Shown one piece after another: positions 1 through 64,000 of a DNA stretch of 64,000 nt. The notes beneath the pieces were generated by a model. It was not told the DNA's origin and ran no database searches. It worked only from the letters and a program-made list of their open reading frames with translations. Location of the stretch: the IMG/VR virus record IMGVR_UViG_3300042396_000450, positions 47,624 to 111,623 of that record, one strand, 5' to 3'. Source of the stretch: a virus. Numbering within the stretch: the first letter of the stretch is position 1; each line of letters starts with the position of its first letter. Position numbers and translations under genes: made by a program.

Positions 1-191
1 AGATCACAGAATCTCACATTTAAATAATCTTCAACTAATCCATAATAACGTACTGTATTATAACCATTAGCTTTTAAATAAATACCAATATTGTGTAGTG
101 TAGCTGTTCTATCAGGTAATCCTTCTAATGGTGGTAATTTACCATTTAAAACATTATTAATAACGTCGCTAACTTGTTGTTTAGTTATCAT
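1..191 (-). CDS. Partial hypothetical protein (MITKQQVSDVINNVL...), runs off the window edge
   Basis: Manual translation. Its ATG overlaps the TGA of 188..436. N-terminus resembles MITKKDI/MFTKKDV of the 40784 and 41056 ORFs. Confidence 0.6.
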   Translation of the reverse strand, partial: MITKQQVSDVINNVLNGKLPPLEGLPDRTATLHNIGIYLKANGYNTVRYYGLVEDYLNVRFCD

Positions 192-436
192 AGTTTATCT
201 AATATGTCAAGGTAACTAAGTTGTGGTAATTCTTTAACAGCAGATAGATTTATTATTTCTACATTACAAGTTTTCTCTAACCAAGCTATTGTAGTCATAT
301 TAAATGGGTTAGCTATAGCGGACATTTGATTATAAGTACGTCCACTTAATCTAATTGATGTAGGTCTATTACCACTTTCTTTATAAGAACATCGAATTAA
401 ATTGCGGATATATGATTGAGCTTCTTGTAAGTTCAT
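188..436 (-). CDS. Small hypothetical protein with C-terminal YLDILDKL tag
   Basis: 82 aa ORF ending PQLSYLDILDKL. Confidence 0.7.
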   Translation of the reverse strand: MNLQEAQSYIRNLIRCSYKESGNRPTSIRLSGRTYNQMSAIANPFNMTTIAWLEKTCNVEIINLSAVKELPQLSYLDILDKL

Positions 437-472
437 ATATTATAATTACTCATATACACTATTTTCTTACTC

Positions 473-3400
473 ATGACAACAACCTATAGTTCGGGTAAAT
501 TACAACTTACATTTAATTCAGGTAATGTATCTGTAGTTAATGGTTCAGGTAACTTAGGAGTTACAGGAACTTACTATATCTCTATTCAAGGTCGGAATCT
601 AATTGGACTTAATCTGAATAGTACATTAGTTCCAGTTACTTTAACTACAACATCTACATTAACTATAACATTACCATCATTAGCTAGTGGTGAAACTTGG
701 TCTGACATAGTTATATCAGCATCAACTACTAATAACGTATCTGCCTTAACTCAAGTAATGGTAGTTAATAGTGCTGATTTTAATTCGCCAGTTATATTAA
801 CTAGTGTTGAGTTGTTCAAGCTAACTACACTTGCTCGTACTGTAGCTAACTCTGCTGCATTACCAGCAACACCAATTCAGGGACTTATAAGATACATAAC
901 TAACCTCAACTACTACTATGAATACGATGAATACAGTACAGCAACTGTAGATAACTTAACTGTATTAACTGCAACTACTGGTAGATGGCTTAGAGTAGGT
1001 GCAATTAGTACGTATATAACTGATACTACAGCTACAGATGGATGTGATCAAGATGTTCGCACACCTAATCTAATTGTTAATGCACCATCATATACTTGTG
1101 ATGGTAGTAAAGGTGATGGAGTTACCTTCTGGTTACGTAATGAATTTAGCACTATTATTTCAAGTGGAACTAGAATTAGTTGTACTGTGCGATTATTTGA
1201 GGAAGATAAATCTCAATTGTTCGATAGTCTCCTAATACTAGAACTACTTGGTTATGTTAATTTAATAACTGGAGTATTAGATGCTTCAGTTAGTAGTGGT
1301 GAAGTAACTTATCAACCTCGTAGTCAATGGTTAACATTACCAGAGGATCTCGACATTGGTTATGCTGCTGTAGTTAGAGTTAGTCCTAAATTCACCATTA
1401 CTGATTTAGATAACAATGTTCCATATCTAGCTAACTTAACTACATACGTTACATTTGCTCCAACTAGCGGTATCTATACTCCTGGTGTATTCGGCAACTT
1501 AATTTACAACGAATATGATAAGTGGCGCATTTATTCTGATGTTGGACTTAGTGTAATTAAGAGTAAGGGTAGTGGAATAGTTAATAATTATGAACTTAAT
1601 GATATATCCGCCGAAACTATAACAGGGTTAAGTTCTAATACCGCCAACCAGTATATTTTTCTTACTAGTAATGGTACTTCGTTCGCATCAACTACTAGTT
1701 CATTCGTTAGTGCAGTTAAGCGATGTGTAGTTAGTACAGTTAATGGTATAGGAACTCCAGTTAGTTATGGTAGCTTCGCGTTAAATAACACTAAGAAGTT
1801 ATCTGTAACTGTTAATTATCCAACTAGTGTTAGAAGTAATTATCCTGATGCTCTTATTGCAGGTTCTAGTAAAGGTAAGTTTAATGCAACTAATGTTGTT
1901 ATCTATATTAAGAATAGTAGTAATGCCGTATTCGTAACTGAAGTTAACATAACTCCATCTGCTAGTAATGATGTTTATGTACTTAATTATAGTGACTTTA
2001 CTAGTTCTACATTAGCAACACCATCTAGTAATTATGGTTTATATACACCATTAAGTGTAACTACTTCAACTCCATCTAACAGTAGTACATTTCCTACTGG
2101 TAGTTATGAAGTGTTTGTTGCATTTAAATACACTGGAGTTGTTACAGTTATTGATCATAGTGTTAGTGAGTTATATGAGATAACAAGTAACCTGAGTGAG
2201 TTATTCTCAACTAGTGCAACAGTATGGTATAGCGATAATGGTGTTCCTAGTAGTTTAATTGGTGAAGATGGTTCATATTATCTTAATTATGATAATGCTA
2301 ATATTTATAAGAAGGTTAATGATACTTGGAGTTTAGATGGAAATATTAGTGTTATTTCACCTTCATTTACTACTATTGCAGTTAGTGGACAAAGTAATGT
2401 AGTTGCAGATCAAACTAATGATAGTTTAACTCTAGTTGCAGGAACTGGTATTACATTAACTACTAATGCCACAACCGATGCTATTACTATTACTGGAACT
2501 AGCGTCACTAATACATTTAGTACAATAACTGTAGCTGGACAATCTGATATAGTTGCTGATAATGGAACTGATACATTAACTATTGCTGCTGGTAGTGGTA
2601 TTACCTTAACTACAAATTCTGCTACTGATACATTAACTATCGCAGGAACTGCTGTTAGTAATACATTTAGTACAATTGCAGTTAGTGGTCAATCTGATGT
2701 AGTAGCTGATAGTGCCAGTGATACTATTACGTTAGTTGCTGGAACTGGAATGACTATTACAACTAACACCACTACAGATACTATTACTTTTGAAAGTAGT
2801 GGTGTTAATGTTGATGTTACGCGAACTTCTACAATGTCTAATAGTATTGGAACTGGTAGTAAGACGTTTACTTATACTGCTAGTTCTAACTTAGGATGGT
2901 TAGTTAGTACGAGATTGCGTGCTGCGTATGATGTTTCTAACTATATGGAAGGTGTAGTTACTGCTGTTAGTAGTACCTCAGTTACTATTACATCAGATAA
3001 TGCAGTTGGTAGTGGAACTTATACTAGTTGGAACATAACAATAGCTGGAGATAAAGGTTCTACTGGAAGTGCTGGTAGTTTAAATGCCGCATCTGGATTT
3101 ATATTAACTCCTGTTGGAAGTCCCATTACTACATCAACTAACGAAGTTGGTTTCTATGTCGATAGCACTGATAACTTATTTAAAACTAGAGACGTTAATA
3201 ATGGTACAGTTAGAACATTAGCATCATTAAATAGAGTTCAAGCATTTACTCAAACACAATATGCTACACCTGTTATTAATAATTCTGCTACTGGGACAGT
3301 AACTTTAGACGGTAGTGCTAGTAATGTTTTCATACTAACTCTAACTGGAAACCTGACTCTGACCATGAACAACATTCAAGTTGGAGCAACTTATATCATC

Positions 3401-3574
3401 TACTTAATTCAAGATGAAACTGGTAGTAGAACTATTACACTTGATGCTATATTTAAACGATTAACTGGTGATACAACTACAGTTAATACAACAGCTAATA
3501 AAGTTAATATGTTAACTGGAGTAGCTAGATCATCTAGTGCAATTACATTAGCTCCTATATCAGTTGAGGTTTAA
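473..3574 (+). CDS. Tail fibre / tail-associated structural protein
   Basis: 1033 aa, Thr/Ser/Val-rich. Three internal ~50-aa repeats, a short collagen-like GDKGSTGSAG stretch and a C-terminal phage tail beta domain (LTLTGNLTLT...YIIYLIQDETGSRTI). Confidence 0.75.
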   Translation: MTTTYSSGKLQLTFNSGNVSVVNGSGNLGVTGTYYISIQGRNLIGLNLNSTLVPVTLTTTSTLTITLPSLASGETWSDIVISASTTNNVSALTQVMVVNSADFNSPVILTSVELFKLTTLARTVANSAALPATPIQGLIRYITNLNYYYEYDEYSTATVDNLTVLTATTGRWLRVGAISTYITDTTATDGCDQDVRTPNLIVNAPSYTCDGSKGDGVTFWLRNEFSTIISSGTRISCTVRLFEEDKSQLFDSLLILELLGYVNLITGVLDASVSSGEVTYQPRSQWLTLPEDLDIGYAAVVRVSPKFTITDLDNNVPYLANLTTYVTFAPTSGIYTPGVFGNLIYNEYDKWRIYSDVGLSVIKSKGSGIVNNYELNDISAETITGLSSNTANQYIFLTSNGTSFASTTSSFVSAVKRCVVSTVNGIGTPVSYGSFALNNTKKLSVTVNYPTSVRSNYPDALIAGSSKGKFNATNVVIYIKNSSNAVFVTEVNITPSASNDVYVLNYSDFTSSTLATPSSNYGLYTPLSVTTSTPSNSSTFPTGSYEVFVAFKYTGVVTVIDHSVSELYEITSNLSELFSTSATVWYSDNGVPSSLIGEDGSYYLNYDNANIYKKVNDTWSLDGNISVISPSFTTIAVSGQSNVVADQTNDSLTLVAGTGITLTTNATTDAITITGTSVTNTFSTITVAGQSDIVADNGTDTLTIAAGSGITLTTNSATDTLTIAGTAVSNTFSTIAVSGQSDVVADSASDTITLVAGTGMTITTNTTTDTITFESSGVNVDVTRTSTMSNSIGTGSKTFTYTASSNLGWLVSTRLRAAYDVSNYMEGVVTAVSSTSVTITSDNAVGSGTYTSWNITIAGDKGSTGSAGSLNAASGFILTPVGSPITTSTNEVGFYVDSTDNLFKTRDVNNGTVRTLASLNRVQAFTQTQYATPVINNSATGTVTLDGSASNVFILTLTGNLTLTMNNIQVGATYIIYLIQDETGSRTITLDAIFKRLTGDTTTVNTTANKVNMLTGVARSSSAITLAPISVEV
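2365..2790 (+). repeat. Three tandem ~150-bp coding repeats (F[ST]TI[AT]V[SA]GQS[ND][VI]VAD...TL[VA]AG[TS]G[IM]T[LI]TTN...DT[IL]T)
   Basis: Visible in translation and DNA (e.g. aatacatttagtacaat recurs near 2510 and 2660). Confidence 0.85.
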
Positions 3575-3576
3575 TC

Positions 3577-4269
3577 ATGTTTACTTTTCCAGTTGGTTTT
3601 TTTAATCCTATTGTTAGTGGTGGTGTAGATCCTTTTGCCGCAAACGTAGCTCTATTTCTGAAAGGCAATGGATCTAATGGTAGTACAAATATCATTGACA
3701 GTTCACCAAATCCTAAAACAATTTCTGTTTTTGGCACTGCTCAAATTAGTACAGCGCAAAGTAAATATGGTGGGAGTAGTTTGTTTTCGACAGATACAAC
3801 TTTGGGTAGCTTTGTACAAGCAACTACTACAATAAACTTGTCAAACTATACATTTGAAGTCTGGATATACCAGACAGTAGTATCTGATTGGACTTTATTT
3901 GCTGGTAGTATGCTTGGGGACGTTGATTTTAGTATTAATGGAAGTCAAATAAGAATAGGTAGAACAAACGTATCATGGGATATTACAACAAATGTAGCAT
4001 TCACTTACAATACATTTCAACATATTGCTTTTTCTCGTTCTAATTATACTCAAAAAATATTTCTAAACGGATTAGAAGTATTTAGCAGTAATTATGAAAT
4101 CCCACTTACAGCAACAAATCCTAGAGTAATGTGTACCAGAGATAATTATCAGGGGACGTTTGTTAGACAATTGTATGGTGGTTATGTAGATTCAGTTAGG
4201 TTAACTGATTCTGTTGGCAGGTATACTACTACTTTTAACCCTGAAACTGACACTTACTTGAATGTTTAA
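3577..4269 (+). CDS. LamG/concanavalin-A-like tail protein (candidate receptor-binding)
   Basis: ALFLKGNGSNGSTNIIDSS...AQISTAQSKYGGSSL...FEVWIY...HIAFSR...GYVDSVRLT pattern typical of phage LamG tail proteins. Confidence 0.75.
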   Translation: MFTFPVGFFNPIVSGGVDPFAANVALFLKGNGSNGSTNIIDSSPNPKTISVFGTAQISTAQSKYGGSSLFSTDTTLGSFVQATTTINLSNYTFEVWIYQTVVSDWTLFAGSMLGDVDFSINGSQIRIGRTNVSWDITTNVAFTYNTFQHIAFSRSNYTQKIFLNGLEVFSSNYEIPLTATNPRVMCTRDNYQGTFVRQLYGGYVDSVRLTDSVGRYTTTFNPETDTYLNV

Positions 4270-4306
4270 TTATGAAATTTGCTCAACAACTACTATCTAA
4301 CTTATT

Positions 4307-5200
4307 ATGAACGAACGTAAATTAATAGATGAAATTAAACGCTTAGTTAACAATGATGTAATTATTGGTTACTATAATGGAACTACATTTACTGACGATA
4401 ATGGTAAAACATACGCTTCCAGCTATTTAGTAACTAATAATTCTCCTATTGGTAGAGGATTCATAGTTCCATATGAAGGTAAATGGTTAGTTGTAGTAGC
4501 TAATAATAATCAAGAGGTAAGAAAAAATATAATAACTAGTAGAAGGAAGATAAGTATTGAAGATAAACCTAAACTTACTATTGATTATTTACTAGTTAAC
4601 CCATTAATTAAATATGCTGGGACTATCATACCAGTAAATAACACATTTTATACAATTAGAGATAACAAATGGAAAAAGTATGAATTACCAGAAATAAGAG
4701 GATACTTAAATTATTATATTGATAGTAACTATGTTGTTATAAAAGGTGATGAAAAGGATGAGAGATTTAATCAATTAATCGTTTTAAAAGATGACGTATT
4801 TACAACCTATACATATCCAGAAGAACTTCCTGTATTAAAAACATGGCGCAAAGATTTTTTTAATACTTATGATAAGTATAAGGACTTTTATATTTATGGT
4901 AATCCTAGTAGTGGTATTAGTAAGATATTTACAGGGCGACAAAATAGATTATATAAATTATCCGGTATAAATGTAGATTTTTTTTATGGATCTTCACGTT
5001 TAGATGACATTATTGAAGCATTAAGTTTAGAACAATCTATTAATCTAAATATTGTTTCATGTCGTTTTACTGAGGATGACATTACTAATTGTAGGAAAGA
5101 ACCATTTAAAGTGAAAAGTCCTAAATTAGATACTAATATTATTTCTCCTGAAGAAGTAAACAAACAAACTATTGTTAGCACTTATATTAAATTTCAATGA
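4307..5200 (+). CDS. Hypothetical protein in the virion gene block
   Basis: 297 aa ORF between the tail genes and portal; stop overlaps the portal ATG. Confidence 0.6.
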   Translation: MNERKLIDEIKRLVNNDVIIGYYNGTTFTDDNGKTYASSYLVTNNSPIGRGFIVPYEGKWLVVVANNNQEVRKNIITSRRKISIEDKPKLTIDYLLVNPLIKYAGTIIPVNNTFYTIRDNKWKKYELPEIRGYLNYYIDSNYVVIKGDEKDERFNQLIVLKDDVFTTYTYPEELPVLKTWRKDFFNTYDKYKDFYIYGNPSSGISKIFTGRQNRLYKLSGINVDFFYGSSRLDDIIEALSLEQSINLNIVSCRFTEDDITNCRKEPFKVKSPKLDTNIISPEEVNKQTIVSTYIKFQ

Positions 5201-6438
5201 ATAACCATTATCTGTCATCTCAAATAACTGGATTAACTACTAACATTGTTCAAGAGTTAGTAAGTCCACATAAACACACAATCCGCGATTATGAATCCAT
5301 ACTTCGTAATCCCTGGGCTAAGGAATGCTGTAATATTAAATCACTCAGAGCAACTGTAACTATAGGTGATTATCAGAATAAGAATAAAGAACATCAGGAC
5401 TTCATACTTGATGCTATAGCTAATATGGATGGCACATTATCTGACATAGTAGGACGATTATGTAGTGCTATGCCATTTGGACATAGCAGTGCTGAAATAG
5501 CATTTAAACCAATACGTTCATTTGGTAAGACTCGCTACACACTGAAGGGAATTAATCTACTCGATCCTAAGAGAGTGCGTTATGCTGGTGCTGCTGGTAA
5601 ATTAACTCATATTCGATATAACGATGGGATTCGTGCATTATGGATTCCTTATAACAAGTGTCTTCATATTACTAACGGATTAGTTACTAACTATAACGAA
5701 CGTACTGCTTATGGTGATCCAGAGTGCGAAACAGCCTATCCATACGTCAAACTATACGAGATTATATTCAGTGAAATGGCGGTTAGTGCTAAGACACTTG
5801 CGGTAGGTATATTACTAGGTCGTGCTGATACTGAGAATACTGTTTACTTACAAAATAAAGATGGTAGTCAATACATAGACGTTAGAACTGGTAAACCTGT
5901 AGCTATTAGTGCTGTAGCTAACCTAGCTGAACAGTTTCAGAACCTTGAAACTCACAGTCATATAGTTACCGATAAACGTAATGAAGTTAGTGCCTTACAG
6001 ATACCAGCAGGTGAACAGTTCTGGAATCTCGCAGAATCTATGTTGCGTAAGAATATATTTGCTGCATTTGGTGTACCTAGTATGGTGCTTGACGAAGGTA
6101 GTGGCGGTATTGCAACTGCTACACTCAGTGTTAAACATTTGTCAATTCTAGATAGTACAGTTGAAGCAACAGTTAAGAAGATTAGAGATCAACTGATTGA
6201 GAAAGTTATACGTCCACTTATTATATGGAACTATGGTGTTCAAGATGATTATGGTAGCTTCGCAGTTACTAATGTTAATGATCCGACTCAGGAGAGCGCA
6301 CAGATACAAAACTTCATAACTGCATTTACTACACAAGTAATACCCATGACTGATCTAGAAGCAATGAATAAGTTTCGTGAGTTGATGAAATTATCACCAA
6401 CTACAGAAGTTAGTCAGCCGGAGACTCAAAGCTATTAA
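5197..6438 (+). CDS. Portal protein (DUF935 / Mu gp29-like)
   Basis: 413 aa; SAMPFGHSSAEI and DQLIEKVIRPLIIWNYG segments resemble DUF935 portals. Confidence 0.7.
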   Translation: MNNHYLSSQITGLTTNIVQELVSPHKHTIRDYESILRNPWAKECCNIKSLRATVTIGDYQNKNKEHQDFILDAIANMDGTLSDIVGRLCSAMPFGHSSAEIAFKPIRSFGKTRYTLKGINLLDPKRVRYAGAAGKLTHIRYNDGIRALWIPYNKCLHITNGLVTNYNERTAYGDPECETAYPYVKLYEIIFSEMAVSAKTLAVGILLGRADTENTVYLQNKDGSQYIDVRTGKPVAISAVANLAEQFQNLETHSHIVTDKRNEVSALQIPAGEQFWNLAESMLRKNIFAAFGVPSMVLDEGSGGIATATLSVKHLSILDSTVEATVKKIRDQLIEKVIRPLIIWNYGVQDDYGSFAVTNVNDPTQESAQIQNFITAFTTQVIPMTDLEAMNKFRELMKLSPTTEVSQPETQSY

Positions 6439-6745
6439 CTAAACTTTGCTTCTTACTTAATTTATTATTTAATCGCTCATGTAGATCATTTATAGAATCT
6501 TTATAAAATTTAAGTTCGTCCTTAAGTGAATCTACTGTATCCTGGGTATCCTGAATATTATACATACTTATAACCTTGTTTAATTGCATATTGAGCAGTT
6601 GCATAACCATCTAATTCCTTCTATCATGAGTTCCATCTCCTATCAATATAACTCCTTATTCTTTCAAAACTCTGACCAACGTAGAATCTAAGTGCTTCAC
6701 GTAATTGATCAGGAGTTATATTAGGTATTGTTGATATAACCACAT

Positions 6746-7546
6746 TTATAAAATACCAAGAGCTACTAGTTCATTGTATAACACTTCTATATTACATTGA
6801 TAATAAGTATAGTGAGAACCACTTCCACCATAATAGTCATCTTCATGAATTTCACCCATTGAGCAGCTAATCGCATATAACTTCTTATAGGTAAGAAAAC
6901 TAATGGTCGGATCTATGCTAGTAATGAGATTATCAAATGCCTCAAAGTTAGCTAATGGTTCATCTCCATCATAGTATGTAATATCGTCATCCCAACAGTT
7001 ACCACTACTACCACCAGTAAACCAACTATCTGATTTAAAATATGGTTGATTAATGGTACAACCTAGATTATATTTATCTGCAAACACTAACCAATCTGGT
7101 TTAACTGCAACTTTATGTAACTTCATCGTTGTATTCTCAAATAGAAATTTAAATTCATCTAAGTTAGGTACATCTAGAGGTAATGTCTTAATACTAAATG
7201 CACTAGAGATATCACGTCTATTAACATCATTAATTAAACACTGATTACGATTCTCTTCCCAGTAATGTATCTCTATCTCAGTTAACTCTTTATTCTTAAC
7301 TAGTGCATTAATAACTAGAGTTAATTGTTCATTAGTGTGAATTAAACCATCAATAATAAATGTATCAGTTATATAACGAATATAGTTATCTAACCTAGTT
7401 AACTTATTAACTGCATTCTTCTTATAACGTTTAAGTAGATCATCAAAATCAATATGTCTAATACGTTTATTATTAGATGATTCTAGTTCCTTCGCAAATG
7501 TAGTTTTCCCACTACTCGGCAATCCCATCAATATTAATACTTTCAT
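6746..7546 (-). CDS. P-loop kinase (AAA_33-like) with an unknown C-terminal domain
   Basis: N-terminal Walker A GLPSSGKTT and FIIDG. Confidence 0.7.
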   Translation of the reverse strand: MKVLILMGLPSSGKTTFAKELESSNNKRIRHIDFDDLLKRYKKNAVNKLTRLDNYIRYITDTFIIDGLIHTNEQLTLVINALVKNKELTEIEIHYWEENRNQCLINDVNRRDISSAFSIKTLPLDVPNLDEFKFLFENTTMKLHKVAVKPDWLVFADKYNLGCTINQPYFKSDSWFTGGSSGNCWDDDITYYDGDEPLANFEAFDNLITSIDPTISFLTYKKLYAISCSMGEIHEDDYYGGSGSHYTYYQCNIEVLYNELVALGIL

Positions 7547-7997
7547 CTTTAATGTATGTAATTACAATAGCTGTTGCATCTGCACTATGAGAACTCGTAA
7601 ACTTAGTAGTAGTTCCTAGATACTCATTAACTGAGTTACTAATCATAGCTTTATCAGCTTTACCAGTTCCAGTTACTACTAACTTAATATGTTTAGGAGT
7701 GTAACTATAAATAGACATGGATTTTAGTCTACTTAATACTTCAAATATACCAATGGCGCGATTTAGGCGTTCTCCATTGTTACCGCGACCTAGAAATACT
7801 GGTGCTTCGTATATCAGAGTATCTGGTGAATGCTCCGTCAATAACTTCTGATATTGGTGATAAATATGAACTAACTTATCGGAATCATCAGGTTGAGTTG
7901 CTGTTATTTCTCCAGTAGAGATAATCTTATTAACATCGGTATCGAATACACAATAACCGATGTTAACAATGCCGGGATCTATGCCAATTAATATCAT
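7512..7997 (-). CDS. ruvC: RuvC-like Holliday junction resolvase
   Basis: IGIDPG...GY, LIYE, YTPKHIKLVVTGTGKADK, HSADATA motifs. Confidence 0.9.
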   Translation of the reverse strand: MILIGIDPGIVNIGYCVFDTDVNKIISTGEITATQPDDSDKLVHIYHQYQKLLTEHSPDTLIYEAPVFLGRGNNGERLNRAIGIFEVLSRLKSMSIYSYTPKHIKLVVTGTGKADKAMISNSVNEYLGTTTKFTSSHSADATAIVITYIKDESINIDGIAE

Positions 7998-8014
7998 GAT
8001 TATAGTTAACTTAA

Positions 8015-8506
8015 CTACATCAATAATAACTCTATATTAACTGGAGTGTAGTTAACGCATTCTACAGATACACATTTAAACAACTTAGAGTCGTGTGTAG
8101 TTATTGAGTTATGAAGATGTCCATGTACATTGATGAAGTTAACTCTACTTACTGGTTTGTGAGTTAGAAGTACATTAGTTAAGTTAACCTCTAGTTCTAA
8201 CTCATTATAGACATCGAGGAAACCAACATTCTTAAACCATGTATTAGTGTGACCTTTATCATGATTGCCACGAATTAGATACTTACTGCCATTTAGTTGA
8301 TCCATTATTAACTTAGTGTCGCGGAATCCAGCAAACGTAACATCACCTAAGTTATATACTATGTCATCATCATTAACTACACTATTCCAATTGCTGATAA
8401 TTACATCGTGCATATCACCAGTAGTTAGAAATGGTCTATTGCAATACTCAATTACCTTATGATGAAATAGATGTAAATCACTAATTACGTAAATCATAAT
8501 CTGCAA
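8015..8506 (-). CDS. Calcineurin-like metallophosphoesterase
   Basis: DLH, LGD, GNHD, THKP, HGHLH motifs. Confidence 0.9.
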   Translation of the reverse strand: MQIMIYVISDLHLFHHKVIEYCNRPFLTTGDMHDVIISNWNSVVNDDDIVYNLGDVTFAGFRDTKLIMDQLNGSKYLIRGNHDKGHTNTWFKNVGFLDVYNELELEVNLTNVLLTHKPVSRVNFINVHGHLHNSITTHDSKLFKCVSVECVNYTPVNIELLLM

Positions 8507-8960
8507 ACGTTATGTTATCTAATTTAACTTGATTAATTAATGTCCAGTTACTCCAATCCAAATTAAGATATCTATCACCATTAACTACATTATAAGTATG
8601 AGTAATAAATAACTTAGTTACATGAGGTAACAGCGTAGCATAGATACTAGATCCACCTATTATCCAGATAGGTTTGTTATATGATCTAGCTACACTGATT
8701 GCAGTATTAATATCACTGATGAAGAATGTCTCAGATTCGTTAGTAGTCAATCCCTTGTCGCGCGTAATGATGATATTAACGCGGTTAGGAAGCTTCCTAG
8801 AGCGTAGATCACCTCTGAAGGTATTAGCTCCCATTATGACTACTCCACCTGTTGTGAGTGCCTTAAAACGCTGCATATCGGCACAGTCATAATTAACTAA
8901 TTTGCCGCCATTACCAATGCAGTTATTGAGAGATATATTAGCTATTAGATTCATAATCAA
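8481..8960 (-). CDS. folA: Dihydrofolate reductase
   Basis: IGNGGKL, DMQRFKALT, VIMGANT, LPNRVNIIITR, IIGGSSIY, GDRY. Confidence 0.9.
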   Translation of the reverse strand: MIMNLIANISLNNCIGNGGKLVNYDCADMQRFKALTTGGVVIMGANTFRGDLRSRKLPNRVNIIITRDKGLTTNESETFFISDINTAISVARSYNKPIWIIGGSSIYATLLPHVTKLFITHTYNVVNGDRYLNLDWSNWTLINQVKLDNITFADYDLRN

Positions 8961-9877
8961 TTCCTTTGTCTAGTTATCCACTGTAATATTGTATTAATTT
9001 TAGTATCAGGTTCTACAGCTTTAATTAAATCAGCAATATCTTTATTTGATAAACTTACATTTTCATCATAAATCTGTTTTCTTACCTCTGATTTATTTTT
9101 ATATTCATTAGGATCTACTTGCCATTCAATACTTCCATTTTCTAATTTAAAGATGTAATTTGTTTCATCTATTTGTTCAATGTTATTTTTAATTTGATAT
9201 AAGCGTTTAATTTTCTTATTAGGAGATGGTTGATCTAATGCCCAAATAATTTCAGGATATTGAACTATACCACTAAAACCGCGTACCGATCTAGTAGTGT
9301 ATTTATTATCCTTAATTTCACTCTTGTTAACTAATTGAGTAAATACAACTGCAATATTATATTTAAGAGCGATAGTAGCAAACCATTGTAGACAAGGTAG
9401 AACTTGACACGTATTTTCATCAACAATATTAAATCCAGATAACGAATCAACTATTAATAGTTCAATGTTTTCTGATTCAATAATCTTTTCAATTAATTCA
9501 ATATCATCACTAACGTTATATGTAACTATCTCTAGTGGATTTTTAGGTGTAATGTAGTTGTTTCTACTACCACCTAATAAATCAATACGTTTAACGAATG
9601 ATTTAATACGACCTTCTGTATCAATAATTAATACTCTACCTGTATCTTTAATTTCATAATCTTCTCTAGGTAAAAATGGTATATTACTAGTTATTGATAA
9701 ACTAGCACCAACTAGACACCAACTTTTACCAATACCACCTTCAGCAACTACAGCACTAACACGACCTTTAGGAAATAAACCTCCTATATATTCAACTTCT
9801 ACATTTTCAACTTCAAGATTCATAACAGTGTGTCGTAAACTTGGAATATATAGACTTTCAACAAATACATCATTCAT
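8957..9877 (-). CDS. RecA-fold ATPase (AAA_25 / RepA-like helicase)
   Basis: Walker A AEGGIGKS, IDTE, Walker B LLIVDSL. Confidence 0.75.
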   Translation of the reverse strand: MNDVFVESLYIPSLRHTVMNLEVENVEVEYIGGLFPKGRVSAVVAEGGIGKSWCLVGASLSITSNIPFLPREDYEIKDTGRVLIIDTEGRIKSFVKRIDLLGGSRNNYITPKNPLEIVTYNVSDDIELIEKIIESENIELLIVDSLSGFNIVDENTCQVLPCLQWFATIALKYNIAVVFTQLVNKSEIKDNKYTTRSVRGFSGIVQYPEIIWALDQPSPNKKIKRLYQIKNNIEQIDETNYIFKLENGSIEWQVDPNEYKNKSEVRKQIYDENVSLSNKDIADLIKAVEPDTKINTILQWITRQRN

Positions 9878-10029
9878 CTTATTAAGGGTTTATATGTTGT
9901 ATATGATTAATTATAAACTACAACATTGTCAGGGGTGGATAGGAAATGTTGTAAATAAAATAATTAAGTATTATTTAAGATTCATAATTCATAATAATAC
10001 AGGTAAGTAAGAAAAAAGGTAGGGCGATT

Positions 10030-10239
10030 TCAACACTTGTATAATCTGATGCTAAGTATCTATCCGCCACTCCAAACATGAATCCGCCAGTTAGTAATGT
10101 GAAACTAATCCATCTCAGTTGTTTCATCTGATTAATGTATCCAATCTAATAATTCATTACAAGTAATAACACCGTTACATTGATAAACGTAGTTAAGTTA
10201 TCTAAAGTACCACTTAACTTACATCAAGTTATCTATCAT
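10030..10239 (-). pseudogene. Decayed 69-codon ORF with five in-frame TAA/TAG stops
   Basis: Manual translation MIDNLM*VKWYFR*LNYVYQCNGVITCNELLDWIH*SDETTEMD*FHITNWRIHVWSGG*ILSIRLYKC; ATG overlaps the upstream stop. Confidence 0.4.
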
Positions 10240-10646
10240 AGTGCATTTAATATTGATTCATATGTAACAGGTGTATCATCATCATCATCTAATTCATTAT
10301 CACCATCAAAGTCATCTAATATTTTTTCTAATTCAGCATACATATTATGATATTGATCGTAATCTTTATTACGTTTAGCTGCTTTTAGTAAATCATAGAA
10401 ACTAGTGTATTTAGAATTAATAACATAGTCTACATAATCATAAGCCTCACTATCATCATTTAACCATTCTCGTAATTCATCATAACTATAATTATAACTA
10501 CCGCAAGTGTCGTCATTAGCAATAATATCAAGCATTCTATCATCTGAATCATAGAATGATATATTACTACCTAATTGATAATATAACTCTTGTGCTTTAT
10601 CAGTAGATCTACTAGATAAATATGCTGCAAATTCATAAATGTCCAT
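10236..10646 (-). CDS. Acidic hypothetical protein with C-terminal YESILNAL tag variant
   Basis: 136 aa, very Asp/Tyr-rich; GAGG SD upstream. Confidence 0.75.
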   Translation of the reverse strand: MDIYEFAAYLSSRSTDKAQELYYQLGSNISFYDSDDRMLDIIANDDTCGSYNYSYDELREWLNDDSEAYDYVDYVINSKYTSFYDLLKAAKRNKDYDQYHNMYAELEKILDDFDGDNELDDDDDTPVTYESILNAL

Positions 10647-10747
10647 GTTATTACCTCTAATTAAAATAACCCTAGTTAATGTTAACTAAGGTTATATGAT
10701 GTCTATTTAAGTGATGTTATTTAAGTCGTTCTGCTACGCGAAGTTGA

Positions 10748-11722
10748 TTAATATCCTCCTACCACTGTAATATCACCACGTAATGTTGGATGATGTTGAT
10801 AATCATTAATTACAAAGTCATCAATAACGAAGTCTTGCAAATACCGTTGACCTCTATCTCTAATAGTTAAAGTAGGTAACGTATAGGGAACTCTAGTTAA
10901 TTGCTCATTAACTTGTTCAACATGGTCACTATAGATGTGATGATCAGCAGTTGCAATAACTAACTCACCTGGTTCATATCCAGTACATTTAGCATACATA
11001 GATAGAAGTAGTGCATACTGAGCGATGTTATACGCGCCACCGAGGAATAAATCCCAACTGCGTAGGTATAACATTATACTTAACTTACCATTACTTACAT
11101 TGACTGAGTAGTGAGTATGACAAGCTGGAAGTATTACTGATTCATTACCACATTTATAAGCCATTGAATAAACAGTAGTTGGATTCCAATAACTTACAAG
11201 AAAAGACTTACGATCAGGTGTCTTTTTAATTCCATCAATTACAAATCTAGTTTGATCTAGTGTACTATATCTGTACTCAGAATCTATTTGGGTAGACCAA
11301 TAATGTGTATATTCCCAACTTGTACTATTACTATAATGAAGTGGAATAATTTCGCTAGTAATAACACCATCATCAACTAACTGTTGCCATTGTTTGGTTA
11401 ACTCAACTGTATTATCAGCAGTTAACTTAACACCTTTATTACGCCAATACTGTTTAGCACCCCATTCATCCCAGATAGTACACTTAACATTATGTAACTT
11501 AACTACATCATTGCTACCATCTATAAACCACAACATCTCATTGAATGCTGATTTATAAAATGTACGTTTAGTAGTTAATAGTGGAAATCCATCTGATAGA
11601 TTAAATCTAACTAAACCACCAAATCTACTAATAATATATTTGTCATCATGACCATATATATTTTTTCTTACGCCATTATCAATTACATCTTGTAGCAGGT
11701 TCAAAAATTGTTGTTCTGACAT
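10748..11722 (-). CDS. thyA: Thymidylate synthase
   Basis: FPLLTTK, EMLWF, IWDEW, LPACH, RSWDLFLG..YN, DHHIYSDH. Confidence 0.95.
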   Translation of the reverse strand: MSEQQFLNLLQDVIDNGVRKNIYGHDDKYIISRFGGLVRFNLSDGFPLLTTKRTFYKSAFNEMLWFIDGSNDVVKLHNVKCTIWDEWGAKQYWRNKGVKLTADNTVELTKQWQQLVDDGVITSEIIPLHYSNSTSWEYTHYWSTQIDSEYRYSTLDQTRFVIDGIKKTPDRKSFLVSYWNPTTVYSMAYKCGNESVILPACHTHYSVNVSNGKLSIMLYLRSWDLFLGGAYNIAQYALLLSMYAKCTGYEPGELVIATADHHIYSDHVEQVNEQLTRVPYTLPTLTIRDRGQRYLQDFVIDDFVINDYQHHPTLRGDITVVGGY

Positions 11723-12018
11723 AATCCAGCTTTCCTTACTTGAATATTATTGTTAATTAAATACTGTAATCCTTCTAACTTAGAGTGTTCATTGAAGTAA
11801 ACAACTCTTCTAATACCTTTATTTACAATTTCTCTAGCACAGTAAATACATGGAGAATAACTAATAAATAAATCATCTCCTGGTGTAGCTAATTGTAATC
11901 CTATTTCTTCAGCATGATAATATTGACATCCAATAACTTCATTAATTGCTTTCATTAAAAACAACTTATGATTATCATGTAATACATCAAATCCACCACC
12001 TGTTATAAGTGTAACCAT
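11701..12018 (-). CDS. Short dCMP/cytidine deaminase-like protein with a cytidylyltransferase-like N-terminus
   Basis: HAEE and SPCIYC...GIRRVVY deaminase motifs; N-terminal GGGFDVLHDNH resembles the HxGH motif. Confidence 0.6.
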   Translation of the reverse strand: MVTLITGGGFDVLHDNHKLFLMKAINEVIGCQYYHAEEIGLQLATPGDDLFISYSPCIYCAREIVNKGIRRVVYFNEHSKLEGLQYLINNNIQVRKAGLCQNNNF

Positions 12019-12032
12019 ACTAACTCCTAAAT

Positions 12033-12061
12033 AAAAGTGTTAGTTAATATTAACTAACACT
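12033..12061 (-). terminator. Intrinsic terminator-like hairpin
   Basis: agtgttagttaa/ttaactaacact inverted repeat followed by a U-run on the minus strand. Confidence 0.55.
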
Positions 12062-12068
12062 AAATATC

Positions 12069-12728
12069 TTATTTAATTAACTCTTGAAAGTCTACACTAT
12101 CCCAGATTAATCTAGTAGTACCATAATAATAATCATAGTTATTACTATAGTAGTTAAACATCTTATTTAATAACTCACTATCTAACTCAGTTAAACCTAA
12201 CTTAGTTAACGTAGAACGACATAACTTAGTTGCTCTAGTTACATCTTTCTGATCATCTACAATTACTTCTACTTCACATAATCCACCGTAACCTGCATTA
12301 ATATCAACACAGATATTAAACTTATCAGTCTTATATTCACGTCTACATCTACTCCATTTAGATTGATATGTTAAACCTAGACTTAATAGTATGTTATCTA
12401 ACTCATGTAATGATTCACCTCTAATTAGTTCTTTCTCTACACGAACTACACCATTATCAGCATCTTCAGTATTGTATTTGAAAATTAATAGTGTACCACC
12501 TTTATCGTCATATCTAGTTCTAATAGCTAACTTAGATGTAGTTAGTAATTCATTCTTAAATGACAGATTTAGTTTATCTGCTAATTTAACAAGACTCTCC
12601 TCTGTGTAAGAAAAATAGTGGTTAAGTTGATTGCTATCTACAATATCTACATTTGGATATAACGTAATGATGCGAGATTTAAGATCATCAACATCACTAA
12701 CTAATGCTTTAACTTCTACTTCAATCAT
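12069..12728 (-). CDS. CYTH (triphosphate tunnel metalloenzyme) domain protein
   Basis: N-terminal EVEVK, QLNHYF, IRTR, RREY, CEVE. Confidence 0.8.
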   Translation of the reverse strand: MIEVEVKALVSDVDDLKSRIITLYPNVDIVDSNQLNHYFSYTEESLVKLADKLNLSFKNELLTTSKLAIRTRYDDKGGTLLIFKYNTEDADNGVVRVEKELIRGESLHELDNILLSLGLTYQSKWSRCRREYKTDKFNICVDINAGYGGLCEVEVIVDDQKDVTRATKLCRSTLTKLGLTELDSELLNKMFNYYSNNYDYYYGTTRLIWDSVDFQELIK

Positions 12729-12731
12729 TTA

Positions 12732-13259
12732 TCAATTACCTATTACTTGTACTAAACCGCGATAACTTTGACGTGCATCATTAAGTGCATTATGAATTGG
12801 TAACTCATTCTCTAATCGCTCATAATAATCAGGTAAATTACGAGCTAATCTAAATGAAGTTACATCTAATAATGGATATGGTGAAAATTCCATTATTGAG
12901 TCAAATTCAACCCATGTTTCCAGTGCTAATGTAATGAAGTTAGTTTCAACTGGAAATGGAACATCTGCAAATAACTTAATGTTAGGATATCTCTTATTTA
13001 AATCAATCCAATCATAGATAAAATCCCTAGTTAATTCTTCACTATTAGATTCACCTAGATGTGGTGTTACATTAACTTCAATCCAATCTACATCTTTTTT
13101 CTTACCTACACGTTTAGCATACTTATAATTAGCTTCAGAATACTTGTATATTTCCTCAATTACATTACCATTACTATCTCCAATTACAATACCATAACTG
13201 AAGGCATCACCATATAAACCCATTGATTCAACATCTAATACCGCAACAATGTAACTCAT
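12732..13259 (-). CDS. DEDDh 3'-5' exonuclease
   Basis: LDVES and HNALNDAR motifs. Confidence 0.8.
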   Translation of the reverse strand: MSYIVAVLDVESMGLYGDAFSYGIVIGDSNGNVIEEIYKYSEANYKYAKRVGKKKDVDWIEVNVTPHLGESNSEELTRDFIYDWIDLNKRYPNIKLFADVPFPVETNFITLALETWVEFDSIMEFSPYPLLDVTSFRLARNLPDYYERLENELPIHNALNDARQSYRGLVQVIGN

Positions 13260-13496
13260 GTTTATTTACCTATGTTAGCTCTTAATTGTTTACATTGCTT
13301 AGTGTAATAGTTATCTGGAAATACACAATCTTCTAATTTAAGATTAACTGTATTAACTCTAACTCGACTAAACGTTAATGTAGTAACTACACCTAATATA
13401 AATAAGATAACTAATAATAAGTTATTAGGTGTAGTAGGTTTATTAATACTAAGCTTCTTAATAAACTTAAATGTAGATTCTAAATCATCATCTATT

Positions 13497-14060
13497 TTAC
13501 TCATACAAGTCCTCCACTATTTTTCTTACCTTATCACGTAATTCCTCTATTGTACCACTATTATCAATATAATATTGAGTTGGTACGAATGACCAATCAT
13601 CTAATTTAATGTCCAGGTCAGTTGATTTAGTTTCACCTCTCCCATCTATGTGAAGTAACACTAACTCATAATCTAGTAACTTCAATAACTCTAACTCCGT
13701 TTGGTTGCGACAATCAACTATAGCTACATTACCTATAATAGAGTTAATGACATTCTTAGTTGCACCAGGAACTAGATAGTTACCACCTGGATAGAGTGAC
13801 TTAAATACATGAAAGAAGTTGTACATTAAATCATTGTAGGTAAATGATTCTAAGTTACCTGTAACTGGATTAACTACAGGTTTAACTCTAAACTCCTTAT
13901 CATCTAAACTACCTCTATCTAAACCTAACCAATCTTCTAATGGTGTTTTAAATGCACGACTAAACTTAACTATAGTTAGAGGAACTAATTCACTCAGTAG
14001 TTCAGCTACTGTATCCTTACCTGCATCAGACTTATCAGACCAAACTATAAATAACTTCAT
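13497..14060 (-). CDS. Deoxynucleoside monophosphate kinase-like protein
   Basis: AGKDTVA, KFSRAFK, IVDCRNQTE, IDNSGTIEEL. Confidence 0.75.
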   Translation of the reverse strand: MKLFIVWSDKSDAGKDTVAELLSELVPLTIVKFSRAFKTPLEDWLGLDRGSLDDKEFRVKPVVNPVTGNLESFTYNDLMYNFFHVFKSLYPGGNYLVPGATKNVINSIIGNVAIVDCRNQTELELLKLLDYELVLLHIDGRGETKSTDLDIKLDDWSFVPTQYYIDNSGTIEELRDKVRKIVEDLYE

Positions 14061-14061
14061 T

Positions 14062-15147
14062 ATGCCAACTTTATTAGGACGTATTTTAATTAATCGTCAA
14101 TTACCAAGCAAAGGTCAATTACTACAGGCTACAGCAAACAGAGCTAAATCTTTCATTAAAAATCCAATTAATACATTAAAAGAGGGATTAAATACTCATA
14201 AAACTGCTAATAATATCGCAAATAATCAAAGCACTATTATTGGTAGAACTTTAATCAATCGTCAATTACCCGGTAAACGTGAGATACTTCAATCTGCGGG
14301 TAATGCAATTAAATCCGTTGTTAAAAATCCAATTCAAGCAGTTAAATCTGGATTAGCTAGAGATAAATTAGCTGTTCAAAAATGGGGATATCATACTGGA
14401 CAAACTCGCGGACAAACAGCTATTAACCTTGGTAAACATATAGCTAGTGGAGTTTATAAAGGTGGAGGTAAGGATATGCTAGTTAATACTGGTGGATTAA
14501 TTGGCAGTATTAAGGGTGCAGCAATCGGCGGTAAAATAGGTTCACTAGCTGGAGATTGGGCTGGTGCAGCTACAGCACGTAAAGGGTTAGACGATCTTGA
14601 AGCTACTCGTAACGCATTTAAGATTCGCAATAACCCTAACTTTCAGAAACAACCACTTAACGTTAAAGCTCGCATACTAGCTAAACGCGCATCTGGTTAT
14701 GCTAAGGCGAATAAGAAGGGATTTAATAGCGAACTTAAACAAGATACTATTGGTTGGGGTATTGGTAATAGTACTGCTGGTGCACTAGCTAATGTTGCAC
14801 CAGCAGTACCATTTAAAGGTGCAGCAGTAGCAATGAAAACAACTAAACCTGTATATAAGGGTTTTCGTGTTGCTAAGAGAATAGCTACTACTAATACACC
14901 TAAGATTGGTAGAGTTAAAGCTCTACGTACTGGCATTACTAAGGGTGCTACATCTACTGGTAGAACTCTTCGACGTAATCTAAATCCTGCTAGAGCAGTT
15001 AAAACAGGACTTAATAGAGAGAAGACTATGTATAACAGTGTTAATAATAGTCTATCTAAATTACCTCGTGTTCCAGCAGGAGTTAGTTTCAATAACTCTT
15101 ATTTATTATGTGACTTTAATGTATCTACTATTAAATATAGGAGATAG
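14062..15147 (+). CDS. Highly basic Lys/Arg/Gly/Ala-rich protein with an N-terminal duplication; possible virion or DNA-binding protein
   Basis: 361 aa with very few acidic residues; GR[IT]LINRQLP.K...LQ...N..KS..KNPI occurs twice; opposite strand to neighbours. Confidence 0.6.
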   Translation: MPTLLGRILINRQLPSKGQLLQATANRAKSFIKNPINTLKEGLNTHKTANNIANNQSTIIGRTLINRQLPGKREILQSAGNAIKSVVKNPIQAVKSGLARDKLAVQKWGYHTGQTRGQTAINLGKHIASGVYKGGGKDMLVNTGGLIGSIKGAAIGGKIGSLAGDWAGAATARKGLDDLEATRNAFKIRNNPNFQKQPLNVKARILAKRASGYAKANKKGFNSELKQDTIGWGIGNSTAGALANVAPAVPFKGAAVAMKTTKPVYKGFRVAKRIATTNTPKIGRVKALRTGITKGATSTGRTLRRNLNPARAVKTGLNREKTMYNSVNNSLSKLPRVPAGVSFNNSYLLCDFNVSTIKYRR

Positions 15148-15407
15148 ATGATGATAGGTGCTGCAATTAAAAACGTTAATATTACTGCAACACTATCACT
15201 ACCTGGAATGTCATTAAAAAATAACTCAATTAGTTGTCGTCGCATGGGAACACATCCTTACAATAAGTCCAATTAAGTACATTTTGTTCAATAACTTCTA
15301 AATCAGAGTCTATCCATCTGTAATCTATATATTTAGCTAATAGATATATTTTCTTACCGCTTTCATATTCTATTTGAACTAAACATTCATCAGTTGTATC
15401 AGGTAAC

Positions 15408-16001
15408 TTATTCATCTTGCACTAATCCTCTCTTAATTCCTTCAGTAATACAATACTCAGTTATATAGCTGTATTCAGGTAACATCTCATCAATGTACAC
15501 AGCTATCTTATTTCTAATTGATGAAGCACTAACTTGTTTCCACATCGGTGGAGCAGTACCATTAACTAGATGAGAATAGACCAGCATACTACCAGCTAAT
15601 TTATCAATAGCTTTAGCATACTTAGCTTCAATAGTTAACTGGTTCTTAAATTCATACCATAGATTAGAATACTCAGCTATGAGAGATGATTCAAGGTAAG
15701 AAAAAAGGTTGAGTGCCGCCAATTCCTCTTGAGTATCGTGTTCATCAGTATGGTCATCAAAGTTTACATCACCCGCATTTATTTCACCTAGATCGTGTAC
15801 TAGACATAACTTAATGATGTGCAGTAGTTGATCATTAGTTACTCGGTCATCTAGCATAGTTACACACATCATAACCATAGTAAACGTATGTTCAGCTACA
15901 TTCTCACGTCTACTACCAGTTACATTCATTATCTGACGTACTGTATCTACTGATGCGGCGGATTTGAGGATGAAGTCAATTGTCATAAGTTCCTTTAACA
16001 T
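15408..16001 (-). CDS. HD-domain phosphohydrolase (YfbR/HDDC2-like 5'-deoxynucleotidase)
   Basis: ENVAEHTF, LVHDLGEINAGD, EAKYAKAIDKL. Confidence 0.85.
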   Translation of the reverse strand: MLKELMTIDFILKSAASVDTVRQIMNVTGSRRENVAEHTFTMVMMCVTMLDDRVTNDQLLHIIKLCLVHDLGEINAGDVNFDDHTDEHDTQEELAALNLFSYLESSLIAEYSNLWYEFKNQLTIEAKYAKAIDKLAGSMLVYSHLVNGTAPPMWKQVSASSIRNKIAVYIDEMLPEYSYITEYCITEGIKRGLVQDE

Positions 16002-16004
16002 TAC

Positions 16005-16034
16005 TTGTTATTTCTAACTATTTATGTTTATAAT
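16005..16034 (+). promoter_or_regulatory. Possible sigma70-type promoter for 16088..16939
   Basis: TTGTTA-N18-TATAAT in the divergent intergenic region. Confidence 0.35.
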
Positions 16035-16087
16035 GAAAAAGACAGCGAGTAAACTGTCTTATCATTTATATATTGAGTTGATTAACT

Positions 16088-16939
16088 ATGGACATTGTAA
16101 CACCTGTTAAGTCTGATAATGGAATTACCTTTTATATTTCCAATGATGGTAAACAAACAGGAATTAGCATATCAGGATTAGAACGGTTACTAGGGTTAAG
16201 TGAAAAGGGGAGTTTATTTTCTGGTAAGAATAAATTAATGGAAGATTGTCAAAATGGGACTCCCCGCGAAACAATACCAGAATCTCTACAACCTATATGG
16301 GGTAAGGTTTTCAACACCTCCGCGCTAGGATCTGATAATGCAATGATTATCACTGAAGAAGCTGCTGTAACAATTATTAGTTATTACGCAATTGAACGTA
16401 AAAATATAACAGCTACTAAGTCATTATTTCTTTTTGCTAAACAAGGTTTTAATTGTTGGGTTAAAGAAATTACACATTTTACAGTAGAAGAACAAGACAA
16501 TGAGATATTGCGTACTTTACGCAAACTAGATCAAAATTTAGAAATAGTTAAAACTAAAGTAGAAAAACTAGAACGTCTTGATGGTATTACTGTAACTTTA
16601 TATCCAGGAGCTAAACATATTAATGATGGATTAGCATCAACTAATCAATTAATGCTAATAGATGATTGTCTTTATTCTGGTAAAGATTGGTTAACATCTA
16701 AAGGTGTTAAATTAACTAGAGGTGGTTATATTAGCTTTGGACATCTAGTAGCTCAAACCTATAAAACATTAACAGGTAAAAATCCTCAAATTAAATATGT
16801 TACTAAACCTCGCAAAAATAAACCTAATAAAACAGTTAAAGTTAAAGAAGGTTGGGGTTATCGTAATATTGACTTCTATATAATGGAAGCAGCTTATGAG
16901 AAGTTTAAAGATAAGATGTTTCCTAATATAGAAGATTAA
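16088..16939 (+). CDS. Antirepressor-like DNA-binding protein (shared C-terminal domain family)
   Basis: N-terminal GISISGLERLLG HTH-like segment, coiled coil, and C-terminal YPG...DWL...G domain shared with three paralogs. Confidence 0.65.
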   Translation: MDIVTPVKSDNGITFYISNDGKQTGISISGLERLLGLSEKGSLFSGKNKLMEDCQNGTPRETIPESLQPIWGKVFNTSALGSDNAMIITEEAAVTIISYYAIERKNITATKSLFLFAKQGFNCWVKEITHFTVEEQDNEILRTLRKLDQNLEIVKTKVEKLERLDGITVTLYPGAKHINDGLASTNQLMLIDDCLYSGKDWLTSKGVKLTRGGYISFGHLVAQTYKTLTGKNPQIKYVTKPRKNKPNKTVKVKEGWGYRNIDFYIMEAAYEKFKDKMFPNIED

Positions 16940-16949
16940 ATAACTTATT

Positions 16950-16976
16950 AAGAGGTGTTAATTACACCTCTTTTTT
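16950..16976 (+). terminator. Intrinsic terminator between convergent genes
   Basis: aagaggtgt-taatt-acacctctt followed by a T-run. Confidence 0.75.
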
Positions 16977-16980
16977 ATTG

Positions 16981-17649
16981 TTAGTTATTAAATAAGTAAA
17001 CACATCTATCAGTACCAATCGCAACTTCTAGAACTTTATTATCTTCATAATCAGTTCTATTAGATATTGAACATATCTCCATGTTAGTTGCCGCATGAAT
17101 TACATCAACTGTTCTAGTTGAATAACTTGGTAATCTATCACTATCTTCAGTTCTAGTTTCACCAAGTAACTTAGTTAATATACGTTGTATTGATGGTATA
17201 ACTAACGTTGAATAATCCATCTTAGTATTAGATGAATAGATAATTTGAAACTCAAGTTGATAGAACTCTTTAAGTCTCATATTACTAACTGTTTTATCTT
17301 GTTCAATTCTAAATGACTTACCATGTTGCCATACAACTAGAGGTAATCTAACCTTACGTTTATTATGTGGATTTAATAAGTGTTCTGCATAGACATAACT
17401 ACCCATTGTAGTTTCTGGACGTAGAGTTAAGTCATCTAATTGAAATACATCATCGCTAGTATAGTTAGCGTTAATTAAATTAGATGGAGTTAATAATGGT
17501 GCTTCAACTTGAATTAACTCAAATGCACTATTGGCGGATTTAAGTGTTGTAGTTAACTCACTTACAATTAGATTTTTAATACTATCGCGTAATAGTATCT
17601 CTTCTTGTGACCAGAACATTAAACCATTGACATTATATAGATTCTGCAT
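16981..17649 (-). CDS. Minimal glycyl-tRNA synthetase-like class II aaRS catalytic domain
   Basis: LRPETT, WQHGKSFRIE, MRLKEFYQLEFQ, EICSISNRTD, LEVAIGTDR; 222 aa with no anticodon-binding domain. Confidence 0.8.
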   Translation of the reverse strand: MQNLYNVNGLMFWSQEEILLRDSIKNLIVSELTTTLKSANSAFELIQVEAPLLTPSNLINANYTSDDVFQLDDLTLRPETTMGSYVYAEHLLNPHNKRKVRLPLVVWQHGKSFRIEQDKTVSNMRLKEFYQLEFQIIYSSNTKMDYSTLVIPSIQRILTKLLGETRTEDSDRLPSYSTRTVDVIHAATNMEICSISNRTDYEDNKVLEVAIGTDRCVYLFNN

Positions 17650-18086
17650 ATTAATTCTGTATTAACTCTACTAACTGATGGAAATAACTAACACATTCAT
17701 CTAGTCCCGCACTATGACCTAACTCATAACACTTACCCCACAGTTGACGTGATTTAGTGTCATCTTCTAATCCATATTGAGTTAGTAATTCAATATAAGC
17801 TAACTTTTCTTTATCAATTAATGTAGGTATATTAAGTTCGCGCATTTCAAATACACTAGTTTTTCTTACCTGTTTATCTTTATCAAATAACCATTCAACA
17901 CGAACAAACTCTTTATCTGCTATTAATACATCTGCTTCTACAACATTGTATTTTTCATAGCGAGTAATCTGTTCAGCGTTCAATTCAATTTGATATAGTT
18001 TACCTTCGTATTCAAATGTTAAGTTCATATAATTCTCCAATTGTGTAAGGTGGCAACAACTATTATGTTATTAACCACCTGATTGT

Positions 18087-18740
18087 TTATTTGACTATTT
18101 GACCTTGCCAGTATTCTTGACTATCGTAATCACCAGATAACAGTGATTCCATTCTAGTAGTTAACCAGATAAATGTAGATAATCTATTAAGGAAACCGCT
18201 GTAAGCGTTAATTGCAATAATAACTTGTTGTGCATGAATTGGATCATCAACTAACAACTCCATTAAATTATTAACTACTAACTCATGATTACGCCACGTA
18301 GTGAATGCACGTTCTACATCACGTATTCTAATTCTAATTGCATCTAACTTAATGTATTTAATCTTATTGTGAATAATGAAATCAGATGCTTCTCCTATTT
18401 GTTTATCTAACTTAAGTTCATTAACTAACGATTCTAATTCATCATTAAATTCAATAGATAAGTTGTGTTTAGTAGAATCACCTTTCATAAAACAGAAACT
18501 ACTAATACTAAAGCTATTAACTTTAAGCCAGTTGAGTTGTTCAAGTAGCTTATTGTATTTAATATCAAAGGTATTTAATACTTCAGTTATTAAATTATTA
18601 AGATGTTCAATTTCACTGTAGATTAAACAACTTGGATCATCTTTACGAACAATATGACCATTCATTAAAGGAGATAAACCACGATCTCCATGTCCGTTTT
18701 TATATGTGGCAGTTATACGTTTATTCATCTTATCGGACAA
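18087..18740 (-). CDS. PduO-type cob(I)alamin adenosyltransferase-like protein
   Basis: GDRGLSPLMNGHIVRKDD, RIRIRDVER and FLNRLSTFIW match the PduO motifs GDxG..L..G..V.KD, R...RRAER and YLNRLSD. Confidence 0.7.
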   Translation of the reverse strand: MSDKMNKRITATYKNGHGDRGLSPLMNGHIVRKDDPSCLIYSEIEHLNNLITEVLNTFDIKYNKLLEQLNWLKVNSFSISSFCFMKGDSTKHNLSIEFNDELESLVNELKLDKQIGEASDFIIHNKIKYIKLDAIRIRIRDVERAFTTWRNHELVVNNLMELLVDDPIHAQQVIIAINAYSGFLNRLSTFIWLTTRMESLLSGDYDSQEYWQGQIVK

Positions 18741-20929
18741 GCTCCTGTTGAACAGCTACTATCTAACGATTGTTCTTCATACTTATTCTCAATTTTAGCT
18801 AATATTTCGATTAACTCTGTTTCAGTTAACTTAACATTAAATAGATTGTGATATTCGTATTCTGTAATTGGTTCATACGGCATTAATGGATATGATGCTT
18901 TACCATCGCTAATTGGATCAAATCTAGGTAGAAATGAAACACCTATAATGTCATTCCAATTATCATTTATCCAATTTGCGGCAATATCATATTCATCTGG
19001 AGCTAATGTAATAGTAGCTGATATGTTATGACCTCTATCAGCATAATTAACTTGAGCTAACTTATATCGTTCTAATTGATCTATGGCAGATTCATCAATA
19101 GCTCTAATTGTGGTATTAGTTTTAATTGGGAATGTAAAAACCCAAGTAGTACATTCACTGGCAAATAAACTATCACCTTGATTGTTTTCAGGAACTGGAG
19201 TTAATCCTAGATTTAATAATACTCTAGCTAGTGGATCTGTTTTACTAAATCTAACTCGACGTAAGTAATAAGGTGAATATGCTCTATGAATACCCGATGA
19301 AACAGTAGGTAATTGACTAATAGTACCTTCAGGTTTCATTAACGTAACTCTAGTGCTTCTATTAATACCAAGATAATTATGATATTCATTTGCAGCATTA
19401 ATAGCTATTAGTTTAACCCATTTAAAATAGTATTCTTGTTGTTCTGTATCCCATTCTAGTAGATCAAAAGCATCCATTAAACCAGTCATAGATACACCAA
19501 GTAATCTATCTCTCTTCTGAAGTTCATCCCATCTTGGATGCCACTGTGTAGCAGTAGTTTGACGTGAACCAATTCTAGTAATAAGTTCAATTGTTTTCTT
19601 ACCTAATTCCCAATTATATTCCCATTTCTTAGTTTTCTTATTAAAATATACGTGAGCTTTAACGTTCTTAGTTGTGAGATTACATGACTGTCCATCGTCT
19701 AAACCCGCTTCGGCACAAGGATTTGTTCCAGCGATAGGTGATTCTGCTAATAAGTTCGCATTACCTATAATCCAGAATCCAGGTTCTCCATTTGATTTAA
19801 TTGATGTCATTACATCTTTAATTTTATCTAATCCAGGATTCTCGTAAAACAATATAGAGTTGTTTGACATTGATCTAATAGCTCTATACTGAACTTTATC
19901 TGGATCATCATATAGGTTCAACTTAGCTGTAATAAAATTATTATCATTAGCATCACCTAATCCAATTTCAGCAGTTCTACGAACGCCACCTGACACTACG
20001 TTTAATCCAATTGAATTAGCTATATCAAGTACACCAACTGAATCTAATACACCATTACAACGTTTAATAATCATTAATATGTTATTAAACATCTCCAATA
20101 GAGCTTTATGTCCACTAGCTCTACCACCAAATGTTTTAATTAACGTTCCTTCAGGACGAATTAAATTGTAATTAAACGTAATCGTCTTAATATTAGAATA
20201 AGTTAATAAGTGTAAGAAACAACGTAGAGCATTACACCAATCTTCTTTACTATCACCAATAGTTAACTTAGCGTTAGTGTAAGTAGATAAATCTTCATTA
20301 ATAAAGTTATCATCATCATTAATAATAGATTTAGGACTTAAATAAATGTAATTAGGATTAATATCATCTTTAGTTAATACTAAATGACTTCCATCTTCAT
20401 CATCTTTTAAATAAAAGTAATCATCATGTTTAATTGTAATATCAGGATTAAACTTAGGTAATTTACTAATGTATTTATTTTCAACACTAAATCCAGTTCC
20501 TGCTCCAATTAATAACCAATAGAAGATTTCACTAAATGCACTTAAATTATCAATTACTTTAAATGTACAATTCCAACTACTACTAGGATCTTTAGTTGTT
20601 TGAGGTGTTCCCGCAGTCCATAATGATCTACCACTTGGAAACCCTCGCATATTAAACATCATCTCAAATAAAGATTCTGCTTCTTTTTTCTTACTATCAT
20701 CAGATGAAATATTATCTAATGATAATGAGTATTCAATATTACGAAGAATTGTTTCACACCATTTCTCACGTCTATTTAATTCTTTAATAAATCTACTGTA
20801 AGTGCGTAAGAAAACAGGTAATCCTAGTTCACCAAAGGGAGGTTCTAATAAAATGTATTTAGAATAAAAATCCCAAGTAATATATTGGGGCGCAATCAAA
20901 TTGTAGTAGTCTTTGGTATTAATTGTCAT
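18725..20929 (-). CDS. nrdJ: Class II (adenosylcobalamin-dependent) ribonucleotide reductase, RTPR-like
   Basis: PSGRSLW, NCTF, GAGTGF, VVSGGVRRTA, TNPCAE, CNL, KPEGTISQL, C-terminal CSTGACPIR. Confidence 0.92.
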   Translation of the reverse strand: MTINTKDYYNLIAPQYITWDFYSKYILLEPPFGELGLPVFLRTYSRFIKELNRREKWCETILRNIEYSLSLDNISSDDSKKKEAESLFEMMFNMRGFPSGRSLWTAGTPQTTKDPSSSWNCTFKVIDNLSAFSEIFYWLLIGAGTGFSVENKYISKLPKFNPDITIKHDDYFYLKDDEDGSHLVLTKDDINPNYIYLSPKSIINDDDNFINEDLSTYTNAKLTIGDSKEDWCNALRCFLHLLTYSNIKTITFNYNLIRPEGTLIKTFGGRASGHKALLEMFNNILMIIKRCNGVLDSVGVLDIANSIGLNVVSGGVRRTAEIGLGDANDNNFITAKLNLYDDPDKVQYRAIRSMSNNSILFYENPGLDKIKDVMTSIKSNGEPGFWIIGNANLLAESPIAGTNPCAEAGLDDGQSCNLTTKNVKAHVYFNKKTKKWEYNWELGKKTIELITRIGSRQTTATQWHPRWDELQKRDRLLGVSMTGLMDAFDLLEWDTEQQEYYFKWVKLIAINAANEYHNYLGINRSTRVTLMKPEGTISQLPTVSSGIHRAYSPYYLRRVRFSKTDPLARVLLNLGLTPVPENNQGDSLFASECTTWVFTFPIKTNTTIRAIDESAIDQLERYKLAQVNYADRGHNISATITLAPDEYDIAANWINDNWNDIIGVSFLPRFDPISDGKASYPLMPYEPITEYEYHNLFNVKLTETELIEILAKIENKYEEQSLDSSCSTGACPIR

Positions 20930-21150
20930 AGTTATTTAATCTTCAGTTGTTTCAATTACAATAGCTTCTTTCAATTTAATTAATTCAGCAATCAATTTAT
21001 CTTGAGATTCACATTCAATAAACTCTTCTTTCCAATTTCTTATACGTTTAATTACGAAGAAATCTTTACTAATAGCAATGATACTTATCCATCCATTAGT
21101 AATTAGTAAGTTAACTTCTTCTAGTAATTCTAATGCTTTATCTAACATGA

Positions 21151-21933
21151 TTAATTCCATCCAAATATGTATTCAATAGCTAACTTAATTAATGGTATGT
21201 GTTTAGCAGTATACAATGAATTACCATTAAGTTTAAATAGTGGTTGTTGTTGTGATAGATTAAGCCACGCTGATACGAGTTGTCCCGCTCTTATACGTTG
21301 ACCTTTATCTAAGTTAATTGCATGATCAAGTAAGTAATCCTTCAATATAAATGATTCTGTAGTTTCCTCAATTAACTGAAACTCTTGTAATGCTTTATCT
21401 AAACCAGGATATAGATTTAATACTTCCTGTAGCGCATTATGTTGATTATTTAATTGAGTTATTTGTTCATCTTTAACTACATTACTTTCAATTAGATATT
21501 TAACTTGATCAGAATAATCAGTTTTAATTTGAGTTACTGATTTAGTTAATTCAGCTATTGCAGATAATAACACATCTTTAGTATCTGAAACATAATACCC
21601 TTGTTTTCTTACACTAGGAAGAATCACCTCAGCTACATAATTTGTAAATGCTTCAGCTTCAGGTTTATTACTACGGAATGCAATTTTATAAACACCAGGT
21701 TCATTTATTAACCAAGTGTTATTAGGTATTTGTACTAGGCCAGAAGTTTCCTGAGATGATACATCATCATACTGAGCCTTCCATACGTCACTAATTTTAT
21801 CTAATGATTGAGAACCTGTCCATGCAATATCTAATGCCTTGAACACATCAGCAGCTACAAACCAGGGATTGCTATCAATCTCAACTACTCTAACTTGATT
21901 ATATTGAAAATTAAACAACTGTAATTCTGACAT
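21151..21933 (-). CDS. BRO-N domain antirepressor-like protein
   Basis: FNFQYNQVRVV...PWFVAADV...INEPGVY...SNKPEAEAF...ILPSVRKQGYY. Confidence 0.85.
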   Translation of the reverse strand: MSELQLFNFQYNQVRVVEIDSNPWFVAADVFKALDIAWTGSQSLDKISDVWKAQYDDVSSQETSGLVQIPNNTWLINEPGVYKIAFRSNKPEAEAFTNYVAEVILPSVRKQGYYVSDTKDVLLSAIAELTKSVTQIKTDYSDQVKYLIESNVVKDEQITQLNNQHNALQEVLNLYPGLDKALQEFQLIEETTESFILKDYLLDHAINLDKGQRIRAGQLVSAWLNLSQQQPLFKLNGNSLYTAKHIPLIKLAIEYIFGWN

Positions 21934-22007
21934 AAATAAAATCTCTGTAAGGTAAGAAAAAAAGGATTTAGTATTTAAATTATTATTGATTTCATGTATA
22001 AAACATA

Positions 22008-22289
22008 TTATTCACTTAACTTCTTATCTAATTTATTTAACTTACTATCAATAACTACTTCTAAATCATCATTAGTTATTTCAAGCATCATCATTAACTG
22101 ATTAAGCATTATCATTACATCAGCTAATTCATTTTTAACTTCATAAATGTCAAATTTACCATAACGTAAATGTTGTACTTCTAATGATAACTCAGTTAAC
22201 TCTTCTACTACTTTAATTAACTGTACATCATTACCCCATTTATCTAATGCTTGTTTACATAGAGATAACATTCTTTCTTTAACATCCAT
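22008..22289 (-). CDS. MazG-like nucleotide pyrophosphohydrolase
   Basis: EELTEL...ELADV motif. Confidence 0.75.
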   Translation of the reverse strand: MDVKERMLSLCKQALDKWGNDVQLIKVVEELTELSLEVQHLRYGKFDIYEVKNELADVMIMLNQLMMMLEITNDDLEVVIDSKLNKLDKKLSE

Positions 22290-22347
22290 AATTAATGAAC
22301 TCCAATTAAGGTAATAGAGTCAGGATTTAACTGACTCTTAAACTAAG

Positions 22348-22644
22348 TTATTTAAACAACACTAACTTAACTAAACTAAACCAGTTCAAGTAGTATCTAT
22401 ACTTAAACTTAGTATCTGTAGCATTAAGTAACTTAACTAAGTTAAATCCAGTTAAATGAAACTCAATTAACTCACGTCTAGTTAACTCATTAATAAGTAG
22501 ATAACTTAACTTGAAGTTAACTAACTTATGTAATAACTCACTATTATTAGTTAATGAATATCTAACATTCTAATCAACGTTATTACCATCACTATCATAG
22601 AATAGTGTTGTTGAATTAATGGCGGGATTAAGTGTAACTATCAT
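22348..22644 (-). pseudogene. 98-codon ORF interrupted by one in-frame TAG (22570-22572)
   Basis: MIVTLNPAINSTTLFYDSDGNNVD*NVRYSLTNNSELLHKL...LVLFK; ATG overlaps the upstream TGA. Confidence 0.55.
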
Positions 22645-22991
22645 ACGCTTGTAATATCTCCAGTTTCTAAATCAATGTAATAAAAGTCATTATTAGTTTG
22701 ATTGTTAATTAAGTATTTGTCTACCGCATCATTAATGTAAACATCATTAACAGTTATACCAACATATTCATCTAAAACTAAGTTATCTGGATTACCCAAA
22801 TACATCCATTTAAGAATCTGATTAAATAGATTAACTGTAAAATCTATGTCGGTTGTACATTTATCATGCCATTGTTTTCTTACATAAATTTCACGTAATA
22901 CATATTTAGGTGTTTCTGGATATATCGTCCTATTAAACTTAAAACCTATTTTCATAATAACAGAGCTAGGGATTTCCTAGCTCACTAAGTT

Positions 22992-23573
22992 CTACATTAC
23001 TGATTTAATTGCAGCTACAATATAAGCTACATCATTATCAGCATAGCGATATCTTTTATCATAAACCTTATTACCTTTAATGGGTGATCTACCTTTGCTG
23101 ACGCGATACACAGTTGCAGTACGTCTTGTAACTTGATTAACTTGTAATTGAGTTAGCGCGAACCCATTATCACGAATATAGTCTTGTGCAGTTACTGGAT
23201 CATGAGTTATGTTAGCATCAGTTATTTCAGTGATTCCAGGATGCTCATAGCTTGCGCCATCATAACTAGTTAAAGGTAATTCACGTTTAACTCTAAATGA
23301 TTCTACAATTAATGTATTAACTTCATTCTTATTCTGACGTTTAGTTAACCCAGTTAATAGTACAGCTTGTTGTTTATTGAATAAATAGTAGATGTTACCA
23401 CCCTTACCTGTACTCTGTTTAGCTATAGTTACTTTACTTAATTCACCATAGAACTCAAACTTAGTTAAGTTAACTCTAACTAACTTACGAACATGATCAT
23501 GAGTAATATTAAGTGTGTTAGCTAGAACACGACTATCTACAGTTAGAATACCATTGTTATTAACTAGTTGCAT
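22992..23573 (-). CDS. Rha-like regulatory protein (shared C-terminal domain family)
   Basis: LTVDSRVLA..L.ITH...YYLFNKQQ..LL Rha-like N-terminus; HPG...DYI..NG C-domain. Confidence 0.7.
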   Translation of the reverse strand: MQLVNNNGILTVDSRVLANTLNITHDHVRKLVRVNLTKFEFYGELSKVTIAKQSTGKGGNIYYLFNKQQAVLLTGLTKRQNKNEVNTLIVESFRVKRELPLTSYDGASYEHPGITEITDANITHDPVTAQDYIRDNGFALTQLQVNQVTRRTATVYRVSKGRSPIKGNKVYDKRYRYADNDVAYIVAAIKSVM

Positions 23574-23646
23574 AACTCTAAATTTCTTAAGTGACTTTAA
23601 TTGACGTTAGTTATTGATGTTAGTTAAGTTAGTTTAGTGACATAAC

Positions 23647-23895
23647 TTAGGTCGTGGTAACTAAATACTATTAGTGATCTTTGTTCATCCAATAGTTATC
23701 ATCTTTCTGGATCATAAAGAACTCATTTATAAGTACCATTTTACCGCTACTTACATCGTATACCCTAATGAAATCATAGTCGTCACTATAATTATCTATT
23801 TAATCTTGTATTAAATGAAAGTCATTAGTGATGAACTTTAAACCACTTGTCGCACCAGGAGAATACTGATTGTAAGCAAATAATAAATATTGCAT
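23647..23895 (-). pseudogene. Small ORF interrupted by in-frame TAA (23800-23802) and a later TAA TAG
   Basis: MQYLLFAYNQYSPG...HLIQD*IDNYSDDYDFIRVYDVSSGK...KDH**YLVTTT. Confidence 0.55.
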
Positions 23896-23923
23896 AATTA
23901 TTTCACCATTTTTCTTACCTTAA

Positions 23924-25360
23924 TTAATCGTTTTCAAATTCAACAGTTAAATTATCTTCATCGTCTATTAAACTATTTAAGTCATCAGCAGCATCTCCAG
24001 TTACTGTACTAACTACAGTACCATCTTCTTCAACAATATTAATAGTTACGTTCATATCGTTAATTAATCCTATCTTAGTTATTTCACGTATTGTTCGATT
24101 GATGTAGTGATCATAATTAATGTTGTGGTCATCAGCATCATAATAATCATTGAACAATGTTACTACATTACCACTAGCATATACAACTTCTTTCTCACCT
24201 TGATACTCGATTGTCTCATATACAGCAGGTATATTAACTCTATCGGATACCTTAGTTGTGAAGTTCTTCATACGACCACTAGCGGGATTAATGCGTCGTT
24301 CTGTCTCATATACAGCAGGAATTATGATGCGTTCACTAACTAATCTCTTCTCCCTCTTAGTACCTATAGTGACCTTCTTGAGTATGATATCGCGTCCAGT
24401 AGGATTACTCACAAAGAATCTGAGTGTCTTCTGTAACTCAGTTCGTTCAGTTACTAATCCATCTTCAATTAGATAGGAGTAATTAGTAAACTGACTACCT
24501 ACTTTCTGACTAATACAGAAGTCATATATGTCCTTGTGACCTCGAATAAAGTCATTTGGATGTATTCCTTCTAAATAATATTTCTGCAAGGCTAGAGCTA
24601 CAATTGGAGCATCAAAGCCCTTAAGAATACCGTTAATTGGAAGATACTTACCATTACTGCTAGGTAAATCGTAAGAAAAAAGAGGTTCAAGTGTTGCTCC
24701 CTGTGGAACGAAACTACCCTTAATCTTAACTGTACCGTCAGTTTTACGCGCTAAATAATTATTGACATCTCGGCGTACATATAAATCATACTCAGCATAT
24801 TTAAAAGTAAACTTAGTTTCAGTTTCCCATTCCTCAATAATTGACTTAACTGAATCTACTTCTAACTTATGGATGTACAACAATATACCATCTGTATTAA
24901 CAGATATGATATTGTGGTTAGCTAAATGTAACCGTTCTATTATCTGTAATAGAAATAGTTGATTGTTAACAGTTGTTTTGTAAGTACATAACAAATCACT
25001 TAAAAGGAAATTAGCGTATCCAAACAAACCAAAACACGAATTGAGCGATATCTTGAGTCCGTACTCTAATGCAGCATATATTACACTTTCTTTCTTACGT
25101 TTATTATATGCCTTACGATCATTAAGTGCATCAAGTAATGTCTCAATAAATAATTCTAAATCTAAGTGTTCTGGTGCAATACCGTAGTTAATAATAGCTG
25201 ATGGGTAAAATGAGAAGATATCCGCATCTAATAATACGTAGTCGTTTTCAGCTTTGAATATCCCTGGTTTATCAACACTATGTAAACCTCCAAGCCCAAG
25301 TTGGATTGTTAAATCACCTATTGTTACGGGTGGTAATTTAAGATCAAAGTTTTTACTCAT
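23924..25360 (-). CDS. Family B DNA polymerase, polymerase-domain part
   Basis: GGLHS, DIFSFYPS (motif A), KISLNSCFG (motif B), VNTDG (motif C), DVNNY, K.KG. Confidence 0.88.
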   Translation of the reverse strand: MSKNFDLKLPPVTIGDLTIQLGLGGLHSVDKPGIFKAENDYVLLDADIFSFYPSAIINYGIAPEHLDLELFIETLLDALNDRKAYNKRKKESVIYAALEYGLKISLNSCFGLFGYANFLLSDLLCTYKTTVNNQLFLLQIIERLHLANHNIISVNTDGILLYIHKLEVDSVKSIIEEWETETKFTFKYAEYDLYVRRDVNNYLARKTDGTVKIKGSFVPQGATLEPLFSYDLPSSNGKYLPINGILKGFDAPIVALALQKYYLEGIHPNDFIRGHKDIYDFCISQKVGSQFTNYSYLIEDGLVTERTELQKTLRFFVSNPTGRDIILKKVTIGTKREKRLVSERIIIPAVYETERRINPASGRMKNFTTKVSDRVNIPAVYETIEYQGEKEVVYASGNVVTLFNDYYDADDHNINYDHYINRTIREITKIGLINDMNVTINIVEEDGTVVSTVTGDAADDLNSLIDDEDNLTVEFEND

Positions 25361-26151
25361 GTTAGCTTTATCTCTTTTAATTGAGTTAGATATTCCTGAA
25401 GTTGCGGTGTCTTAAATGTAATAGCTGGATTAATTACATCCTTGAAATCAATAGTCTTTCTAACTGTCCTACCATACTTAATCTTCTTAACATCAATATT
25501 AGGATTCTTAGCTTTAACTTTATCAACATATAACTTACGGAATAATTCCTTACCTATTCCAGAATCACTTAAACTATTTAGATTAAGCTTATAACTCTCA
25601 CTTAATAACTCACGCATCTCTAGTCGAGGTTTAAGATACTCAAGTACCTTATAAGTTATATCAAGATCATTCTTGTTGTAATCAATAAGTAAGTTAAGTT
25701 GATCTGGTCTAACTTCATCTAGATAATGTATGGGTAAATCTTGTATTCTATGATGTTTAAGATTAACTCCACACATCTTGAGCGACGTGGTGTTAAATCC
25801 AGCACGTAGAACTTCTAATACATCGTAAGAAACAAAGGGGAGGTCATACCTATATGGATTGCGGTCGCCATTAATTAGAGTTTGTGCAAATTCCCACAAT
25901 TCTAACTTACTGATATTAGGATGACGTAAAAGATGCACTAATACAGCATCGTCAAAGTTCCATCCATTGAAGCTAATTAATATAGAATTAGTTGCAATGA
26001 AGTTAGCTAAATCGCGCCTATCATCAGTATCGTCATACCATAGATAAGTCTTATATTCACTAGTTGCAAGTGAATAAGTAGTTAAGCAAAATAGGTTCTT
26101 GTATATCTCAATATCATATACATAACCATTGTCATATAATTTCTCTAACAT
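25357..26151 (-). CDS. Family B DNA polymerase, N-terminal 3'-5' exonuclease part
   Basis: YDIE (ExoI), FNGWNFDD (ExoII), YNKNDL (ExoIII); TGA overlaps the ATG of the polymerase part. Confidence 0.85.
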   Translation of the reverse strand: MLEKLYDNGYVYDIEIYKNLFCLTTYSLATSEYKTYLWYDDTDDRRDLANFIATNSILISFNGWNFDDAVLVHLLRHPNISKLELWEFAQTLINGDRNPYRYDLPFVSYDVLEVLRAGFNTTSLKMCGVNLKHHRIQDLPIHYLDEVRPDQLNLLIDYNKNDLDITYKVLEYLKPRLEMRELLSESYKLNLNSLSDSGIGKELFRKLYVDKVKAKNPNIDVKKIKYGRTVRKTIDFKDVINPAITFKTPQLQEYLTQLKEIKLT

Positions 26152-26745
26152 ACTAGTCCCATATTATAAAGTTCTTATCTTCGTGATCATAAACCTTACT
26201 AAACAACTTAAATTGCGGCGTATCATTAATTGCGCCATCTAATGAAGTTAAAACTTATGAAGGTTCTACCAACCATATATTATCTACAACTATTGGTGTT
26301 TTTAAATGAATGGGAATGTCATCTTCGTCGTCCCATTCATAGTTAATTAAAGTAATATTGATATTATCATTCTCAATTACTATGTCATAATATCCATCTA
26401 AATCATCATTAATTGAACACGTTAACTTACTATCAATAATGCTGCAACAATTAAGTTTGATAAAACTATCATCATCTAACTGTAGTTTAAATAAATCACA
26501 GTGTAATTCAACTCTATTGATTGATGTAAGAAAAATAAGTAACTTATCAACTACTTCTTTTAATTGTTTAATTATAGACATGGATATTTCCAATTCATGT
26601 ACTTAACGTAATCATCTTTAGTAACTTCAGTTGTTAATACTAAGTCACCTTCTGCAAATTCATTAATGTTATCTCCAGTAATAACACTAATACTATAACT
26701 ACCATCTTCGTAATCGTATCTAACGTACATAAAGTTTCACCTATG

Positions 26746-26768
26746 AAAAAGCCCGCGATTAACGGGCT
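26746..26768 (-). terminator. Intrinsic terminator
   Basis: Minus strand AGCCCG-TTAATCG-CGGGCT-TTTT. Confidence 0.7.
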
Positions 26769-27268
26769 AACTAATTTATGTGATTGATGAGAACTACATC
26801 TCTTTTTTCTTACGCAATATAGGTTTTTCAATTAATTGTGTTTCGTAAATTAAGCTACTATCAATAATCTCAAGTCGTTTACCATTAACAGTAGCATTAA
26901 TATCATATAACTTTAATACTGCATTACCATCACTAACACGTCCATTGAGTTTAATAGTTTGATAATTTCTACCATACTGTAATCTAACAATTAGATAGTT
27001 ATGATTGAGATTCTCAAATATTACCCTACCAATAATGTTAACTACATCTAGTTCTACATTAGGTTGATCAATAACTCTACCAATTATAGTGAATGATAGA
27101 TATGGAGTTTGTGTATCACTCTGATTATAGATAGCTACATTATTAGTATTAGGTACTAAAATTAGTTCATTGCTTTCAGCCAAGTCTAGTTCATCATTAT
27201 CTACTAGATATTGTACTTCTTGACTCAGTGTACATGGATAAGTGCTGCCAAATGCAGTTAGTGTACCG

Positions 27269-29056
27269 TTACAATAAGTCGCTGTCGTGATTACTCGTGC
27301 TTTCTGTTTCATATAGATTCAAGTGTTCCGGTTTAAATGTTCTATCGGGCATATTGTCTAGTGTAATCATGTGATAACTATTCTCCCTATCTACTTTTCT
27401 AAATTCAATGTTGATTACTTTATTTATAATAGCAGGTTCTTCTATAACTTGTACAGTATCTCCTACTTTAAATTCACATGGGTTTAGTAATAACACAAGT
27501 TTATTACGTTCATCATTAGTTAACTTAGCTTGAACGTCTTTACGCTCGGTAATAGTAAGTGATTTAACCAGTTCTTTAACTGCATCAACTCCATCATCAA
27601 TAGCTGCAACTAACTTAACTTTAATTACTTCTAACTCACTTTGATATAACGCTGCTACACGTTCTTTCTCTTCAGCTTTATATTTCTTATCTGCCTCAGC
27701 TTCTAGATATACAGTCATCCATGATTCTCCACTACTATCAATAGCATATATAAATGCTCTGTTATTACCGACATAACGTATGATACCTTCAGTAGATGTC
27801 ATATCGTTGAGTCGCTTAACTACATCATTACGAGATGCGGCAGTTAGTTCGACTATATCATTAAGTGTTAACCCATAGACTTTAACCTCAGTATCCTCTA
27901 CATCAACTTCATCACGCCATTGTTCCCATCGTTCAAATAATAATCGCAGTATTTGATTCTGTAATTCAATATTCTCAATTGATAATACTGATTCCTTAAG
28001 TACCTTAAAGTACCAATAGTTAGCTTCATCTTTCTCGAATAATAAACTTAACTTAATAGGTTCACCATCACGAGGTATGGTGTGAACATTAACAGTACCA
28101 TCATCAGCAGCAAACATACTCCATACACCATCATTAGCGCGAGTTAAGGCACTAGATCCTGCCACACCATTCATCATACCAGTACGATTATTAGCGTTAG
28201 CCATCTTAGTATTATGGTGCAGTAGAAGAATACTGAATCCATGTTCCTGAGCTAATGATTGTAACTTATAGAGCGCACTTGGTACTTCAGGACTATATTC
28301 TGTATAACCTGATACCTTGAGACTAGCCGCTAATGTATCAATAATAATAAGATTGATATTCTTCTCTTTAACTATATCTAGTATCTTAGTTTGATCTAAT
28401 ACAATATCTACATTACGAGTTACTATTAACTTCTCACTATTAATGAGTTCCTTATATAACTCAGGTTCTTCTAACTCAAGTAACTGTAAACCGTGATCAT
28501 AGATACGAGTTATAGTAGTACCATCAATAGGTTCTTCGTTCTCAATAAATAGAACATTGCCCGCAGTAGATTCTCTATTGAGAAATGGTGTACCTCTAGC
28601 TACAGCAACCGCCGCATGAGTAGCTAAATTAGTTTTCCCTACCTTTGGACTAGCAACTACCATTATGAGTTGACCAAATTTAAGTAGTCCCTTAAATATC
28701 CATTGAGTAGCTTTATCTTTACGTAAGTTAAGTAACTCAGCTAACGTATAGAGTTTGATCTCTTGTTGCTCTACGCTATATACTTGAATTAACTGTTCAA
28801 TGTCTTTCTTATCTGTTACAAACTTAGACATCCATTCAGTTAATTGAGCTTTAATTCTCTTCTGTTTAAGTAATGATTCACAACTTGTCATTACAGCAAT
28901 ACGTTTACGAAATTCACTTTCTAATAGTGTATTAAAATCAGTTTCTATTTCATCTGGTGTTTTATCATAATCAGAACAATCTCGATGAATTACCTCGTCT
29001 CTAAGTTGCGGTGTTAGTTCCAACAACATCTGTAAATAAATGTTGTAATCTTGCAT
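27269..29056 (-). CDS. Replicative helicase-like AAA_25/RepA-family ATPase
   Basis: Walker A ASPKVGKT, FIENEE, IIIDTL, LLHHNTK, GSSAL; directly after the primase. Confidence 0.8.
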   Translation of the reverse strand: MQDYNIYLQMLLELTPQLRDEVIHRDCSDYDKTPDEIETDFNTLLESEFRKRIAVMTSCESLLKQKRIKAQLTEWMSKFVTDKKDIEQLIQVYSVEQQEIKLYTLAELLNLRKDKATQWIFKGLLKFGQLIMVVASPKVGKTNLATHAAVAVARGTPFLNRESTAGNVLFIENEEPIDGTTITRIYDHGLQLLELEEPELYKELINSEKLIVTRNVDIVLDQTKILDIVKEKNINLIIIDTLAASLKVSGYTEYSPEVPSALYKLQSLAQEHGFSILLLHHNTKMANANNRTGMMNGVAGSSALTRANDGVWSMFAADDGTVNVHTIPRDGEPIKLSLLFEKDEANYWYFKVLKESVLSIENIELQNQILRLLFERWEQWRDEVDVEDTEVKVYGLTLNDIVELTAASRNDVVKRLNDMTSTEGIIRYVGNNRAFIYAIDSSGESWMTVYLEAEADKKYKAEEKERVAALYQSELEVIKVKLVAAIDDGVDAVKELVKSLTITERKDVQAKLTNDERNKLVLLLNPCEFKVGDTVQVIEEPAIINKVINIEFRKVDRENSYHMITLDNMPDRTFKPEHLNLYETESTSNHDSDLL

Positions 29057-29834
29057 ATAGAAGTTCCTTTATATTATGTGTACCTACCAAATCAGCTATA
29101 TCACCACCATCATCAGATGTAACATCATCAAGAGGTACAAGATAAAATGGTTTACCAAGTGACCATGCTACATATTTAATTAAGTCAGATTTAACTTTAC
29201 CGATTTTATCATTATCTGGAAGATAAATAATTCCAGTTATATGAGGATTACTTAACTGTGCGAATAGATAATTATTACTCCATCCAAATGAAGGGGGTGA
29301 TAGTGTTAACCATCCAGTAATTGAACTAACTATATCTGCACATTTCTCACCTTCAGCAATTAAAACACTACCATTAGTTATGTATCTTTGATTAAATAGA
29401 CTTGTATTCTTACCTCTACCATATATCCATTGATTACCAACCTTATATTTAGGAAACAATTGCTTACTACCACCACTATCAACTCGTTCAACAATAAATT
29501 CATCAGAGTAAGAAAAATAAGTGATGCGGCGATCTCCTATTTGATATTGTTTAGCTAACTGATAATGGGGCGGACTAACCATGAGTGCATCAAACTTAGT
29601 TATTGTAGGTTGTTTAATAACTAATGTTGATGGCGTAATTATGCCACTAGAACTAGATAAACCAAGAGCTGTTCTAATTTGAGCAGTTGAACAATTCTCA
29701 GTTACACATAAGTATGCCCAATCTAGTTTCTTATACTTTAATTTGCCACCACAACTAGGACACTTATAACATATCTCAGTTGTTAATTCACTTAATATTT
29801 CTAACTTACAATCAGCTAGATTAAATTTAGGCAT
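29001..29834 (-). CDS. DNA primase (zinc finger + TOPRIM)
   Basis: CPSC...C....C zinc-binding motif; IAEGEKCAD and PDNDKIG TOPRIM motifs. Confidence 0.85.
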   Translation of the reverse strand: MPKFNLADCKLEILSELTTEICYKCPSCGGKLKYKKLDWAYLCVTENCSTAQIRTALGLSSSSGIITPSTLVIKQPTITKFDALMVSPPHYQLAKQYQIGDRRITYFSYSDEFIVERVDSGGSKQLFPKYKVGNQWIYGRGKNTSLFNQRYITNGSVLIAEGEKCADIVSSITGWLTLSPPSFGWSNNYLFAQLSNPHITGIIYLPDNDKIGKVKSDLIKYVAWSLGKPFYLVPLDDVTSDDGGDIADLVGTHNIKELLYARLQHLFTDVVGTNTAT

Positions 29835-30224
29835 ATTAAATTAAGTCTATTATGTATTGAGTTAAGTTTTCAATAGTAACTTCATCTTTATCACCATCTA
29901 ATAACTGCTGATAACAAACTGAAATTTCAGTTTGTAAGTCTTCTAAGTCGTTAAAAGTTGTATGACTTAATCTTAAATCAGCAAAGCGTAAACAACTTGA
30001 TAATAATACTTCTAATTGATCTTTACTTATGTGCATGATGAACTACTCCATGTATTGTTAACCTATGTTCTATATCACCTTTATAATCAATTAGAGTTAC
30101 TAGAACTTCATCTCCTTCAAGTACCATATCTATAATGTAGTTATTATATGATGAACTTAATTGAAATAAGTCATACGTCTTATCTTTAATTAACTTAACT
30201 AACTTATCTAAATGTTCTTCTAAT

Positions 30225-30953
30225 TCAGGTGTTAATTGCATAATACTTCTCAATGTAATTTCTATCTTTAGTAAACTCAGGTATTTCATTATCAATAATC
30301 CAACTACTTCTAGTTGTATCACCGACATTATAATAACTTTTAACTACACATCTACCACGTTTATTTGAAGTAGATAAATCATTCCAGTTATAGCCTTGTT
30401 GAAAACATAACTCTTGTACTTCACTTGTTTTCTTACCTTGAAGTTGTTTATGTGGTATTAGAGATTGACCTAGTGTATTAATTGAATTTCTAACTTGATC
30501 TTTCTGTCTCCAGATAAAGTAATTACATACATCAGATTCAGGTATATTAAAACTTCTACTATCAAAATAAGCACGTTTAATATCACCATTCCAAATTAAG
30601 TTACTATTAACTGTAAATTCAACACTTGCAATAGCGGCACTTATTGATTCTATTTTAGATTGATTATAGTTAAACCATGCTTCACTAGTTATCTCTTTAT
30701 AGTCATGTAATAGTAAACTTATTTCATCTGATTGAATATAAGCAACTTGTACATCTTGAATTTCCTCACATAACTTAATAGCTGTTAAATTCATAACATT
30801 AATTAAGTTAGCATCAAACTTATTCTTCAATGGTTTAGTGTATGTATGAAACGCTTTACCATCGAGACGTATGATAACAGGTGTACGTCTAGTTAAATAG
30901 TGAGTACATCTACTCTCGTAATAACCTTTAATTCTATCTCCAAGTGAATCCAT
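30225..30953 (-). CDS. tRNA(His) guanylyltransferase Thg1-like
   Basis: IIRLDGKAFHTYT, YIQSDEISL, FDSR, YFIWRQKD..RNS. Confidence 0.92.
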   Translation of the reverse strand: MDSLGDRIKGYYESRCTHYLTRRTPVIIRLDGKAFHTYTKPLKNKFDANLINVMNLTAIKLCEEIQDVQVAYIQSDEISLLLHDYKEITSEAWFNYNQSKIESISAAIASVEFTVNSNLIWNGDIKRAYFDSRSFNIPESDVCNYFIWRQKDQVRNSINTLGQSLIPHKQLQGKKTSEVQELCFQQGYNWNDLSTSNKRGRCVVKSYYNVGDTTRSSWIIDNEIPEFTKDRNYIEKYYAINT

Positions 30954-31427
30954 AATAGTACAGGGGTTAATTAACCCCTAGTTAAAGTGTTTAATTATTA
31001 AGTAACTTAGTTATCTCATCTAACTCTAATTGAGTTTTAAGATCCGCACTCATTAAGTTATTTAGACGTTTCTCTAATGTAGCCAACTCACTCTTCTTCG
31101 TACTGATACTTAATCTACTTAATCTAGTTTTAAGATCAATTGTCCATTCATTTAATGTGTAACCTAGATAAGTAAACTTATTATCTAAACCTAATATTTC
31201 AGTTGCTCTAGTGTGCATAACTTCTTTATTAAGTAAGAAAACAAGTATGTCTAGTATTTGTTGTTCATTTGCAGTTTGAATATTAACAATAGCATTAGCA
31301 TCAACAAACCATTTAAATGCACAATTAGTAACCCAATTAGGTTTAACTTCAAGTGCCGCGATTTCAGCTTTCTTCTTATTTACGATATCGAGTAATTCTT
31401 GAACTTTAATATCAGACATATGTTTCA

Positions 31428-32438
31428 CTATCCTTGAATGTATTGTTTACCGTTAACTAAATGAACTACTAAATCAGAATAGTTCATTAATAAATCATCT
31501 TTAGTTACTGTTATGTATTTATCATGACAACTAACTTCATTTGTGTTAACTGCATTGTTACTAACTGTAATTAACTTACAGTAACTTAACACAACGTAAT
31601 CTGAAATTAATGGAAGATAACCCTGTAGATAATAACCATAGATATGACCATTAATCTCTTTATATACATAACGTTTATCATTAGTAGGAGTTAATTGAGT
31701 TAGAGATACATGACTTATAAGAGATATGTTTTTACTACAGTTCATTATCTCTAGTAAGTCAACATAGTTATCTACAGGTAACTCACTTAACCTAACTGAT
31801 AAACTAGTTAATCCAGTTAGAGGAACTAACTTATTATTATCATCAATAAACACATATCTCTTAACTAAGTCATAACTAAAATCACACCAGTTGTAATCAT
31901 ACCAATCATACTTACCAAGATAAGTTAAGTTAACTTGCTTTTTAGTTTGATAGATACATCCAGGTATTAAATCCCGCACACCTATTTTCTTACCTTGAAG
32001 AGATGTGAATTGATTGGCAGCTTTATACTCTTCACAGTTAGCTGGTAGTAATACTAATTCCTTACCATCCCAAGCATAGATAAACTCACCTTCTAACTCT
32101 CGCTTATTGCAGTTAGTATTCATTAATATGAATAGTAGATTAGATGGTGTTATCTCAAATTCAAATCCTCTATCATCGTATACTCGAATCATTGATCTAC
32201 CACTTGAATAGTGTGACCAACTATCTCTAGTTACATCCTTATTTAGAATGAAACCAGATCGAGGAGTATTATCTAACTCTAATGTAGGGATAGTCGTATC
32301 TATCCAACCATTAAATGACTTCTCTTTGCGTAACTTACCAGTAGCATCATAGTAGATGATATAAGCTAATTGCTTAGTGAAACATTCACTTCTAACTTGA
32401 AATCCAACTTTAATCCGCGATGGTATGAATAGCTGCAT
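31428..32438 (-). CDS. Hypothetical phage protein
   Basis: 336 aa ORF in operon context. Confidence 0.65.
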   Translation of the reverse strand: MQLFIPSRIKVGFQVRSECFTKQLAYIIYYDATGKLRKEKSFNGWIDTTIPTLELDNTPRSGFILNKDVTRDSWSHYSSGRSMIRVYDDRGFEFEITPSNLLFILMNTNCNKRELEGEFIYAWDGKELVLLPANCEEYKAANQFTSLQGKKIGVRDLIPGCIYQTKKQVNLTYLGKYDWYDYNWCDFSYDLVKRYVFIDDNNKLVPLTGLTSLSVRLSELPVDNYVDLLEIMNCSKNISLISHVSLTQLTPTNDKRYVYKEINGHIYGYYLQGYLPLISDYVVLSYCKLITVSNNAVNTNEVSCHDKYITVTKDDLLMNYSDLVVHLVNGKQYIQG

Positions 32439-33570
32439 TATTAACCTCTAAATAATTAACGGAATCTTTTAGACGTAAGAAAAAAGTAGAGATGTGGTTT
32501 ATTACTTCATCTAAATCGGTAGATACACAACTGTCAATTGTATTTCCTATTTCGTCATCAATATCAGACATTGAATTAATATATAGTATGAATTTACGAT
32601 TATCATGAAAATGATAAATTCGTAAATTTATAGATTTGAATGAAGTTTTAAATTGAATACAATTAAGTTCATTATTTTCAGTAAACCACGTTAAATTAAA
32701 CGCACTATCTAACTTATCTTTAATTACAGTTACTTCATCATCAGTTATTTTATTTAACTTATCTCTAGTTAACTTAACTGTAGTTCTATGTGATTTGATT
32801 ACACTAGCTAAATCATTTAGATATTTATCTACTCCATCTAAATCATGTTGTAGATCGTAATTAACTCGTCTTTCTAATAACTCAAATAAGTTATCACTTT
32901 TAAAGTAAGCTACATTATCTTCATCTACTTCAATACTAGTTGCGGGATTATGTCCTATCTCATTAATCCACATAACACCATTATCTTCAATGGTTAATAT
33001 TACTTTATCTCCAGGATAGAATGAGTAATCTACATCTTCACCTCGACATTCAGGTAAATTACGTAATACTATTGCATTGTAAACTTGCATAATTAATTTC
33101 CTACAACTACTTCTATTTCATGTAACGTTAAACCACTTAATGTCTCAAATTGCTCACGTTTATCATAAGGTAATTTAATGCGGCAACTCATACTTCTACT
33201 TCTGTCTGCTAACCTATCATCACCCCATACAATATAACTAGTTAATTCTCCGTTACATTTAACTAACGCAATTATAAATCGCGCAGACTTATCCTTAGTT
33301 AGCGCAATTCCATCTAAGTCATGATAACTAGTTCTATCGAAGTTAATATTTTCAAGTCCTTTTGATTTAGCTATCTCATATAACTCAGCTAACTTAACTT
33401 GTACTTCAATATCATCAAACTTAAGTAATGTAAAGTAGAGATTAAATACATAATCTCTAGTTACATCATCTGAATCAATGTAAACGTACTTATCTTGATA
33501 GTAGATATTAATGAATGGATTACCTGGATGATTGTGAATGTATTGGTATGAATATGTCATGTTACTATTC

Positions 33571-34383
33571 CTATTTAACTAAATCTACTCGTTCTCCTAG
33601 AAACCCATATCGTTCAGCTTCAGTTTCCATTTGTTCCCAATCGAACTTAGCATTATCATAGTAGCAATTAACTAAGTTCTTCATTTTATCCCAATAGAAC
33701 ATTACAGCATCATCATTAAGATAATAGATAAATGGTGATCTGCAAGTTTCAGTAACTCCAATAATATATGCGTTACTTACTTCATGAATGCAATTAGTAC
33801 GTTGATTTATAGCAGCACAATAAGCAGATAATTGTAAGTAGTACCCAATTAGAGGATAATACTTACCACCATCTTTAGTTTGTGCAACTGGATATTTAGC
33901 TCTATTCCAGTTTTTCCAGTCCGCCACTGAATTAGATGAAGTAATAACCCCACTATCTCTACCAATGAACTTAGTGGTATCTACATTGCCGCACATATCG
34001 TATGTACCAGCAAATCCACGTCCAGTAGCTTCATCTACCCAATATGTCTTCTCTTCAACAGCTATGGGAGTTATGAAATCAAGTACAGGTAGAAACTTAT
34101 TGAAGAATACATCATCACTTGTTTGAGTTACGCTTGTTTTCTTACTCTTATAATAATCCTCGATTAATTTATGTACCTCAGTACCACGAGTTGCAGCAGT
34201 CTGTGTTATTTTATTAGCTTCAGCTTCACCTACACTAGCACGCCATTTAAGTAATCCCTCTTTAGGTTTAGCGTAGTTAATTAATGTAGTAACTGATTTA
34301 AATTTCTTAGTTGTTCCATCTAATTGATATGAACGACCTTCTACTTCATCATTTATTTGAGTTAACATATTAGTCTTATACAT
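33571..34383 (-). CDS. PD-(D/E)XK exonuclease (Cas4/RecB-like)
   Basis: SVTT, RGTEVHKLIE, FAGTYD, DWK, LQLSAY. Confidence 0.8.
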   Translation of the reverse strand: MYKTNMLTQINDEVEGRSYQLDGTTKKFKSVTTLINYAKPKEGLLKWRASVGEAEANKITQTAATRGTEVHKLIEDYYKSKKTSVTQTSDDVFFNKFLPVLDFITPIAVEEKTYWVDEATGRGFAGTYDMCGNVDTTKFIGRDSGVITSSNSVADWKNWNRAKYPVAQTKDGGKYYPLIGYYLQLSAYCAAINQRTNCIHEVSNAYIIGVTETCRSPFIYYLNDDAVMFYWDKMKNLVNCYYDNAKFDWEQMETEAERYGFLGERVDLVK

Positions 34384-34409
34384 ATTAAATATAAGACTAA
34401 TATATCACA

Positions 34410-34748
34410 TTACTTGGATTCTAAATGGAAATTATGAAATATACCAAGACGACCTATATCGTAAGAAACAGAGATGGATGACTTAGTTAATAAATCACCA
34501 AATTCACTGTAACTAACTTGATATTCATGTCGTTCATTAGTATCATCAACAACTACAATAGTGTACTTATCTGAACAACTTTCACCTAGATAGTTACCGC
34601 TACCATCGGAGTTAGGTGTACATGATTCCTCATGCCACTTATCAACTAGTACACCATTAATATTAGTGTGAGTTAATTCAGATGCGTCAATTGCAGTACA
34701 ACTAAATACAGTTAATATTACTATTATTAGATTTAGTATTAGTTACAT
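34410..34748 (-). pseudogene. Putative secreted/lipoprotein gene with TAA at codon 2
   Basis: ATG TAA then LILNLIIVILTVFSC TAIDASEL..., open to 34410; ATG overlaps the ssb stop. Confidence 0.55.
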
Positions 34749-35167
34749 TAATAACCACCACTAACATCTTCTTGTTGTTTAGCTACATTAGGCATTACTT
34801 TAGCTAGATGAAAGAAGTGATTAACCTTAGTATCTTTATATGCTTTACCTTCATATTCGCGTACTCCATTAGTAATCATGCCATGGAATACAACATTATT
34901 ACCCTTCTTGAATACTAACTTCTCAGATGGTGGTTTCTCAATAGCATCTAGAAACTCAGTAGATGCGCCACCGTTATCCCAGATTGTGAGATCATAAAAA
35001 TCTACAATGTTCTCATAATCACCCGCTTCATTTTTCTTACTTCCTGCGTTAGCTGCAATCTTAATCTTTGCAGTACGCTTCTCACCTTTAGGCTCAATAA
35101 CAATATCTGCTACTAAACGTCCAGCAATTGTAGATTCAGTACCAGATAGATAAAATTGATAAGCCAT
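34748..35167 (-). CDS. ssb: Single-stranded DNA-binding protein
   Basis: IAGRLVAD, IAAN, FYDLTIW, KKGNNVVFHG OB-fold pattern. Confidence 0.7.
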   Translation of the reverse strand: MAYQFYLSGTESTIAGRLVADIVIEPKGEKRTAKIKIAANAGSKKNEAGDYENIVDFYDLTIWDNGGASTEFLDAIEKPPSEKLVFKKGNNVVFHGMITNGVREYEGKAYKDTKVNHFFHLAKVMPNVAKQQEDVSGGY

Positions 35168-35519
35168 GATTCTTTGTTCCTTATTTAACTTTGTCGTTTG
35201 TTGTGCTTAGTCACCCCGCACGATGTTACTTCAACTATATTACCACAATAATCTAAAATTACATGGGACTATGACGACTAGGTCGATAATACTTCTTATA
35301 CCAAGTTATTAGTGTTGTTTTAACCCACTCACATTCAGTAGCGTTATTACAGGCAGCTTTACTAGCAGCAAAGTCAATTAACATTGCTTCAGTTATTTCA
35401 TCAGGTACAAAGTAATGATCACATAATACATCAGCAATGTATTTCAATACTGCGGGATTATTATGTTCTGCAACTACACTAAATAGAAAGTATTGAATTG
35501 GTAATGTTATCTTCATAAT

Positions 35520-36320
35520 TTAAATATCCAATATAGTTCTTAATGCACAATCTAGATAATTAACTTGGTTGCCTGTATAAACGTATTGACATTTACTATT
35601 ACGTGTAGGTTGTCCAAAACTACCACATCTAACAAACTGAGGAGCGCGTTTACTTAATGTAGTGGCATGAGTTAAGCTAACTCCTTTATGATTAAGATAT
35701 TCAACTACCGTAAAACTAACATCATCTGAATAATTATGTTCTAACTCTGCATCAATTACATCTTTAATACCAGGATTATTAATGTGAGCTTCTTCAATAG
35801 CATCTAACTTAGTTGTTCTAGATAATAGTTGTTTATTAGTTTCTTCTTGTTGTGTTAACTTCTCGTTCATTGAGTTAATCATCTTCATCATTTCAAATAA
35901 CATCTGATTCTGATTAATGTTATCTAATGTTTGATTATTATATTCCTCATCTGATTTAATTACGTTAAATGCTGTATCACATAGACGATTAATAGTTTCT
36001 TCTGTACCAGCAGCTAATAACGCTTGAGCTAAGGTATTACCTTTATTAGCCCAATATGTCCAGTAAGAAACAATAAGTTTAATAGGTACAGCGTTAAATT
36101 TAATACCAGGTCTACTGTCAATTTCAACTTCGACAAGGCTGGAATCCTTATGTGGTAAAGCTTCTGAGGATTTACCTGCTAAAAATTCGTTAAGGCTTGC
36201 AGGACGTTTATTTATTGATAATCCAGCTTGAGTTTGACTAAGTTTATACGTACCATCAGAAAGCATAAATACTTCTAAATCAACTGAACCGTATTTAATC
36301 GTAGTTCTTGTAGCTTTCAT
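35520..36320 (-). CDS. Antirepressor-like DNA-binding protein (shared C-terminal domain family)
   Basis: LEVFMLSDGTYKLSQTQ N-terminus, coiled coil, NPG...EYL..KG C-domain. Confidence 0.65.
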   Translation of the reverse strand: MKATRTTIKYGSVDLEVFMLSDGTYKLSQTQAGLSINKRPASLNEFLAGKSSEALPHKDSSLVEVEIDSRPGIKFNAVPIKLIVSYWTYWANKGNTLAQALLAAGTEETINRLCDTAFNVIKSDEEYNNQTLDNINQNQMLFEMMKMINSMNEKLTQQEETNKQLLSRTTKLDAIEEAHINNPGIKDVIDAELEHNYSDDVSFTVVEYLNHKGVSLTHATTLSKRAPQFVRCGSFGQPTRNSKCQYVYTGNQVNYLDCALRTILDI

Positions 36321-36324
36321 TTGT

Positions 36325-36600
36325 TTAATTCCTAATTAATGTAAATGTGAGACTAGTAAGAAAAATAGACTCCTTGGGAATGGCTGAAATGCCTGTGGTT
36401 GTCGCCTCCGCAGAAATGTGGAAGTCTAATTCCTCCACAAAACCACAATTTAGTAATGCTCTTTTACCTGTAGATTTATCATATCATGATAACCATGTCC
36501 AAGCATCTTCAAAATCAATTGGAAATTCTACTTCAGATTCAAGTAACTGTAATGCTAAATCTTGATTAAATTTAATTCTGTTTTCATCATTTACTTGCAT
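36325..36600 (-). pseudogene. Truncated antirepressor-like N-domain remnant
   Basis: MQVNDENRIKFNQDLALQLLESEVEFPIDFEDAWTWLS*YDKSTGKRALLNCGFVEELDF...KESIFLT; internal TGA at 36484-36486. Confidence 0.6.
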
Positions 36601-37363
36601 CCCATGTAATATCAGTTGACTTAGCATTACTTATCATTTGATTATGCAATTGGGTTATTTCATCACCTATTTTACATATATCGTATTGAAAATTAGTGTC
36701 TTTTTCACTATTCCAAACAAGATCAGAAATTACACAATTCTGTTTGTCTAATAGTTCAAGTATCTTAATTAATATCTCTTGTGTTTCCATGTGTTTCACC
36801 TATTACACTAGTTAATTCAATAATGTTCGCGCAATTAACTTAGTTCCATAGTTAGGAACTAGATATTTAGTAACGTAGTAATAACCACTGTATTAATACA
36901 ACAGTTATTGCTACGCCGTCATTAATTAGTAACTGATGTTCTAATTAAATATTGTGTTTCTCCATTTCCCAAACACGGTCATATACAGCTTGTAATTCAT
37001 CAGGTACATCATTATTATTATTCATAGCCTGAACCCAATTAGATAATGTATCTAATGCTTCATACATATCAGTTTGTTGCAATTGATTTAATTGCTCTAA
37101 TTGATGATTACTTAACAATTAAACAACTCTAACACCTTTTAACTTATCAATTAACTTATTATCTATATCATAATTTAGATAATCAGACACTTGTTCACTT
37201 AATACATCTAATTCTCCAACTAAACTAGCTAAATGAGATAAGTATCTTAACTTATCGTTAGTTGTAGTACCAATTCTATCTACATTAGCTAAGTTAGCAA
37301 TAGATGTAGCAAACTTAGATATTGCATTTAATGTAACTTCAAGTTGATTATCGTTCTCTATCA

Positions 37364-38212
37364 TTAGAAATTAACTCCATGTCCTACGTTAATAGTGAAT
37401 AGTCCATTATCCCGCCACATTCTTAATACCTGTGGTCTATCATCAATTACAGCATGAACATTATAAACATTCTTGATATACGCTTCATATATCTCCTGTT
37501 TAACTACACTATCCTTACGTTGATCAAGTTCAGCACGCATATACAACGCATCATATCTAATGTTATGTTTATCTAACCAACTAATAGTCTGATCTTTCCA
37601 AGTATCCTTACGTCCTGATACTAATACTATTTTATTACTTGGATAATACGACTTATATAACTCATAGACTGGTTCATTAAGTAGGTCATCCTCGCACGTA
37701 CTAGCATCATAGGGATTACGACCATTAAGTAGACTTAGAGTACCGTCAAGGTCAATTATGACGCAATCTGGAAGACCTTCTATTCTAGCTGCACTAGGAG
37801 GATCAACATACAGATATTTATCGTACATACCACGAATAACAGCTTCACCTACTGAGTTAGTTCGAGTTAGATCACGTTTAATGCACTCAGATAGAGGAAC
37901 GGTAAGAAAACTATCATTGATGATTAATTCAGCTTTACCTTCAATTAATGCGGCAATTCTAGTCTTATGCTTTGGACAAAGGTGCGTATTATCAAGTATC
38001 ACATTATACCCATTACTAAGTGCCTCTAGTATTAGTAATTCCTCACATTGAATAACAAACTTCTCATTTTTCTTACTGTATACGCCGTTGTCCATCATGG
38101 TGCGAATATCGTCTTTATTAATACGCTTCCATCCAGGTACATCGGTAACTAATTGTATAGCGTATGTAGTTTTACCAGATCCAGGTAAGCCAACTGTCAT
38201 AATTACTTGCAT
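37364..38212 (-). CDS. pseT: Polynucleotide 5'-kinase/3'-phosphatase (T4 PseT-like)
   Basis: GLPGSGKTT, RINKDDIR; HAD domain DLDGTL, VSGR, DDRPQV. Confidence 0.92.
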   Translation of the reverse strand: MQVIMTVGLPGSGKTTYAIQLVTDVPGWKRINKDDIRTMMDNGVYSKKNEKFVIQCEELLILEALSNGYNVILDNTHLCPKHKTRIAALIEGKAELIINDSFLTVPLSECIKRDLTRTNSVGEAVIRGMYDKYLYVDPPSAARIEGLPDCVIIDLDGTLSLLNGRNPYDASTCEDDLLNEPVYELYKSYYPSNKIVLVSGRKDTWKDQTISWLDKHNIRYDALYMRAELDQRKDSVVKQEIYEAYIKNVYNVHAVIDDRPQVLRMWRDNGLFTINVGHGVNF

Positions 38213-39279
38213 AATTTCATCAACTCCTCAAAATTCTTTAACAACAACTTAGATAGTGCTTCTTTAACTGACTTACTATGACCATCTCTAATTGAGAATA
38301 GGATAACTTTCCATTTGATGTTAGAGATAGCTATTGCAAACTGTTTCTTATCGGTGATTTTAGCGAACTCATTTAAATCATGTTCAATTAACTCACATAA
38401 CTTATTGTATTTAGTTAAGTAGTTATTGTAGATGCTACTAAATTCATGGAAGTAACTGATAAACTCATTACCTTCACCTGTTCTAACTAACTCTAATATG
38501 TCACGTTTGGTAACGCTTGATTTAATCCTATGATATTTAACATAATCATCGTGTTTTAATTTAACTCGTTTCCAAGTACACCATTCTACTATTACATAAC
38601 CTTCATTATGTAATCCATCTAACTTAACTAACTCATCTCTAACTTCATCTATAGTTAAACCATATTCAAGATAGTCAACTAACTTAAACGAAGTGAACTT
38701 AGGTTGTGCTATCGACTCCTCACGTAATGTAGTTCTATTTCTAACTCCAATTAAAGTTAATGAGTTACTACTATGTGATACAACTACTGGATTAAATGGT
38801 GTACATAACTCAAACATATACGTATAGTTAACATCAAAGTCATCTAATTTATATGATTCTTGCATAAATACAGTCCATGCAAGTTCAGCAAATGTAACAC
38901 TATAATCAAGTATAGTTCCACCAGCATCAGGAGATCCAGTAGTTGCAACTAACCATTCATCATTGTAGTAATACATAATGATTAGACTGCCATCTAACTT
39001 CTTATAAGCATAAGAGTTATCGAAGTCTATTTCTGCTGCACATGATTCACCATAGTTATAGAATCTATCAAATGGATATGCTACAACATTCCAATCATTA
39101 GCTTCATCTAATATTAATCCGCGACATTCAGTTACTATTGGATGATAATAGGGTGATGTAACATTCCAATAACATAATCCAACTAGATTAGGATATTTAG
39201 TATGTCGTCTAACTTGTATTCCTAATTCGGCGGTTAAGTCTTTTAATGACTTAGTTCGGAGATATTCTTGTACTAGCAT
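38203..39279 (-). CDS. RNA ligase 1 (T4 Rnl1-like)
   Basis: ECRGLIL, PFDRFYN, KLDGS, FEL, EGYV, KLK; adjacent to PNKP. Confidence 0.88.
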   Translation of the reverse strand: MLVQEYLRTKSLKDLTAELGIQVRRHTKYPNLVGLCYWNVTSPYYHPIVTECRGLILDEANDWNVVAYPFDRFYNYGESCAAEIDFDNSYAYKKLDGSLIIMYYYNDEWLVATTGSPDAGGTILDYSVTFAELAWTVFMQESYKLDDFDVNYTYMFELCTPFNPVVVSHSSNSLTLIGVRNRTTLREESIAQPKFTSFKLVDYLEYGLTIDEVRDELVKLDGLHNEGYVIVEWCTWKRVKLKHDDYVKYHRIKSSVTKRDILELVRTGEGNEFISYFHEFSSIYNNYLTKYNKLCELIEHDLNEFAKITDKKQFAIAISNIKWKVILFSIRDGHSKSVKEALSKLLLKNFEELMKLCK

Positions 39280-39739
39280 ATTGGTTGAATAAAGTTATCC
39301 CAACTACGATTTATTGAATAATTATCAGCTATATGTTTTAATTGTCGCTTAGTTTGTTGTCTGATTCTATGACGAATGTTACAAAGACGAGATTGATTAT
39401 AATATCTATTATCATTTGGACAACTTCCAAACTTAATTAACACGCGTTTATTGTTAATCATCATTAAAAAGTGCAGCTATTACTAACTGCACTAACTAAG
39501 TTAAATTTCGCTAACTACATCATATCTAGATTTAAAAGAATTGTATCTTCTAGGTTCTAGATGAAATGATGGTAACTCTATTAATCCACGACATTCATGA
39601 TAGACATAATTAGGACTTGATTGGCGAGATTCTACAACATGGATAACCTTAAATCCCGCATCATAAATTAATATAAGTCTATATGGATTGCCGGATCTAT
39701 CGTTATTACGACTAATTACTTGATATGCTACAGCATCGT

Positions 39740-40570
39740 TCATACAGGAATCTTCTTAGTTGCAGGTACAACTGGTAATGGATTACTACCTAATGATGTG
39801 AATATCTTATCCCAATGTACAGTTAACTCTTTAGTTGTTGGATCTAATTCACTAATCACAAATTCACTATTACGTAAATGTTCACTTCTAGCACCAGTAG
39901 CAATATTAGATTCATCAGTAAGAAAACTAATTATATTCTGATTCTTATTTTTCTTACTACGATACATATACCCAATAGCATCGGCGTTAGCTACTGTGTA
40001 TAATTTAAGACTTCCTGTTAACTGAATATCCTTCACATCTAACTCTGTTTTCTCATCAGACGTTACTTTAATGTGACCACTGAGAATAAGAGCTTTACCT
40101 GCTAAACCTTTAAATGGTTCAACGATGTCAATAAATGCCCGTCTAAGTAGACCATAACCAGCACCTTTAGGTAACTCAGTTACATCCTTTCCCGTGAAGT
40201 TCTTACCAATAGGCGACTTCTTATACTCGAATGTAGCCTTAGCAAGAGCAAGTGCTTCAATTGCAGTTAATGTATCAAGTGCAATGTAATCATATATGGG
40301 TTTACCAGCTTTAACGTTTTCAGCTTTAATTAACTTAGCTGTTTCTTCTAATAATGAACCTAAACCAGTACCGCTAGTAGCAGCTTCTTTGCGTAAGTTA
40401 AGTTTAGTACCATCATAATATTCACTACCATCTTCTAGGTCAATAAGTAGACTATTAGGTAATTTAAGTAAATTTGACGACTTACCTATTTTGGTATTAC
40501 TTAGTAACACTAAAATACGTGGATCTGTATTAGCTGCAACTGTACTTGTTCTTGGTAATATTAAAGCCAT
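39740..40570 (-). CDS. AAA_24 / Sak4-like recombination ATPase
   Basis: KIGKS, IDLEDG, IALDTLT, GAGY, LSGH, ADAIGY. Confidence 0.75.
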   Translation of the reverse strand: MALILPRTSTVAANTDPRILVLLSNTKIGKSSNLLKLPNSLLIDLEDGSEYYDGTKLNLRKEAATSGTGLGSLLEETAKLIKAENVKAGKPIYDYIALDTLTAIEALALAKATFEYKKSPIGKNFTGKDVTELPKGAGYGLLRRAFIDIVEPFKGLAGKALILSGHIKVTSDEKTELDVKDIQLTGSLKLYTVANADAIGYMYRSKKNKNQNIISFLTDESNIATGARSEHLRNSEFVISELDPTTKELTVHWDKIFTSLGSNPLPVVPATKKIPV

Positions 40571-40783
40571 GATAAATCTATCCTAATTGTTCTAAATAAA
40601 CTGGTTCAACTACGTCATTAATCTTAACTAAAGTACATTTAACATTTAGTGCTAATTGTATTTCAGCTACTTCACCATATAATACCACACTTTCAACAGT
40701 AGCTGTAGTATTTAGAAAGTGAACTCTATCGCCTTTAGTTAAGGTTTGACCATATTCACGTAACACGGTTGTCATTATCCACA

Positions 40784-41059
40784 TTAGAGTTTCTCCAGTA
40801 TGTCAAGGTAATTTAATTGAGGTTCATTAGTATCAGGTAACTCATTATATATATGCCACTCTACATCTTCAAAATGTCTATCAAAGTCATTTTCTAATTC
40901 ATCCTCATTGTCTTCTAAATCAGAAAAATCAGCAGATATCCTCCTAACACTGTAATGATTTATTTGAGCTTGAGTTAATCTATTATCTATTTCCTCAATA
41001 TTTCCACCATATACATTATGTTCAATCATCCAATCTCTAATATCTTTTTTAGTTATCAT
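40784..41059 (-). CDS. Small acidic protein, paralog of 41056..41307, C-terminal YLDILEKL tag
   Basis: MITKKDIRDWM...PQLNYLDILEKL. Confidence 0.75.
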   Translation of the reverse strand: MITKKDIRDWMIEHNVYGGNIEEIDNRLTQAQINHYSVRRISADFSDLEDNEDELENDFDRHFEDVEWHIYNELPDTNEPQLNYLDILEKL

Positions 41060-41307
41060 AATTTATCCAGTATGTCAAGATAGTTAATAGTAGGTTCACC
41101 GTCTGGTAAATTGTTATAAATACTATTTCCGATCTCTCTAAAGTAAGCATCAAACTTAGATTCCCAATTATCATCAAAGTTACATGATATACTTCTAAGT
41201 GTTGTATCACCTTTATCTCTTAGTCGTTTGTCTACTTTTTGAACACAATCAACATTATATACATTGTTATTAATCATCCAGTCTCTAACATCTTTCTTAG
41301 TAAACAT
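41056..41307 (-). CDS. Small protein, paralog of 40784..41059, C-terminal YLDILDKL tag
   Basis: MFTKKDVRDWM...PTINYLDILDKL. Confidence 0.75.
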   Translation of the reverse strand: MFTKKDVRDWMINNNVYNVDCVQKVDKRLRDKGDTTLRSISCNFDDNWESKFDAYFREIGNSIYNNLPDGEPTINYLDILDKL

Positions 41308-41309
41308 AC

Positions 41310-41582
41310 TTATCTCTCAACAGTTACAGTTAAACCTTCAGCTACCAATTGATCTCTACTTAATTCAGCAAACGGTTCGGTATATTCTCCTATTAGAGCT
41401 TTACCATTAAGATGAGCATCCATCATAATTTGATAACTCTTATCATTACTGAATCCCATAACACTACTTAATATCTCTACTACAACTTCAGCAGGAAATA
41501 TGCTGTCATCATGTAGAATCAACTTAACCATTGGAGCATTGTTAACAAATGTAAATGGCTCTCTATCTAATACTGCATTCAT
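41310..41582 (-). CDS. clpS: ClpS-like N-end-rule adaptor
   Basis: KLILHDD....EVVVEIL...IMMDAHLNGKA...AE...GLTVTVE. Confidence 0.8.
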   Translation of the reverse strand: MNAVLDREPFTFVNNAPMVKLILHDDSIFPAEVVVEILSSVMGFSNDKSYQIMMDAHLNGKALIGEYTEPFAELSRDQLVAEGLTVTVER

Positions 41583-41874
41583 GATAAAGTCTCCTCGTAA
41601 TTGTTTAATGCTACTTGATATACGAATAATGCAGCTATTTGACCACGTAATACTGCATTACGATTAATTATCCATTGTTGATAATCAATTTCAATGTAAT
41701 CTAGAGCAGGATCACTAGATTCTAATCGGAGTTGATGAAGACGATGATCTGCATTACGTTGAGCTATTTGTAATTCAATATCTCGAATTAAATACTCACA
41801 TTTAAGTATGGCAGTTCGGAGTCTACTTAATGTTAGAAATTTAGGAAACTCTGTCCAATTGATAGTTTTAATGT

Positions 41875-43335
41875 CTAGAAAGCGAGGGATTTTGATGCGT
41901 TGGTCTGTTCCAGTTGTAGTAGTAACCATGATATGACAGCCTCAATTCGTGTTTTAATAGTTGGATATTTGTCAGGTGTCGTGTTGTTGAATGATTTACA
42001 TTGAACTAATCTCCAATCAGTTATATTATCAGTTCTAGAATATTTACCTTGAGTAAATTCACAAGTAAATCTATACTTATCAATCCTAATACTGAAGATG
42101 CGGCGATTCTCATTAAGTGAATTAGAATAACCACCTACACAGTGATTATTGTATCTACCTTCATCTAGTAACTGAAATGACGTAACTAACTCAATTACTT
42201 CACATTCTAGGTAATGTCTATTAATTGGTAATGGAGTTACAAGTACCTTATTTAATCTAGTTTTAGCAGAGTTAATTTTTTCAGTTATCTTTAACTTAAT
42301 TAAATCAATACATAGAGAATCCGAATAAAAGTCATTCTCCAATATACCGATAACCCATTTACCTTCAACAGTAACTAGATTCTCAATGAACTTAAATAAC
42401 TCTAATTGTTTATCTAGATTAAGATACTTAAACCAATTAGTAATTTCATAATGTTCATTAGTAAACTTACCTAATCGCGCCAATTGAGTTTTCCAACCTT
42501 TTGGAAGAGTAAGAAAATAGGTATCATTAGTTATGCAAGCATTACATAACGTGTAGTATTTAAGTAACTCTAACCATTGTTCCTTCTGATGCTTCTTAAC
42601 TCCATTACCATATAGTCGTTGAAATACTATGTTCCAGTGTTTATCATTAAATGCTAATGACTTTAACTCAGGTATTACATAATTAGAAATAACTTCAATT
42701 GGTTTAGTATCAACTAATTTAAAGTAATTAGATATCAAATTCAACTCATCTTCATTAATAAATGATGGTACTTTAATAGCTGTTGGAGCATACCGTGGAT
42801 TAATATGTGCGATATAACCAACTATCTTATCTACATCTAAATAAGCATCGGGATATTGACGTTTCTTCTTCAGTAATCTAAATAAAGTAAATTTAGAGGT
42901 ATTGAAGTTAACTACTTCTATTTGTCGTGTTACTAGAAATGCCGCAAATTCTGGTCTATATATTAATTGTTTAGTAGCTAGATCAATACCAATCATGCAA
43001 CAATTAATATCGAATGTGTCAATGACATTAGTTAGTTTACTATTAATTGAATAAATATCAACATAGTTAATATTATCAACTCTACTAACATTAAAGATTG
43101 TAAAATGCTTATCTTGGTAATATAAGTTTTTAATTTTATGAGTTGTTCGATAATAGTCACAATTTTCTTGTATAACTAATCTAAATACATCTATATCACC
43201 ATACTCTGATTTAAGTCCAGTTACTGCACTATATACAATAGATGCAATTGCTCCACCAGCTACAACACCTTCATTTGGTAGTTCTGGTAATTGAGATAGA
43301 ATAAAGTCACTTGTGATAGTATCTAAAGTCATCAT
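41875..43335 (-). CDS. Nucleotidyltransferase-fold protein with a PcfJ-like C-terminal domain
   Basis: VAGGAI...GDIDVF...FDINCC N-domain; EGRYNNHCVGGY...IFSIR C-domain. Confidence 0.65.
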   Translation of the reverse strand: MMTLDTITSDFILSQLPELPNEGVVAGGAIASIVYSAVTGLKSEYGDIDVFRLVIQENCDYYRTTHKIKNLYYQDKHFTIFNVSRVDNINYVDIYSINSKLTNVIDTFDINCCMIGIDLATKQLIYRPEFAAFLVTRQIEVVNFNTSKFTLFRLLKKKRQYPDAYLDVDKIVGYIAHINPRYAPTAIKVPSFINEDELNLISNYFKLVDTKPIEVISNYVIPELKSLAFNDKHWNIVFQRLYGNGVKKHQKEQWLELLKYYTLCNACITNDTYFLTLPKGWKTQLARLGKFTNEHYEITNWFKYLNLDKQLELFKFIENLVTVEGKWVIGILENDFYSDSLCIDLIKLKITEKINSAKTRLNKVLVTPLPINRHYLECEVIELVTSFQLLDEGRYNNHCVGGYSNSLNENRRIFSIRIDKYRFTCEFTQGKYSRTDNITDWRLVQCKSFNNTTPDKYPTIKTRIEAVISWLLLQLEQTNASKSLAF

Positions 43336-43753
43336 AATTAAAATGGGGTAAATTAATTACCCCAACTAAGGTTACTCTATGTCTAATAAATCATCTACAT
43401 CTTCTACTACATCTTCTGCAACTGGAACATCAGTTAATTGATTTACAACTAATGCAAGTGATTCACCTTTAGTTTTCCAATCAACTAAACTACTAATTAA
43501 CTTCAATAACTCAACATTAGTATAATTAAGTTCCTTAAACTCATCAACTATACGTGTTGAAGCATTCATAACTTCAGGATATAATGTGAGTATTGCTGCT
43601 AGTATTAATTCAAACTTACTCTTAATGTCAGTACCACATGACTCAGCATACTTGAGGATACCTGTTTTACTACGTTTAGGAACACCTGCTATTAAGGCTG
43701 CTATCTTTTTTCTAGTTTCATCATCCAATCCCAACTCAACCAATGAATTTTCT

Positions 43754-44107
43754 ATGTTATTAGCCACGATTGATTTCTCCAAAATTATAAGTGATCTTGC
43801 GCCTATCCTATCTGCTGCTGTTACGGGAATCGGCACTTATTTTCTTACCCGTAACAATAATGGTGATAAACTATCTCAACGTGAATACGACTATATAACT
43901 CAAGAGCGTAATCGTATTCAAGTATTAATAAATGATGAAATAACTCAGATACGTAAAGATAAGGATGAATTACGTACTGAATTGATTGAGATACGTAATA
44001 AGTTAACTGAGTTAGAGAAAGTTGAAGATGAATGTCAACTTAAACTATATCAGGCTCAAGTTATTATTACTCAACTACGGGATCATAACGCATCTAATAT
44101 GTCTTGA
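43754..44107 (+). CDS. Holin-like membrane protein (one TM segment + coiled coil)
   Basis: LAPILSAAVTGIGTYFL hydrophobic segment then a long coiled coil; late (+) strand; start inferred at the 43754 ATG. Confidence 0.45.
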   Translation: MLLATIDFSKIISDLAPILSAAVTGIGTYFLTRNNNGDKLSQREYDYITQERNRIQVLINDEITQIRKDKDELRTELIEIRNKLTELEKVEDECQLKLYQAQVIITQLRDHNASNMS

Positions 44108-44234
44108 TAACTAACATTAGATGATGTAACATTATCATCTAATAAATCAGCGTATGTTAGATGAAGATAATCCCGTAAATCTTCTCTATACTTATACCTA
44201 CTCGTCGAAAATATCCACCTTCAAACTTAGTCAT
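44083..44234 (-). pseudogene. Frameshifted small ORF ending in the SYQDILDAL tag
   Basis: ATG ACT AAG TTT GA / AGG TGG ATA...; one extra base gives MTKFxRWIFSTSRYKYREDLRDYLHLTYADLLDDNVTSSNVSYQDILDAL. Confidence 0.5.
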
Positions 44235-44733
44235 AAGTTACCAATCATAAGAATCCTCTGGGTTATTGAAACACCGAAAGATATGATCTTCCTCTGCATC
44301 ATAACCATTTAAATCCTCATGTATTACTTGACATTCACGGTTATTACCTGAATACCACACTTTAACATTTACTACACGTCGCATTTGTAATCGATCATTA
44401 ATCACATAAATAATTTGTCCAATTTTAGGTATCCAGAACTTATCTGATACATTAACCGTTCTACATCTATCTCGCCAACTAACAGCATCAGATTTATTAT
44501 GATATAACTTTCCTTGAAATTTCCAAGCTGGAACTTCTTCAATGTCACCGAGATTATTAGCATAGTAAATATCATTAGTTAGATACTTAGCTATGTTAAC
44601 TAACTCATTATATTCATTGTAGTTAGCTATCTTGAATGTATTAAGTTTATCAGGATCTATCACATCACCTCGTAATAGTCCATTGAATATAATAGCAGCT
44701 AACTCAGTATCAACACAACGATCAATAACAGGT

Positions 44734-45041
44734 CTATAATCCATAATACACTCCAGGTTTAGGTAAATCTCTATCAGGTAATCCAGTTATAATTGTAATT
44801 ATCTCTAAATCAATACTAGGTATATAATTACTTAAATACATAGAATTACATGACTTAAATGCTGTAAATAAATCAATTTCTCTATTAAAGAACTTATCAT
44901 CTACAGGTAAGAAACATAGGATTGATAATCATCTTCTTGTTCTAAACATAATGCTAGATGTTTAACACCGTTATAATTAACAATTCCCATCATTAAAAAA
45001 TCATACCATTCAGTATCTAATTGATATAGTAGTTTATTCAT
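44734..45041 (-). pseudogene. ~100-codon ORF with a 1-nt frameshift near 44920
   Basis: MNKLLYQLDTEWYDF...DDYQ continues in the shifted frame as LCFLPVDDKFF...GVYYGL, filling the gap between neighbours. Confidence 0.5.
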
Positions 45042-45810
45042 TCCAGTAATCGTACTCATTAATTGCTAATTTAGAAACAGTTTCAACTACAGCCGCCAAA
45101 TCACACTGGTATAAATTGCTACATGATAGGCTGTTCAACTCAAGTACATGATAACTACCATTGGCGAAACATACATCTACTGTATAGATATCATCTGGAC
45201 ACCAAGTTAATTCATTTAATATTGATTGAAGATATTCAATTGCTGCGTTAGATGTTACATTTGTTTCAATTGGCAGATATTGAGATCCTGCAACGATAGT
45301 ATTACCAGTAACTACAAATCTCCACTCCCAATCTACTTTTTTAACTGGTGAACTAATAACTAGTAACTCAGGATGGAGATTCAACTTAATGAACTCATCT
45401 CTAGTATAAGTTCCACCATTAAACTCCTTGAATCCAATATCAGGTCGAACAAATAATCTATCAGCATACCATCGTCTAATTAACTCAGATCCTGACATCA
45501 TGGTGTAATTGGTATTCAACATATACTTACCCCAGTAAGCATAATATGTTGAACAATTAAAGTTATCACGGTTACAATATGTGCCAGGAATCCATAGTGT
45601 GTACTCCACTTCACTACTTACATTAAGTGAACCTCTGAATATAACTGGTTGACTTAGTAGTTTAGTATATCGTTGATTACGTGCTATATCGTCAACGTAG
45701 TAATCATGCTTATAATCAATCTCAATCACATTATGACCTTGTTTTCTTACCTCTTCAATAAGTTGAACTTCGTTATCAAATATACCATGTTCAATAACCC
45801 AAGTGACCAT
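45034..45810 (-). CDS. ATP-grasp protein (DUF4343/R2K-like)
   Basis: LFVRPD..FKEFNG, EWRFVV, YTVDV, VLELNS. Confidence 0.75.
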   Translation of the reverse strand: MVTWVIEHGIFDNEVQLIEEVRKQGHNVIEIDYKHDYYVDDIARNQRYTKLLSQPVIFRGSLNVSSEVEYTLWIPGTYCNRDNFNCSTYYAYWGKYMLNTNYTMMSGSELIRRWYADRLFVRPDIGFKEFNGGTYTRDEFIKLNLHPELLVISSPVKKVDWEWRFVVTGNTIVAGSQYLPIETNVTSNAAIEYLQSILNELTWCPDDIYTVDVCFANGSYHVLELNSLSCSNLYQCDLAAVVETVSKLAINEYDYWNE

Positions 45811-46334
45811 AATTATTCTCCTAATGGATAAATGTCATCTAAAAACACTAACTTAACCCAATACATATCTAATGTAAGATCCTTAGTTATTGATACTACA
45901 TCAGCATAAGTACCCCAGAAATAAACATAACCAGTATCTAATAACCTGAGAGCTTCTGACTCAGTAAGAAAAATAGTTATGGTTCTGATTGATGTAAATA
46001 TCATGAGTTTAAGTAATCATATTCTTCCCAATACTTATCTCTGAATTTATAAAGTATCTCTAAATTTTCATTACCGTAATCACCTAATGACAACACTCTA
46101 TTAATAGTATATTGCCAATGATGAGCTTTATCATAATAAGGTGTTATTTTAATGTGACAGTAACATCCATCAACTGCAACATCATATATCTGATTAGCTA
46201 ATATCCAAGTGTCACGATGGGCTAATTTAGCTGCATTATGAGAATCCATACAATCTTGATAGTTTGTATAACTTTCATATTCAACATCATATAACAATCG
46301 TATTATCTCTTGTATCTTATTCCACTTAACATCA

Positions 46335-46748
46335 TTACTTAACATATTTAACCTGCTTAATAATGTAAATAACTACACATAGAATCATTATGGCGGGAAT
46401 AATATGGATGGCGCGATCTACACACAACTTATTATGTATGTTGACATACTGCCAAGATAGACTAACAAATAAACTTGGTATGCCTATATCTATTAGTATC
46501 TCAACTATGTGAAGTAGTGATCTGTATAAGCTTGACTTCCGCGAGTTATCGTATTCACGTTGAATCTCTAACCAGTAATGTTCATCATGTCCTAATAGTA
46601 TAGCTAGATGTTTAGCTAGATATTCATTAATTGGTTTAACACCTTCAATAGTAAGTAATATGTCTGATTCACTATATCCAGTTGATTTAGCTATCTGAGA
46701 TATAGTTACATTACTATTTATTATTGTTGTTCCAAGTTTATCGTTCAT
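46335..46748 (-). CDS. HigA-like HTH protein with C-terminal hydrophobic segments
   Basis: TISQIAKSTG...G..PINEYLAKHLA..LG....WLEIQREYD. Confidence 0.6.
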   Translation of the reverse strand: MNDKLGTTIINSNVTISQIAKSTGYSESDILLTIEGVKPINEYLAKHLAILLGHDEHYWLEIQREYDNSRKSSLYRSLLHIVEILIDIGIPSLFVSLSWQYVNIHNKLCVDRAIHIIPAIMILCVVIYIIKQVKYVK

Positions 46749-47132
46749 AATTACTCCCTATACATTCTGTTACCCGTAGAACTATAACCAATTTAAGTGC
46801 ATCTACTATTAAATCAACTAACCATTCATCTACATCAACAACTAGATTGTACCAATTAACATTATCACTTGATGTTTGAACAACCCAATCTTGATATACA
46901 GATGGCTTCCTTGACACATCTATTTTTCTTACGTACTTTATATCTTCTCTATTCATCAGAATCTTCTCCATTAAGAAATTGAGTTAATGTTGCATTAGGA
47001 TAATGCTTTTTACAATCTTTATAAGCTTGATATTTGCTGTATTTAGCAGGAGAATATTTAACTTCAGATTTATCGTCTATTGCAAATACATATTGAATCA
47101 TATTATTAAGCGGGCTATTAACCCGCACTACT

Positions 47133-48278
47133 CTAACCTTCTTTAACGAATGGATAATTAAAATCAATACGACCTTCTCTCATAGCTGCAATATCCCATC
47201 GTTCAGTTGTATTGCAAGTGAAGATTGTAATGATTTGAGGTAAACGAGTTTGTTCAAATGGTGTAATAGCTGTATAGACATTACCATCTAACCAAGATAA
47301 CATCTTCTCAGTTGCGCCATCATTATTAGATGTCCGACTTGGAGCTATGTTATCTGCATCATTAACAACTATGGCTATTTTAGATAGGTATGCTGGAGGT
47401 GTAAAACTTCTCATACTAGCACTATCCATGTTGATGATGATGTAACCTAGTTTAGATAACACTTCCTTACAATAGGAGTTACTCCAACTAGTTTTACCAA
47501 CACCGGGTTCTCCAGTTAATATTACATTGAGTTTATTAATCTCACCTAACTCAAGTTGTTTAACTTTATCATTAATAACATTAGTTAATTCAGCATTATT
47601 AACGAAACTACTTAATTCATAGTTAGCATTAGGATAACCAATTTGATAATTATCACTTGTTATATAAGCTGCTAAATTAGATGCAGCTTTATCAATGTAA
47701 CTATGTAATGTAGTTTCATCAGCAAAACTAACTCTAATACGCGGATTGTCCCCATATTGAGTATGGATAATACACGTTGCGTTATCCCATTTAACTTCGA
47801 TAGTTCCAACTAAAGTTAACTTAGCAACATCTACATTAACATCATGTGATAGAAATACTCTACGACTATCATCCCATACGTATTGAATAATACTATTAGG
47901 TAGACCAAGTAAATTAACTATTCGATAGATAATACTTAATTGAAGTAGGTCTAATATGTGAGGTTTATTATTGCTATTATTAACCTTCCCAGTATTACGA
48001 GTTGTATCATCTACACTAATGTAGTAGAACCCACCTTCATCTTCGATATTACACTTACTAGTTTCAACGATGAACGTATCCCAACTATCAGATACAGTTT
48101 CGCTAAATAGAGCAATAATATTAGCTATAGGATGTCTAGTTACATTGAACAATTCATTACTAACTGTAGATATAAACTTACCTGCATTCCAGAGATTAAT
48201 GCGCGATATATCAATCTCAGGAGTGAATATTTCCCAACCTTCAGCTACTAGTTGAGCAATTTCTGTTTGTTTAGACAT
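47133..48278 (-). CDS. AAA+ ATPase
   Basis: GEPGVGKT, VVNDAD, LSWLDG, FTCN, AAMREGRID. Confidence 0.8.
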   Translation of the reverse strand: MSKQTEIAQLVAEGWEIFTPEIDISRINLWNAGKFISTVSNELFNVTRHPIANIIALFSETVSDSWDTFIVETSKCNIEDEGGFYYISVDDTTRNTGKVNNSNNKPHILDLLQLSIIYRIVNLLGLPNSIIQYVWDDSRRVFLSHDVNVDVAKLTLVGTIEVKWDNATCIIHTQYGDNPRIRVSFADETTLHSYIDKAASNLAAYITSDNYQIGYPNANYELSSFVNNAELTNVINDKVKQLELGEINKLNVILTGEPGVGKTSWSNSYCKEVLSKLGYIIINMDSASMRSFTPPAYLSKIAIVVNDADNIAPSRTSNNDGATEKMLSWLDGNVYTAITPFEQTRLPQIITIFTCNTTERWDIAAMREGRIDFNYPFVKEG

Positions 48279-48707
48279 TTTAATTCCTTTTTCTTACGTT
48301 GTTTAAATAGTGACTTGAATTTGCGTCGTCTACTCATTAATCAATGATTCAAGTTTCTGTTTAGCTTCAACAGTTTTCATTAACTCAGTGTTATAAATAT
48401 CCATGATCTTACTTGCCCATTCACCTAGAGATCTTTTACGTATACCATAGTTCATGTGCATATACATAACCTGCTCAACTAATTTCATAGCTAATACTGG
48501 ACTTTTAATTTGATCTGGAACATCGTTGAGAAAATCAAAGAACTGATTATCTTTCATTAACTTATAATCTTTAACTGCCTCCTTACGTGGAAACCAATTA
48601 TAGTTAGCCATAAATCGAAAGTTATGAATCATTGCATCAAGACGTTTAAACATATAACACCTATCTGACTTATATACGTCAATTTTACAATTAAGACAAT
48701 TATACAT

Positions 48708-50006
48708 CTAGATTTTCTCTCTATATGTACCACCACTCTGAAGACTAATGCGACGGAGATCCGCATTCTTACTATCTAATATGAAACTATGCAATTTAGC
48801 TCCTTTAAGCATAGACAATGTTATGTTACCAGCATAATCATCACCATCATTAACCACTACAAGATGTTTGTCCTTAGCACTTATTTGATTAGGATGTTCA
48901 GCAGCTATCTTATCTGCTTGAAGTAATGCCTCAACTATACAATTACCAACTTCAGTACCTCCTTCATTAAAACCCTCATTTTTAATAACTGAATTGAAGA
49001 AACTACTTATATCAGCATAATCAAATGGGAGAAAGTAGAATTTATGACAATGTTCCTCAAAGAAAGAGAAGTTGAGCCAACATTCGCCAGCATAAACACG
49101 TTTAACTAGGTTATATATAATCCCCATAGCTTTATAGTTCTTATTGGCAGAACGCATAGATGCACTATTATCAACTATTAAGTTAACAAATGGAATCTTG
49201 GATTGTTTTTCATACCTTTCATTAACATGACATTCATTCTCAATGATCCGCGAATTAAGTACATTGCGAGGTAGTATTAACTCTCTCGGTGGTATCTTAT
49301 GCAGTTCATCAAATCCAGTTATGGGACGACTACGAACTATATCTCCATTAACTTTACGTATTAATGTAGGAGTTGGTGCAGTAGAAAGCGCAGCTATCTT
49401 ATTCATAACAGCACTAACACGTAGTATCTCAGTCCAGGATTTGTCCAATTTAGCAGCACGATTTACGTCATTTACATCATTATTACCAGTTATCTTCATG
49501 TCAACTGAATCCATTGACTTAGCTGCTTCTAATTTCTTCTTAATACTAACTGCTAATTGTTTAGCTCTTCCTCTACTCATGTCTTGATCTTTATCAAGAA
49601 ACTTTATAGTATTAATAGCTTGTTCGAGGGGACTATCTCCTGGAACATCTACACCCATTATTTCTTTAATAAACTCCTGAGTATCAGTTTGAACCTTTAC
49701 GTCATGTTTATGCCATTCATCTTGAGCCTGACTTAGCTTGGTTACAGTTCCACCGCTAGGTAACTTATATTCACCATTAGACTCAGTATGTAGATTGCGA
49801 TAATTAGTATTACTTCTGATATGTTTAAGAGTAGTTAATTGACCACCACTCCACATATTAGCTAGATCCGTCACTAATTCTTCATCATAATGCGCGACAT
49901 TCATCTCACTTGTCATTTGACGTATTTCCCTTGGAAATACAGTGTAATAACTACTTGCTTCTGTTCTAATTGTCATAGTAATAGTGGGGATAATACGTCC
50001 CCACAT
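48708..50006 (-). CDS. VWA-domain protein (ViaA-like), copy 2
   Basis: MIDAS DNSAS, GGT, NDG. Confidence 0.8.
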   Translation of the reverse strand: MWGRIIPTITMTIRTEASSYYTVFPREIRQMTSEMNVAHYDEELVTDLANMWSGGQLTTLKHIRSNTNYRNLHTESNGEYKLPSGGTVTKLSQAQDEWHKHDVKVQTDTQEFIKEIMGVDVPGDSPLEQAINTIKFLDKDQDMSRGRAKQLAVSIKKKLEAAKSMDSVDMKITGNNDVNDVNRAAKLDKSWTEILRVSAVMNKIAALSTAPTPTLIRKVNGDIVRSRPITGFDELHKIPPRELILPRNVLNSRIIENECHVNERYEKQSKIPFVNLIVDNSASMRSANKNYKAMGIIYNLVKRVYAGECWLNFSFFEEHCHKFYFLPFDYADISSFFNSVIKNEGFNEGGTEVGNCIVEALLQADKIAAEHPNQISAKDKHLVVVNDGDDYAGNITLSMLKGAKLHSFILDSKNADLRRISLQSGGTYREKI

Positions 50007-50014
50007 AATGTTAA

Positions 50015-51190
50015 TTACTTAGTTACTGTTGCAGATGCTAATGCAGGAATTTCATTCATAGTTTTTCTAGCTTGATTACCTACCGTGTTAATAAGATCAT
50101 TTCTCTCTTTAACTAAACTATCTGGAATATTACTAACCTTAATAATTTCACCCTCCATAAGTTGAAGTGAATTAACTAGAGCAAATATAGATACAACATC
50201 TTTTTTCGCCTTATATTCATTAATCTTATCAACGGCTCTATCAAAGTGAGTCTTAAATGTATCAAGACTAGATTTAGCATCATTGTAAATCTTCTGTTGT
50301 TGTATTTCTTCTTCTAAGTTAGATAGAAGTGATTGATCCCAACTTGGAAGATAATTGAGTACATTAAGTTGTTCAATAGTAGCAACTGATTTATTACTCA
50401 GTAACGCCTGAGACTTAATCATATTAATAGTCCACATAAACATACGAGGACTAATAATACGACCTTCATTACCAGATTTCTCAGCTAGAGAACACAGAAT
50501 ACCTTGTAACTCGCTATCTAATTTAACTTCTTCACGAGAAATACGAGCTTCATCAATCTGAGCAATAGTTAACTTGCTATCATCATTCTTCTTATTACTA
50601 ATAGCACGAATTAATCTAGAATAATCACTACTATCATGACTATCCCATTCATGACGTACAATAATGAAACGTTGAAGAAACGCATCACATGAATTAACTT
50701 CAGATGGTGGTAATTCTTCTATACGAACATAAGGATTAACGTTAGTTGCTCCAACTAACAACCTATTAATACTCTTAACTACTTCGCCATTAAGTGTTAA
50801 TTGCTTATTAGTAATTATAGCTTTAAGTACGCTAAGTGCTTGAAAACTAGCATCTAACATCTCTTCATAAAAGAAGCTATGATTACGTAATATACTAGCT
50901 CCTACATTATAGTGAGCTAATGTAATGTCTTCCTTATCAGTCTTAGTAGTACGAGCTATTGCACCACCTTTAATTAAACTAGCTGTAGTCTCAGGATCAC
51001 ACTCTAACATTGCAGATGATCCATCAATGTTGTCAAATACAGCTTTAATCATCTCAGTTTTACCGTATCCTCCCTTACCATATAACATAAGAGGAATACC
51101 AGATACAACAGCTAATTCCATAGAGTTAGCAAATGTAGCGGTGTTAATAAATCCAGCGTTAGATAAAACGTTGTTTAAATTGAATGTCAT
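50015..51190 (-). CDS. MoxR/RavA-like AAA+ ATPase, copy 2
   Basis: GKGGYGKT, FFYEEMLDA, GATN, AFLQRF, ISPR. Confidence 0.8.
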   Translation of the reverse strand: MTFNLNNVLSNAGFINTATFANSMELAVVSGIPLMLYGKGGYGKTEMIKAVFDNIDGSSAMLECDPETTASLIKGGAIARTTKTDKEDITLAHYNVGASILRNHSFFYEEMLDASFQALSVLKAIITNKQLTLNGEVVKSINRLLVGATNVNPYVRIEELPPSEVNSCDAFLQRFIIVRHEWDSHDSSDYSRLIRAISNKKNDDSKLTIAQIDEARISREEVKLDSELQGILCSLAEKSGNEGRIISPRMFMWTINMIKSQALLSNKSVATIEQLNVLNYLPSWDQSLLSNLEEEIQQQKIYNDAKSSLDTFKTHFDRAVDKINEYKAKKDVVSIFALVNSLQLMEGEIIKVSNIPDSLVKERNDLINTVGNQARKTMNEIPALASATVTK

Positions 51191-51199
51191 GTGATTCTC

Positions 51200-52345
51200 C
51201 TAGATATGATTACGATATGTACCACCACTAGCAATAGATAACTTCTGTAAGTTATAATTACTGCTATCTAATATAAAACTATGTAACTTAAATCCATCTA
51301 AATCAGGTAGAGTTAAGTTACATTCATCTTGACCATCATTAATTACAATTAGTTGTTTATTAGTTGATATTACACCTCTAGACTTACTAATAGCCTCTTT
51401 AATACACCTCTGAACATCAGTACCCCCTTTATCAAATGATGTATGATAGATAGCATTCCAGATACTAGTAACATCTGAATCCTTAGTTACGTGATACCAA
51501 TCGAAACAAGTTCTCTCAAAGTAAGAAAAAAGTAGTTCACACTCGCCCGATTGGACACGCTTAATTATGTTGAATATGATACCAAGAGCCTTATTCATCT
51601 TGTTATCACGTTGCATAGAACCACTAACATCACATATTAGCGTTATAAATGAAAGTTTATCCTCCTTCCGATATCGTTCAATAATGTGAGATTCATTATT
51701 AATGATGCGATAACTGAGATAATTAACTGGATTAATCAACTCAATTGGATTGATTAGATTAAGTTCATCAAATCCGCGTATAGGTCTAGTTTCGCAGTAT
51801 TCACCAGTAGAATCGGCGATCATAGTATTACTAGTATCTATGATACCTAACTTATCAAGAGTGTCACTAGCACGTAATACCTCAGCTAATTTATAACTGA
51901 TTTCACCAGATAGAAGTAACTTCTCATCGGCGGATCTACGTCTCAGTGATTTAACAGTTTCCTTAATACTCTTAACCTTTTTTCTTACCTCATGATTATT
52001 ATTGAATATTGGTAATGTTAATTCACTATTACTATTATCATCACCAGTTTCACCATTAGCTAATAACTCAAGTATGTTAAATACTTGTTCTAATGGAGAT
52101 CCCGATAAACTACTAGCTAATGATGGTACTTTCTCTAGGAAAGATTGAACATTGACTTCATAATCAATGTTATCTATACACTGTTGCTGCATATATTCAA
52201 CTGAAGTTAATGTACCTCCAGTTAACATATTAAACATATCAGTAACTAAAGTAGGACAATAGTTATAAATGTCGAATTTAGCAGCAACTACATCCATTTC
52301 ATCAGTAGTTGGAGTAACTGCATCTAGATGTGCGATAGTTCTCAT
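51200..52345 (-). CDS. VWA-domain protein (ViaA-like), copy 1
   Basis: MIDAS DVSGS, GGTD, NDG; paralog of 48708..50006. Confidence 0.8.
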   Translation of the reverse strand: MRTIAHLDAVTPTTDEMDVVAAKFDIYNYCPTLVTDMFNMLTGGTLTSVEYMQQQCIDNIDYEVNVQSFLEKVPSLASSLSGSPLEQVFNILELLANGETGDDNSNSELTLPIFNNNHEVRKKVKSIKETVKSLRRRSADEKLLLSGEISYKLAEVLRASDTLDKLGIIDTSNTMIADSTGEYCETRPIRGFDELNLINPIELINPVNYLSYRIINNESHIIERYRKEDKLSFITLICDVSGSMQRDNKMNKALGIIFNIIKRVQSGECELLFSYFERTCFDWYHVTKDSDVTSIWNAIYHTSFDKGGTDVQRCIKEAISKSRGVISTNKQLIVINDGQDECNLTLPDLDGFKLHSFILDSSNYNLQKLSIASGGTYRNHI

Positions 52346-53520
52346 AGTTGAATTGGAGTTAATAACTTATCTAGTTTTATTGCAACTTCATTTAACAGAG
52401 ATTTAAACTGCAACTTAACTTCATTGTATTTAACTTCAGTATCATCATCATACGTAACTGTAGTTAGAAACTCATCATATAACTTAGTTATAGATAAATG
52501 AAGTGTTTGTAAATGCCAATATAATTCCAAGTTATTAAAATCAAAATTAGTTGATTCTTCATACATTTTCTTAACTTTAACTAATCTACTACTAAAGTTA
52601 TCTAACTTTTCATTAGATACCTGTCTCAATTCAATCTCCTCAATTGCTTCATCAACTTCATCCCAATCAACGCTCCAGTAACTTAGATAATCAATAACTC
52701 TGAAATCACATCTCTCAACTACATTAGACCCACGCAATAATGCAGCACTTTTAATTAATCGCACTGTCCATTGAAATGCTCTAGGACTAACAGTATTACC
52801 ACTATTAGCACTATCTTCAGCTAACTTAGCTAATAGTCGCCATAAGTCAATATTAAATTCAATTAATTTAACATCATTACGCCATTTATCAATGTCAGTT
52901 AACTCAAATTGAACAACTGGTAATTCGTTAACTGATGGATATAATGCAATATAATCGTCAGCATTATGAGATTTCCAACCATGTTCAACTATCATGAACC
53001 TCTGAAGAAATGCAGCACAACTATTACGTTGATTCTCACGTACTGTAGATGTTACAGATGTGGGATTAATGTTAGTCGCACATACTAGAATCTTACAATT
53101 ATTAATGATCTCATCACCATTAATATGTATTTTCTTACCTGTAATCACAGCCTTCAGGAAACTAAGTGCATTGAAACTCGCATCTAATACTTCTTCTAAC
53201 ATGAAGTAGTCATGCTGTAGTAGCGAATTAGCCACATTGTAATACGCTTCAGTTAAACTACCACCTTCTTGATTAATGGTTCTTGCAATTGCGCCACCTT
53301 TAATAGCAGCACTAGTTGTTTCAGGATCACATTCAAGCATTCCGAAACGTCCATTGAACAGAGATAATGCACTAATTAACATCTCTGATTTACCATATCC
53401 ACCTTCACCATGATAGATGATTGGGATGTCAGCTAATACGCTCAACATAAATGTATCGGCAAACTCATCTACATTAATAAATCCATCATTATTGAGCTTA
53501 TTGATTAAGTTATCTAACAT
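52342..53520 (-). CDS. MoxR/RavA-like AAA+ ATPase, copy 1
   Basis: GEGGYGKS, MLEEVLDA, CATN, AFLQRF, VSPR. Confidence 0.8.
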   Translation of the reverse strand: MLDNLINKLNNDGFINVDEFADTFMLSVLADIPIIYHGEGGYGKSEMLISALSLFNGRFGMLECDPETTSAAIKGGAIARTINQEGGSLTEAYYNVANSLLQHDYFMLEEVLDASFNALSFLKAVITGKKIHINGDEIINNCKILVCATNINPTSVTSTVRENQRNSCAAFLQRFMIVEHGWKSHNADDYIALYPSVNELPVVQFELTDIDKWRNDVKLIEFNIDLWRLLAKLAEDSANSGNTVSPRAFQWTVRLIKSAALLRGSNVVERCDFRVIDYLSYWSVDWDEVDEAIEEIELRQVSNEKLDNFSSRLVKVKKMYEESTNFDFNNLELYWHLQTLHLSITKLYDEFLTTVTYDDDTEVKYNEVKLQFKSLLNEVAIKLDKLLTPIQL

Positions 53521-53582
53521 GGAAACTCCTATTTATTTAATTCTTTGATGCGACGCATGAATACGGTGTAGTTGCTAAATCT

Positions 53583-54080
53583 TCAAGCCAATCTATAACC
53601 TTGATTATATATTGTCGCATATTTAATCACTCCCATATCAGAAAAGTTGTCTATGAAGCGTTGAATTATCGCAGTATCCTGACTTAGTAAGAAAAAAGAA
53701 GAGTAATGCGCCGGATTACGTCCTGGTTGGAGATAATTGGGGTTACTAACACCATTAACCTCAGTTCTACCATCTATCCAATTAATACGGCTGCGACACT
53801 TAACATGAACATAGGTTTCAAGTTCAGGTACTTGCCAGCATACAGACTCACTGTAACCAGCAAATATGATGTTAACACTCTTATCATTCTCGTATGTCTC
53901 AATTGCTTTAATTGCCGCACGACTAGCAGGAATGGGCGGATTACAATATACATTACCAGTCCAATCTAATTCATAGCCGCCTGTACCATCAGGAGGAAAT
54001 GGATCTAAAGTTACACCTAATGTTGAATTAACTTTATCCCAAATATATGGTGGTGTATACCAACTACTACTATTAGACAT
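53583..54080 (-). CDS. Phage DNA N6-adenine methyltransferase-like protein (atypical NPPI motif)
   Basis: WYTPP, LDP, W.GNVYCNPP, RINW pattern of small phage Dam-family MTases. Confidence 0.6.
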   Translation of the reverse strand: MSNSSSWYTPPYIWDKVNSTLGVTLDPFPPDGTGGYELDWTGNVYCNPPIPASRAAIKAIETYENDKSVNIIFAGYSESVCWQVPELETYVHVKCRSRINWIDGRTEVNGVSNPNYLQPGRNPAHYSSFFLLSQDTAIIQRFIDNFSDMGVIKYATIYNQGYRLA

Positions 54081-54469
54081 TAATCAAGTACCTCTTAGCT
54101 ATATGAAACCAGTGTGGACACAAATCACTTAACTTACTCATCAGATACTCAGTTTGTCCAGGTAGGCATGGTTTAACATCGCGTTTATGAATGCGGCGTT
54201 TAACTGTAATTAGTTGTCTTTTTCTAGTTACATAACTGAAATATTTCTTACCTATTGAGTTATAGCAAAATCCAAGAACATCGGGTTTAAGTTTAGTTAC
54301 TGGTATACAAGCTCCCCATTTACCATCTTTAATTAAAATTAAATCACCTCTCTTATTTACACCATCGGATTCTATTAGTATCAGATAATCAGGATTACTA
54401 ATTGCATAATGGAACAACACTGACCAAGTGTAATTCGCAACTAATTTACAGTCAGTACGTTTACTCTCG

Positions 54470-55714
54470 TTAATTAATTTTATTAGCTGATTCATAAAGT
54501 TCATCAAACTCCTCATTTATGCAATCTAATATATTTTTACTTAATCCTCGATAATACTCTATATCCCATGCTATATAGAAACCACTATGCGTGCTAGTTA
54601 CACGTAAGACATTATCGTAATAACTTATGAGATAATGTCCATCGTAATGTAGACTATAGCTAGTACCACAAAAATATAGTACCGCTTTAACATTATTCTC
54701 GTATCTAAATGTTATGTAGGTAGTGCGATATTTATTATTTTTATCAAACTCACTAGATTTAGGAAATCCAAATAACTCAATTAACATATTAATGTAATGA
54801 CGCGTATCACTATCTATCTTACCTCTCCATGGTTTATCTACTACTTCAGGTAAGATAAATTCACAATTCTGAGGATTGAATTTAACGTCGGCTAGTGGGT
54901 ATTGATATGTCTTAGAACTCTTTGATCTCATCTTGTAGGCTTTAGCTAGTAATGATTCATTCATTACTAGCTGATAATAATAGGTACTAGTTAACGCTGT
55001 ATCTTGATAACCGTTAGCCGCTGACGGAATAAATACTGGAATATTTGATCTATGATTACAATGTTTGTATACTGGTGTAGATTGTTGCATAGTACCATGC
55101 CACCACTCATTTAAGTCATTAAAGTTACTTAATAATATCAGAGCATTACCGTATATATTCTCTAACCATAAACCAAATATCTTAGTATGATCAGGATCAC
55201 TGTACATTATACGTAATTTAGCTCTTGCGGTGAAACCTTTACCATCTACTGACATAGATTCTCCAGCTACCCAGAAAAATAGAGTCTTACCTAGATGCTT
55301 CATATCTCCATCTATTTTATTCATTCTGGAATTAGCATCATGTTTGGCACGATCATCTGTAGCTTGGCATGATGAATAGTAAATCGAATTACCTTGATTG
55401 TAACAGGTATCTTCATCACTTACTATACGTGTAGTAGAATTTGTTACTGTAGCTGATAATAAATCACTTACATTCTTATTATCTAATCCAATTGATAATA
55501 AATGCCTACTTAACTTCTTATTACCTATTCTCTTACTGCGCCATTCTTCAGGTGTTAATCCACGAGCTAATTCTGCTAATTCAGGCTTGTTAAAATTGAT
55601 AGCGGCTAACGTGAGCATATCTTGGTATAGCATATTTAGTCCTCTAATAATTATTAATTCAGACTTAGAAAGTTGATAATTGAATATTAATGGGGGAGTA
55701 TAGAACTCCCACAT
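54470..55714 (-). CDS. Hypothetical protein
   Basis: Long ORF; true start may be the internal MLYQD. Confidence 0.6.
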   Translation of the reverse strand: MWEFYTPPLIFNYQLSKSELIIIRGLNMLYQDMLTLAAINFNKPELAELARGLTPEEWRSKRIGNKKLSRHLLSIGLDNKNVSDLLSATVTNSTTRIVSDEDTCYNQGNSIYYSSCQATDDRAKHDANSRMNKIDGDMKHLGKTLFFWVAGESMSVDGKGFTARAKLRIMYSDPDHTKIFGLWLENIYGNALILLSNFNDLNEWWHGTMQQSTPVYKHCNHRSNIPVFIPSAANGYQDTALTSTYYYQLVMNESLLAKAYKMRSKSSKTYQYPLADVKFNPQNCEFILPEVVDKPWRGKIDSDTRHYINMLIELFGFPKSSEFDKNNKYRTTYITFRYENNVKAVLYFCGTSYSLHYDGHYLISYYDNVLRVTSTHSGFYIAWDIEYYRGLSKNILDCINEEFDELYESANKIN

Positions 55715-55922
55715 AACTATCTATTTCTTCGCTGAACTAAATAATCCAACTAGATATGAATTAGTTAGTACACATAACCATAGATCAACTTGAGTTGTGA
55801 TACCAAATGTTAATAACCATTTAGTTATAATAACTTGAAGTAACCATCCTCCTAGTACAAAAACACTAACTGTTAATACTAACGCACCTACAGCTTGTAA
55901 TGTTAATTTCATGAGATTCTCC

Positions 55923-56132
55923 TTATTTAACTACTTCAACTAATTGAACTTCAACTAATACTGGTTGGCGCGATTTGTCATTTAGTAATGCTTTTAATAC
56001 ATTACTACTATGATGTTTCATTTTAAAAACACGCGCACTAGATAACTTCTTTGACTACCTACCCCATTGTGTTCCTGACGCTCTAGATTGTCGCCAATAC
56101 TCGCCAGTCAACGAGTCTTTAATTATGTACAT
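55923..56132 (-). pseudogene. 69-codon ORF with in-frame TAG (56055-56057), probably from TGG
   Basis: MYIIKDSLTGEYWRQSRASGTQWGR*SKKLSSARVF...; resembles the C-half of 57016..57471 (YVVKNTKTNKYY...W...DATTF). Confidence 0.6.
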
Positions 56133-56858
56133 TCAGTTTACTACCAATCATCCAACCCCGTAATTCCGACTATCAAATCAACTAATTCATCCTCCGACAA
56201 CTGGCAGTTAGTTAGTTCAGATTGTTTCAGAATATCATTATCTACAAACCTATGAAATTTAAAAAGAAGAGTTTCTGCATTTGCAGCACACATTACGTCT
56301 TTAAATTCTGTACCATAGTAAATCTTTCCAGTTAAACTCATATCTGAGTTAATAGTTATATCAGTTAATACGTAACCTTTATATTCGTTCATTTCTAACT
56401 CCAATAACTACAAGTGAACTATTAGTTAATTGAGTTAAGGTACATCAATTAACTAATACATGATCTACATCAACTAAACTAATGTGAACTTAGTAAATGT
56501 AAGTTTACCATCATTTACATTAGGTACGATAACTTCATCACCTTTAACTAAAGATTTAATACCTCGTTTACGCTTACCTATATCAATAGATAACGTATCT
56601 TTAATTAACTTAACTTTGCGAGACTTAGTGTAACTCAAGTTAATAGCATTCTCTAATTGCTCTCTATTAAGAAGTGCATTAAACTCTTGATATCTTAATG
56701 TACAGTTAGCAGGTAGAATGGAAACAATTGCGGCATTTAGATTAAGTGCGAAGTAAATCATGTTATCTCCAGTTAGAATGAGTTAATTGAACAGTAGTTA
56801 AATAATGTTAATTAAGTGCATTATAATTGCAACTTAATAAATGAGTTAAAGATGTTAA

Positions 56859-57023
56859 TCATAACAGATTTAGAATGTCTTTGTATGATGTAGGTTGTTT
56901 AACTTGATGTTTGTTTAATTGACGTATAGCAAATCTCCCTAATCTATCAAAAGTGACAAAGGTTAAGTTAGTGTTCTCTAAATCAACATCAGGTAAAGTA
57001 ACTTTAGTAGCCCACTTATTCAT
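56859..57023 (-). CDS. 54-aa protein ending in the SYKDILNLL tag (below the ORF-track cutoff)
   Basis: MNKWATKVTLPDVDLENTNLTFVTFDRLGRFAIRQLNKHQVKQPTSYKDILNLL. Confidence 0.65.
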   Translation of the reverse strand: MNKWATKVTLPDVDLENTNLTFVTFDRLGRFAIRQLNKHQVKQPTSYKDILNLL

Positions 57024-57987
57024 TTAACTTTCTCAATTGTTCCCAAGCTTCAGGTAAATATTTTTGTAATGCTTGCCAGTATTCTACTACTTCTGTGTCG
57101 GGATAGTAAGTACAAACTTCACAAGCATCTTCATAGTTAAGGAATGTAGTAGCGTCATTAGGAGAATTACCCCATTCTAAAGTTCCTCTTTTATAATACT
57201 TATTTGTTTTAGTATTCTTAACTACATACTTTGAATTTTTAGTCATAGCATAACTTCTTTTTACAGTTTTAGTTGATTCAATACTCATGTAGGTTCTCAT
57301 TTGATTACTCTCACTTATTTTCTTACTTAATGCAGTTAACATCATGATGTCATTCCCTAAATCAGAAATTTCATCTTCGTCATCAATTAAACTAGAGCGA
57401 GTTTGATACTTAACTATTAGATTATTAATAGCTAATATTATGAACACTCTATCCTTAAATCCTAATTCCATAGTAGTTACTTAACTTAGTTACCTCGTTA
57501 AGTTGAATGTTAACTAGTTAGTAACAACTAATTCAGCTAATGTTTTACCATCAACAGTTAATACACCATTCTTAAAGTTAACCTCATCACCCAAATATTC
57601 ATTCTTAACTGTTTCCAACCAAGGACTTCCACAACAACCACAACCTCCAATAGACATATCATATTCAACATACAATGCTTCTAACTTAGAAAGAAATTCA
57701 ATTGTTCGCTGATTCATATTACACCTTTACTTTCTTGATTGCACGTTTAATTGGTTTACTTAATTCAACAGCTTCATCATAAGTTAGAAACTGTTTATCT
57801 CCAACTATGAATACTTCACGTAACTCGAATCTATCAACTACAGATGTACCGGGTTTAGCAGGTCTAGCGAATACGTTACTCATGTTATTCTCCTAATATT
57901 TTAGAAAGTAAATCAATTACACTGGATAGAAATAATCCAAATAGTGTACCAAGTAAGAAAATAAATAGTATTGGCATTGTCAATCTC

Positions 57988-58581
57988 CTAATAAACTAAT
58001 AGTTCACTATTAAATCGCACTAACTTAAGTAGAGTTAGCAGTTTCCAATCTACAGGAAATGACTTGAATCGGAGATCTGTGCGTGATTTAATTTCCATCT
58101 GTTTAACCTGTTTCCATTTACGTAACTCCTCAATAACACTATCTTTAATTGGTACATCTAACCATTTAGATAACTCAATTAATAATTTAAGTGATTCCGT
58201 ATCAGATGTACATTGAACTACACCTACACTAGATTTATTTCTATGTTGATAAAACGCATATTCGCTGGACTTAACTTGAAAACCAAGCCATTGATCATTT
58301 CGTTTAACTGCAATGTCTACTTGATATACAGAATCAAGTATGGTGTAATTTTCAACTAGATGCACTTCATCTAATTGAAGTAACTTGAGAATGTTAACTA
58401 GATACAACTCTGTTTTCTTACCTTTGTCAACAGCAGCTTTAGTATTGTAATTTGGTCTAGTAAGTTTAATTTTATCTAGACCATATATCAGATGATCTAG
58501 TGTTAACTCGTATGGTTTGTTGGCGATCTTGAAGCTCATAACATTGTCCTCTAAATAAATTGACCAACAAAGAAAGCGCAA
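57988..58581 (-). CDS. PD-(D/E)XK-like nuclease
   Basis: GKKTE...D....VDI...GFQVKSS. Confidence 0.55.
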   Translation of the reverse strand: MRFLCWSIYLEDNVMSFKIANKPYELTLDHLIYGLDKIKLTRPNYNTKAAVDKGKKTELYLVNILKLLQLDEVHLVENYTILDSVYQVDIAVKRNDQWLGFQVKSSEYAFYQHRNKSSVGVVQCTSDTESLKLLIELSKWLDVPIKDSVIEELRKWKQVKQMEIKSRTDLRFKSFPVDWKLLTLLKLVRFNSELLVY

Positions 58582-60311
58582 CTTAATTGCTGCGCTACCT
58601 TAATTGATAATCTATATGGTTACTTAAACTTGATATTACTAGTCTCAATCTTCCCCGTATGTTCCTCAACTTCAATCTTAGTTTCAGTTACCTTCTCAGG
58701 TGGAGTATTTTTATCTGCATAACTACTAGTTGTAGTCTTAACTCCATCTTTAATTACAATTTCAATTCCAACTAATCGTTTATCCGACATACTTATCTCC
58801 TAGATAATGTTTAACTAATGCTAGTGGAACATTACAATAAATATTCTCAGGATTAGTAATTGATCGAATATGCACATCACCTTTTATACCTTCAGATACA
58901 ATTTCCCAATCATGTAATCCTAAATGTGGATGAAAGTAAGAAAAAACAGGTGGTTTGTACAATTCAATATTATTATTATAAACCAGCTTTTCACCCCAAT
59001 CTTCATGTTCAATTACATAATAATAACCATTTCTAGTTATATATGTAACTTCAAACACATGACCTTGTGGTTGATTAAGTAAAACAACTTTATCTCCGAT
59101 ATTGAATTTATTCATCTTCATCTTCTCCTTGTGGTGCTGGTATAGTTGGACTTTCTTCTCCATTACCTCTTTCATCAGGATCTAACTTCATTACGATTCT
59201 CCATAGCAAATAATTCATCACGAGTTAACTCAACACGATCTAAATCGTTATCATCTACAGTGTCATAGAATAACTTCATAAATTTAGCATTATCAACTTT
59301 TAATTTCTCCAATAGCTTAAGACATTCAATTAAACCTCTAACATAATAGTATTCACCATCAACACGTATTCTGATAGCTATACTTAATATTTTCTTACCA
59401 TCTTGATCTGTTACTACATTAATAATTGGTTTCCATGCTGTGTAACGTTCAAGATTAATACCGCCGCATTCAAGTTCAAAATTCTTCATTATACTCCTAA
59501 TAAGAATCGGTGTGTTCATCAACTTACTCTTTTTCTTACAATTTGAATGTCTTGTGGTTCATACGCTAACATTAATCCTACTATCTGGATATATAACACA
59601 AGCACTAAGATAACTACTTACGAACTTTACTAAATCCTCATATTTGCCCCAACCGTTAGCGGGATTTAACTTCCTGTATTTATCAGGATCACTAATTAAT
59701 TCAATCAACCCTTCAGCTAGAGGTTTAATTAACTCACTAGCATTAGTTACTTCTGGATGCCATAAACACTCATACAATCCAGCTAATTCAGCCATTGTAT
59801 TTAGATTGTGAGTTATGTTAGCAGTAAACACTTCAGTAGTAGTTACTTCATCAGATACAACTACAACTGGTTCATCTATCGTTAACCAAACATCTAAACT
59901 CATTATTCTGCGTATATAACAGTAGTTACATCAACAATTACACCATTACGTGCGAGTATTATAAGTTGATCATCAAGCTTAACATAATAATAATGAGATT
60001 CAAGTGGAATATCAGTTAATGCAGATTTAAGTTCACTTGTTAAAGAACTAAGTTCAGCTTCTTTCTTTTCTCTAGTTACGTCTAACTCTTTAACTTCAGC
60101 TTTAGTTTCTAAAATGTTTACGATGATTTGTCCTAATTTACTCATTCTAATTCCTCCATAATTACATCATCGTCATCATCACATGAGAAGAGAAACTCAT
60201 CATATGATTCCTTGTTAAGTTTAGTTAGAAGAAGACGTGCATCCTCATTGTGTAGTGTGTACATAAACTTAGTTGAACTGTAGTTAAATTACTTAACTAC
60301 AGTTAGTTATC

Positions 60312-60710
60312 CTATCCTAGTTGTTCCAGCATTTTAATCTTCTCTTCCTTACTTAATTCTTTAAGTTGTTTAAGGTCATCTTCATGTATTGCTTCTAATA
60401 ACTGTCGCTTCAGTTGAACCTTATTAGCTAATTTAACTCTAGTTGTTTCACGTTCAACAGCTTCAAATGTGAGAGTAGCGTAAACATACTTAATTACTTC
60501 ACGACGTAATTCAAGTTGTTCAGTTAACTGAGATTTAACATCACTTAAACCATCTTCAACTTGTTCGCGCAATTGACGATTAAGTTCCTTATAAGCTACA
60601 TCTAAGTCAGGTAACTTACAGTTATATAAGTCTTCAGTAGATATTAATTTACCGTTAACAGAGTAACGTAATGCTAAACGAACAGACTTTTCGATTAATG
60701 TTGCAGTCAT
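60312..60710 (-). CDS. Coiled-coil hypothetical protein
   Basis: 132 aa; GGAG SD upstream; follows the 660-aa gene. Confidence 0.65.
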   Translation of the reverse strand: MTATLIEKSVRLALRYSVNGKLISTEDLYNCKLPDLDVAYKELNRQLREQVEDGLSDVKSQLTEQLELRREVIKYVYATLTFEAVERETTRVKLANKVQLKRQLLEAIHEDDLKQLKELSKEEKIKMLEQLG

Positions 60711-60772
60711 GAGATTCTCCTAATTGATTGATTAATACACTTTTACTGGATGAGTGTGAACCACAGGAACTG

Positions 60773-62755
60773 TTATACCTTAACTCTCATAGTTCTATTA
60801 CCATTAACTCTAACTACAAAGTTATTACGTAATGTTGAATTAAATCCAACTCCAGATAATTGGTTACTGCAAGATGGTGTCTTTAACTTATCACCAAGTA
60901 CATCAAATACCTTACGACTATGCTGAACTAATTCAGACTTAAGATACTCATTAAAGATAGATCGAGGATTATCTGAATTAACACATCCTTCTAACATAAA
61001 GAGATAGTGTTTTTCACCGATAGCAGTTGTCCAATGATTAGGAGATAAACTAACTAGATTGACCTTATGGAATAAATTAGTCTTAATACCCCATATCTCC
61101 TTAGATGACACACTAGAACCGCTACTATCAAGTGATTTAACAATAGTAAATCCTTTTAATTTGTCGAATTTAACAGTAACTACAGGTATTGTCTCTCCAC
61201 CTCGAAGATTCTTATTATATGCGTAAGAAAAAAGAGTACCATCTATTTCTAATTCAGCAGTAAATCCGCCATTAGATGTACGAGATGAATAGTTATGAAC
61301 AAAGTATGTGTATTCACCATCCAGCATTCGGCGGCGATCTATGTGAACTATGTTCTCTACTGCAACTCCTCTAGGAACGCGTATATCAACGTCCAACGAG
61401 CCACCAGTATTTCTACTAACTTTATTATTGTATGCAATCTCACAATAAAGAGGTTCTCTACAATGAGCATCGAAATCAATAATGTTATTATCATTATCAT
61501 TCCATTGAATACTAAACCTACTAACTACATTATCTACACGTCCACCTGCTGCTTTAACTCTCTCACGCATACTATCAGCATTACCGCCATTGTAAACCCA
61601 GCTAAATGAGTTATCCCACTTAAATAATGTAGGTGCTGCACTATCTACAGCAGTTACTAAACTAACTAAATTACCACTATGGCGCGATTCAAGTAGTAAC
61701 TCAACATTAGTAGCACCAGGTAACACATCATTAATAAACTCATCTATGTTAACTTCATCTAACTTAACTAATGACTTAGGATTAACAGGAACTTCATCTA
61801 ATATGCTATCAAATACATTAGTATTGAGTTTCTGAGAGCGATTAATAAACAGAGCATCATTAACGTTAATATCAGCTTCATTTGCAAATCTCCTATTTAA
61901 TGCAGATTCTAAACCTAGTTCAATTACAAGTTGATTAGCTTCCTCTACTTGTTTCTTAGTAGAGATAACTTGATTAGTTCTCATGTAGTTAGATGGAGCT
62001 ACCATAGCTTCATATTTTCTAACTGCAACATTAATATCAACACTATTAGATAAATCAATTAATAAACTACCTATTGAAGTGTTTCTAATACCTGCAATAA
62101 ACGAACTAGAGTTAATCCAACAATAGTTATCCTTATTAATAGTATCCTTGTATTCTTGTTGATGTTTAAGTAATTCAATTAAACTAGTTTTATTTGATTC
62201 ACCTCTATATAACTGATTTTGTGCAATTAACTCAAGCACTGTTTCAGTTGAATCAATTGATAGTTCATTTAATGCTCGTTTAAATGTTTCCTTCTTACTA
62301 CGTTTATCAGACATCAAGGTATTTTCAGTTAAAAAAGATTGAGTTACTAATGTACTAGGTAACTCATAATAGAGATGTTGCCATTCTACATCAATAGTTA
62401 AACTACGATCTGTACCTAACTTAGATTGTTTAGTTATGAATACATTAGTTATGTTAGATTCACTAACTAACTTATCTAATGCAGCTATAACTCCTGCATA
62501 CATAACGTCATCTACAGTGAAATCCCACATTGACTTAACTTCACCATCTTTAATGGCAACTACATTACCATACTGTTTAATAAACTGTCTACAACAGTTA
62601 CAGTTAAATCCTTGACGTTCATCATCAGGAAACGCATTTAAATAAGCATCCCATAACTCATTCTTATTAACATCAGTTACATATAACCGAACTTGTCCTT
62701 CAATGAGTTTATTGAAGTTACTTTGAAACAATACTTTAAATTCATTAAATTGCAT
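60773..62755 (-). CDS. Large hypothetical phage protein (N-terminal CNCC motif; C-terminal YfaP/DUF2135-like DFDAH...LDVD...VENI segment)
   Basis: 660 aa ORF with AGGAG SD. Confidence 0.65.
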   Translation of the reverse strand: MQFNEFKVLFQSNFNKLIEGQVRLYVTDVNKNELWDAYLNAFPDDERQGFNCNCCRQFIKQYGNVVAIKDGEVKSMWDFTVDDVMYAGVIAALDKLVSESNITNVFITKQSKLGTDRSLTIDVEWQHLYYELPSTLVTQSFLTENTLMSDKRSKKETFKRALNELSIDSTETVLELIAQNQLYRGESNKTSLIELLKHQQEYKDTINKDNYCWINSSSFIAGIRNTSIGSLLIDLSNSVDINVAVRKYEAMVAPSNYMRTNQVISTKKQVEEANQLVIELGLESALNRRFANEADINVNDALFINRSQKLNTNVFDSILDEVPVNPKSLVKLDEVNIDEFINDVLPGATNVELLLESRHSGNLVSLVTAVDSAAPTLFKWDNSFSWVYNGGNADSMRERVKAAGGRVDNVVSRFSIQWNDNDNNIIDFDAHCREPLYCEIAYNNKVSRNTGGSLDVDIRVPRGVAVENIVHIDRRRMLDGEYTYFVHNYSSRTSNGGFTAELEIDGTLFSYAYNKNLRGGETIPVVTVKFDKLKGFTIVKSLDSSGSSVSSKEIWGIKTNLFHKVNLVSLSPNHWTTAIGEKHYLFMLEGCVNSDNPRSIFNEYLKSELVQHSRKVFDVLGDKLKTPSCSNQLSGVGFNSTLRNNFVVRVNGNRTMRVKV

Positions 62756-62979
62756 AACTCTAAGTCTCCTAATTGTGTTAACTCTAAACTAACTTAATTA
62801 ACAATGAATAGTTATCACTAAATCCTGCAAACTTAAATGACTTATAATGGACAAGTTACAGGAACTAAAGCAACTATTAATTGAGCTAGTTGTTTCTTAC
62901 TTAACTAAATATCTCTCTAATTAAGATACTTAGTATACTAAGATACTTCACTAACTCGCCCCTTACACTGTTCTAGGAA

Positions 62980-63370
62980 ATTTAGATAGATCTATCCTAA
63001 ATACCTAACATTACTACTACTAGTAGTCTTTTTAACGTTGCGACTTGTTGTTAACTCAGTGCAACTAATTACTTACCATTGATCCTAACTATTGCTAGGT
63101 GGTGTCACTTGACTTGTCGGGACATTACCTGGTATCTCTAGATGTCCGAACATTGTGCAACCGTGATAGTGACCTTCTTTATGTTTTAGCTCTAGAGCCA
63201 GGACTTTCACCCTGATCACGGTGTAGACTACTGGTGTTCTGAGGTGTCTTGATAAGACCCAGTGCCTACGGAATGAGTAAACCCCTTAAACTCATACTCC
63301 GCATACCAGCCAATACCGTAAACTACGTGACGCAGTATCAAGGGATCTTTCGATATTAGCTAGTAATATC
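62980..63370 (-). ncRNA. Putative large structured noncoding RNA
   Basis: ORF-free, locally GC-richer stretch with at least 7 nested or adjacent stem-loops; strand inferred from neighbours and G-U pairing. Confidence 0.5.
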
Positions 63371-63584
63371 ATAACTTAGTTTTTAATAAATTTACAACTA
63401 AATTATTCAAACAACTTAATACTGAAGGTTTTTGTTCTAGTAACATTTCCTCATATAATTCGACAGCAATATCATATACCGCGCTACGTCGTTGATCTAT
63501 TAACTTATTTTCATGAGCTTGACATTCTTCAGGAGTGTCAAATAACTTACCATCTCTGGATTGATACTTAGTTACTTTTTTCAT
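63369..63584 (-). CDS. Small hypothetical protein (YQSRDGKLFDTPEECQAHE type)
   Basis: 71 aa ORF with AGGA SD. Confidence 0.65.
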   Translation of the reverse strand: MKKVTKYQSRDGKLFDTPEECQAHENKLIDQRRSAVYDIAVELYEEMLLEQKPSVLSCLNNLVVNLLKTKL

Positions 63585-63635
63585 TATCTTAATTCCTGTG
63601 ATGTTTAACTTATTTTCTTACCATGTCAAGATAAA

Positions 63636-64000
63636 TTATTTCAATTTACTGCACATAGCACTACATACAACCCGAAAACCGAAGTTGCCGATGCGGTAGT
63701 CGAGATCGTTGTCGTAGCGAAAAGCAGAACGGCAATTAGCAGGATAGTTGAACCACGAACCACCGCGCAGCAGCTTTCTATTACTACTCTCTTCATTATC
63801 TAGCCATGCGCTACCATCTGTTGGCGCACCTTTATAGTTACTATGCCAACTATCTTGACACCACTCCCATACATTGCCGTGCATATCATATAAACCAAAG
63901 GCGTTGGGCTGAAAAGTTCCTACTGGAGTTGTTCTTCCTCGATATTCTCCCTTGGGGGCATTACCATAGGTGTAGTTACCATCATAGTTTACCTCATTTG
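63636..64000 (-). CDS. FGE-sulfatase (C-type lectin fold) domain protein, C-terminal part; DGR target-like
   Basis: Frame is open to the window edge: [46 protein letters not shown]...RGGSW...CRSA.R...GFRVV. Confidence 0.9.

Follow-up and report, generated by a model that had tools for sequence, protein, structure and literature searches.

Why should several small proteins of one phage end in the same peptide? The question is raised by the genome of an uncultured lake-water phage (111.6 kb, 32% GC), of which a stretch of 64,000 nucleotides, hereafter the window, was analysed. A genome-wide scan placed the C-terminal consensus [S/N/T]-Y-x-[D/S]-I-L-[D/N/E]-x-L-stop on exactly seven reading frames, and only 4% of the phage genes carry this tail. 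A first-pass annotation had listed six tagged proteins; all six of their C-termini were recovered within the window, on the minus strand and with the stop codon immediately behind each, whereas the total proved to be seven, the extra copy lying 57 bases to the left of the window. The tagged genes are as follows.

3..191, minus strand: 5' part of tagged gene B, 83 aa (whole gene at genome positions 47563-47814), starting with MITKQQ and ending in VSYLDILNAL-stop, the tail lying outside the window
188..436, minus strand: tagged gene E, 82 aa, pI 8.7, C-terminus PQLSYLDILDKL, tag codons 191-214; its stop codon overlaps the ATG of gene B
10236..10646, minus strand: tagged gene G, 136 aa, very acidic (pI 4.05), C-terminus TPVTYESILNAL behind an acidic D-run linker, tag 10239-10262
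40784..41059, minus strand: tagged gene A2, 91 aa, pI 4.3, starting with MITKKD, C-terminus PQLNYLDILEKL, tag 40787-40810
41056..41307, minus strand: tagged gene A, 83 aa, starting with MFTKKD, C-terminus PTINYLDILDKL, tag 41059-41082; its stop codon overlaps the ATG of A2
44083..44217, minus strand: what remains of tagged gene D, a start-less stretch of 45 open codons with NVSYQDILDAL at its end, tag 44086-44109, deletion junction at ~44206-44217
56859..57023, minus strand: tagged gene F, 54 aa, pI 9.7, ending in PTSYKDILNLL, tag 56862-56885

The motif is confined to C-termini. In the 166-ORF proteome, the pattern Y..IL..L was observed at 6 intact C-termini, compared with 0.006 expected, and at no internal site, and even one C-terminal copy was obtained in only 16 of 2000 shuffled proteomes. 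With a position matrix derived from the tails, the seven copies reached 23.6-30.5 bits; no other C-terminus in six frames exceeded 1.6 bits, and among 33,031 internal windows the top score was 12.2 bits. Hence, by genome-wide scan, matrix and shuffling alike, the tail is enriched far above chance relative to internal sites and shuffled proteins. The tag sits exactly at the C-terminus behind a variable Pro/acidic/polar linker, as had been described, and this linker differs in both length and sequence between carriers.

The bodies ahead of the linkers are partly alike and partly unlike. An M-[I/F/M]-T-K start, seen nowhere else among the genes of this genome, is common to several carriers, as is an invariant Leu located 9-13 residues ahead of the Tyr; the earlier statement that only the 40784/41056 pair resemble each other upstream of the tag therefore has to be withdrawn. 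Judged from their sequences, at least five carriers (A, A2, B, D and probably E) seem to form a single family of diverged paralogues of ~85 aa, and family C of the relatives also belongs to this small, fast-evolving family. In contrast, F and G without their last 12 residues showed no similarity to the other carriers. The initial description of the carriers as diverse cargo thus applies to F and G and is overstated for the five of seven that look like one family. Since these five are probably paralogues, much of the sharing would reflect common descent, not independent recruitment. Because the bodies of F and G are dissimilar and the carriers span a pI range of 4.05 to 9.7, however, the tail is not simply part of one fold.

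Carriers are also lost, deleted and swapped. Gene A2 is variable in its middle in natural populations and missing from one relative. The copy at 44083, initially regarded as frameshifted, is actually the 3' remnant left by a deletion of ~176 nt between short direct repeats; relatives carry gene D intact (85 aa), and the deletion is polymorphic in lakes. In L015, a relative about 80% identical to the phage, a different body (family C) bears an A2-type tail followed by the same downstream DNA, indicating that the tail was exchanged as a module. In the AlphaFold model of protein A, a four-helix body (pLDDT about 90) is followed, after the linker, by a terminal helix at residues 76-82 (pLDDT 58-66), which fits a predicted helix that is tethered and not firmly packed. 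The model of G (pLDDT 42) was too poor for use.

The tagged proteins had no match in PHROG or, by sequence, among solved structures. An ESM Atlas search returned nothing, and when the A model was compared with PDB and BFVD by Foldseek, no match reached an E value below 1. Searching 185,579 bacterial genomes for Y-L-D-I-L-D-K-L-stop yielded 24 matches, most of them at the ends of short non-coding frames and two at the ends of unrelated proteins (frames of 89 and 208 codons). The tail was thus found on no host protein or prophage in these genomes, and no target of mimicry was identified. The phage itself is present in lake-water metagenomes from at least 18 studies. No phage in GenBank was related to it at the DNA level, and scans of IMG/VR and JGI metagenomes returned near relatives only; more distant relatives, P0010 and P0019, were found on JGI contigs of 122-125 kb. 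The tail is accordingly known from a single phage lineage. The phage makes weak use of Shine-Dalgarno sequences, which only hints at a host or hosts making little use of them. RNA-library contigs cover the tagged genes, although such contigs cannot show transcription. No tRNA genes were found in the window, and the capsid gene is located outside it.

Three of the tagged genes share a block with genes for ClpS and several AAA ATPases. The neighbours considered are listed below.

40578..40784, minus strand: 68-aa ORF downstream of A2, without a family match above the cut-off
41310..41582, minus strand: ClpS homologue, directly upstream of A and A2
45034..45810, minus strand: R2K-clade ATP-grasp protein, a candidate C-terminal ligase
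47133..48278, minus strand: classical AAA ATPase, 381 aa
48708..50006, minus strand: protein of 432 aa that is VWA-like in its C-terminal part and contains the MIDAS motif D-N-S-A-S; candidate reader of the tail
50015..51190, minus strand: MoxR-type AAA ATPase (AAA_5), 391 aa
51200..52345, minus strand: paralogue of the 432-aa VWA-like protein, 381 aa, MIDAS motif D-V-S-G-S, with a weak VWA match in Pfam (E 0.004, below the cut-off)
52342..53520, minus strand: second MoxR-type AAA ATPase, 392 aa, paralogue of 50015-51190, with an AAA_lid_8 match slightly below the cut-off

A MoxR AAA+ ATPase with a vWA partner is therefore present twice, with DxSxS MIDAS motifs in both partners. ClpS and this type of MoxR are nearly absent from cultured phages.

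We propose that the shared tail is a common docking handle for one partner, a proposal to which we assign an even chance of being correct. The nine C-terminal residues would form a short linear motif in which an N-cap residue (S/N/T) is followed by an amphipathic helix of two turns and by the free carboxylate, with Y, I, L and L on one face of the helix and D and D/N/E on the other. The Pro/acidic/polar linker of variable make-up would tether this element to the body. Besides its place on the ~85-aa family, the tail may have been transferred to F and G, two small proteins with unrelated bodies, and the same peptide would bring all carriers to one binding site on one partner. We infer both that the tail binds a partner and that a single partner serves all copies. 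The best guess for it would be a conserved host protein, followed by the MoxR/VWA pairs and then by other phage proteins. Of the hubs named initially, capsid loading, a host protease, RNAP and the MoxR/VWA machinery are kept as candidates only. A complex prediction of protein A with ClpS, A2 and the 68-aa neighbour gave ipSAE values of 0.00 and 0.01, which speak neither for nor against binding. A wider version of the proposal, which we consider improbable, would see in the tail a local 'dialect' of an addressing system that is widespread among phages but undescribed, and in which many small early proteins carry a genome-specific C-terminal helix for one phage-encoded reader. This reader would most likely be the vWA domain of the two MoxR/VWA pairs, and the tagged proteins would be loaded, remodelled or released as a group.

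Several other explanations have to be weighed against a docking handle. The tail might be conserved for the sake of its DNA or RNA, as a promoter (TTGACA), as a site of translational coupling or as a recombination handle for cassette swapping, with the peptide as a by-product; bodies are indeed lost and swapped between conserved ends. The element counts reported initially were correct: TTGACA occurs in three window copies (four copies altogether) and YTATGAT in five. The latter consists of a codon for Leu followed by TGA, and in two window copies it overlaps with the start codon (ATG) of the tagged gene that follows. Contrary to the codon usage of the genome, GAC encodes the tail Asp in 6 of 6 copies (14% genome-wide), and 6 of 7 copies stop with TGA. 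This bias suggests recent copying of the tails, or gene conversion between them, and either process can mimic conservation within one genome. L015, however, carries synonymous changes in the tail (TAT>TAC, GAC>GAT, CTT>TTA and CTG>TTG); because GAC>GAT and CTT>TTA abolish TTGACA while the residues stay, the DNA-element reading fails, and selection acts on the peptide. This agrees with the first-pass annotation, which had argued for protein-level selection from synonymous codon choice and had listed the codons correctly (TAC/TAT, ATA/ATT and four Leu codons). Across the orthologues compared (the A/A2 family, B, C, D, F and G), the tail was kept in every one found, with bodies down to 45-60% identity. 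Additionally, TTGACA was never present in three copies, its 12-nt distance to TATGAT is too short for a sigma-70 promoter, and gaps of ~100 nt after G and F leave no gene to be coupled. An explanation by DNA or RNA is thus largely refuted, and we regard it as extremely improbable. The tail helix might instead bind the bodies of the family itself, for example the N-terminal M-[I/F/M]-T-K helix, giving head-to-tail chains or neighbour pairs (A/A2 and E/B) into which F and G would plug. Such self-association would suit a family with both ends conserved and the middle variable, as well as the ATGA overlaps that couple neighbouring tagged genes translationally, and an unrelated jumbo phage has the same layout of common N- and C-termini with unlike middles. 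The N-terminal motif is absent from F and G, however, and A2 and D have been lost from one relative and from part of the population, respectively, with their neighbours retained, indicating that fixed pairs are not required; we judge self-association to be unlikely.

Two further readings give the tail an enzymatic fate. C-terminal signals such as ssrA and other ClpXP, FtsH and Tsp signals direct proteins to degradation, and the tail could be a C-terminal degron, or an adaptor-binding site for a host or phage AAA+ protease or unfoldase, that times the removal of early proteins. Such degrons typically sit strictly at the C-terminus and end in a hydrophobic residue, and ClpS, the two MoxR ATPases and the classical AAA ATPase lie in one block with three tagged genes. 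To our knowledge, no more than the final 2-5 residues are required in the degrons known so far, which have small or non-polar residues at their ends, for example LAA. In the present tail, conservation extends over nine residues, Tyr, Asp and Ile-Leu among them, and D/N/E-x-L forms the end. Moreover, no protease domain or peptidase family was found in scans of the window proteins, and HExxH is absent from all 166 predicted proteins of the genome. The ClpS homologue does retain the N-degron pocket residues, as read from its sequence, yet ClpS reads N-termini and the shared element is C-terminal; beyond adjacency, nothing was found to connect ClpS with the tail, and the link suggested at the outset is not supported. 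The carriers begin with MF, MI, MM, MN or MD, offering no destabilising N-terminal L, F, W or Y to the ClpS pocket, and the initiator Met is not expected to come off before such second residues. Altogether, we think a degron rather improbable. Modification of the tail by the R2K ATP-grasp ligase (45034-45810), which would recognise it and extend or modify its free carboxylate, appears very unlikely. RimK and the tubulin ligases act on the free carboxylates of their substrates in this way, and a substrate of this kind would account for a tail placed strictly at the end. Three tagged genes are located at distances of 0.3-4 kb from the ligase gene, and the closest R2K-bearing phage record has a shared-tail family too; members of the R2K family are predicted to ligate peptides to proteins, with unknown targets (PMC4431377). 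Among four R2K-bearing phages, however, shared tails occur near the R2K gene in one, where they are unlike this tail and dispersed over 320 kb; in the other three, none was seen within 20 kb of it. Beyond proximity, a connection between the R2K protein and the tails is not supported.

Terminal peptides held in common are one of the few clues that sequences alone can give to joint roles of small uncharacterised phage proteins. If one partner reads the tail as a docking handle, seven orphan proteins of an abundant lake phage would share a point of action, and the tail could act as a portable handle for fishing out this partner. If the tail is only a family signature, the finding amounts to an ordinary lineage-specific gene family.

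Known peptides and systems resemble this arrangement to different degrees. The FtsZ C-terminal peptide, D-Y-L-D-I-P-x-F-L, was considered and set aside, since its conserved Pro and Phe are missing in the tail; the beta-clamp motif, Q-L-x-L-F, was likewise set aside, as Q-L occurs in two tail copies only. In phage T7, which has a family-A polymerase, gp2.5 and gp4 each carry an acidic C-terminal tail that docks on the DNA polymerase, so that unlike replication proteins have a C-terminal tail in common. These T7 tails consist of acidic runs with an aromatic residue at the end, whereas the tail described here would be an amphipathic helix ending in Leu, and its carriers are not recognisable as replication proteins.

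Encapsulins offer a further parallel, in which a short C-terminal peptide behind a flexible linker sends different cargo to one site on the inner face of an HK97-fold shell. The targeting peptide of Family 1 encapsulins has the consensus SDGSLGIGSLKRS with a G-S-L core (PMC8346489), which the Y-x-D-I-L-x-x-L tails do not match; the tagged genes, moreover, are part of the arm devoted to replication and nucleotide metabolism, on the strand opposite to the structural genes. In vWA-MoxR systems, the vWA domain was proposed by Kaur, Burroughs, Iyer and Aravind (2020) to capture a substrate peptide (PMC7159879). The likeness lies in MoxR AAA+/vWA pairs that share a block with small, fast-diverging proteins bearing a conserved C-terminal peptide. 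Here, however, the setting is a phage genome and not a bacterial conflict island, no zincin metallopeptidase to cleave off the C-terminal peptide was found and no radical-SAM gene was seen, and the tail matches none of the four types described (FxSxx, RxD, acidic-run and FtsH-associated).

The clamp tails of phage T4 provide the parallel for several proteins sharing one handle. There are differences: the polymerase of the present phage is a split family-A enzyme with a fragment lacking the tail (the polymerase-domain protein at 23924-25360 ends in ...TVEFEND), Y-x-D-I-L-x-x-L differs from the T4 tails in sequence and has helical periodicity, and the carriers are tiny and have no assigned function. 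No clamp or clamp loader was found among the ~70 window proteins scanned against Pfam or PHROGs, a search that can miss remote homologues. In T4, the near-identical tails of gp43, gp55 and gp33 dock on the gp45 clamp from behind divergent linkers (PMC2988020). As in the present phage, a near-identical short hydrophobic/acidic C-terminal peptide thus follows a divergent linker on several proteins, and in T4 such tails serve as interchangeable handles for one partner on proteins of different function (PMC2988020).

The six C-termini that the first-pass annotation had reported as sharing the peptide [S/N/T]-Y-x-[D/S]-I-L-[D/N/E]-x-L-stop (the tail) were all found, on the minus strand and with the stop codon directly after each. 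The source is a single contig of 111,623 bp (32% GC), of which the window is the right 64 kb, and a scan of the whole contig identified a seventh copy 57 bases to the left of the window. The copies are located as follows:

Genome 47563-47814, minus strand: protein B, an 83-aa ORF with the C-terminus VSYLDILNAL; window positions 3-191 hold its first 63 codons
188-436, minus strand: protein E
10236-10646, minus strand: protein G
40784-41059, minus strand: protein A2
41056-41307, minus strand: protein A
44083, minus strand: remnant of protein D
56859-57023, minus strand: protein F

Across the 166 ORFs of a crude proteome, six intact C-termini fit the pattern Y..IL..L and no internal site does, against chance expectations of 0.006 at C-termini and 1.2 anywhere; just 16 of 2000 shuffled proteomes contained at least one C-terminal copy. 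With a position matrix derived from all known tails, the seven ends scored 23.6-30.5 bits, compared with 12.2 bits for the top one of 33,031 internal windows and 1.6 bits for the runner-up end among all open frames. The shared tail is real and marks a clean, small set of genes (seven of about 166), sharply bounded within the genome.

The homologues of the tagged proteins identified by protein searches come exclusively from lake metagenomes and belong to a single phage lineage; every one of them keeps the tail on a divergent body. Specifically, body identity within the A/A2 family (30 sequences) is as low as 49%, with Y, L, D, I, L and L invariant, and G homologues of 60-96% identity retain T-P-x-T-Y-E-S-I-L-[N/D]-A-L. 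Families B, C, D and F likewise retain the tail while their bodies diverge. A, A2, B, C (known from relatives only) and D are 79-91 aa long and have in common the N-terminus M-[I/F/M]-T-K, found on no other gene of the genome. They also share a Leu that never varies, located 9-13 residues ahead of the tail Tyr within an N-x-L-P-D-like box. In profile comparisons made after removing the last 12 residues, the A and A2 bodies were joined firmly (E 5e-29), A2-B, B-C and C-D gave weak N-terminal or pre-tail matches (1e-4 to 9e-4), D-E matched weakly (0.04), and the F and G bodies matched no other carrier. Because of these shared starts, boxes and profile matches, and because F and G match nothing, the carriers appear to comprise a single diverged family of small proteins and, in F and G, two bodies unrelated to it. 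They are less diverse than the first-pass annotation had suggested. The pI of the carriers ranges from 4.05 (G) to 9.7 (F). AlphaFold gave one confident model of A out of five, a small four-helix body (pLDDT about 90) leading through a linker to a terminal helix (residues 76-82, pLDDT 58-66). Neither PDB nor BFVD contained a structural neighbour of the body. In one database variant of F (P0058, 71 aa), the TGA is read as Trp and 17 further residues follow, which may reflect an allelic variant or gene calling with a different genetic code.

The copy at 44083, previously described as frameshifted, is instead a deletion remnant. Relatives carry an intact 85-aa gene (P0046; L013), which the window matches from ATATTTTCG onward only. 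Contigs from a lake DNA run and from two RNA-library runs are longer by about 176 bases in the interval 44206-44217, and the shortened form occurs in another DNA run; the deletion is therefore polymorphic in nature. Additionally, A2 is missing from one IMG/VR relative, where the gene order is ClpS, A and the 68-aa ORF. In the relative L015, the A2 slot holds a family C body with an A2-type tail and identical downstream DNA, and metagenome contigs break or diverge in the middle of A2. The carriers are individually dispensable and exchangeable, and their ends are kept.

The stretch is found nearly whole in lake-water metagenomes of at least 18 studies, and the phage is abundant. Its minus-strand arm carries genes for replication (a split family-A DNA polymerase, DnaB-like helicase, exonuclease and RuvC-like resolvase), nucleotide metabolism (class II ribonucleotide reductase, cobalamin adenosyltransferase, thymidylate synthase and dihydrofolate reductase) and RNA repair (PNKP, RNA ligase and Thg1). 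Scans of about 70 window proteins against Pfam or PHROGs turned up no clamp, clamp loader or protease. The polymerase (23924-26151) appears split in that the match of a 478-aa ORF to PHROG 1252 is confined to its C-terminal polymerase part, and the 264-aa ORF upstream may be the remainder. PHROG 1735, a family of unknown function, is represented by a 660-aa protein at 60773-62755. Its homologues occur in 549 phage records, among them Ackermannviridae and phages of Bacillus and Caulobacter, and some bear the annotation 'putative DNA-directed RNA polymerase'. The 660-aa protein matched no Pfam family and, by sequence, no solved structure. Shine-Dalgarno-like AGGA or GGAG precedes only about a fifth of genes across the genome, and the window has no tRNA genes.

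E and B lie in a separate three-gene minus-strand cassette surrounded by plus-strand genes, and G and F are solitary tagged genes. D, A and A2 share a 13-kb block with the genes for ClpS, an ATP-grasp protein of the R2K clade, a classical AAA ATPase and two ATPases of the MoxR type. Behind each MoxR lies one of two paralogues that have a vWA-like C-terminal part as well as the MIDAS motif DxSxS. The two MoxR/VWA pairs, AAA ATPase, R2K ligase and ClpS are contiguous (40578-53520, minus strand), an unusual concentration of protein-remodelling or -modifying genes for a 111-kb phage; a tblastn search of 50,697 phage records gave no match to the block's MoxR. The VWA-like paralogues (48708-50006 and 51200-52345) share C-termini of their own, S-G-G-T-Y-R-E-K-I and S-G-G-T-Y-R-N-H-I. 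A second, weaker C-terminal resemblance, acidic-aromatic, links three ORFs:

44238-44744: 168-aa ORF downstream of R2K, ending P-E-D-S-Y-D-W
45034-45810: R2K ligase, ending N-E-Y-D-Y-W-N-E
46001-46345: 114-aa ORF upstream of R2K, ending E-E-Y-D-Y-L-N-S

The first-pass annotation had itself raised the possibility, from TTGACA and YTATGAT, that the motif is a DNA element. Within the genome, the copies are indeed more alike in nucleotides than the peptide requires: Asp is GAC in six of six copies (GAC makes up 14% of the genome's Asp codons), Ile is ATA in six of seven and the stop is TGA in six of seven. However, in L015, the one moderately distant relative compared (about 80% identical in protein A), the tail codons are TAC CTT GAT ATA TTG and TAC TTA GAT ATA CTG, so that four codons differ synonymously and TTGACA is absent, with the residues unchanged. 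At the two tail Leu positions, the paralogues draw on four and three codons. YTATGAT consists of a Leu codon plus TGA, and at E>B and A>A2 its ATG starts the next tagged gene (ATGATAACTAAA = M-I-T-K). Downstream of G and F, the same ATGAT(A/T)..AAC letters open very short frames only, and we infer that they are a relic, the tail having come there along with a family gene junction. TTGACA and TATGAT are 12 nt apart, too short for a sigma-70 promoter. From the synonymous changes, the varied Leu codons and this spacing, we conclude that selection acts on the peptide; a nucleic-acid element is very improbable, and the surplus identity is best explained by recent copying among paralogues.

As to what reads the peptide, ClpS retains the H-D-D and His pocket residues in its sequence, and recognition of N-termini is the known function of ClpS, leaving adjacency as the sole link to the tail that had been proposed for it. 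As for host mimicry, no host protein ending in the tail was found in 185,579 bacterial genomes, where the commonest tail gave chance matches only. vWA domains have been proposed to capture a substrate peptide that a MoxR ATPase then releases, and the same paper describes small proteins, encoded next to vWA-MoxR systems, that diverge fast yet keep a C-terminal peptide (Kaur et al. 2020, PMC7159879). This phage likewise has MoxR, vWA parts and small proteins, but it lacks the defining zincin peptidase (HExxH is absent from all predicted proteins of the genome) and its tail is none of the described types. Among phage-encoded proteins, MoxR/VWA is the leading candidate reader, and no more than a candidate. 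The R2K ligase could instead use the tail as substrate, given that a free C-terminal carboxylate would suit it and that modification of proteins, the targets being unidentified, is the role predicted for the family (PMC4431377). This reading is improbable. In three of four other R2K-bearing phages, no tail family was seen within 20 kb of the R2K gene, and in the fourth, LR756500.1, the shared ends are scattered over 320 kb.

LR756500.1 (an uncultured jumbo phage, 462 kb) has an independent shared-ends family. Eleven ORF ends carry N-A-D-[D/E]-F-G (reversed control pattern, zero) within N-A-D-[D/E]-F-G-x-x-D-N, at 12-16, 181, 199, 313, 323 and 332 kb of the record. The five proteins seen in full end N-A-D-[D/E]-F-G-[F/M]-[F/L]-D-N-stop and share an M-K-Y-I-K-E-Y-E-E-F-like N-terminus with unlike middles, two being leucine-rich-repeat proteins. 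An AAA_5 ORF is also present at 202.5 kb.

Overall, there is about an even chance that a single partner reads the tail as a docking handle. Self-association of the carriers is unlikely, and a degron function slightly more so. The closest described mechanism is the T4 case, where gp43, gp55 and gp33 reach the gp45 clamp through near-identical C-terminal tails (PMC2988020), and the present tail resembles it in every feature tested. It is not a member of the T4 system, as the genes scanned include no clamp and the phage polymerase does not end in the tail.

Follow-up and report, generated by a model that had tools for sequence, protein, structure and literature searches.

The window analyzed here is a stretch of 64,000 nt (positions 47,624 to 111,623 of IMGVR_UViG_3300042396_000450) from a phage genome of 111,623 bp (G000), and all coordinates below are those of the window. 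It encodes the following main replication and recombination genes.

23924..26151, minus strand: family A DNA polymerase, apparently two ORFs (25357-26151 and 23924-25360), from PHROGs phrog_1252
27269..29056, minus strand: SF4 replicative helicase P0037, 595 aa, from Pfam AAA_25 and DnaB_C and PHROGs primase/helicase families
29001..29834, minus strand: T7 gp4/DnaG-type primase P0036, 277 aa, from profile and fold; candidate reader of the word described below
39740..40570, minus strand: AAA_24 (Sak4-type) recombination ATPase

The primase carries a Cys4 zinc ribbon at its N terminus and also a Toprim domain (EGEK, DxD). Its profile matches the T7 primase fragment 1nui_A (E 3e-4), and Foldseek ranks Twinkle, the T7 gp4 primase domain, and DnaG highest for its AF2 model (pLDDT 81). 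Its gene overlaps that of the helicase, whose C-terminal region 388-481 bears a weak likeness to the terminase-small-subunit DNA-binding fold. The polymerase match to phrog_1252 (E 8e-71) spans the C-terminal half of the profile, and both ORFs are conserved in a Scytonema prophage. RuvC (7512-7997) and an SSB-like ORF (34748-35167) supply other recombination functions; together with the AAA_24/Sak4-type ATPase, they are consistent with recombination-dependent replication. The primase and the helicase are among the few non-structural proteins homologous across this phage, the Scytonema prophage, and PA-SR01, as are RuvC and a KilA-N-like protein.

A sharp and abundant nine-letter word

Exact counting of the word GTAAGAAAA found 53 copies in the window, 22 on the plus strand and 31 on the minus strand, as listed here with their coordinates, strand, and context.

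462..470, minus, between ORFs
1657..1665, minus, antisense in ORF 473-3574(+), read IFLT
4517..4525, plus, sense in ORF 4307-5200(+), read VRKN
6891..6899, plus, antisense in ORF 6746-7546(-)
9077..9085, minus, sense in ORF 8957-9877(-), VRKQ
10007..10015, plus, antisense in small ORF 9975-10127(-)
11663..11671, minus, sense in thymidylate synthase gene 10748-11722(-)
12606..12614, plus, antisense in CYTH gene 12069-12728(-), FSYT
13097..13105, minus, sense in ORF 12732-13259(-), GKKK
13521..13529, minus, sense in ORF 13497-14060(-), VRKI
15349..15357, minus, sense in small ORF 15230-15415(-)
15696..15704, plus, antisense in HD-domain gene 15408-16001(-)
17861..17869, minus, sense in ORF 17651-18040(-)
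19594..19602, minus, sense in class II RNR gene 18725-20929(-)
20686..20694, minus, sense in the same RNR gene; extra to the earlier list
20806..20814, plus, antisense in the same RNR gene
21604..21612, minus, sense in Bro-N gene 21151-21933(-)
21952..21960, plus, between ORFs
22875..22883, minus, sense in ORF 22641-22955(-)
23910..23918, minus, between ORFs; conserved in relative L061
24671..24679, plus, antisense in DNA polymerase gene 23924-25360(-)
26526..26534, plus, antisense in ORF 26255-26593(-)
26805..26813, minus, sense in small ORF 26640-26831(-)
29508..29516, plus, antisense within primase gene 29001-29834(-)
30428..30436, minus, sense in Thg1-like gene 30225-30953(-)
31233..31241, plus, antisense in ORF 30991-31428(-)
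31985..31993, minus, sense in ORF 31428-32438(-)
32475..32483, plus, antisense in ORF 32410-33090(-)
34137..34145, minus, sense in ORF 33571-34383(-)
35032..35040, minus, sense in SSB-like ORF 34748-35167(-)
36356..36364, plus, sense in small ORF 36347-36565(+)
37902..37910, plus, antisense in PNKP gene 37364-38212(-)
38068..38076, minus, sense in PNKP gene 37364-38212(-)
39918..39926, plus, in AAA_24 gene 39740-40570(-), left arm of convergent pair
39949..39957, minus, right arm of the pair, 22 nt from the left arm
42509..42517, plus, antisense in ORF 41875-43335(-)
43840..43848, minus, in overlapping ORFs 43372-43836(-) / 43586-44107(+)
45742..45750, minus, sense in ATP-grasp gene 45034-45810(-)
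45964..45972, plus, antisense in small ORF 45813-46004(-)
46924..46932, minus, sense in small ORF 46738-46971(-)
48289..48297, minus, between ORFs
51521..51529, plus, antisense in ORF 51200-52345(-)
51980..51988, minus, sense in ORF 51200-52345(-)
53130..53138, minus, sense in ORF 52342-53520(-)
53687..53695, plus, antisense in ORF 53583-54080(-)
57318..57326, minus, sense in ORF 57016-57471(-)
57953..57961, plus, between ORFs
58413..58421, minus, sense in ORF 57988-58581(-)
58936..58944, plus, antisense in ORF 58780-59175(-)
59390..59398, minus, sense in ORF 59175-59522(-)
59531..59539, minus, between ORFs
61223..61231, plus, antisense in ORF 60773-62755(-)
63613..63621, minus, between ORFs

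Dinucleotide-preserving shuffles of the window gave 1.51 ± 1.23 copies, with a maximum of 5. The whole genome carries 87 copies (42 on the plus and 45 on the minus strand), roughly one per 1.3 kb, against the 1.3–3.0 expected from Markov models of order 0–4, and GTAAGAAAA is its top-ranking 9-mer. The dispersed motif of the preliminary description is thus real, and even stronger than had been claimed, against 1.5–3 copies expected. All copies located there are correct, although the one at 20686-20694 (minus) was overlooked; likewise, the four near-match sites reported (GTAAGAAAC at 20212, 25825, 34461, and 44907) are present, but the list lacked those at 36063 and 62892. Each of the 27 one-mismatch variants of GTAAGAAAA occurs 0–9 times, as background; the core is sharp, without a halo of one-off variants.

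Downstream of the core, position 10 is never G (0/87 genome-wide copies), position 11 holds A or T in 83 copies, and C is almost missing out to position 15. Purines occupy positions 12 and 13 in 74/87 copies at each position, which upholds genome-wide the purine-rich 3' extension described earlier. The extended form GTAAGAAAAHWRR fits 37 of the 53 window copies against 0.19 expected. The full form of the motif is (R)GTA-AGAAAA-HW-RR with a C-poor 3' flank.

Selection at the DNA level

Genome-wide, 75 of the 87 copies are coding and 11–12 lie outside ORFs. The 44–45 sense copies are translated as VRK or xKK, the third frame giving a stop codon, and the 31 antisense copies are distributed across all three frames; the word occupies five reading frames plus intergenic DNA. 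Synonymous-codon shuffling yielded 20.7 copies and within-gene codon-order shuffling 14.3, totals that include the 12 untouched non-coding copies, so that about 9 and 2 coding copies, respectively, arise against 75 observed. In the relative L061, at 10.7% nucleotide divergence, 0 of 54 motif columns changed where 5.8 changes were expected, and the relative L060 shows 0 differences in 90 motif columns. GTAAGAAAA is a DNA-level signal kept by selection. The five frames, the non-coding copies, the shuffles, and the conservation bear out the earlier view of a site selected within coding sequence rather than a peptide motif; codon-preserving shuffles and conservation in relatives had been named as possible sources of refutation, and the motif withstands both.

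Strand alternation and possible readers of the word

Along the genome the copies alternate between the strands, forming 60 strand runs where 44.4 would be expected (z 3.36, p 4e-4), and on each strand they are evenly spaced (gap CV 0.52 and 0.69 against ~0.98 for random placement). Copies on a given strand lie ~2.6 kb apart on average, with maximum gaps of 5.6 and 7.4 kb. Only 59% of the coding copies are in sense, compared with 82% among the 251 compositionally identical words (p 3e-6). Other lineages show the pattern with words of their own, namely G003 with GTCCGAAA (runs z 3.31, per-strand CV 0.61 and 0.61) and G006 with AACGAAAG (runs z 2.86, per-strand CV 0.56 and 0.70), whereas the Scytonema prophage and PA-SR01 show it only in part, one strand being even and the other uneven. 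Clearly, the orientation of the word matters and both strands are served. The motif had been called non-polar, which holds in that there is no genome-wide polarity but not in the sense that orientation is irrelevant, because the strands alternate and each is evenly covered.

The word might be the duplex landing site of another phage DNA-binding protein, such as a KilA-N/Bro-N/Rha-type regulator, a stoperator-like repressor, or a genome-organizing or coating protein. Bro-N and Rha-like proteins are encoded in the window, the KilA-N-like protein is common to the three phages named above, and at least one of the relatives lives as an integrated prophage, for which a repressor must exist. A sharp 9-bp core with lineage-specific variation is also typical of protein-site coevolution. 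Nevertheless, we regard this reading as unlikely. Orientation should not matter to a duplex binder, which predicts ~82% sense copies rather than 59%, and strand alternation with per-strand even spacing in three lineages does not follow from it. The number of sites (87–172 per genome) is far above known operator sets. The Bro-N/Rha antirepressor-like genes of the window are candidate readers that nothing ties to the word. Stoperators are transcription-oriented and mostly intergenic, whereas most copies here are coding and 31 are antisense; the stoperator-like repressor suggested earlier therefore fails on both orientation and location.

The strand-specific pattern would also fit a Chi-like site or a nick site. 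At a Chi-like control site or recombination hotspot, a strand-tracking helicase-nuclease of the host or the phage would switch from degradation to repair, and the word would serve to protect phage DNA, or to recombine it, wherever in the genome a break occurred. The word is asymmetric and its recognition depends on orientation, alternation on both strands with capped gaps is what defense against nucleases from either side needs, and the phage has its own Sak4-like, RuvC, and SSB-like functions. However, the one identified host shows no enrichment (~1 copy/27 kb in Scytonema outside the prophage-bearing contig), a RecC homologue was looked for without success in the Scytonema sp. NUACC26 assembly, and no RecB/AddA-like helicase-nuclease was found among the scanned window ORFs. 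The terminally repeated G002 has no polarity toward its ends (13 plus and 12 minus in the first 14 kb), and the words differ among related phages whose hosts are themselves related, which together leave this explanation quite improbable.

Similarly improbable is a target of a phage site-specific nicking or base-modifying enzyme, with virion DNA nicked or modified at each copy, modeled on the nick motifs of T5, phiKMV, and Pseudomonas phage tf. The stringency of an invariant 9-mer with a never-G position is enzyme-like, the logic is strand-specific, and many phage proteins have no assigned function; base modification could draw on a large set of nucleotide-metabolism genes, among them those for a thymidylate-synthase homologue, an HD phosphohydrolase, and a dNMP-kinase-like protein. 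Yet searches of the window brought up no member of a methyltransferase, HNH, GIY-YIG, or other nickase family. The MTase-like gene put forward earlier as a reader is not supported, as no methyltransferase family was detected among the scanned window ORFs of at least 100 aa. The nick motifs known so far are confined to a single strand, with ~4–15 per genome, and modification targets are normally not enriched. Selection for creating and evenly spacing the sites would be left unexplained.

Lineage-specific words and a T7-like primase

Related cyanobacterial phages carry the words RTAGAAAAA, GGCAGAAAA, GTCCGAAA, or AACGAAAG, and the lineage-specific words have an AGAAAA/GAAAA core in common. In G002, TAGAAAAA occurs 172 times against 26 for the control, and GTAAGAAAA just 3 times; PA-SR01 has 27 copies of GGCAGAAAA against 1.7 expected, and the word of L049 is CTGGAGAAA. 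In the Scytonema sp. NUACC26 assembly, where the reversed-word control gives 307, 99 of the 506 copies of GTAGAAAAA fall on the 155.8-kb prophage-bearing contig (~1.4% of the assembly), and the density beyond this contig is near that of the control. The density shifts at the host-prophage junction near 23 kb, where the word stops and the host side carries KdpD, AnmK, Ser/Thr kinases, and similar genes. The word is a property of the phage, not of the host. A host DNA-uptake sequence (DUS/USS-like) or another host signal (KOPS, HIP1) carried into the phage would resemble it in density, sharpness, and more-even-than-random spacing, and nine close convergent pairs in G003 might form hairpins like DUS pairs. 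This idea is largely refuted and retains hardly any probability, given the unenriched Scytonema chromosome, the end of the word at the junction, the complete absence of HIP1 from our phage, and the lack of replication-linked polarity.

Sites turn over between lineages. At three orthologous positions the site is retained and the word converted, and only 3 of 30 sites of our phage in shared genes coincide with a Scytonema prophage site. The word might accordingly be a product of molecular drive without function at each site, a phage repair or conversion activity turning near-matches exact, as in proposals for HIP1. This turnover, the missing halo, a HIP1 density similar to that of GTAAGAAAA, and the absence of the word from the apparently recently acquired L001 module would all agree with drive. 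However, strict conservation between diverged relatives points to purifying selection, and drive by itself would predict neither strand alternation nor per-strand evenness nor the antisense excess. Neither a methyltransferase nor a Vsr-like or mismatch endonuclease turned up, and we consider drive very unlikely.

Our preferred reading, to which we assign a probability of about 0.35, is that the GTAAGAAAA copies are candidate high-affinity lagging-strand priming sites for the T7 gp4-type primase P0036, a candidate reader from its modeled fold that the preliminary description had not named. We infer that the primase reads the word and that primers start at its copies. The word would be a single-strand, orientation-dependent site recognized by the replication proteins of the phage itself, with the purine strand as template and GTA as the initiation triplet; its T and G would template a primer beginning with pppA-C, the 3' A acting as the 'cryptic' base. 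The primase might grip the flank formed by the invariant AGAAAA and HW, and the purine pair at flank positions 9–10 might be the counterpart of the T7 '-10 element'. Replication forks might traverse every region both ways, which the Sak4-like, RuvC, and SSB-like functions would fit; each strand would then need its own sites, at most a few kb apart, and selection would place them inside genes where the encoded protein can bear the change. Lineages in the cyanophage clade might have shifted specificity (GTA-AGAAAA, GTA-GAAAAA, GCA-GAAAA, GTC-CGAAA), each genome being rewritten to match.

The T7 primase site is 5'-(G/T)2GTC-3' followed by an 8-nt A/T-rich flank, best starting with A, and TA, TG, GA, or GG at flank positions 9–10, where C abolishes binding (PMC12839067). 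The word of our phage correspondingly reads GTA, then AGAAAAHW (8 nt), then RR, with C nearly absent, and its per-strand spacing falls in the range of T7 priming intervals (~1–6 kb, PMC12839067). The commonest 11-mer of the Scytonema prophage, TGGTAGAAAAA, begins like TGGTC of T7. The leading triplets GTA, GCA, and GTC match a G-Y-N pattern (T7 GTC, T4 GTT, SP6 GCA), with the start of the 'triplet' chosen post hoc, when the motifs had already been seen, and with AACGAAAG, CTGGAGAAA, and TTGAAAAAG fitting less neatly. AtTwinkle, a T7 homologue, also uses GTA, to a lesser extent (PMC5737085).

Several observations count against priming, among them the incomplete evenness in the Scytonema prophage and PA-SR01 and the fit of the strand pattern to a Chi-like or nick site. 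Characterized DnaG/T7-type primases specify 3–5 bases, and an invariant 9-mer without a halo is far stricter. The 21-kb samples of G004, G007, G008, and G011 contain no sharp word although homologous primases are present, so the presence of a primase does not predict the word. L062 also carries GTAAGAAAA, yet its primase (44% identity to that of our phage, 48% to that of the Scytonema prophage) is no closer to ours, and the primase zinc-binding domain yielded no specificity code. If the primase reading is true, P0036 would favor ssDNA with GTAAGAAAAAAGG over point mutants.

Convergent copies also occur close together. The pair in the AAA_24 gene (39918..39926 on the plus and 39949..39957 on the minus strand) is one example, and hairpin formation is possible at the nine such pairs of G003.

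Selection on a sharp, dispersed word

The exact 9-base word GTAAGAAAA is dispersed over both strands of the phage genome G000 and is its commonest 9-mer, with 87 copies genome-wide (42 on the + strand and 45 on the - strand) against 1.3–3 expected under Markov models of order 0–4. The window alone holds 53 copies, compared with 1.5 ± 1.2 in dinucleotide shuffles. The coordinates listed in the preliminary description were all right, the near matches named there are present, and the word is asymmetric, as had been claimed; one copy, at 20686 (-), had been overlooked. The core is strikingly sharp: one-mismatch variants occur 0–9 times each, and the 90 copies of TAAGAAAA are directly preceded by G in 87 cases. 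Within the 3' extension, G is never seen at position 10, A or T occupies position 11 and purines occupy positions 12–13, and C is found in at most 4 of the 87 copies at motif positions 11–15. The pattern GTAAGAAAAHWRR is fitted by 37 of the 53 window copies, where 0.19 would be expected.

Most copies (75 of the 87) lie within ORFs, 31 of them antisense, and 11–12 lie outside. Sense copies are read in two stop-free frames, as VRK or xKK, and antisense copies in all three frames, as FSY, xFL or xFLT. The use of five frames rules out a peptide motif, and the 31 antisense coding copies rule out a function at the RNA level. A few copies do fall inside a repeated basic/glycine-zipper or FFLT(D) protein module. 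When synonymous codons were shuffled with the proteins kept, about 9 coding copies remained, and about 2 when codon order was shuffled within genes, compared with the 75 observed; these figures are totals minus the 12 non-coding copies that shuffling leaves untouched.

Close relatives were located via the DNA polymerase, the primase alignment being too divergent to serve as a locus-search seed. Two sampled loci, L060 and L061, are 98–99.8% and 87–92% identical to G000, respectively. Between G000 and L061 there is no difference in 54 motif columns, where 5.8 would be expected (P about 0.002), and between G000 and L060 there is none in 90; the shared sites are intact in both comparisons. The earlier proposal that the word is kept under selection inside coding sequence has thus survived codon shuffling as well as the comparison with relatives. 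A further pair of loci, L002 and L003, shows one motif change against 2.6 expected, at a divergence too low for a conservation test. Residues covered by the motif are 50.5% conserved, compared with 46% for the remaining protein. Because they are no less conserved than the rest, overriding of the protein sequence by the word cannot be claimed; the word sits where the peptide is already near-compatible.

Related words in the phage clade and in a host assembly

Portal homologues delimit a clade of phages of 110–155 kb, and a purine-rich word is private to each lineage, such as the site words GTAAGAAAAAAGG in G000, GTAGAAAAA in a prophage of Scytonema and GCAGAAAA in the cultured Pseudanabaena phage PA-SR01. 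Among the more distant relatives, sampled over 21 kb each, we found no sharp word, or the cyanobacterial palindrome HIP1 only.

Words of the clade, by genome or sampled locus
L037 (portal 56% identical) and L062: GTAAGAAAA also present
G002 (117 kb, terminal repeats): [G/A]TAGAAAAA; 172 copies of TAGAAAAA against 26 of the control, and only 3 of GTAAGAAAA
Scytonema sp. NUACC26 contig (155.8 kb): [G/A]TAGAAAAA; 168 copies of TAGAAAAA
Pseudanabaena phage PA-SR01 (cultured): GGCAGAAAA; 27 copies against 1.7 expected
G003 (127 kb): GTCCGAAA; 85 copies against 4 of the reversed control
G006 (71-kb fragment): AACGAAAG; 52 copies against 3 of the control
L049: CTGGAGAAA
L053: TTGAAAAAG

Over the 46 genes shared by G000 and the Scytonema prophage, a prophage site matches the position of only 3 of the 30 sites in G000. 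The three lie within 2 nt, in identical orientation, with the word converted. Positions therefore turn over at a maintained density, and an occasional site is kept and rewritten.

Coinciding sites, G000 versus prophage
Site 1: GGTAAGAAAATAGG versus GGTAGAAAAATAAGG
Site 2: CGTAAGAAAAAATAG versus TGTTAGAAAAAATAG
Site 3: GTAAGAAAAAAGGA versus GATAGAAAAAAGGA (antisense strand)

The Scytonema contig also allowed phage and host DNA to be compared. In its bases 1–24000 (L015–L016), the first ~23 kb consist of ordinary cyanobacterial chromosomal genes, encoding KdpD, AnmK, Ser/Thr kinases and pentapeptide-repeat, ABC-transporter and response-regulator proteins, and this relative, the closest cellular one, is therefore an integrated prophage. 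At least 132 kb of it are on the contig, which breaks off within the prophage. Its word occurs 4 times within the 23 kb of host sequence and 164 times within the 132 kb of the phage, with the density changing at the host–prophage junction. Across the whole assembly (11.3 Mb), 99 of the 506 copies of GTAGAAAAA lie on the prophage contig, and the 407 in the other 11.1 Mb are close to the 307 of a reversed-word control. A search of the assembly for RecC (PF04257) returned none. The junction-limited density and the lack of host enrichment exclude any host-wide signal, uptake sequences and Chi of the host included. The first ORF on the phage side (23653–24909, 418 aa) matches no Pfam family and might encode an unusual integrase.

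These results bear on the known systems that the word most recalls. The uptake sequences of Neisseriaceae (DUS) and Pasteurellaceae (USS) are likewise sharp 9–12-mers with about one copy per kb, on both strands, intragenic in all frames and spaced more evenly than chance, and inverted pairs are found here in one relative. However, they are words of cellular chromosomes read by the competence machinery, whereas the phage word is not enriched in the host chromosome, and identity with them was rejected on the Scytonema counts. A Chi-like site is a rival to a priming site, since Chi is also a short asymmetric word whose orientation matters, read on one strand by a translocating enzyme (RecBCD or AddAB). 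Chi, however, belongs to the host, in whose genome it is enriched and polarised, while the phage word shows neither host enrichment nor polarity; identity with Chi was rejected on the missing host enrichment and the lack of RecC in the Scytonema assembly. HIP1 (GCGATCGC) shares the cyanobacterial host world, a similar density and the occurrence in coding sequence in all frames, but it is a palindrome common to the host, whereas the G000 word is asymmetric, so that a HIP1-type palindrome was also rejected; G000 has no copy of HIP1. The HIP1 core CGATCG, a PvuI site, is absent from G000 as well, against about 8 copies by a rough base-composition estimate, and HIP1 is abundant in some relatives of G000.

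Orientation, spacing and the candidate reader

Orientation dependence is the main new result. Gaps between all copies in G000 have a coefficient of variation (CV) of 0.69, compared with 0.98 by chance (P about 3e-4), and each strand alone is more even still, with CVs of 0.52 and 0.69. Successive copies tend to switch strand, giving 60 runs where 44.4 would be expected (z 3.36, p 4e-4). Only 59% of the coding copies are in sense orientation, compared with 82% for words of the same composition in G000 (antisense excess p 3e-6). The signature is replicated in G003 (runs z 3.31, per-strand CVs 0.61 and 0.61) and in G006 (runs z 2.86, per-strand CVs 0.56 and 0.70). The pattern is only partial in G002 (+ strand CV 0.79, p 0.012), and in the Scytonema prophage and PA-SR01 one strand is evenly spaced and the other uneven. 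Selection supplies each strand separately. Translocase-guiding words of the KOPS/SRS type were rejected, since no strand skew with a switch point was seen in the 42 + and 45 - copies, which alternate locally.

A duplex-binding regulator or architectural protein might also be served by a dispersed word. One precedent is the stoperators of Cluster A mycobacteriophages (L5 gp71, Bxb1 gp69), which are asymmetric 13–14-bp words dispersed in temperate genomes with lineage-specific variants. Stoperators number about 24–36 per genome and are mostly intergenic and oriented with transcription. Here, by contrast, there are 87–172 sites, mostly intragenic and alternating in orientation, and a stoperator set was rejected on these grounds (in G000, 75 of 87 copies in ORFs, 31 antisense). 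A duplex binder indifferent to orientation would be expected to leave its sites in the cheaper sense orientation, which the copies do not follow (59% versus 82%).

A nick or modification target is another rival. The nick-associated motifs of T5/BF23, phiKMV and Pseudomonas phage tf are also short, asymmetric and phage-specific, and presumably read by a phage enzyme. Those motifs lie on one strand and are few, whereas the G000 word is on both strands. Among the window ORFs scanned, many of which encode unassigned proteins, neither a methyltransferase nor a nuclease of the HNH or GIY-YIG type nor any enzyme resembling RecB was found, so that the MTase-like gene proposed earlier as a reader was not borne out. 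Functionless drive is the remaining rival to a priming site.

With a probability of about 0.85, we consider the word to be a strand-specific recognition site that is under selection and is read by a function which the phage encodes. Its statistics resemble those of DUS/USS and HIP1, its logic that of Chi or priming sites, and its co-evolution with the phage that of stoperators, but features that define DUS/USS, Chi, stoperators, HIP1 and KOPS are missing from it. Searching the literature with the words as text strings returned only unrelated primer or oligonucleotide matches, and a keyword search for over-represented motifs in cyanophages returned nothing relevant. New here are the replicated signature of strand alternation and per-strand spacing, the series of related words across a cyanophage clade with a cultured member, and a concrete candidate reader.

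The candidate is encoded in the window as follows.

29001–29834 (-): P0036, T7 gp4/DnaG-type primase of 277 aa, directly upstream of the SF4 helicase gene (P0037) and overlapping it

The P0036 sequence shows a zinc ribbon of the Cys4 type, as well as EGEK and DxD motifs of a Toprim domain. A single-sequence search of the PDB gave no matches, but a profile of P0036 homologues matches the T7 primase fragment 1nui (1nui_A, E 3e-4), and the AlphaFold model (pLDDT 81) has Foldseek matches to Twinkle, the T7 gp4 primase domain and DnaG catalytic cores. By sequence, profile and model, the genome that bears the word also encodes a cognate primase, in which a zinc-binding domain is combined with a Toprim RNA-polymerase domain. 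Primase and helicase have homologues in both the Scytonema prophage and PA-SR01; together with RuvC and a KilA-N-like protein, they are the few non-structural proteins found in all three phages. The primase is found in 9 of 12 relatives, word-poor ones included, which makes the phyletic profile uninformative. Relatives without a sharp word also carry homologous primases, and L062 has the G000 word, but its primase is no closer.

T7-type primases ride the helicase along the lagging-strand template, reading single-stranded DNA, and such a process is strand-specific and calls for sites at intervals. Replication forks traversing every region both ways would need sites on both strands, and the recombination genes of G000 fit such bidirectional passage. 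On each strand the sites are evenly spaced at a mean of 2.6 kb with largest gaps of 5.6 and 7.4 kb, which would be compatible with the intervals of T7. The T7 site consists of 5'-(G/T)2GTC-3' and, 3' of it, an A/T-rich 'discriminator' flank of 8 nt, in which A is the best first base and G the worst; positions 9–10 of the flank (the '-10 element') are TA, TG, GA or GG, and C there abolishes binding, and active sites lie ~1–6 kb apart (PMC12839067). The trinucleotide site is GTT for T4 and GCA for SP6, and AtTwinkle, a T7 homologue, uses GTA to some extent (PMC5737085).

The G000 word can be parsed as GTA, AGAAAAHW and RR, with C excluded, and the top 11-mer of the Scytonema prophage is TGGTA followed by GAAAAA. 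With a triplet register set after the motifs were seen, the lineage words are led by GTA, GCA or GTC, the G-Y-N pattern of T7 (GTC), T4 (GTT) and SP6 (GCA). The 3' flank follows the T7-type rule, being A-rich with C excluded at about positions 9–10. The likeness to T7 gp4 sites thus extends from a homologous zinc-ribbon/Toprim primase adjoining an SF4 helicase to an asymmetric site, read in T7 and by our proposal here on single-stranded DNA, spaced at kb intervals and built of a G-Y-N triplet, about 8 A-rich bases and a purine or T-purine pair. In contrast to T7, where the flank is merely A/T-rich, the flank here is invariant, with 9–13 bases specified, and the word is ~50-fold over-represented on both strands, genome-wide, and changes among related phages. 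To our knowledge, nine invariant bases without a halo of variants would be stricter than any known primase, and we know of no described primase with a 9–13-base requirement, nor of a genome shaped by one.

By this analogy, the primase might read the word as a priming site, a reading that we put forward tentatively. Slightly less probable is the wider proposal that large phages of cyanobacteria, both temperate and lytic ones, form a whole clade in which a replication word, private and fast-evolving, is maintained at kb intervals on both strands, and that a stringent T7-like primase or primase-helicase efficiently starts lagging strands only on DNA with its own word. If that were true, the word would be both a priming code and a mark of self versus non-self, changing with the enzyme between lineages. 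A priming site would be the first example of a genome visibly shaped throughout by the template specificity of its primase; Okazaki-fragment starts could then be read from the sequence, and the words would form a natural specificity series (GTA-AGAAAA, GTA-GAAAAA, GCA-GAAAA, GTC-CGAAA) for the reading of DNA by the zinc-binding domain. With another function, the word would still be a strand-specific code under strong selection, for which most genes of these phages pay in amino-acid choices. In either case, the words are easy markers for clade members and for prophage boundaries in cyanobacterial assemblies, and the cultured PA-SR01 makes the question approachable at the bench.

Further genes, site pairs and a second word

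G000 is a single-contig record of 111,623 bp with 32.2% G+C, of which the window is the right-hand 64 kb. It belongs to a tailed phage: the window genes include a Mu-type portal, class II ribonucleotide reductase (RNR), SF4 helicase and family A DNA polymerase, and further G000 genes encode thymidylate synthase, DHFR, dCMP deaminase, RuvC, an SSB-like protein and a Sak4-type ATPase.

Other features of the window
4242–6232: gene before the portal and portal start, ~2 kb at 99% identity to the IMG/VR contig L001
8481–8960, 10748–12018 and 18087–20929 (-): dTTP-supply module (DHFR, thymidylate synthase with an insertion, dCMP-deaminase-like protein); in the same ranges, a B12-dependent RNR adjoining a cobalamin adenosyltransferase
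16981–17649, 30225–30953 and 37364–39279 (-): RNA-repair set (Thg1-like 3'-5' nucleotidyltransferase, polynucleotide kinase-phosphatase, T4 Rnl1-type RNA ligase), with a truncated class II aminoacyl-tRNA-synthetase-like protein
23924–26151 (-): family A DNA polymerase, apparently two adjacent ORFs of 264 aa and 478 aa
63636–63998 (-): ORF running off the right end of the window, which is the record end, with a terminal FGE-sulfatase (formylglycine-generating enzyme-like) domain (E 1e-28)

The dTTP-supply module and the B12-dependent RNR fit the low G+C of G000. The window contains no tRNA gene, and an Rfam search of it found no RNA family; a Megablast search with 9 kb against the phage collection gave no matches. 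The two-ORF arrangement of the polymerase is also kept in the Scytonema prophage. Upstream of the shared 2 kb, L001 has a different 9-kb module (40% G+C) without a copy of the word, where G000 has a 1033-aa protein and a LamG-like ORF; from the sequences, this looks like a swapped host-recognition cassette.

In G003, all nine close pairs of its word are convergent (+ then -, 26–95 nt apart) and none is divergent; the one inspected, L004:16941–16974, forms an intergenic hairpin with an 8-bp stem. G000 has one convergent close pair, at 39918–39957 of the window, which is intragenic.

A second, GC-rich word is also over-represented in the whole genome: (W)GGCGCGA(TT), for which 0.5 copies would be expected, is present 16 times, and the related TGCGGCG, with the same expectation of 0.5, is present 10 times. 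Examples in the window lie near 7755 (+), 46410 (+), 55967 (+), 61681 (+), 26012 (-) and 42475 (-). In several cases it lies 7–13 nt 3' of the 9-mer, and the element is found at most 45 nt downstream of 18 copies of the 9-mer, compared with 2 upstream. Some copies are Gly-Ala codons of the glycine-zipper protein module, and TGCGGCG-like words are also enriched in the relatives' loci L003, L059 and L062.

Follow-up and report, generated by a model that had tools for sequence, protein, structure and literature searches.

A constant GC-rich non-coding block beside a DGR-type target gene in a phage genome, a plausible but unproven structured RNA

The IMG/VR virus contig from which the window comes measures 111,623 bp and has a GC content of 32.2%. 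The window, its final 64 kb, contains a block at positions 62893-63407 that is clearly non-coding, compositionally anomalous and modular. We consider this block to be a real, well-delimited orphan, for which a reading as structured RNA is plausible but unproven. The interpretation that we tentatively favor, at somewhat less than an even chance, is that the block specifies a structured RNA read from the minus strand, either as a stand-alone molecule of ~390 nt or as a long leader. The block includes the hairpin-bearing element that an initial annotation had proposed at 62980-63370, and it lies next to an FGE-sulfatase gene with a hypervariable 3' end.

A non-coding, compositionally anomalous module

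Contig G001, which comes from the same phage, overlaps the contig at both ends and thereby closes the circle, which implies a circularly permuted genome of ~121 kb. The contig break at window position 64000 falls inside the hypervariable FGE-sulfatase gene, where G001 bridges to the contig start, and it is probably an assembly artefact of population diversity in the variable region (VR) of that gene. On the minus strand the order is FGE-sulfatase gene, 71-aa ORF, 613-nt ORF-free gap and 660-aa gene; all genes adjoining the block lie on this strand, and there is no orientation switch at the block. The FGE-sulfatase gene, which encodes a C-type-lectin fold with a DGR-type VR, is present in the window as its 3' end (63636..64000, minus strand; Pfam E = 1e-28), cut by the contig end, and its full product is 404 aa in L007 (L007:4125-5339, minus strand). 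Between this gene and the block lies the 71-aa ORF (63369..63584, minus strand), which has a weak PHROG match only and is polymorphic for presence and absence, being missing from L009 and L010; a direct repeat, TGAA(A)TAATTTA, flanks the indel (63395-63410 / 63618-63632).

The 660-aa gene (60773..62755, minus strand; phrog_1735 / PF26675), downstream of the block, is paired with a ~130-aa gene (phrog_2018) at 60312-62755, and the same pair is found in the Bacillus, Microcystis and Roseobacter phage loci examined (L013-L015). By tblastn the 660-aa gene was matched in 549 phage records, including Ackermannviridae, phiCbK and Bastille-like phages. Three contigs (L005, L022, L023) show 13 substitutions clustered within 73 nt of this gene at 62323-62395, a localized variable patch or small recombination tract. 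Outside the patch the gene differs by about 0.3% in these contigs, and gene-wide 13-14 of the 18-20 differences are nonsynonymous.

No ORF-free stretch of the 111.6-kb contig is longer than the gap at 62756-63368 (613 nt), and the block has 10-25 stops in each of the six frames, its longest open stretch being 66 codons, which bears out the description of the element as ORF-free. The core at 63050-63350 has a GC content of 44.5%, compared with 32.2 +/- 4.0% for the genome (z = +3.1), so that the raised GC seen in the initial annotation is likewise borne out; windows of 300 nt as GC-rich as the core make up 0.6% of the genome, and the other intergenic gaps range from 23 to 38% GC. A second ORF-free stretch, of 366 nt and 38% GC, lies outside the window (G000:C1:19876-20241). 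Codon periodicity was absent from the block (period-3 chi2 5.2, p 0.52), compared with p <= 0.006 in every equal-sized coding piece of the genome. The open stretches of the block gave no Pfam matches, tblastn of 2106 ORFs from cyanobacterial FGE/DGR loci against the block performed no better than against shuffles, and ARAGORN found no tRNA or tmRNA in the block. A decayed gene or recent pseudogene thus found no support, given the stops in all frames, the lack of a period-3 signal and the lack of translated similarity. The genome holds no second copy of the block.

The block is also modular. As judged by alignment and blastn, the segment 62893..63407 (minus strand) is unchanged in all structural variants of the locus, and three independent structural variants have their breakpoints at its edges. 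In the contigs that lack the 71-aa ORF (L009, L010), homology resumes at about 63407; it stops near 62893, the site of a 233-nt insertion in L009. The stretch concerned in this contig (L009:3630-3933), between the block and the 660-aa gene, replaces window positions 62823-62893, and the extra 233-nt segment possibly contains a tiny ORF. Eight copies of the block were recovered from IMG/VR and JGI metagenomes, all from one phage species and at least 99.8% identical, with a single substitution in 515 nt, at 63254. Since the flanks, leaving aside the variable patch of the 660-aa gene, are equally invariant, this conservation is uninformative on constraint.

Predicted helices and folding statistics

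All six stems proposed in the initial annotation are present at the coordinates it gave, and the same helices appear in the predicted minimum-free-energy (MFE) fold of the minus strand. Read in the minus-strand direction, the region opens with a sigma-70-like promoter candidate (63368..63397; TTGTAA, 18-nt spacer, TATGAT; 9/12 consensus matches), whose -35 box lies about 10 nt inside the 5' edge of the module (~63407) and from which a transcript would be predicted to start near 63361. Sites of this type are no commoner across the region than in shuffles, and we treat the promoter as a lead only. The region further has the stem gatatta/taatatc (63352-63370), a minus-strand-specific 15-bp helix of the MFE fold that includes three G-U pairs and encloses a small hairpin (63305..63365), and a hairpin with an 11-nt loop (63267..63304; GCGGA..AUGAGU / ACUCAU..UCCGU), which corresponds to the annotated stem tacggaatgag/ctcatactccgca (63267-63303) and needs a G-U pair on the minus strand. 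The small hairpin gtctt/aagac (63246..63258) holds the sole polymorphic base of the block, 63254, in its loop-closing pair.

Further along, a three-way junction (63161..63221) is closed by CCGUGAU/AUCACGG (ccgtgat 63161-63167 / atcacgg 63215-63221) and contains a GNRA hairpin, the palindrome GCUCUAGAGC and an A-rich single strand. The minus-strand CAGGG motif that had been placed within the closing helix does lie there, although its pairing is better written as CAGGGU-GAAA-GUCCUG (63199-63214), a 6-bp stem with a GNRA tetraloop. The junction is followed by the hairpin ggacat/atgtcc with a 16-nt loop (63120..63147) and by the hairpin gttgcgact/agtgcaac (63037..63065), both seen in the sequence and in the MFE fold on the minus strand. 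An AT-rich palindromic hairpin that precedes a UUU (62981..63003, minus strand) could possibly serve as a weak 3' end for a stand-alone transcript, an assignment that we infer from the sequence, the hairpin having gone unscored in a terminator scan that found no intrinsic terminator in the region. A leader that sequesters a Shine-Dalgarno sequence was rejected, the pairing probability of the latter being 0.44 compared with 0.67 in shuffles.

Folding energy is modestly better than that of shuffles and is not exceptional for this genome. The whole element gave z = -2.4 on both strands (-2.2 / -2.6 in a repeat), and among random 391-nt windows of the genome 3/17 reached z <= -2.3, against a background mean of -0.7 (sd 1.1). 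Within the GC-rich core, 150-nt windows ranged between z = -1.5 and +0.5. Two parts stand out on the minus strand: the 5' domain at 63255-63410 (z -3.57; 0/200 shuffles as low) and the AT-rich 3' part at 62756-63010 (z -3.27, beating all 200 shuffles). The plus strand over the same two parts gave z values of +0.4 to -1.3, with z +0.41 for the window overlapping 63305..63365. The expectation that the element would be more structured than shuffles thus holds weakly for the whole, which does not stand out from the genomic background, and more clearly for the two sub-regions on the minus strand.

For a non-coding stretch to reach 45% GC in a genome of 32% GC implies either recent foreign DNA or a composition held by selection. 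GC-rich non-coding islands in AT-rich genomes are a classic signature of structural RNA, and this signature has been used for finding ncRNAs in AT-rich archaea and bacteria. Because RNA structure is the classic reason for selection on GC, the composition of the block favors a structured RNA, and the helices that depend on G-U pairs favor the minus strand. At the same time, the equally GC-rich FGE gene adjoins the block, and the composition could therefore simply reflect co-acquired foreign DNA.

Under the structured-RNA reading, the block would be a lineage-specific non-coding module that acts as an RNA read from the minus strand. Transcription would start at the promoter-like site at 63397-63368. 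It would yield a folded RNA of about 390 nt in its own right, with an end near the hairpin at 62981-63003, or else a long leader that runs into the phrog_1735 gene and has the block as its 5' part. Transcription itself, the strand used, the end point and the importance of the fold are all matters that we infer. As for its role, our guess would be that it acts as a regulatory or decoy RNA of the phage, not as a ribozyme.

Origin of the block and its relation to the diversified neighbor

The main rival reading, somewhat less likely, is that the block is passenger DNA: it would have come in together with the horizontally acquired FGE gene, which is richer in GC, would have no function, and would have still to decay to phage-like AT richness; its source would be the 3' flank of the donor gene or what is left, in scrambled form, of the avd-RT-TR part of a cyanobacterial DGR cassette. 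The GC content of the block matches that of the adjacent FGE domain (44-48%), and where the 71-aa ORF is missing the block starts about 40 nt past the FGE stop codon. In Dolichospermum, avd-like and RT-like ORFs and a TR fill the space after the targets, and folding energies lend little support to a structured core, which would also suit a functionless sequence. However, the block shows no nucleotide or translated similarity beyond shuffled controls to 79 cyanobacterial FGE/DGR loci, and BLAST against 401 Nostocales-order genomes returned short AT-rich chance matches only. Nor does it retain residual codon periodicity. Moreover, the FGE gene has been swapped between strains (69-100% identity) next to a block that stays constant, which argues that the two are not one inseparable unit.

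Other searches for relatives gave a consistent picture of an orphan. A covariance model of the central domain found one 19.7-bit match in 151 Nostocaceae genomes, antisense to a gene start and attributable to chance; a host origin of the block thus found no support in these genomes or in the 401 of the order Nostocales. The phages database contained no DNA match to the block. By nhmmer and a covariance model, the block was not found upstream of phrog_1735 homologues at 80+ distant loci, and the idea that it is a general companion of the phrog_1735 gene was dropped, the other phages having short upstream spacers. Relatives of the 660-aa protein at 78-91% identity exist (P0002-P0010), and the metagenome and IMG/VR scans returned relatives only at 98% or <50%.

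It is improbable, more so than a passenger origin, that the block works at the DNA level, as a promoter or operator of the downstream array, as a 3' homology arm for exchange of the FGE cassette, or as a replication or packaging site. Such a role would fit the palindromes and direct repeats at 62900-63000, the recombination breakpoints located exactly at the block edges, and the juxtaposition of highly divergent upstream FGE alleles with a constant block. The operator-like repeats are, however, in the AT-rich part, which leaves the GC-rich 330-nt core still to be explained, and this core has no iterons or repeats, no GC-skew inflection and no switch in gene orientation. A DNA-level role may possibly apply mainly to the AT-rich, palindrome-bearing part. 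The AT-rich spacer that precedes the 660-aa gene (62756..62980, minus strand; fold z -3.27), in which the palindrome CTTAGTATACTAAG is flanked by direct repeats, is probably a DNA-level regulatory sequence.

The neighboring gene raises the question of a connection to DGRs. Across contigs that are >99% identical elsewhere, the last ~100 nt of the FGE gene keep a fixed scaffold and vary at NNC/NNT codon positions, and one contig carries the FGE gene body of the window with a VR of a second scaffold family. Judged by this pattern of variation, the FGE gene is a true DGR-type target, in line with the DGR-like target that the initial annotation had placed beside the element. The VR scaffold of the window is near-identical to VRs in 191/301 sampled Nostocaceae genomes, which points to a Nostocaceae host, and we regard this family as the probable host of the phage. 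The identity of the FGE domain to Nostocales proteins reaches 72-74%. The closed ~121-kb phage genome contains no RT, Avd or TR: searches with PF00078 and PF05635 at E <= 1 were negative in G000, as were searches with PF00078 in five overlapping contigs, G001 among them. Taken together with the shared scaffold, this suggests that the VR is either rewritten in trans by a host DGR or replaced by repeated capture of finished VRs.

As the initial annotation had stated, the element contains no TR. Smith-Waterman comparison of both strands of the element with six VR variants gave scores of 9-12, at the level of the shuffle means of 9-11, and blastn with the inferred TR retrieved only VRs. With the element at shuffle level against the VRs and with no adjacent RT or Avd, we rejected a DGR template repeat. 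On present sequence evidence, the block shows no link to the DGR system beyond adjacency.

We consider it very unlikely that the block encodes a DGR accessory RNA, that is, a TR- or spacer-like RNA or a cis element that aids a host-encoded DGR in rewriting the VR of the phage in trans. In favor of this, the block comes immediately downstream of a genuine DGR-type target, a position at which avd, TR and RT are often found in cassettes, and the VR does vary among near-identical genomes of a phage that has no RT, Avd or TR of its own. However, the block has no VR or TR similarity and no counterpart beside host targets or TRs, it is missing from four further viral contigs that share the VR scaffold, and the 71-aa ORF can put 270 nt between block and target. 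A similarly long shot is the proposal that the block specifies a phage RNA of ~390 nt and of a new class, which is carried along with an orphan DGR target gene and takes part in a cross-genome relationship with the host DGR; such an RNA might recruit or modulate the host RT-Avd/TR machinery that would rewrite the variable region of the phage.

Should an RNA really be made from the block, a phage of bloom-forming filamentous cyanobacteria would carry a structured RNA of fair size that belongs to no described class, located beside a receptor-type gene that is apparently diversified by a retroelement foreign to the phage, and this RNA would be a candidate player in an unusual host-phage coupling.

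Known RNA families and comparison with known systems

At gathering thresholds, Rfam 15 (4227 models, including RNase P, group I and group II introns, tmRNA, 6S, GOLLD, ROOL, HEARO and cyanobacterial and cyanophage motifs) gave no match in the whole window, which agrees with the judgment of the initial annotation that no family could be assigned. Relaxed searches (E <= 10) returned RAGATH-17 (RF03095) as the sole match in the element, at 23.1 bits compared with a gathering threshold of 102.3, and the resemblance lies in the three-way junction at 63161..63221 (E about 1-3). This candidate was rejected: the central 50-nt segment of RAGATH-17 is missing from the element, and a scan of IMG/VR with the tail pattern led to 32 unrelated, mostly coding loci without the hairpin. 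No match to the group I intron (RF00028), to the group II intron or to RNase P was obtained at E <= 10 with relaxed filters in a 411-nt search.

The initial annotation had also likened a loop of the element to group II intron and RNase P-type elements. What resemblance there is comes down to a hairpin of a common type, capped by GAAA: GGUGAAAGUCC forms a generic GNRA hairpin, and the 18-nt hairpin CAGGGTGAAAGTCCTGGC is identical in the element and in a group I intron on the unrelated contig L006. That intron scores 62.4 bits with RF00028 and thus provides a positive control for the negative Rfam result on the element. It lies at L006:1052-1238 (minus strand) on a GC-rich IMG/VR contig, where it seemingly interrupts a reading frame.

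The least probable of the alternatives, to which we give almost no weight, is that the element is a divergent known catalytic RNA, whether a group I or II intron, an RNase P RNA or a small self-cleaving ribozyme, since the identical 18-nt hairpin of a phage group I intron and some motifs that by eye we take to resemble RNase P CR-I and CR-II are set against the lack of any such family at E <= 10 with a library that does detect the L006 intron, the lack of exon context between flanking ORFs that are complete and of which one is dispensable, and the lack of a tmRNA or tRNA by ARAGORN.

For the tentatively favored reading, a minus-strand structured RNA, comparison with known systems places the element as follows. 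Like the template RNA of a DGR, as in Bordetella phage BPP-1, it lies downstream of a target with a C-type-lectin fold, here an FGE-sulfatase gene, but it contains no TR sequence, the phage has no RT or Avd, and there is no similarity to host cassettes. With group I introns of RF00028, such as that of L006, it shares the same exact 18-nt hairpin, whereas it has no detectable P3-P9 core and no Rfam score and is not inside a gene. No model of the GOLLD, ROOL, HEARO/omega RNA or RAGATH motifs matches the element, yet it resembles these RNAs in being phage-borne, several hundred nucleotides long and multi-branched by prediction. GC-rich structural-RNA islands differ from the element in that it belongs to no family and an equally GC-rich foreign gene adjoins it; like these islands, it is ORF-free, lies ~13 percentage points above the GC content of its genome, and combines multiple hairpins with a GNRA tetraloop.
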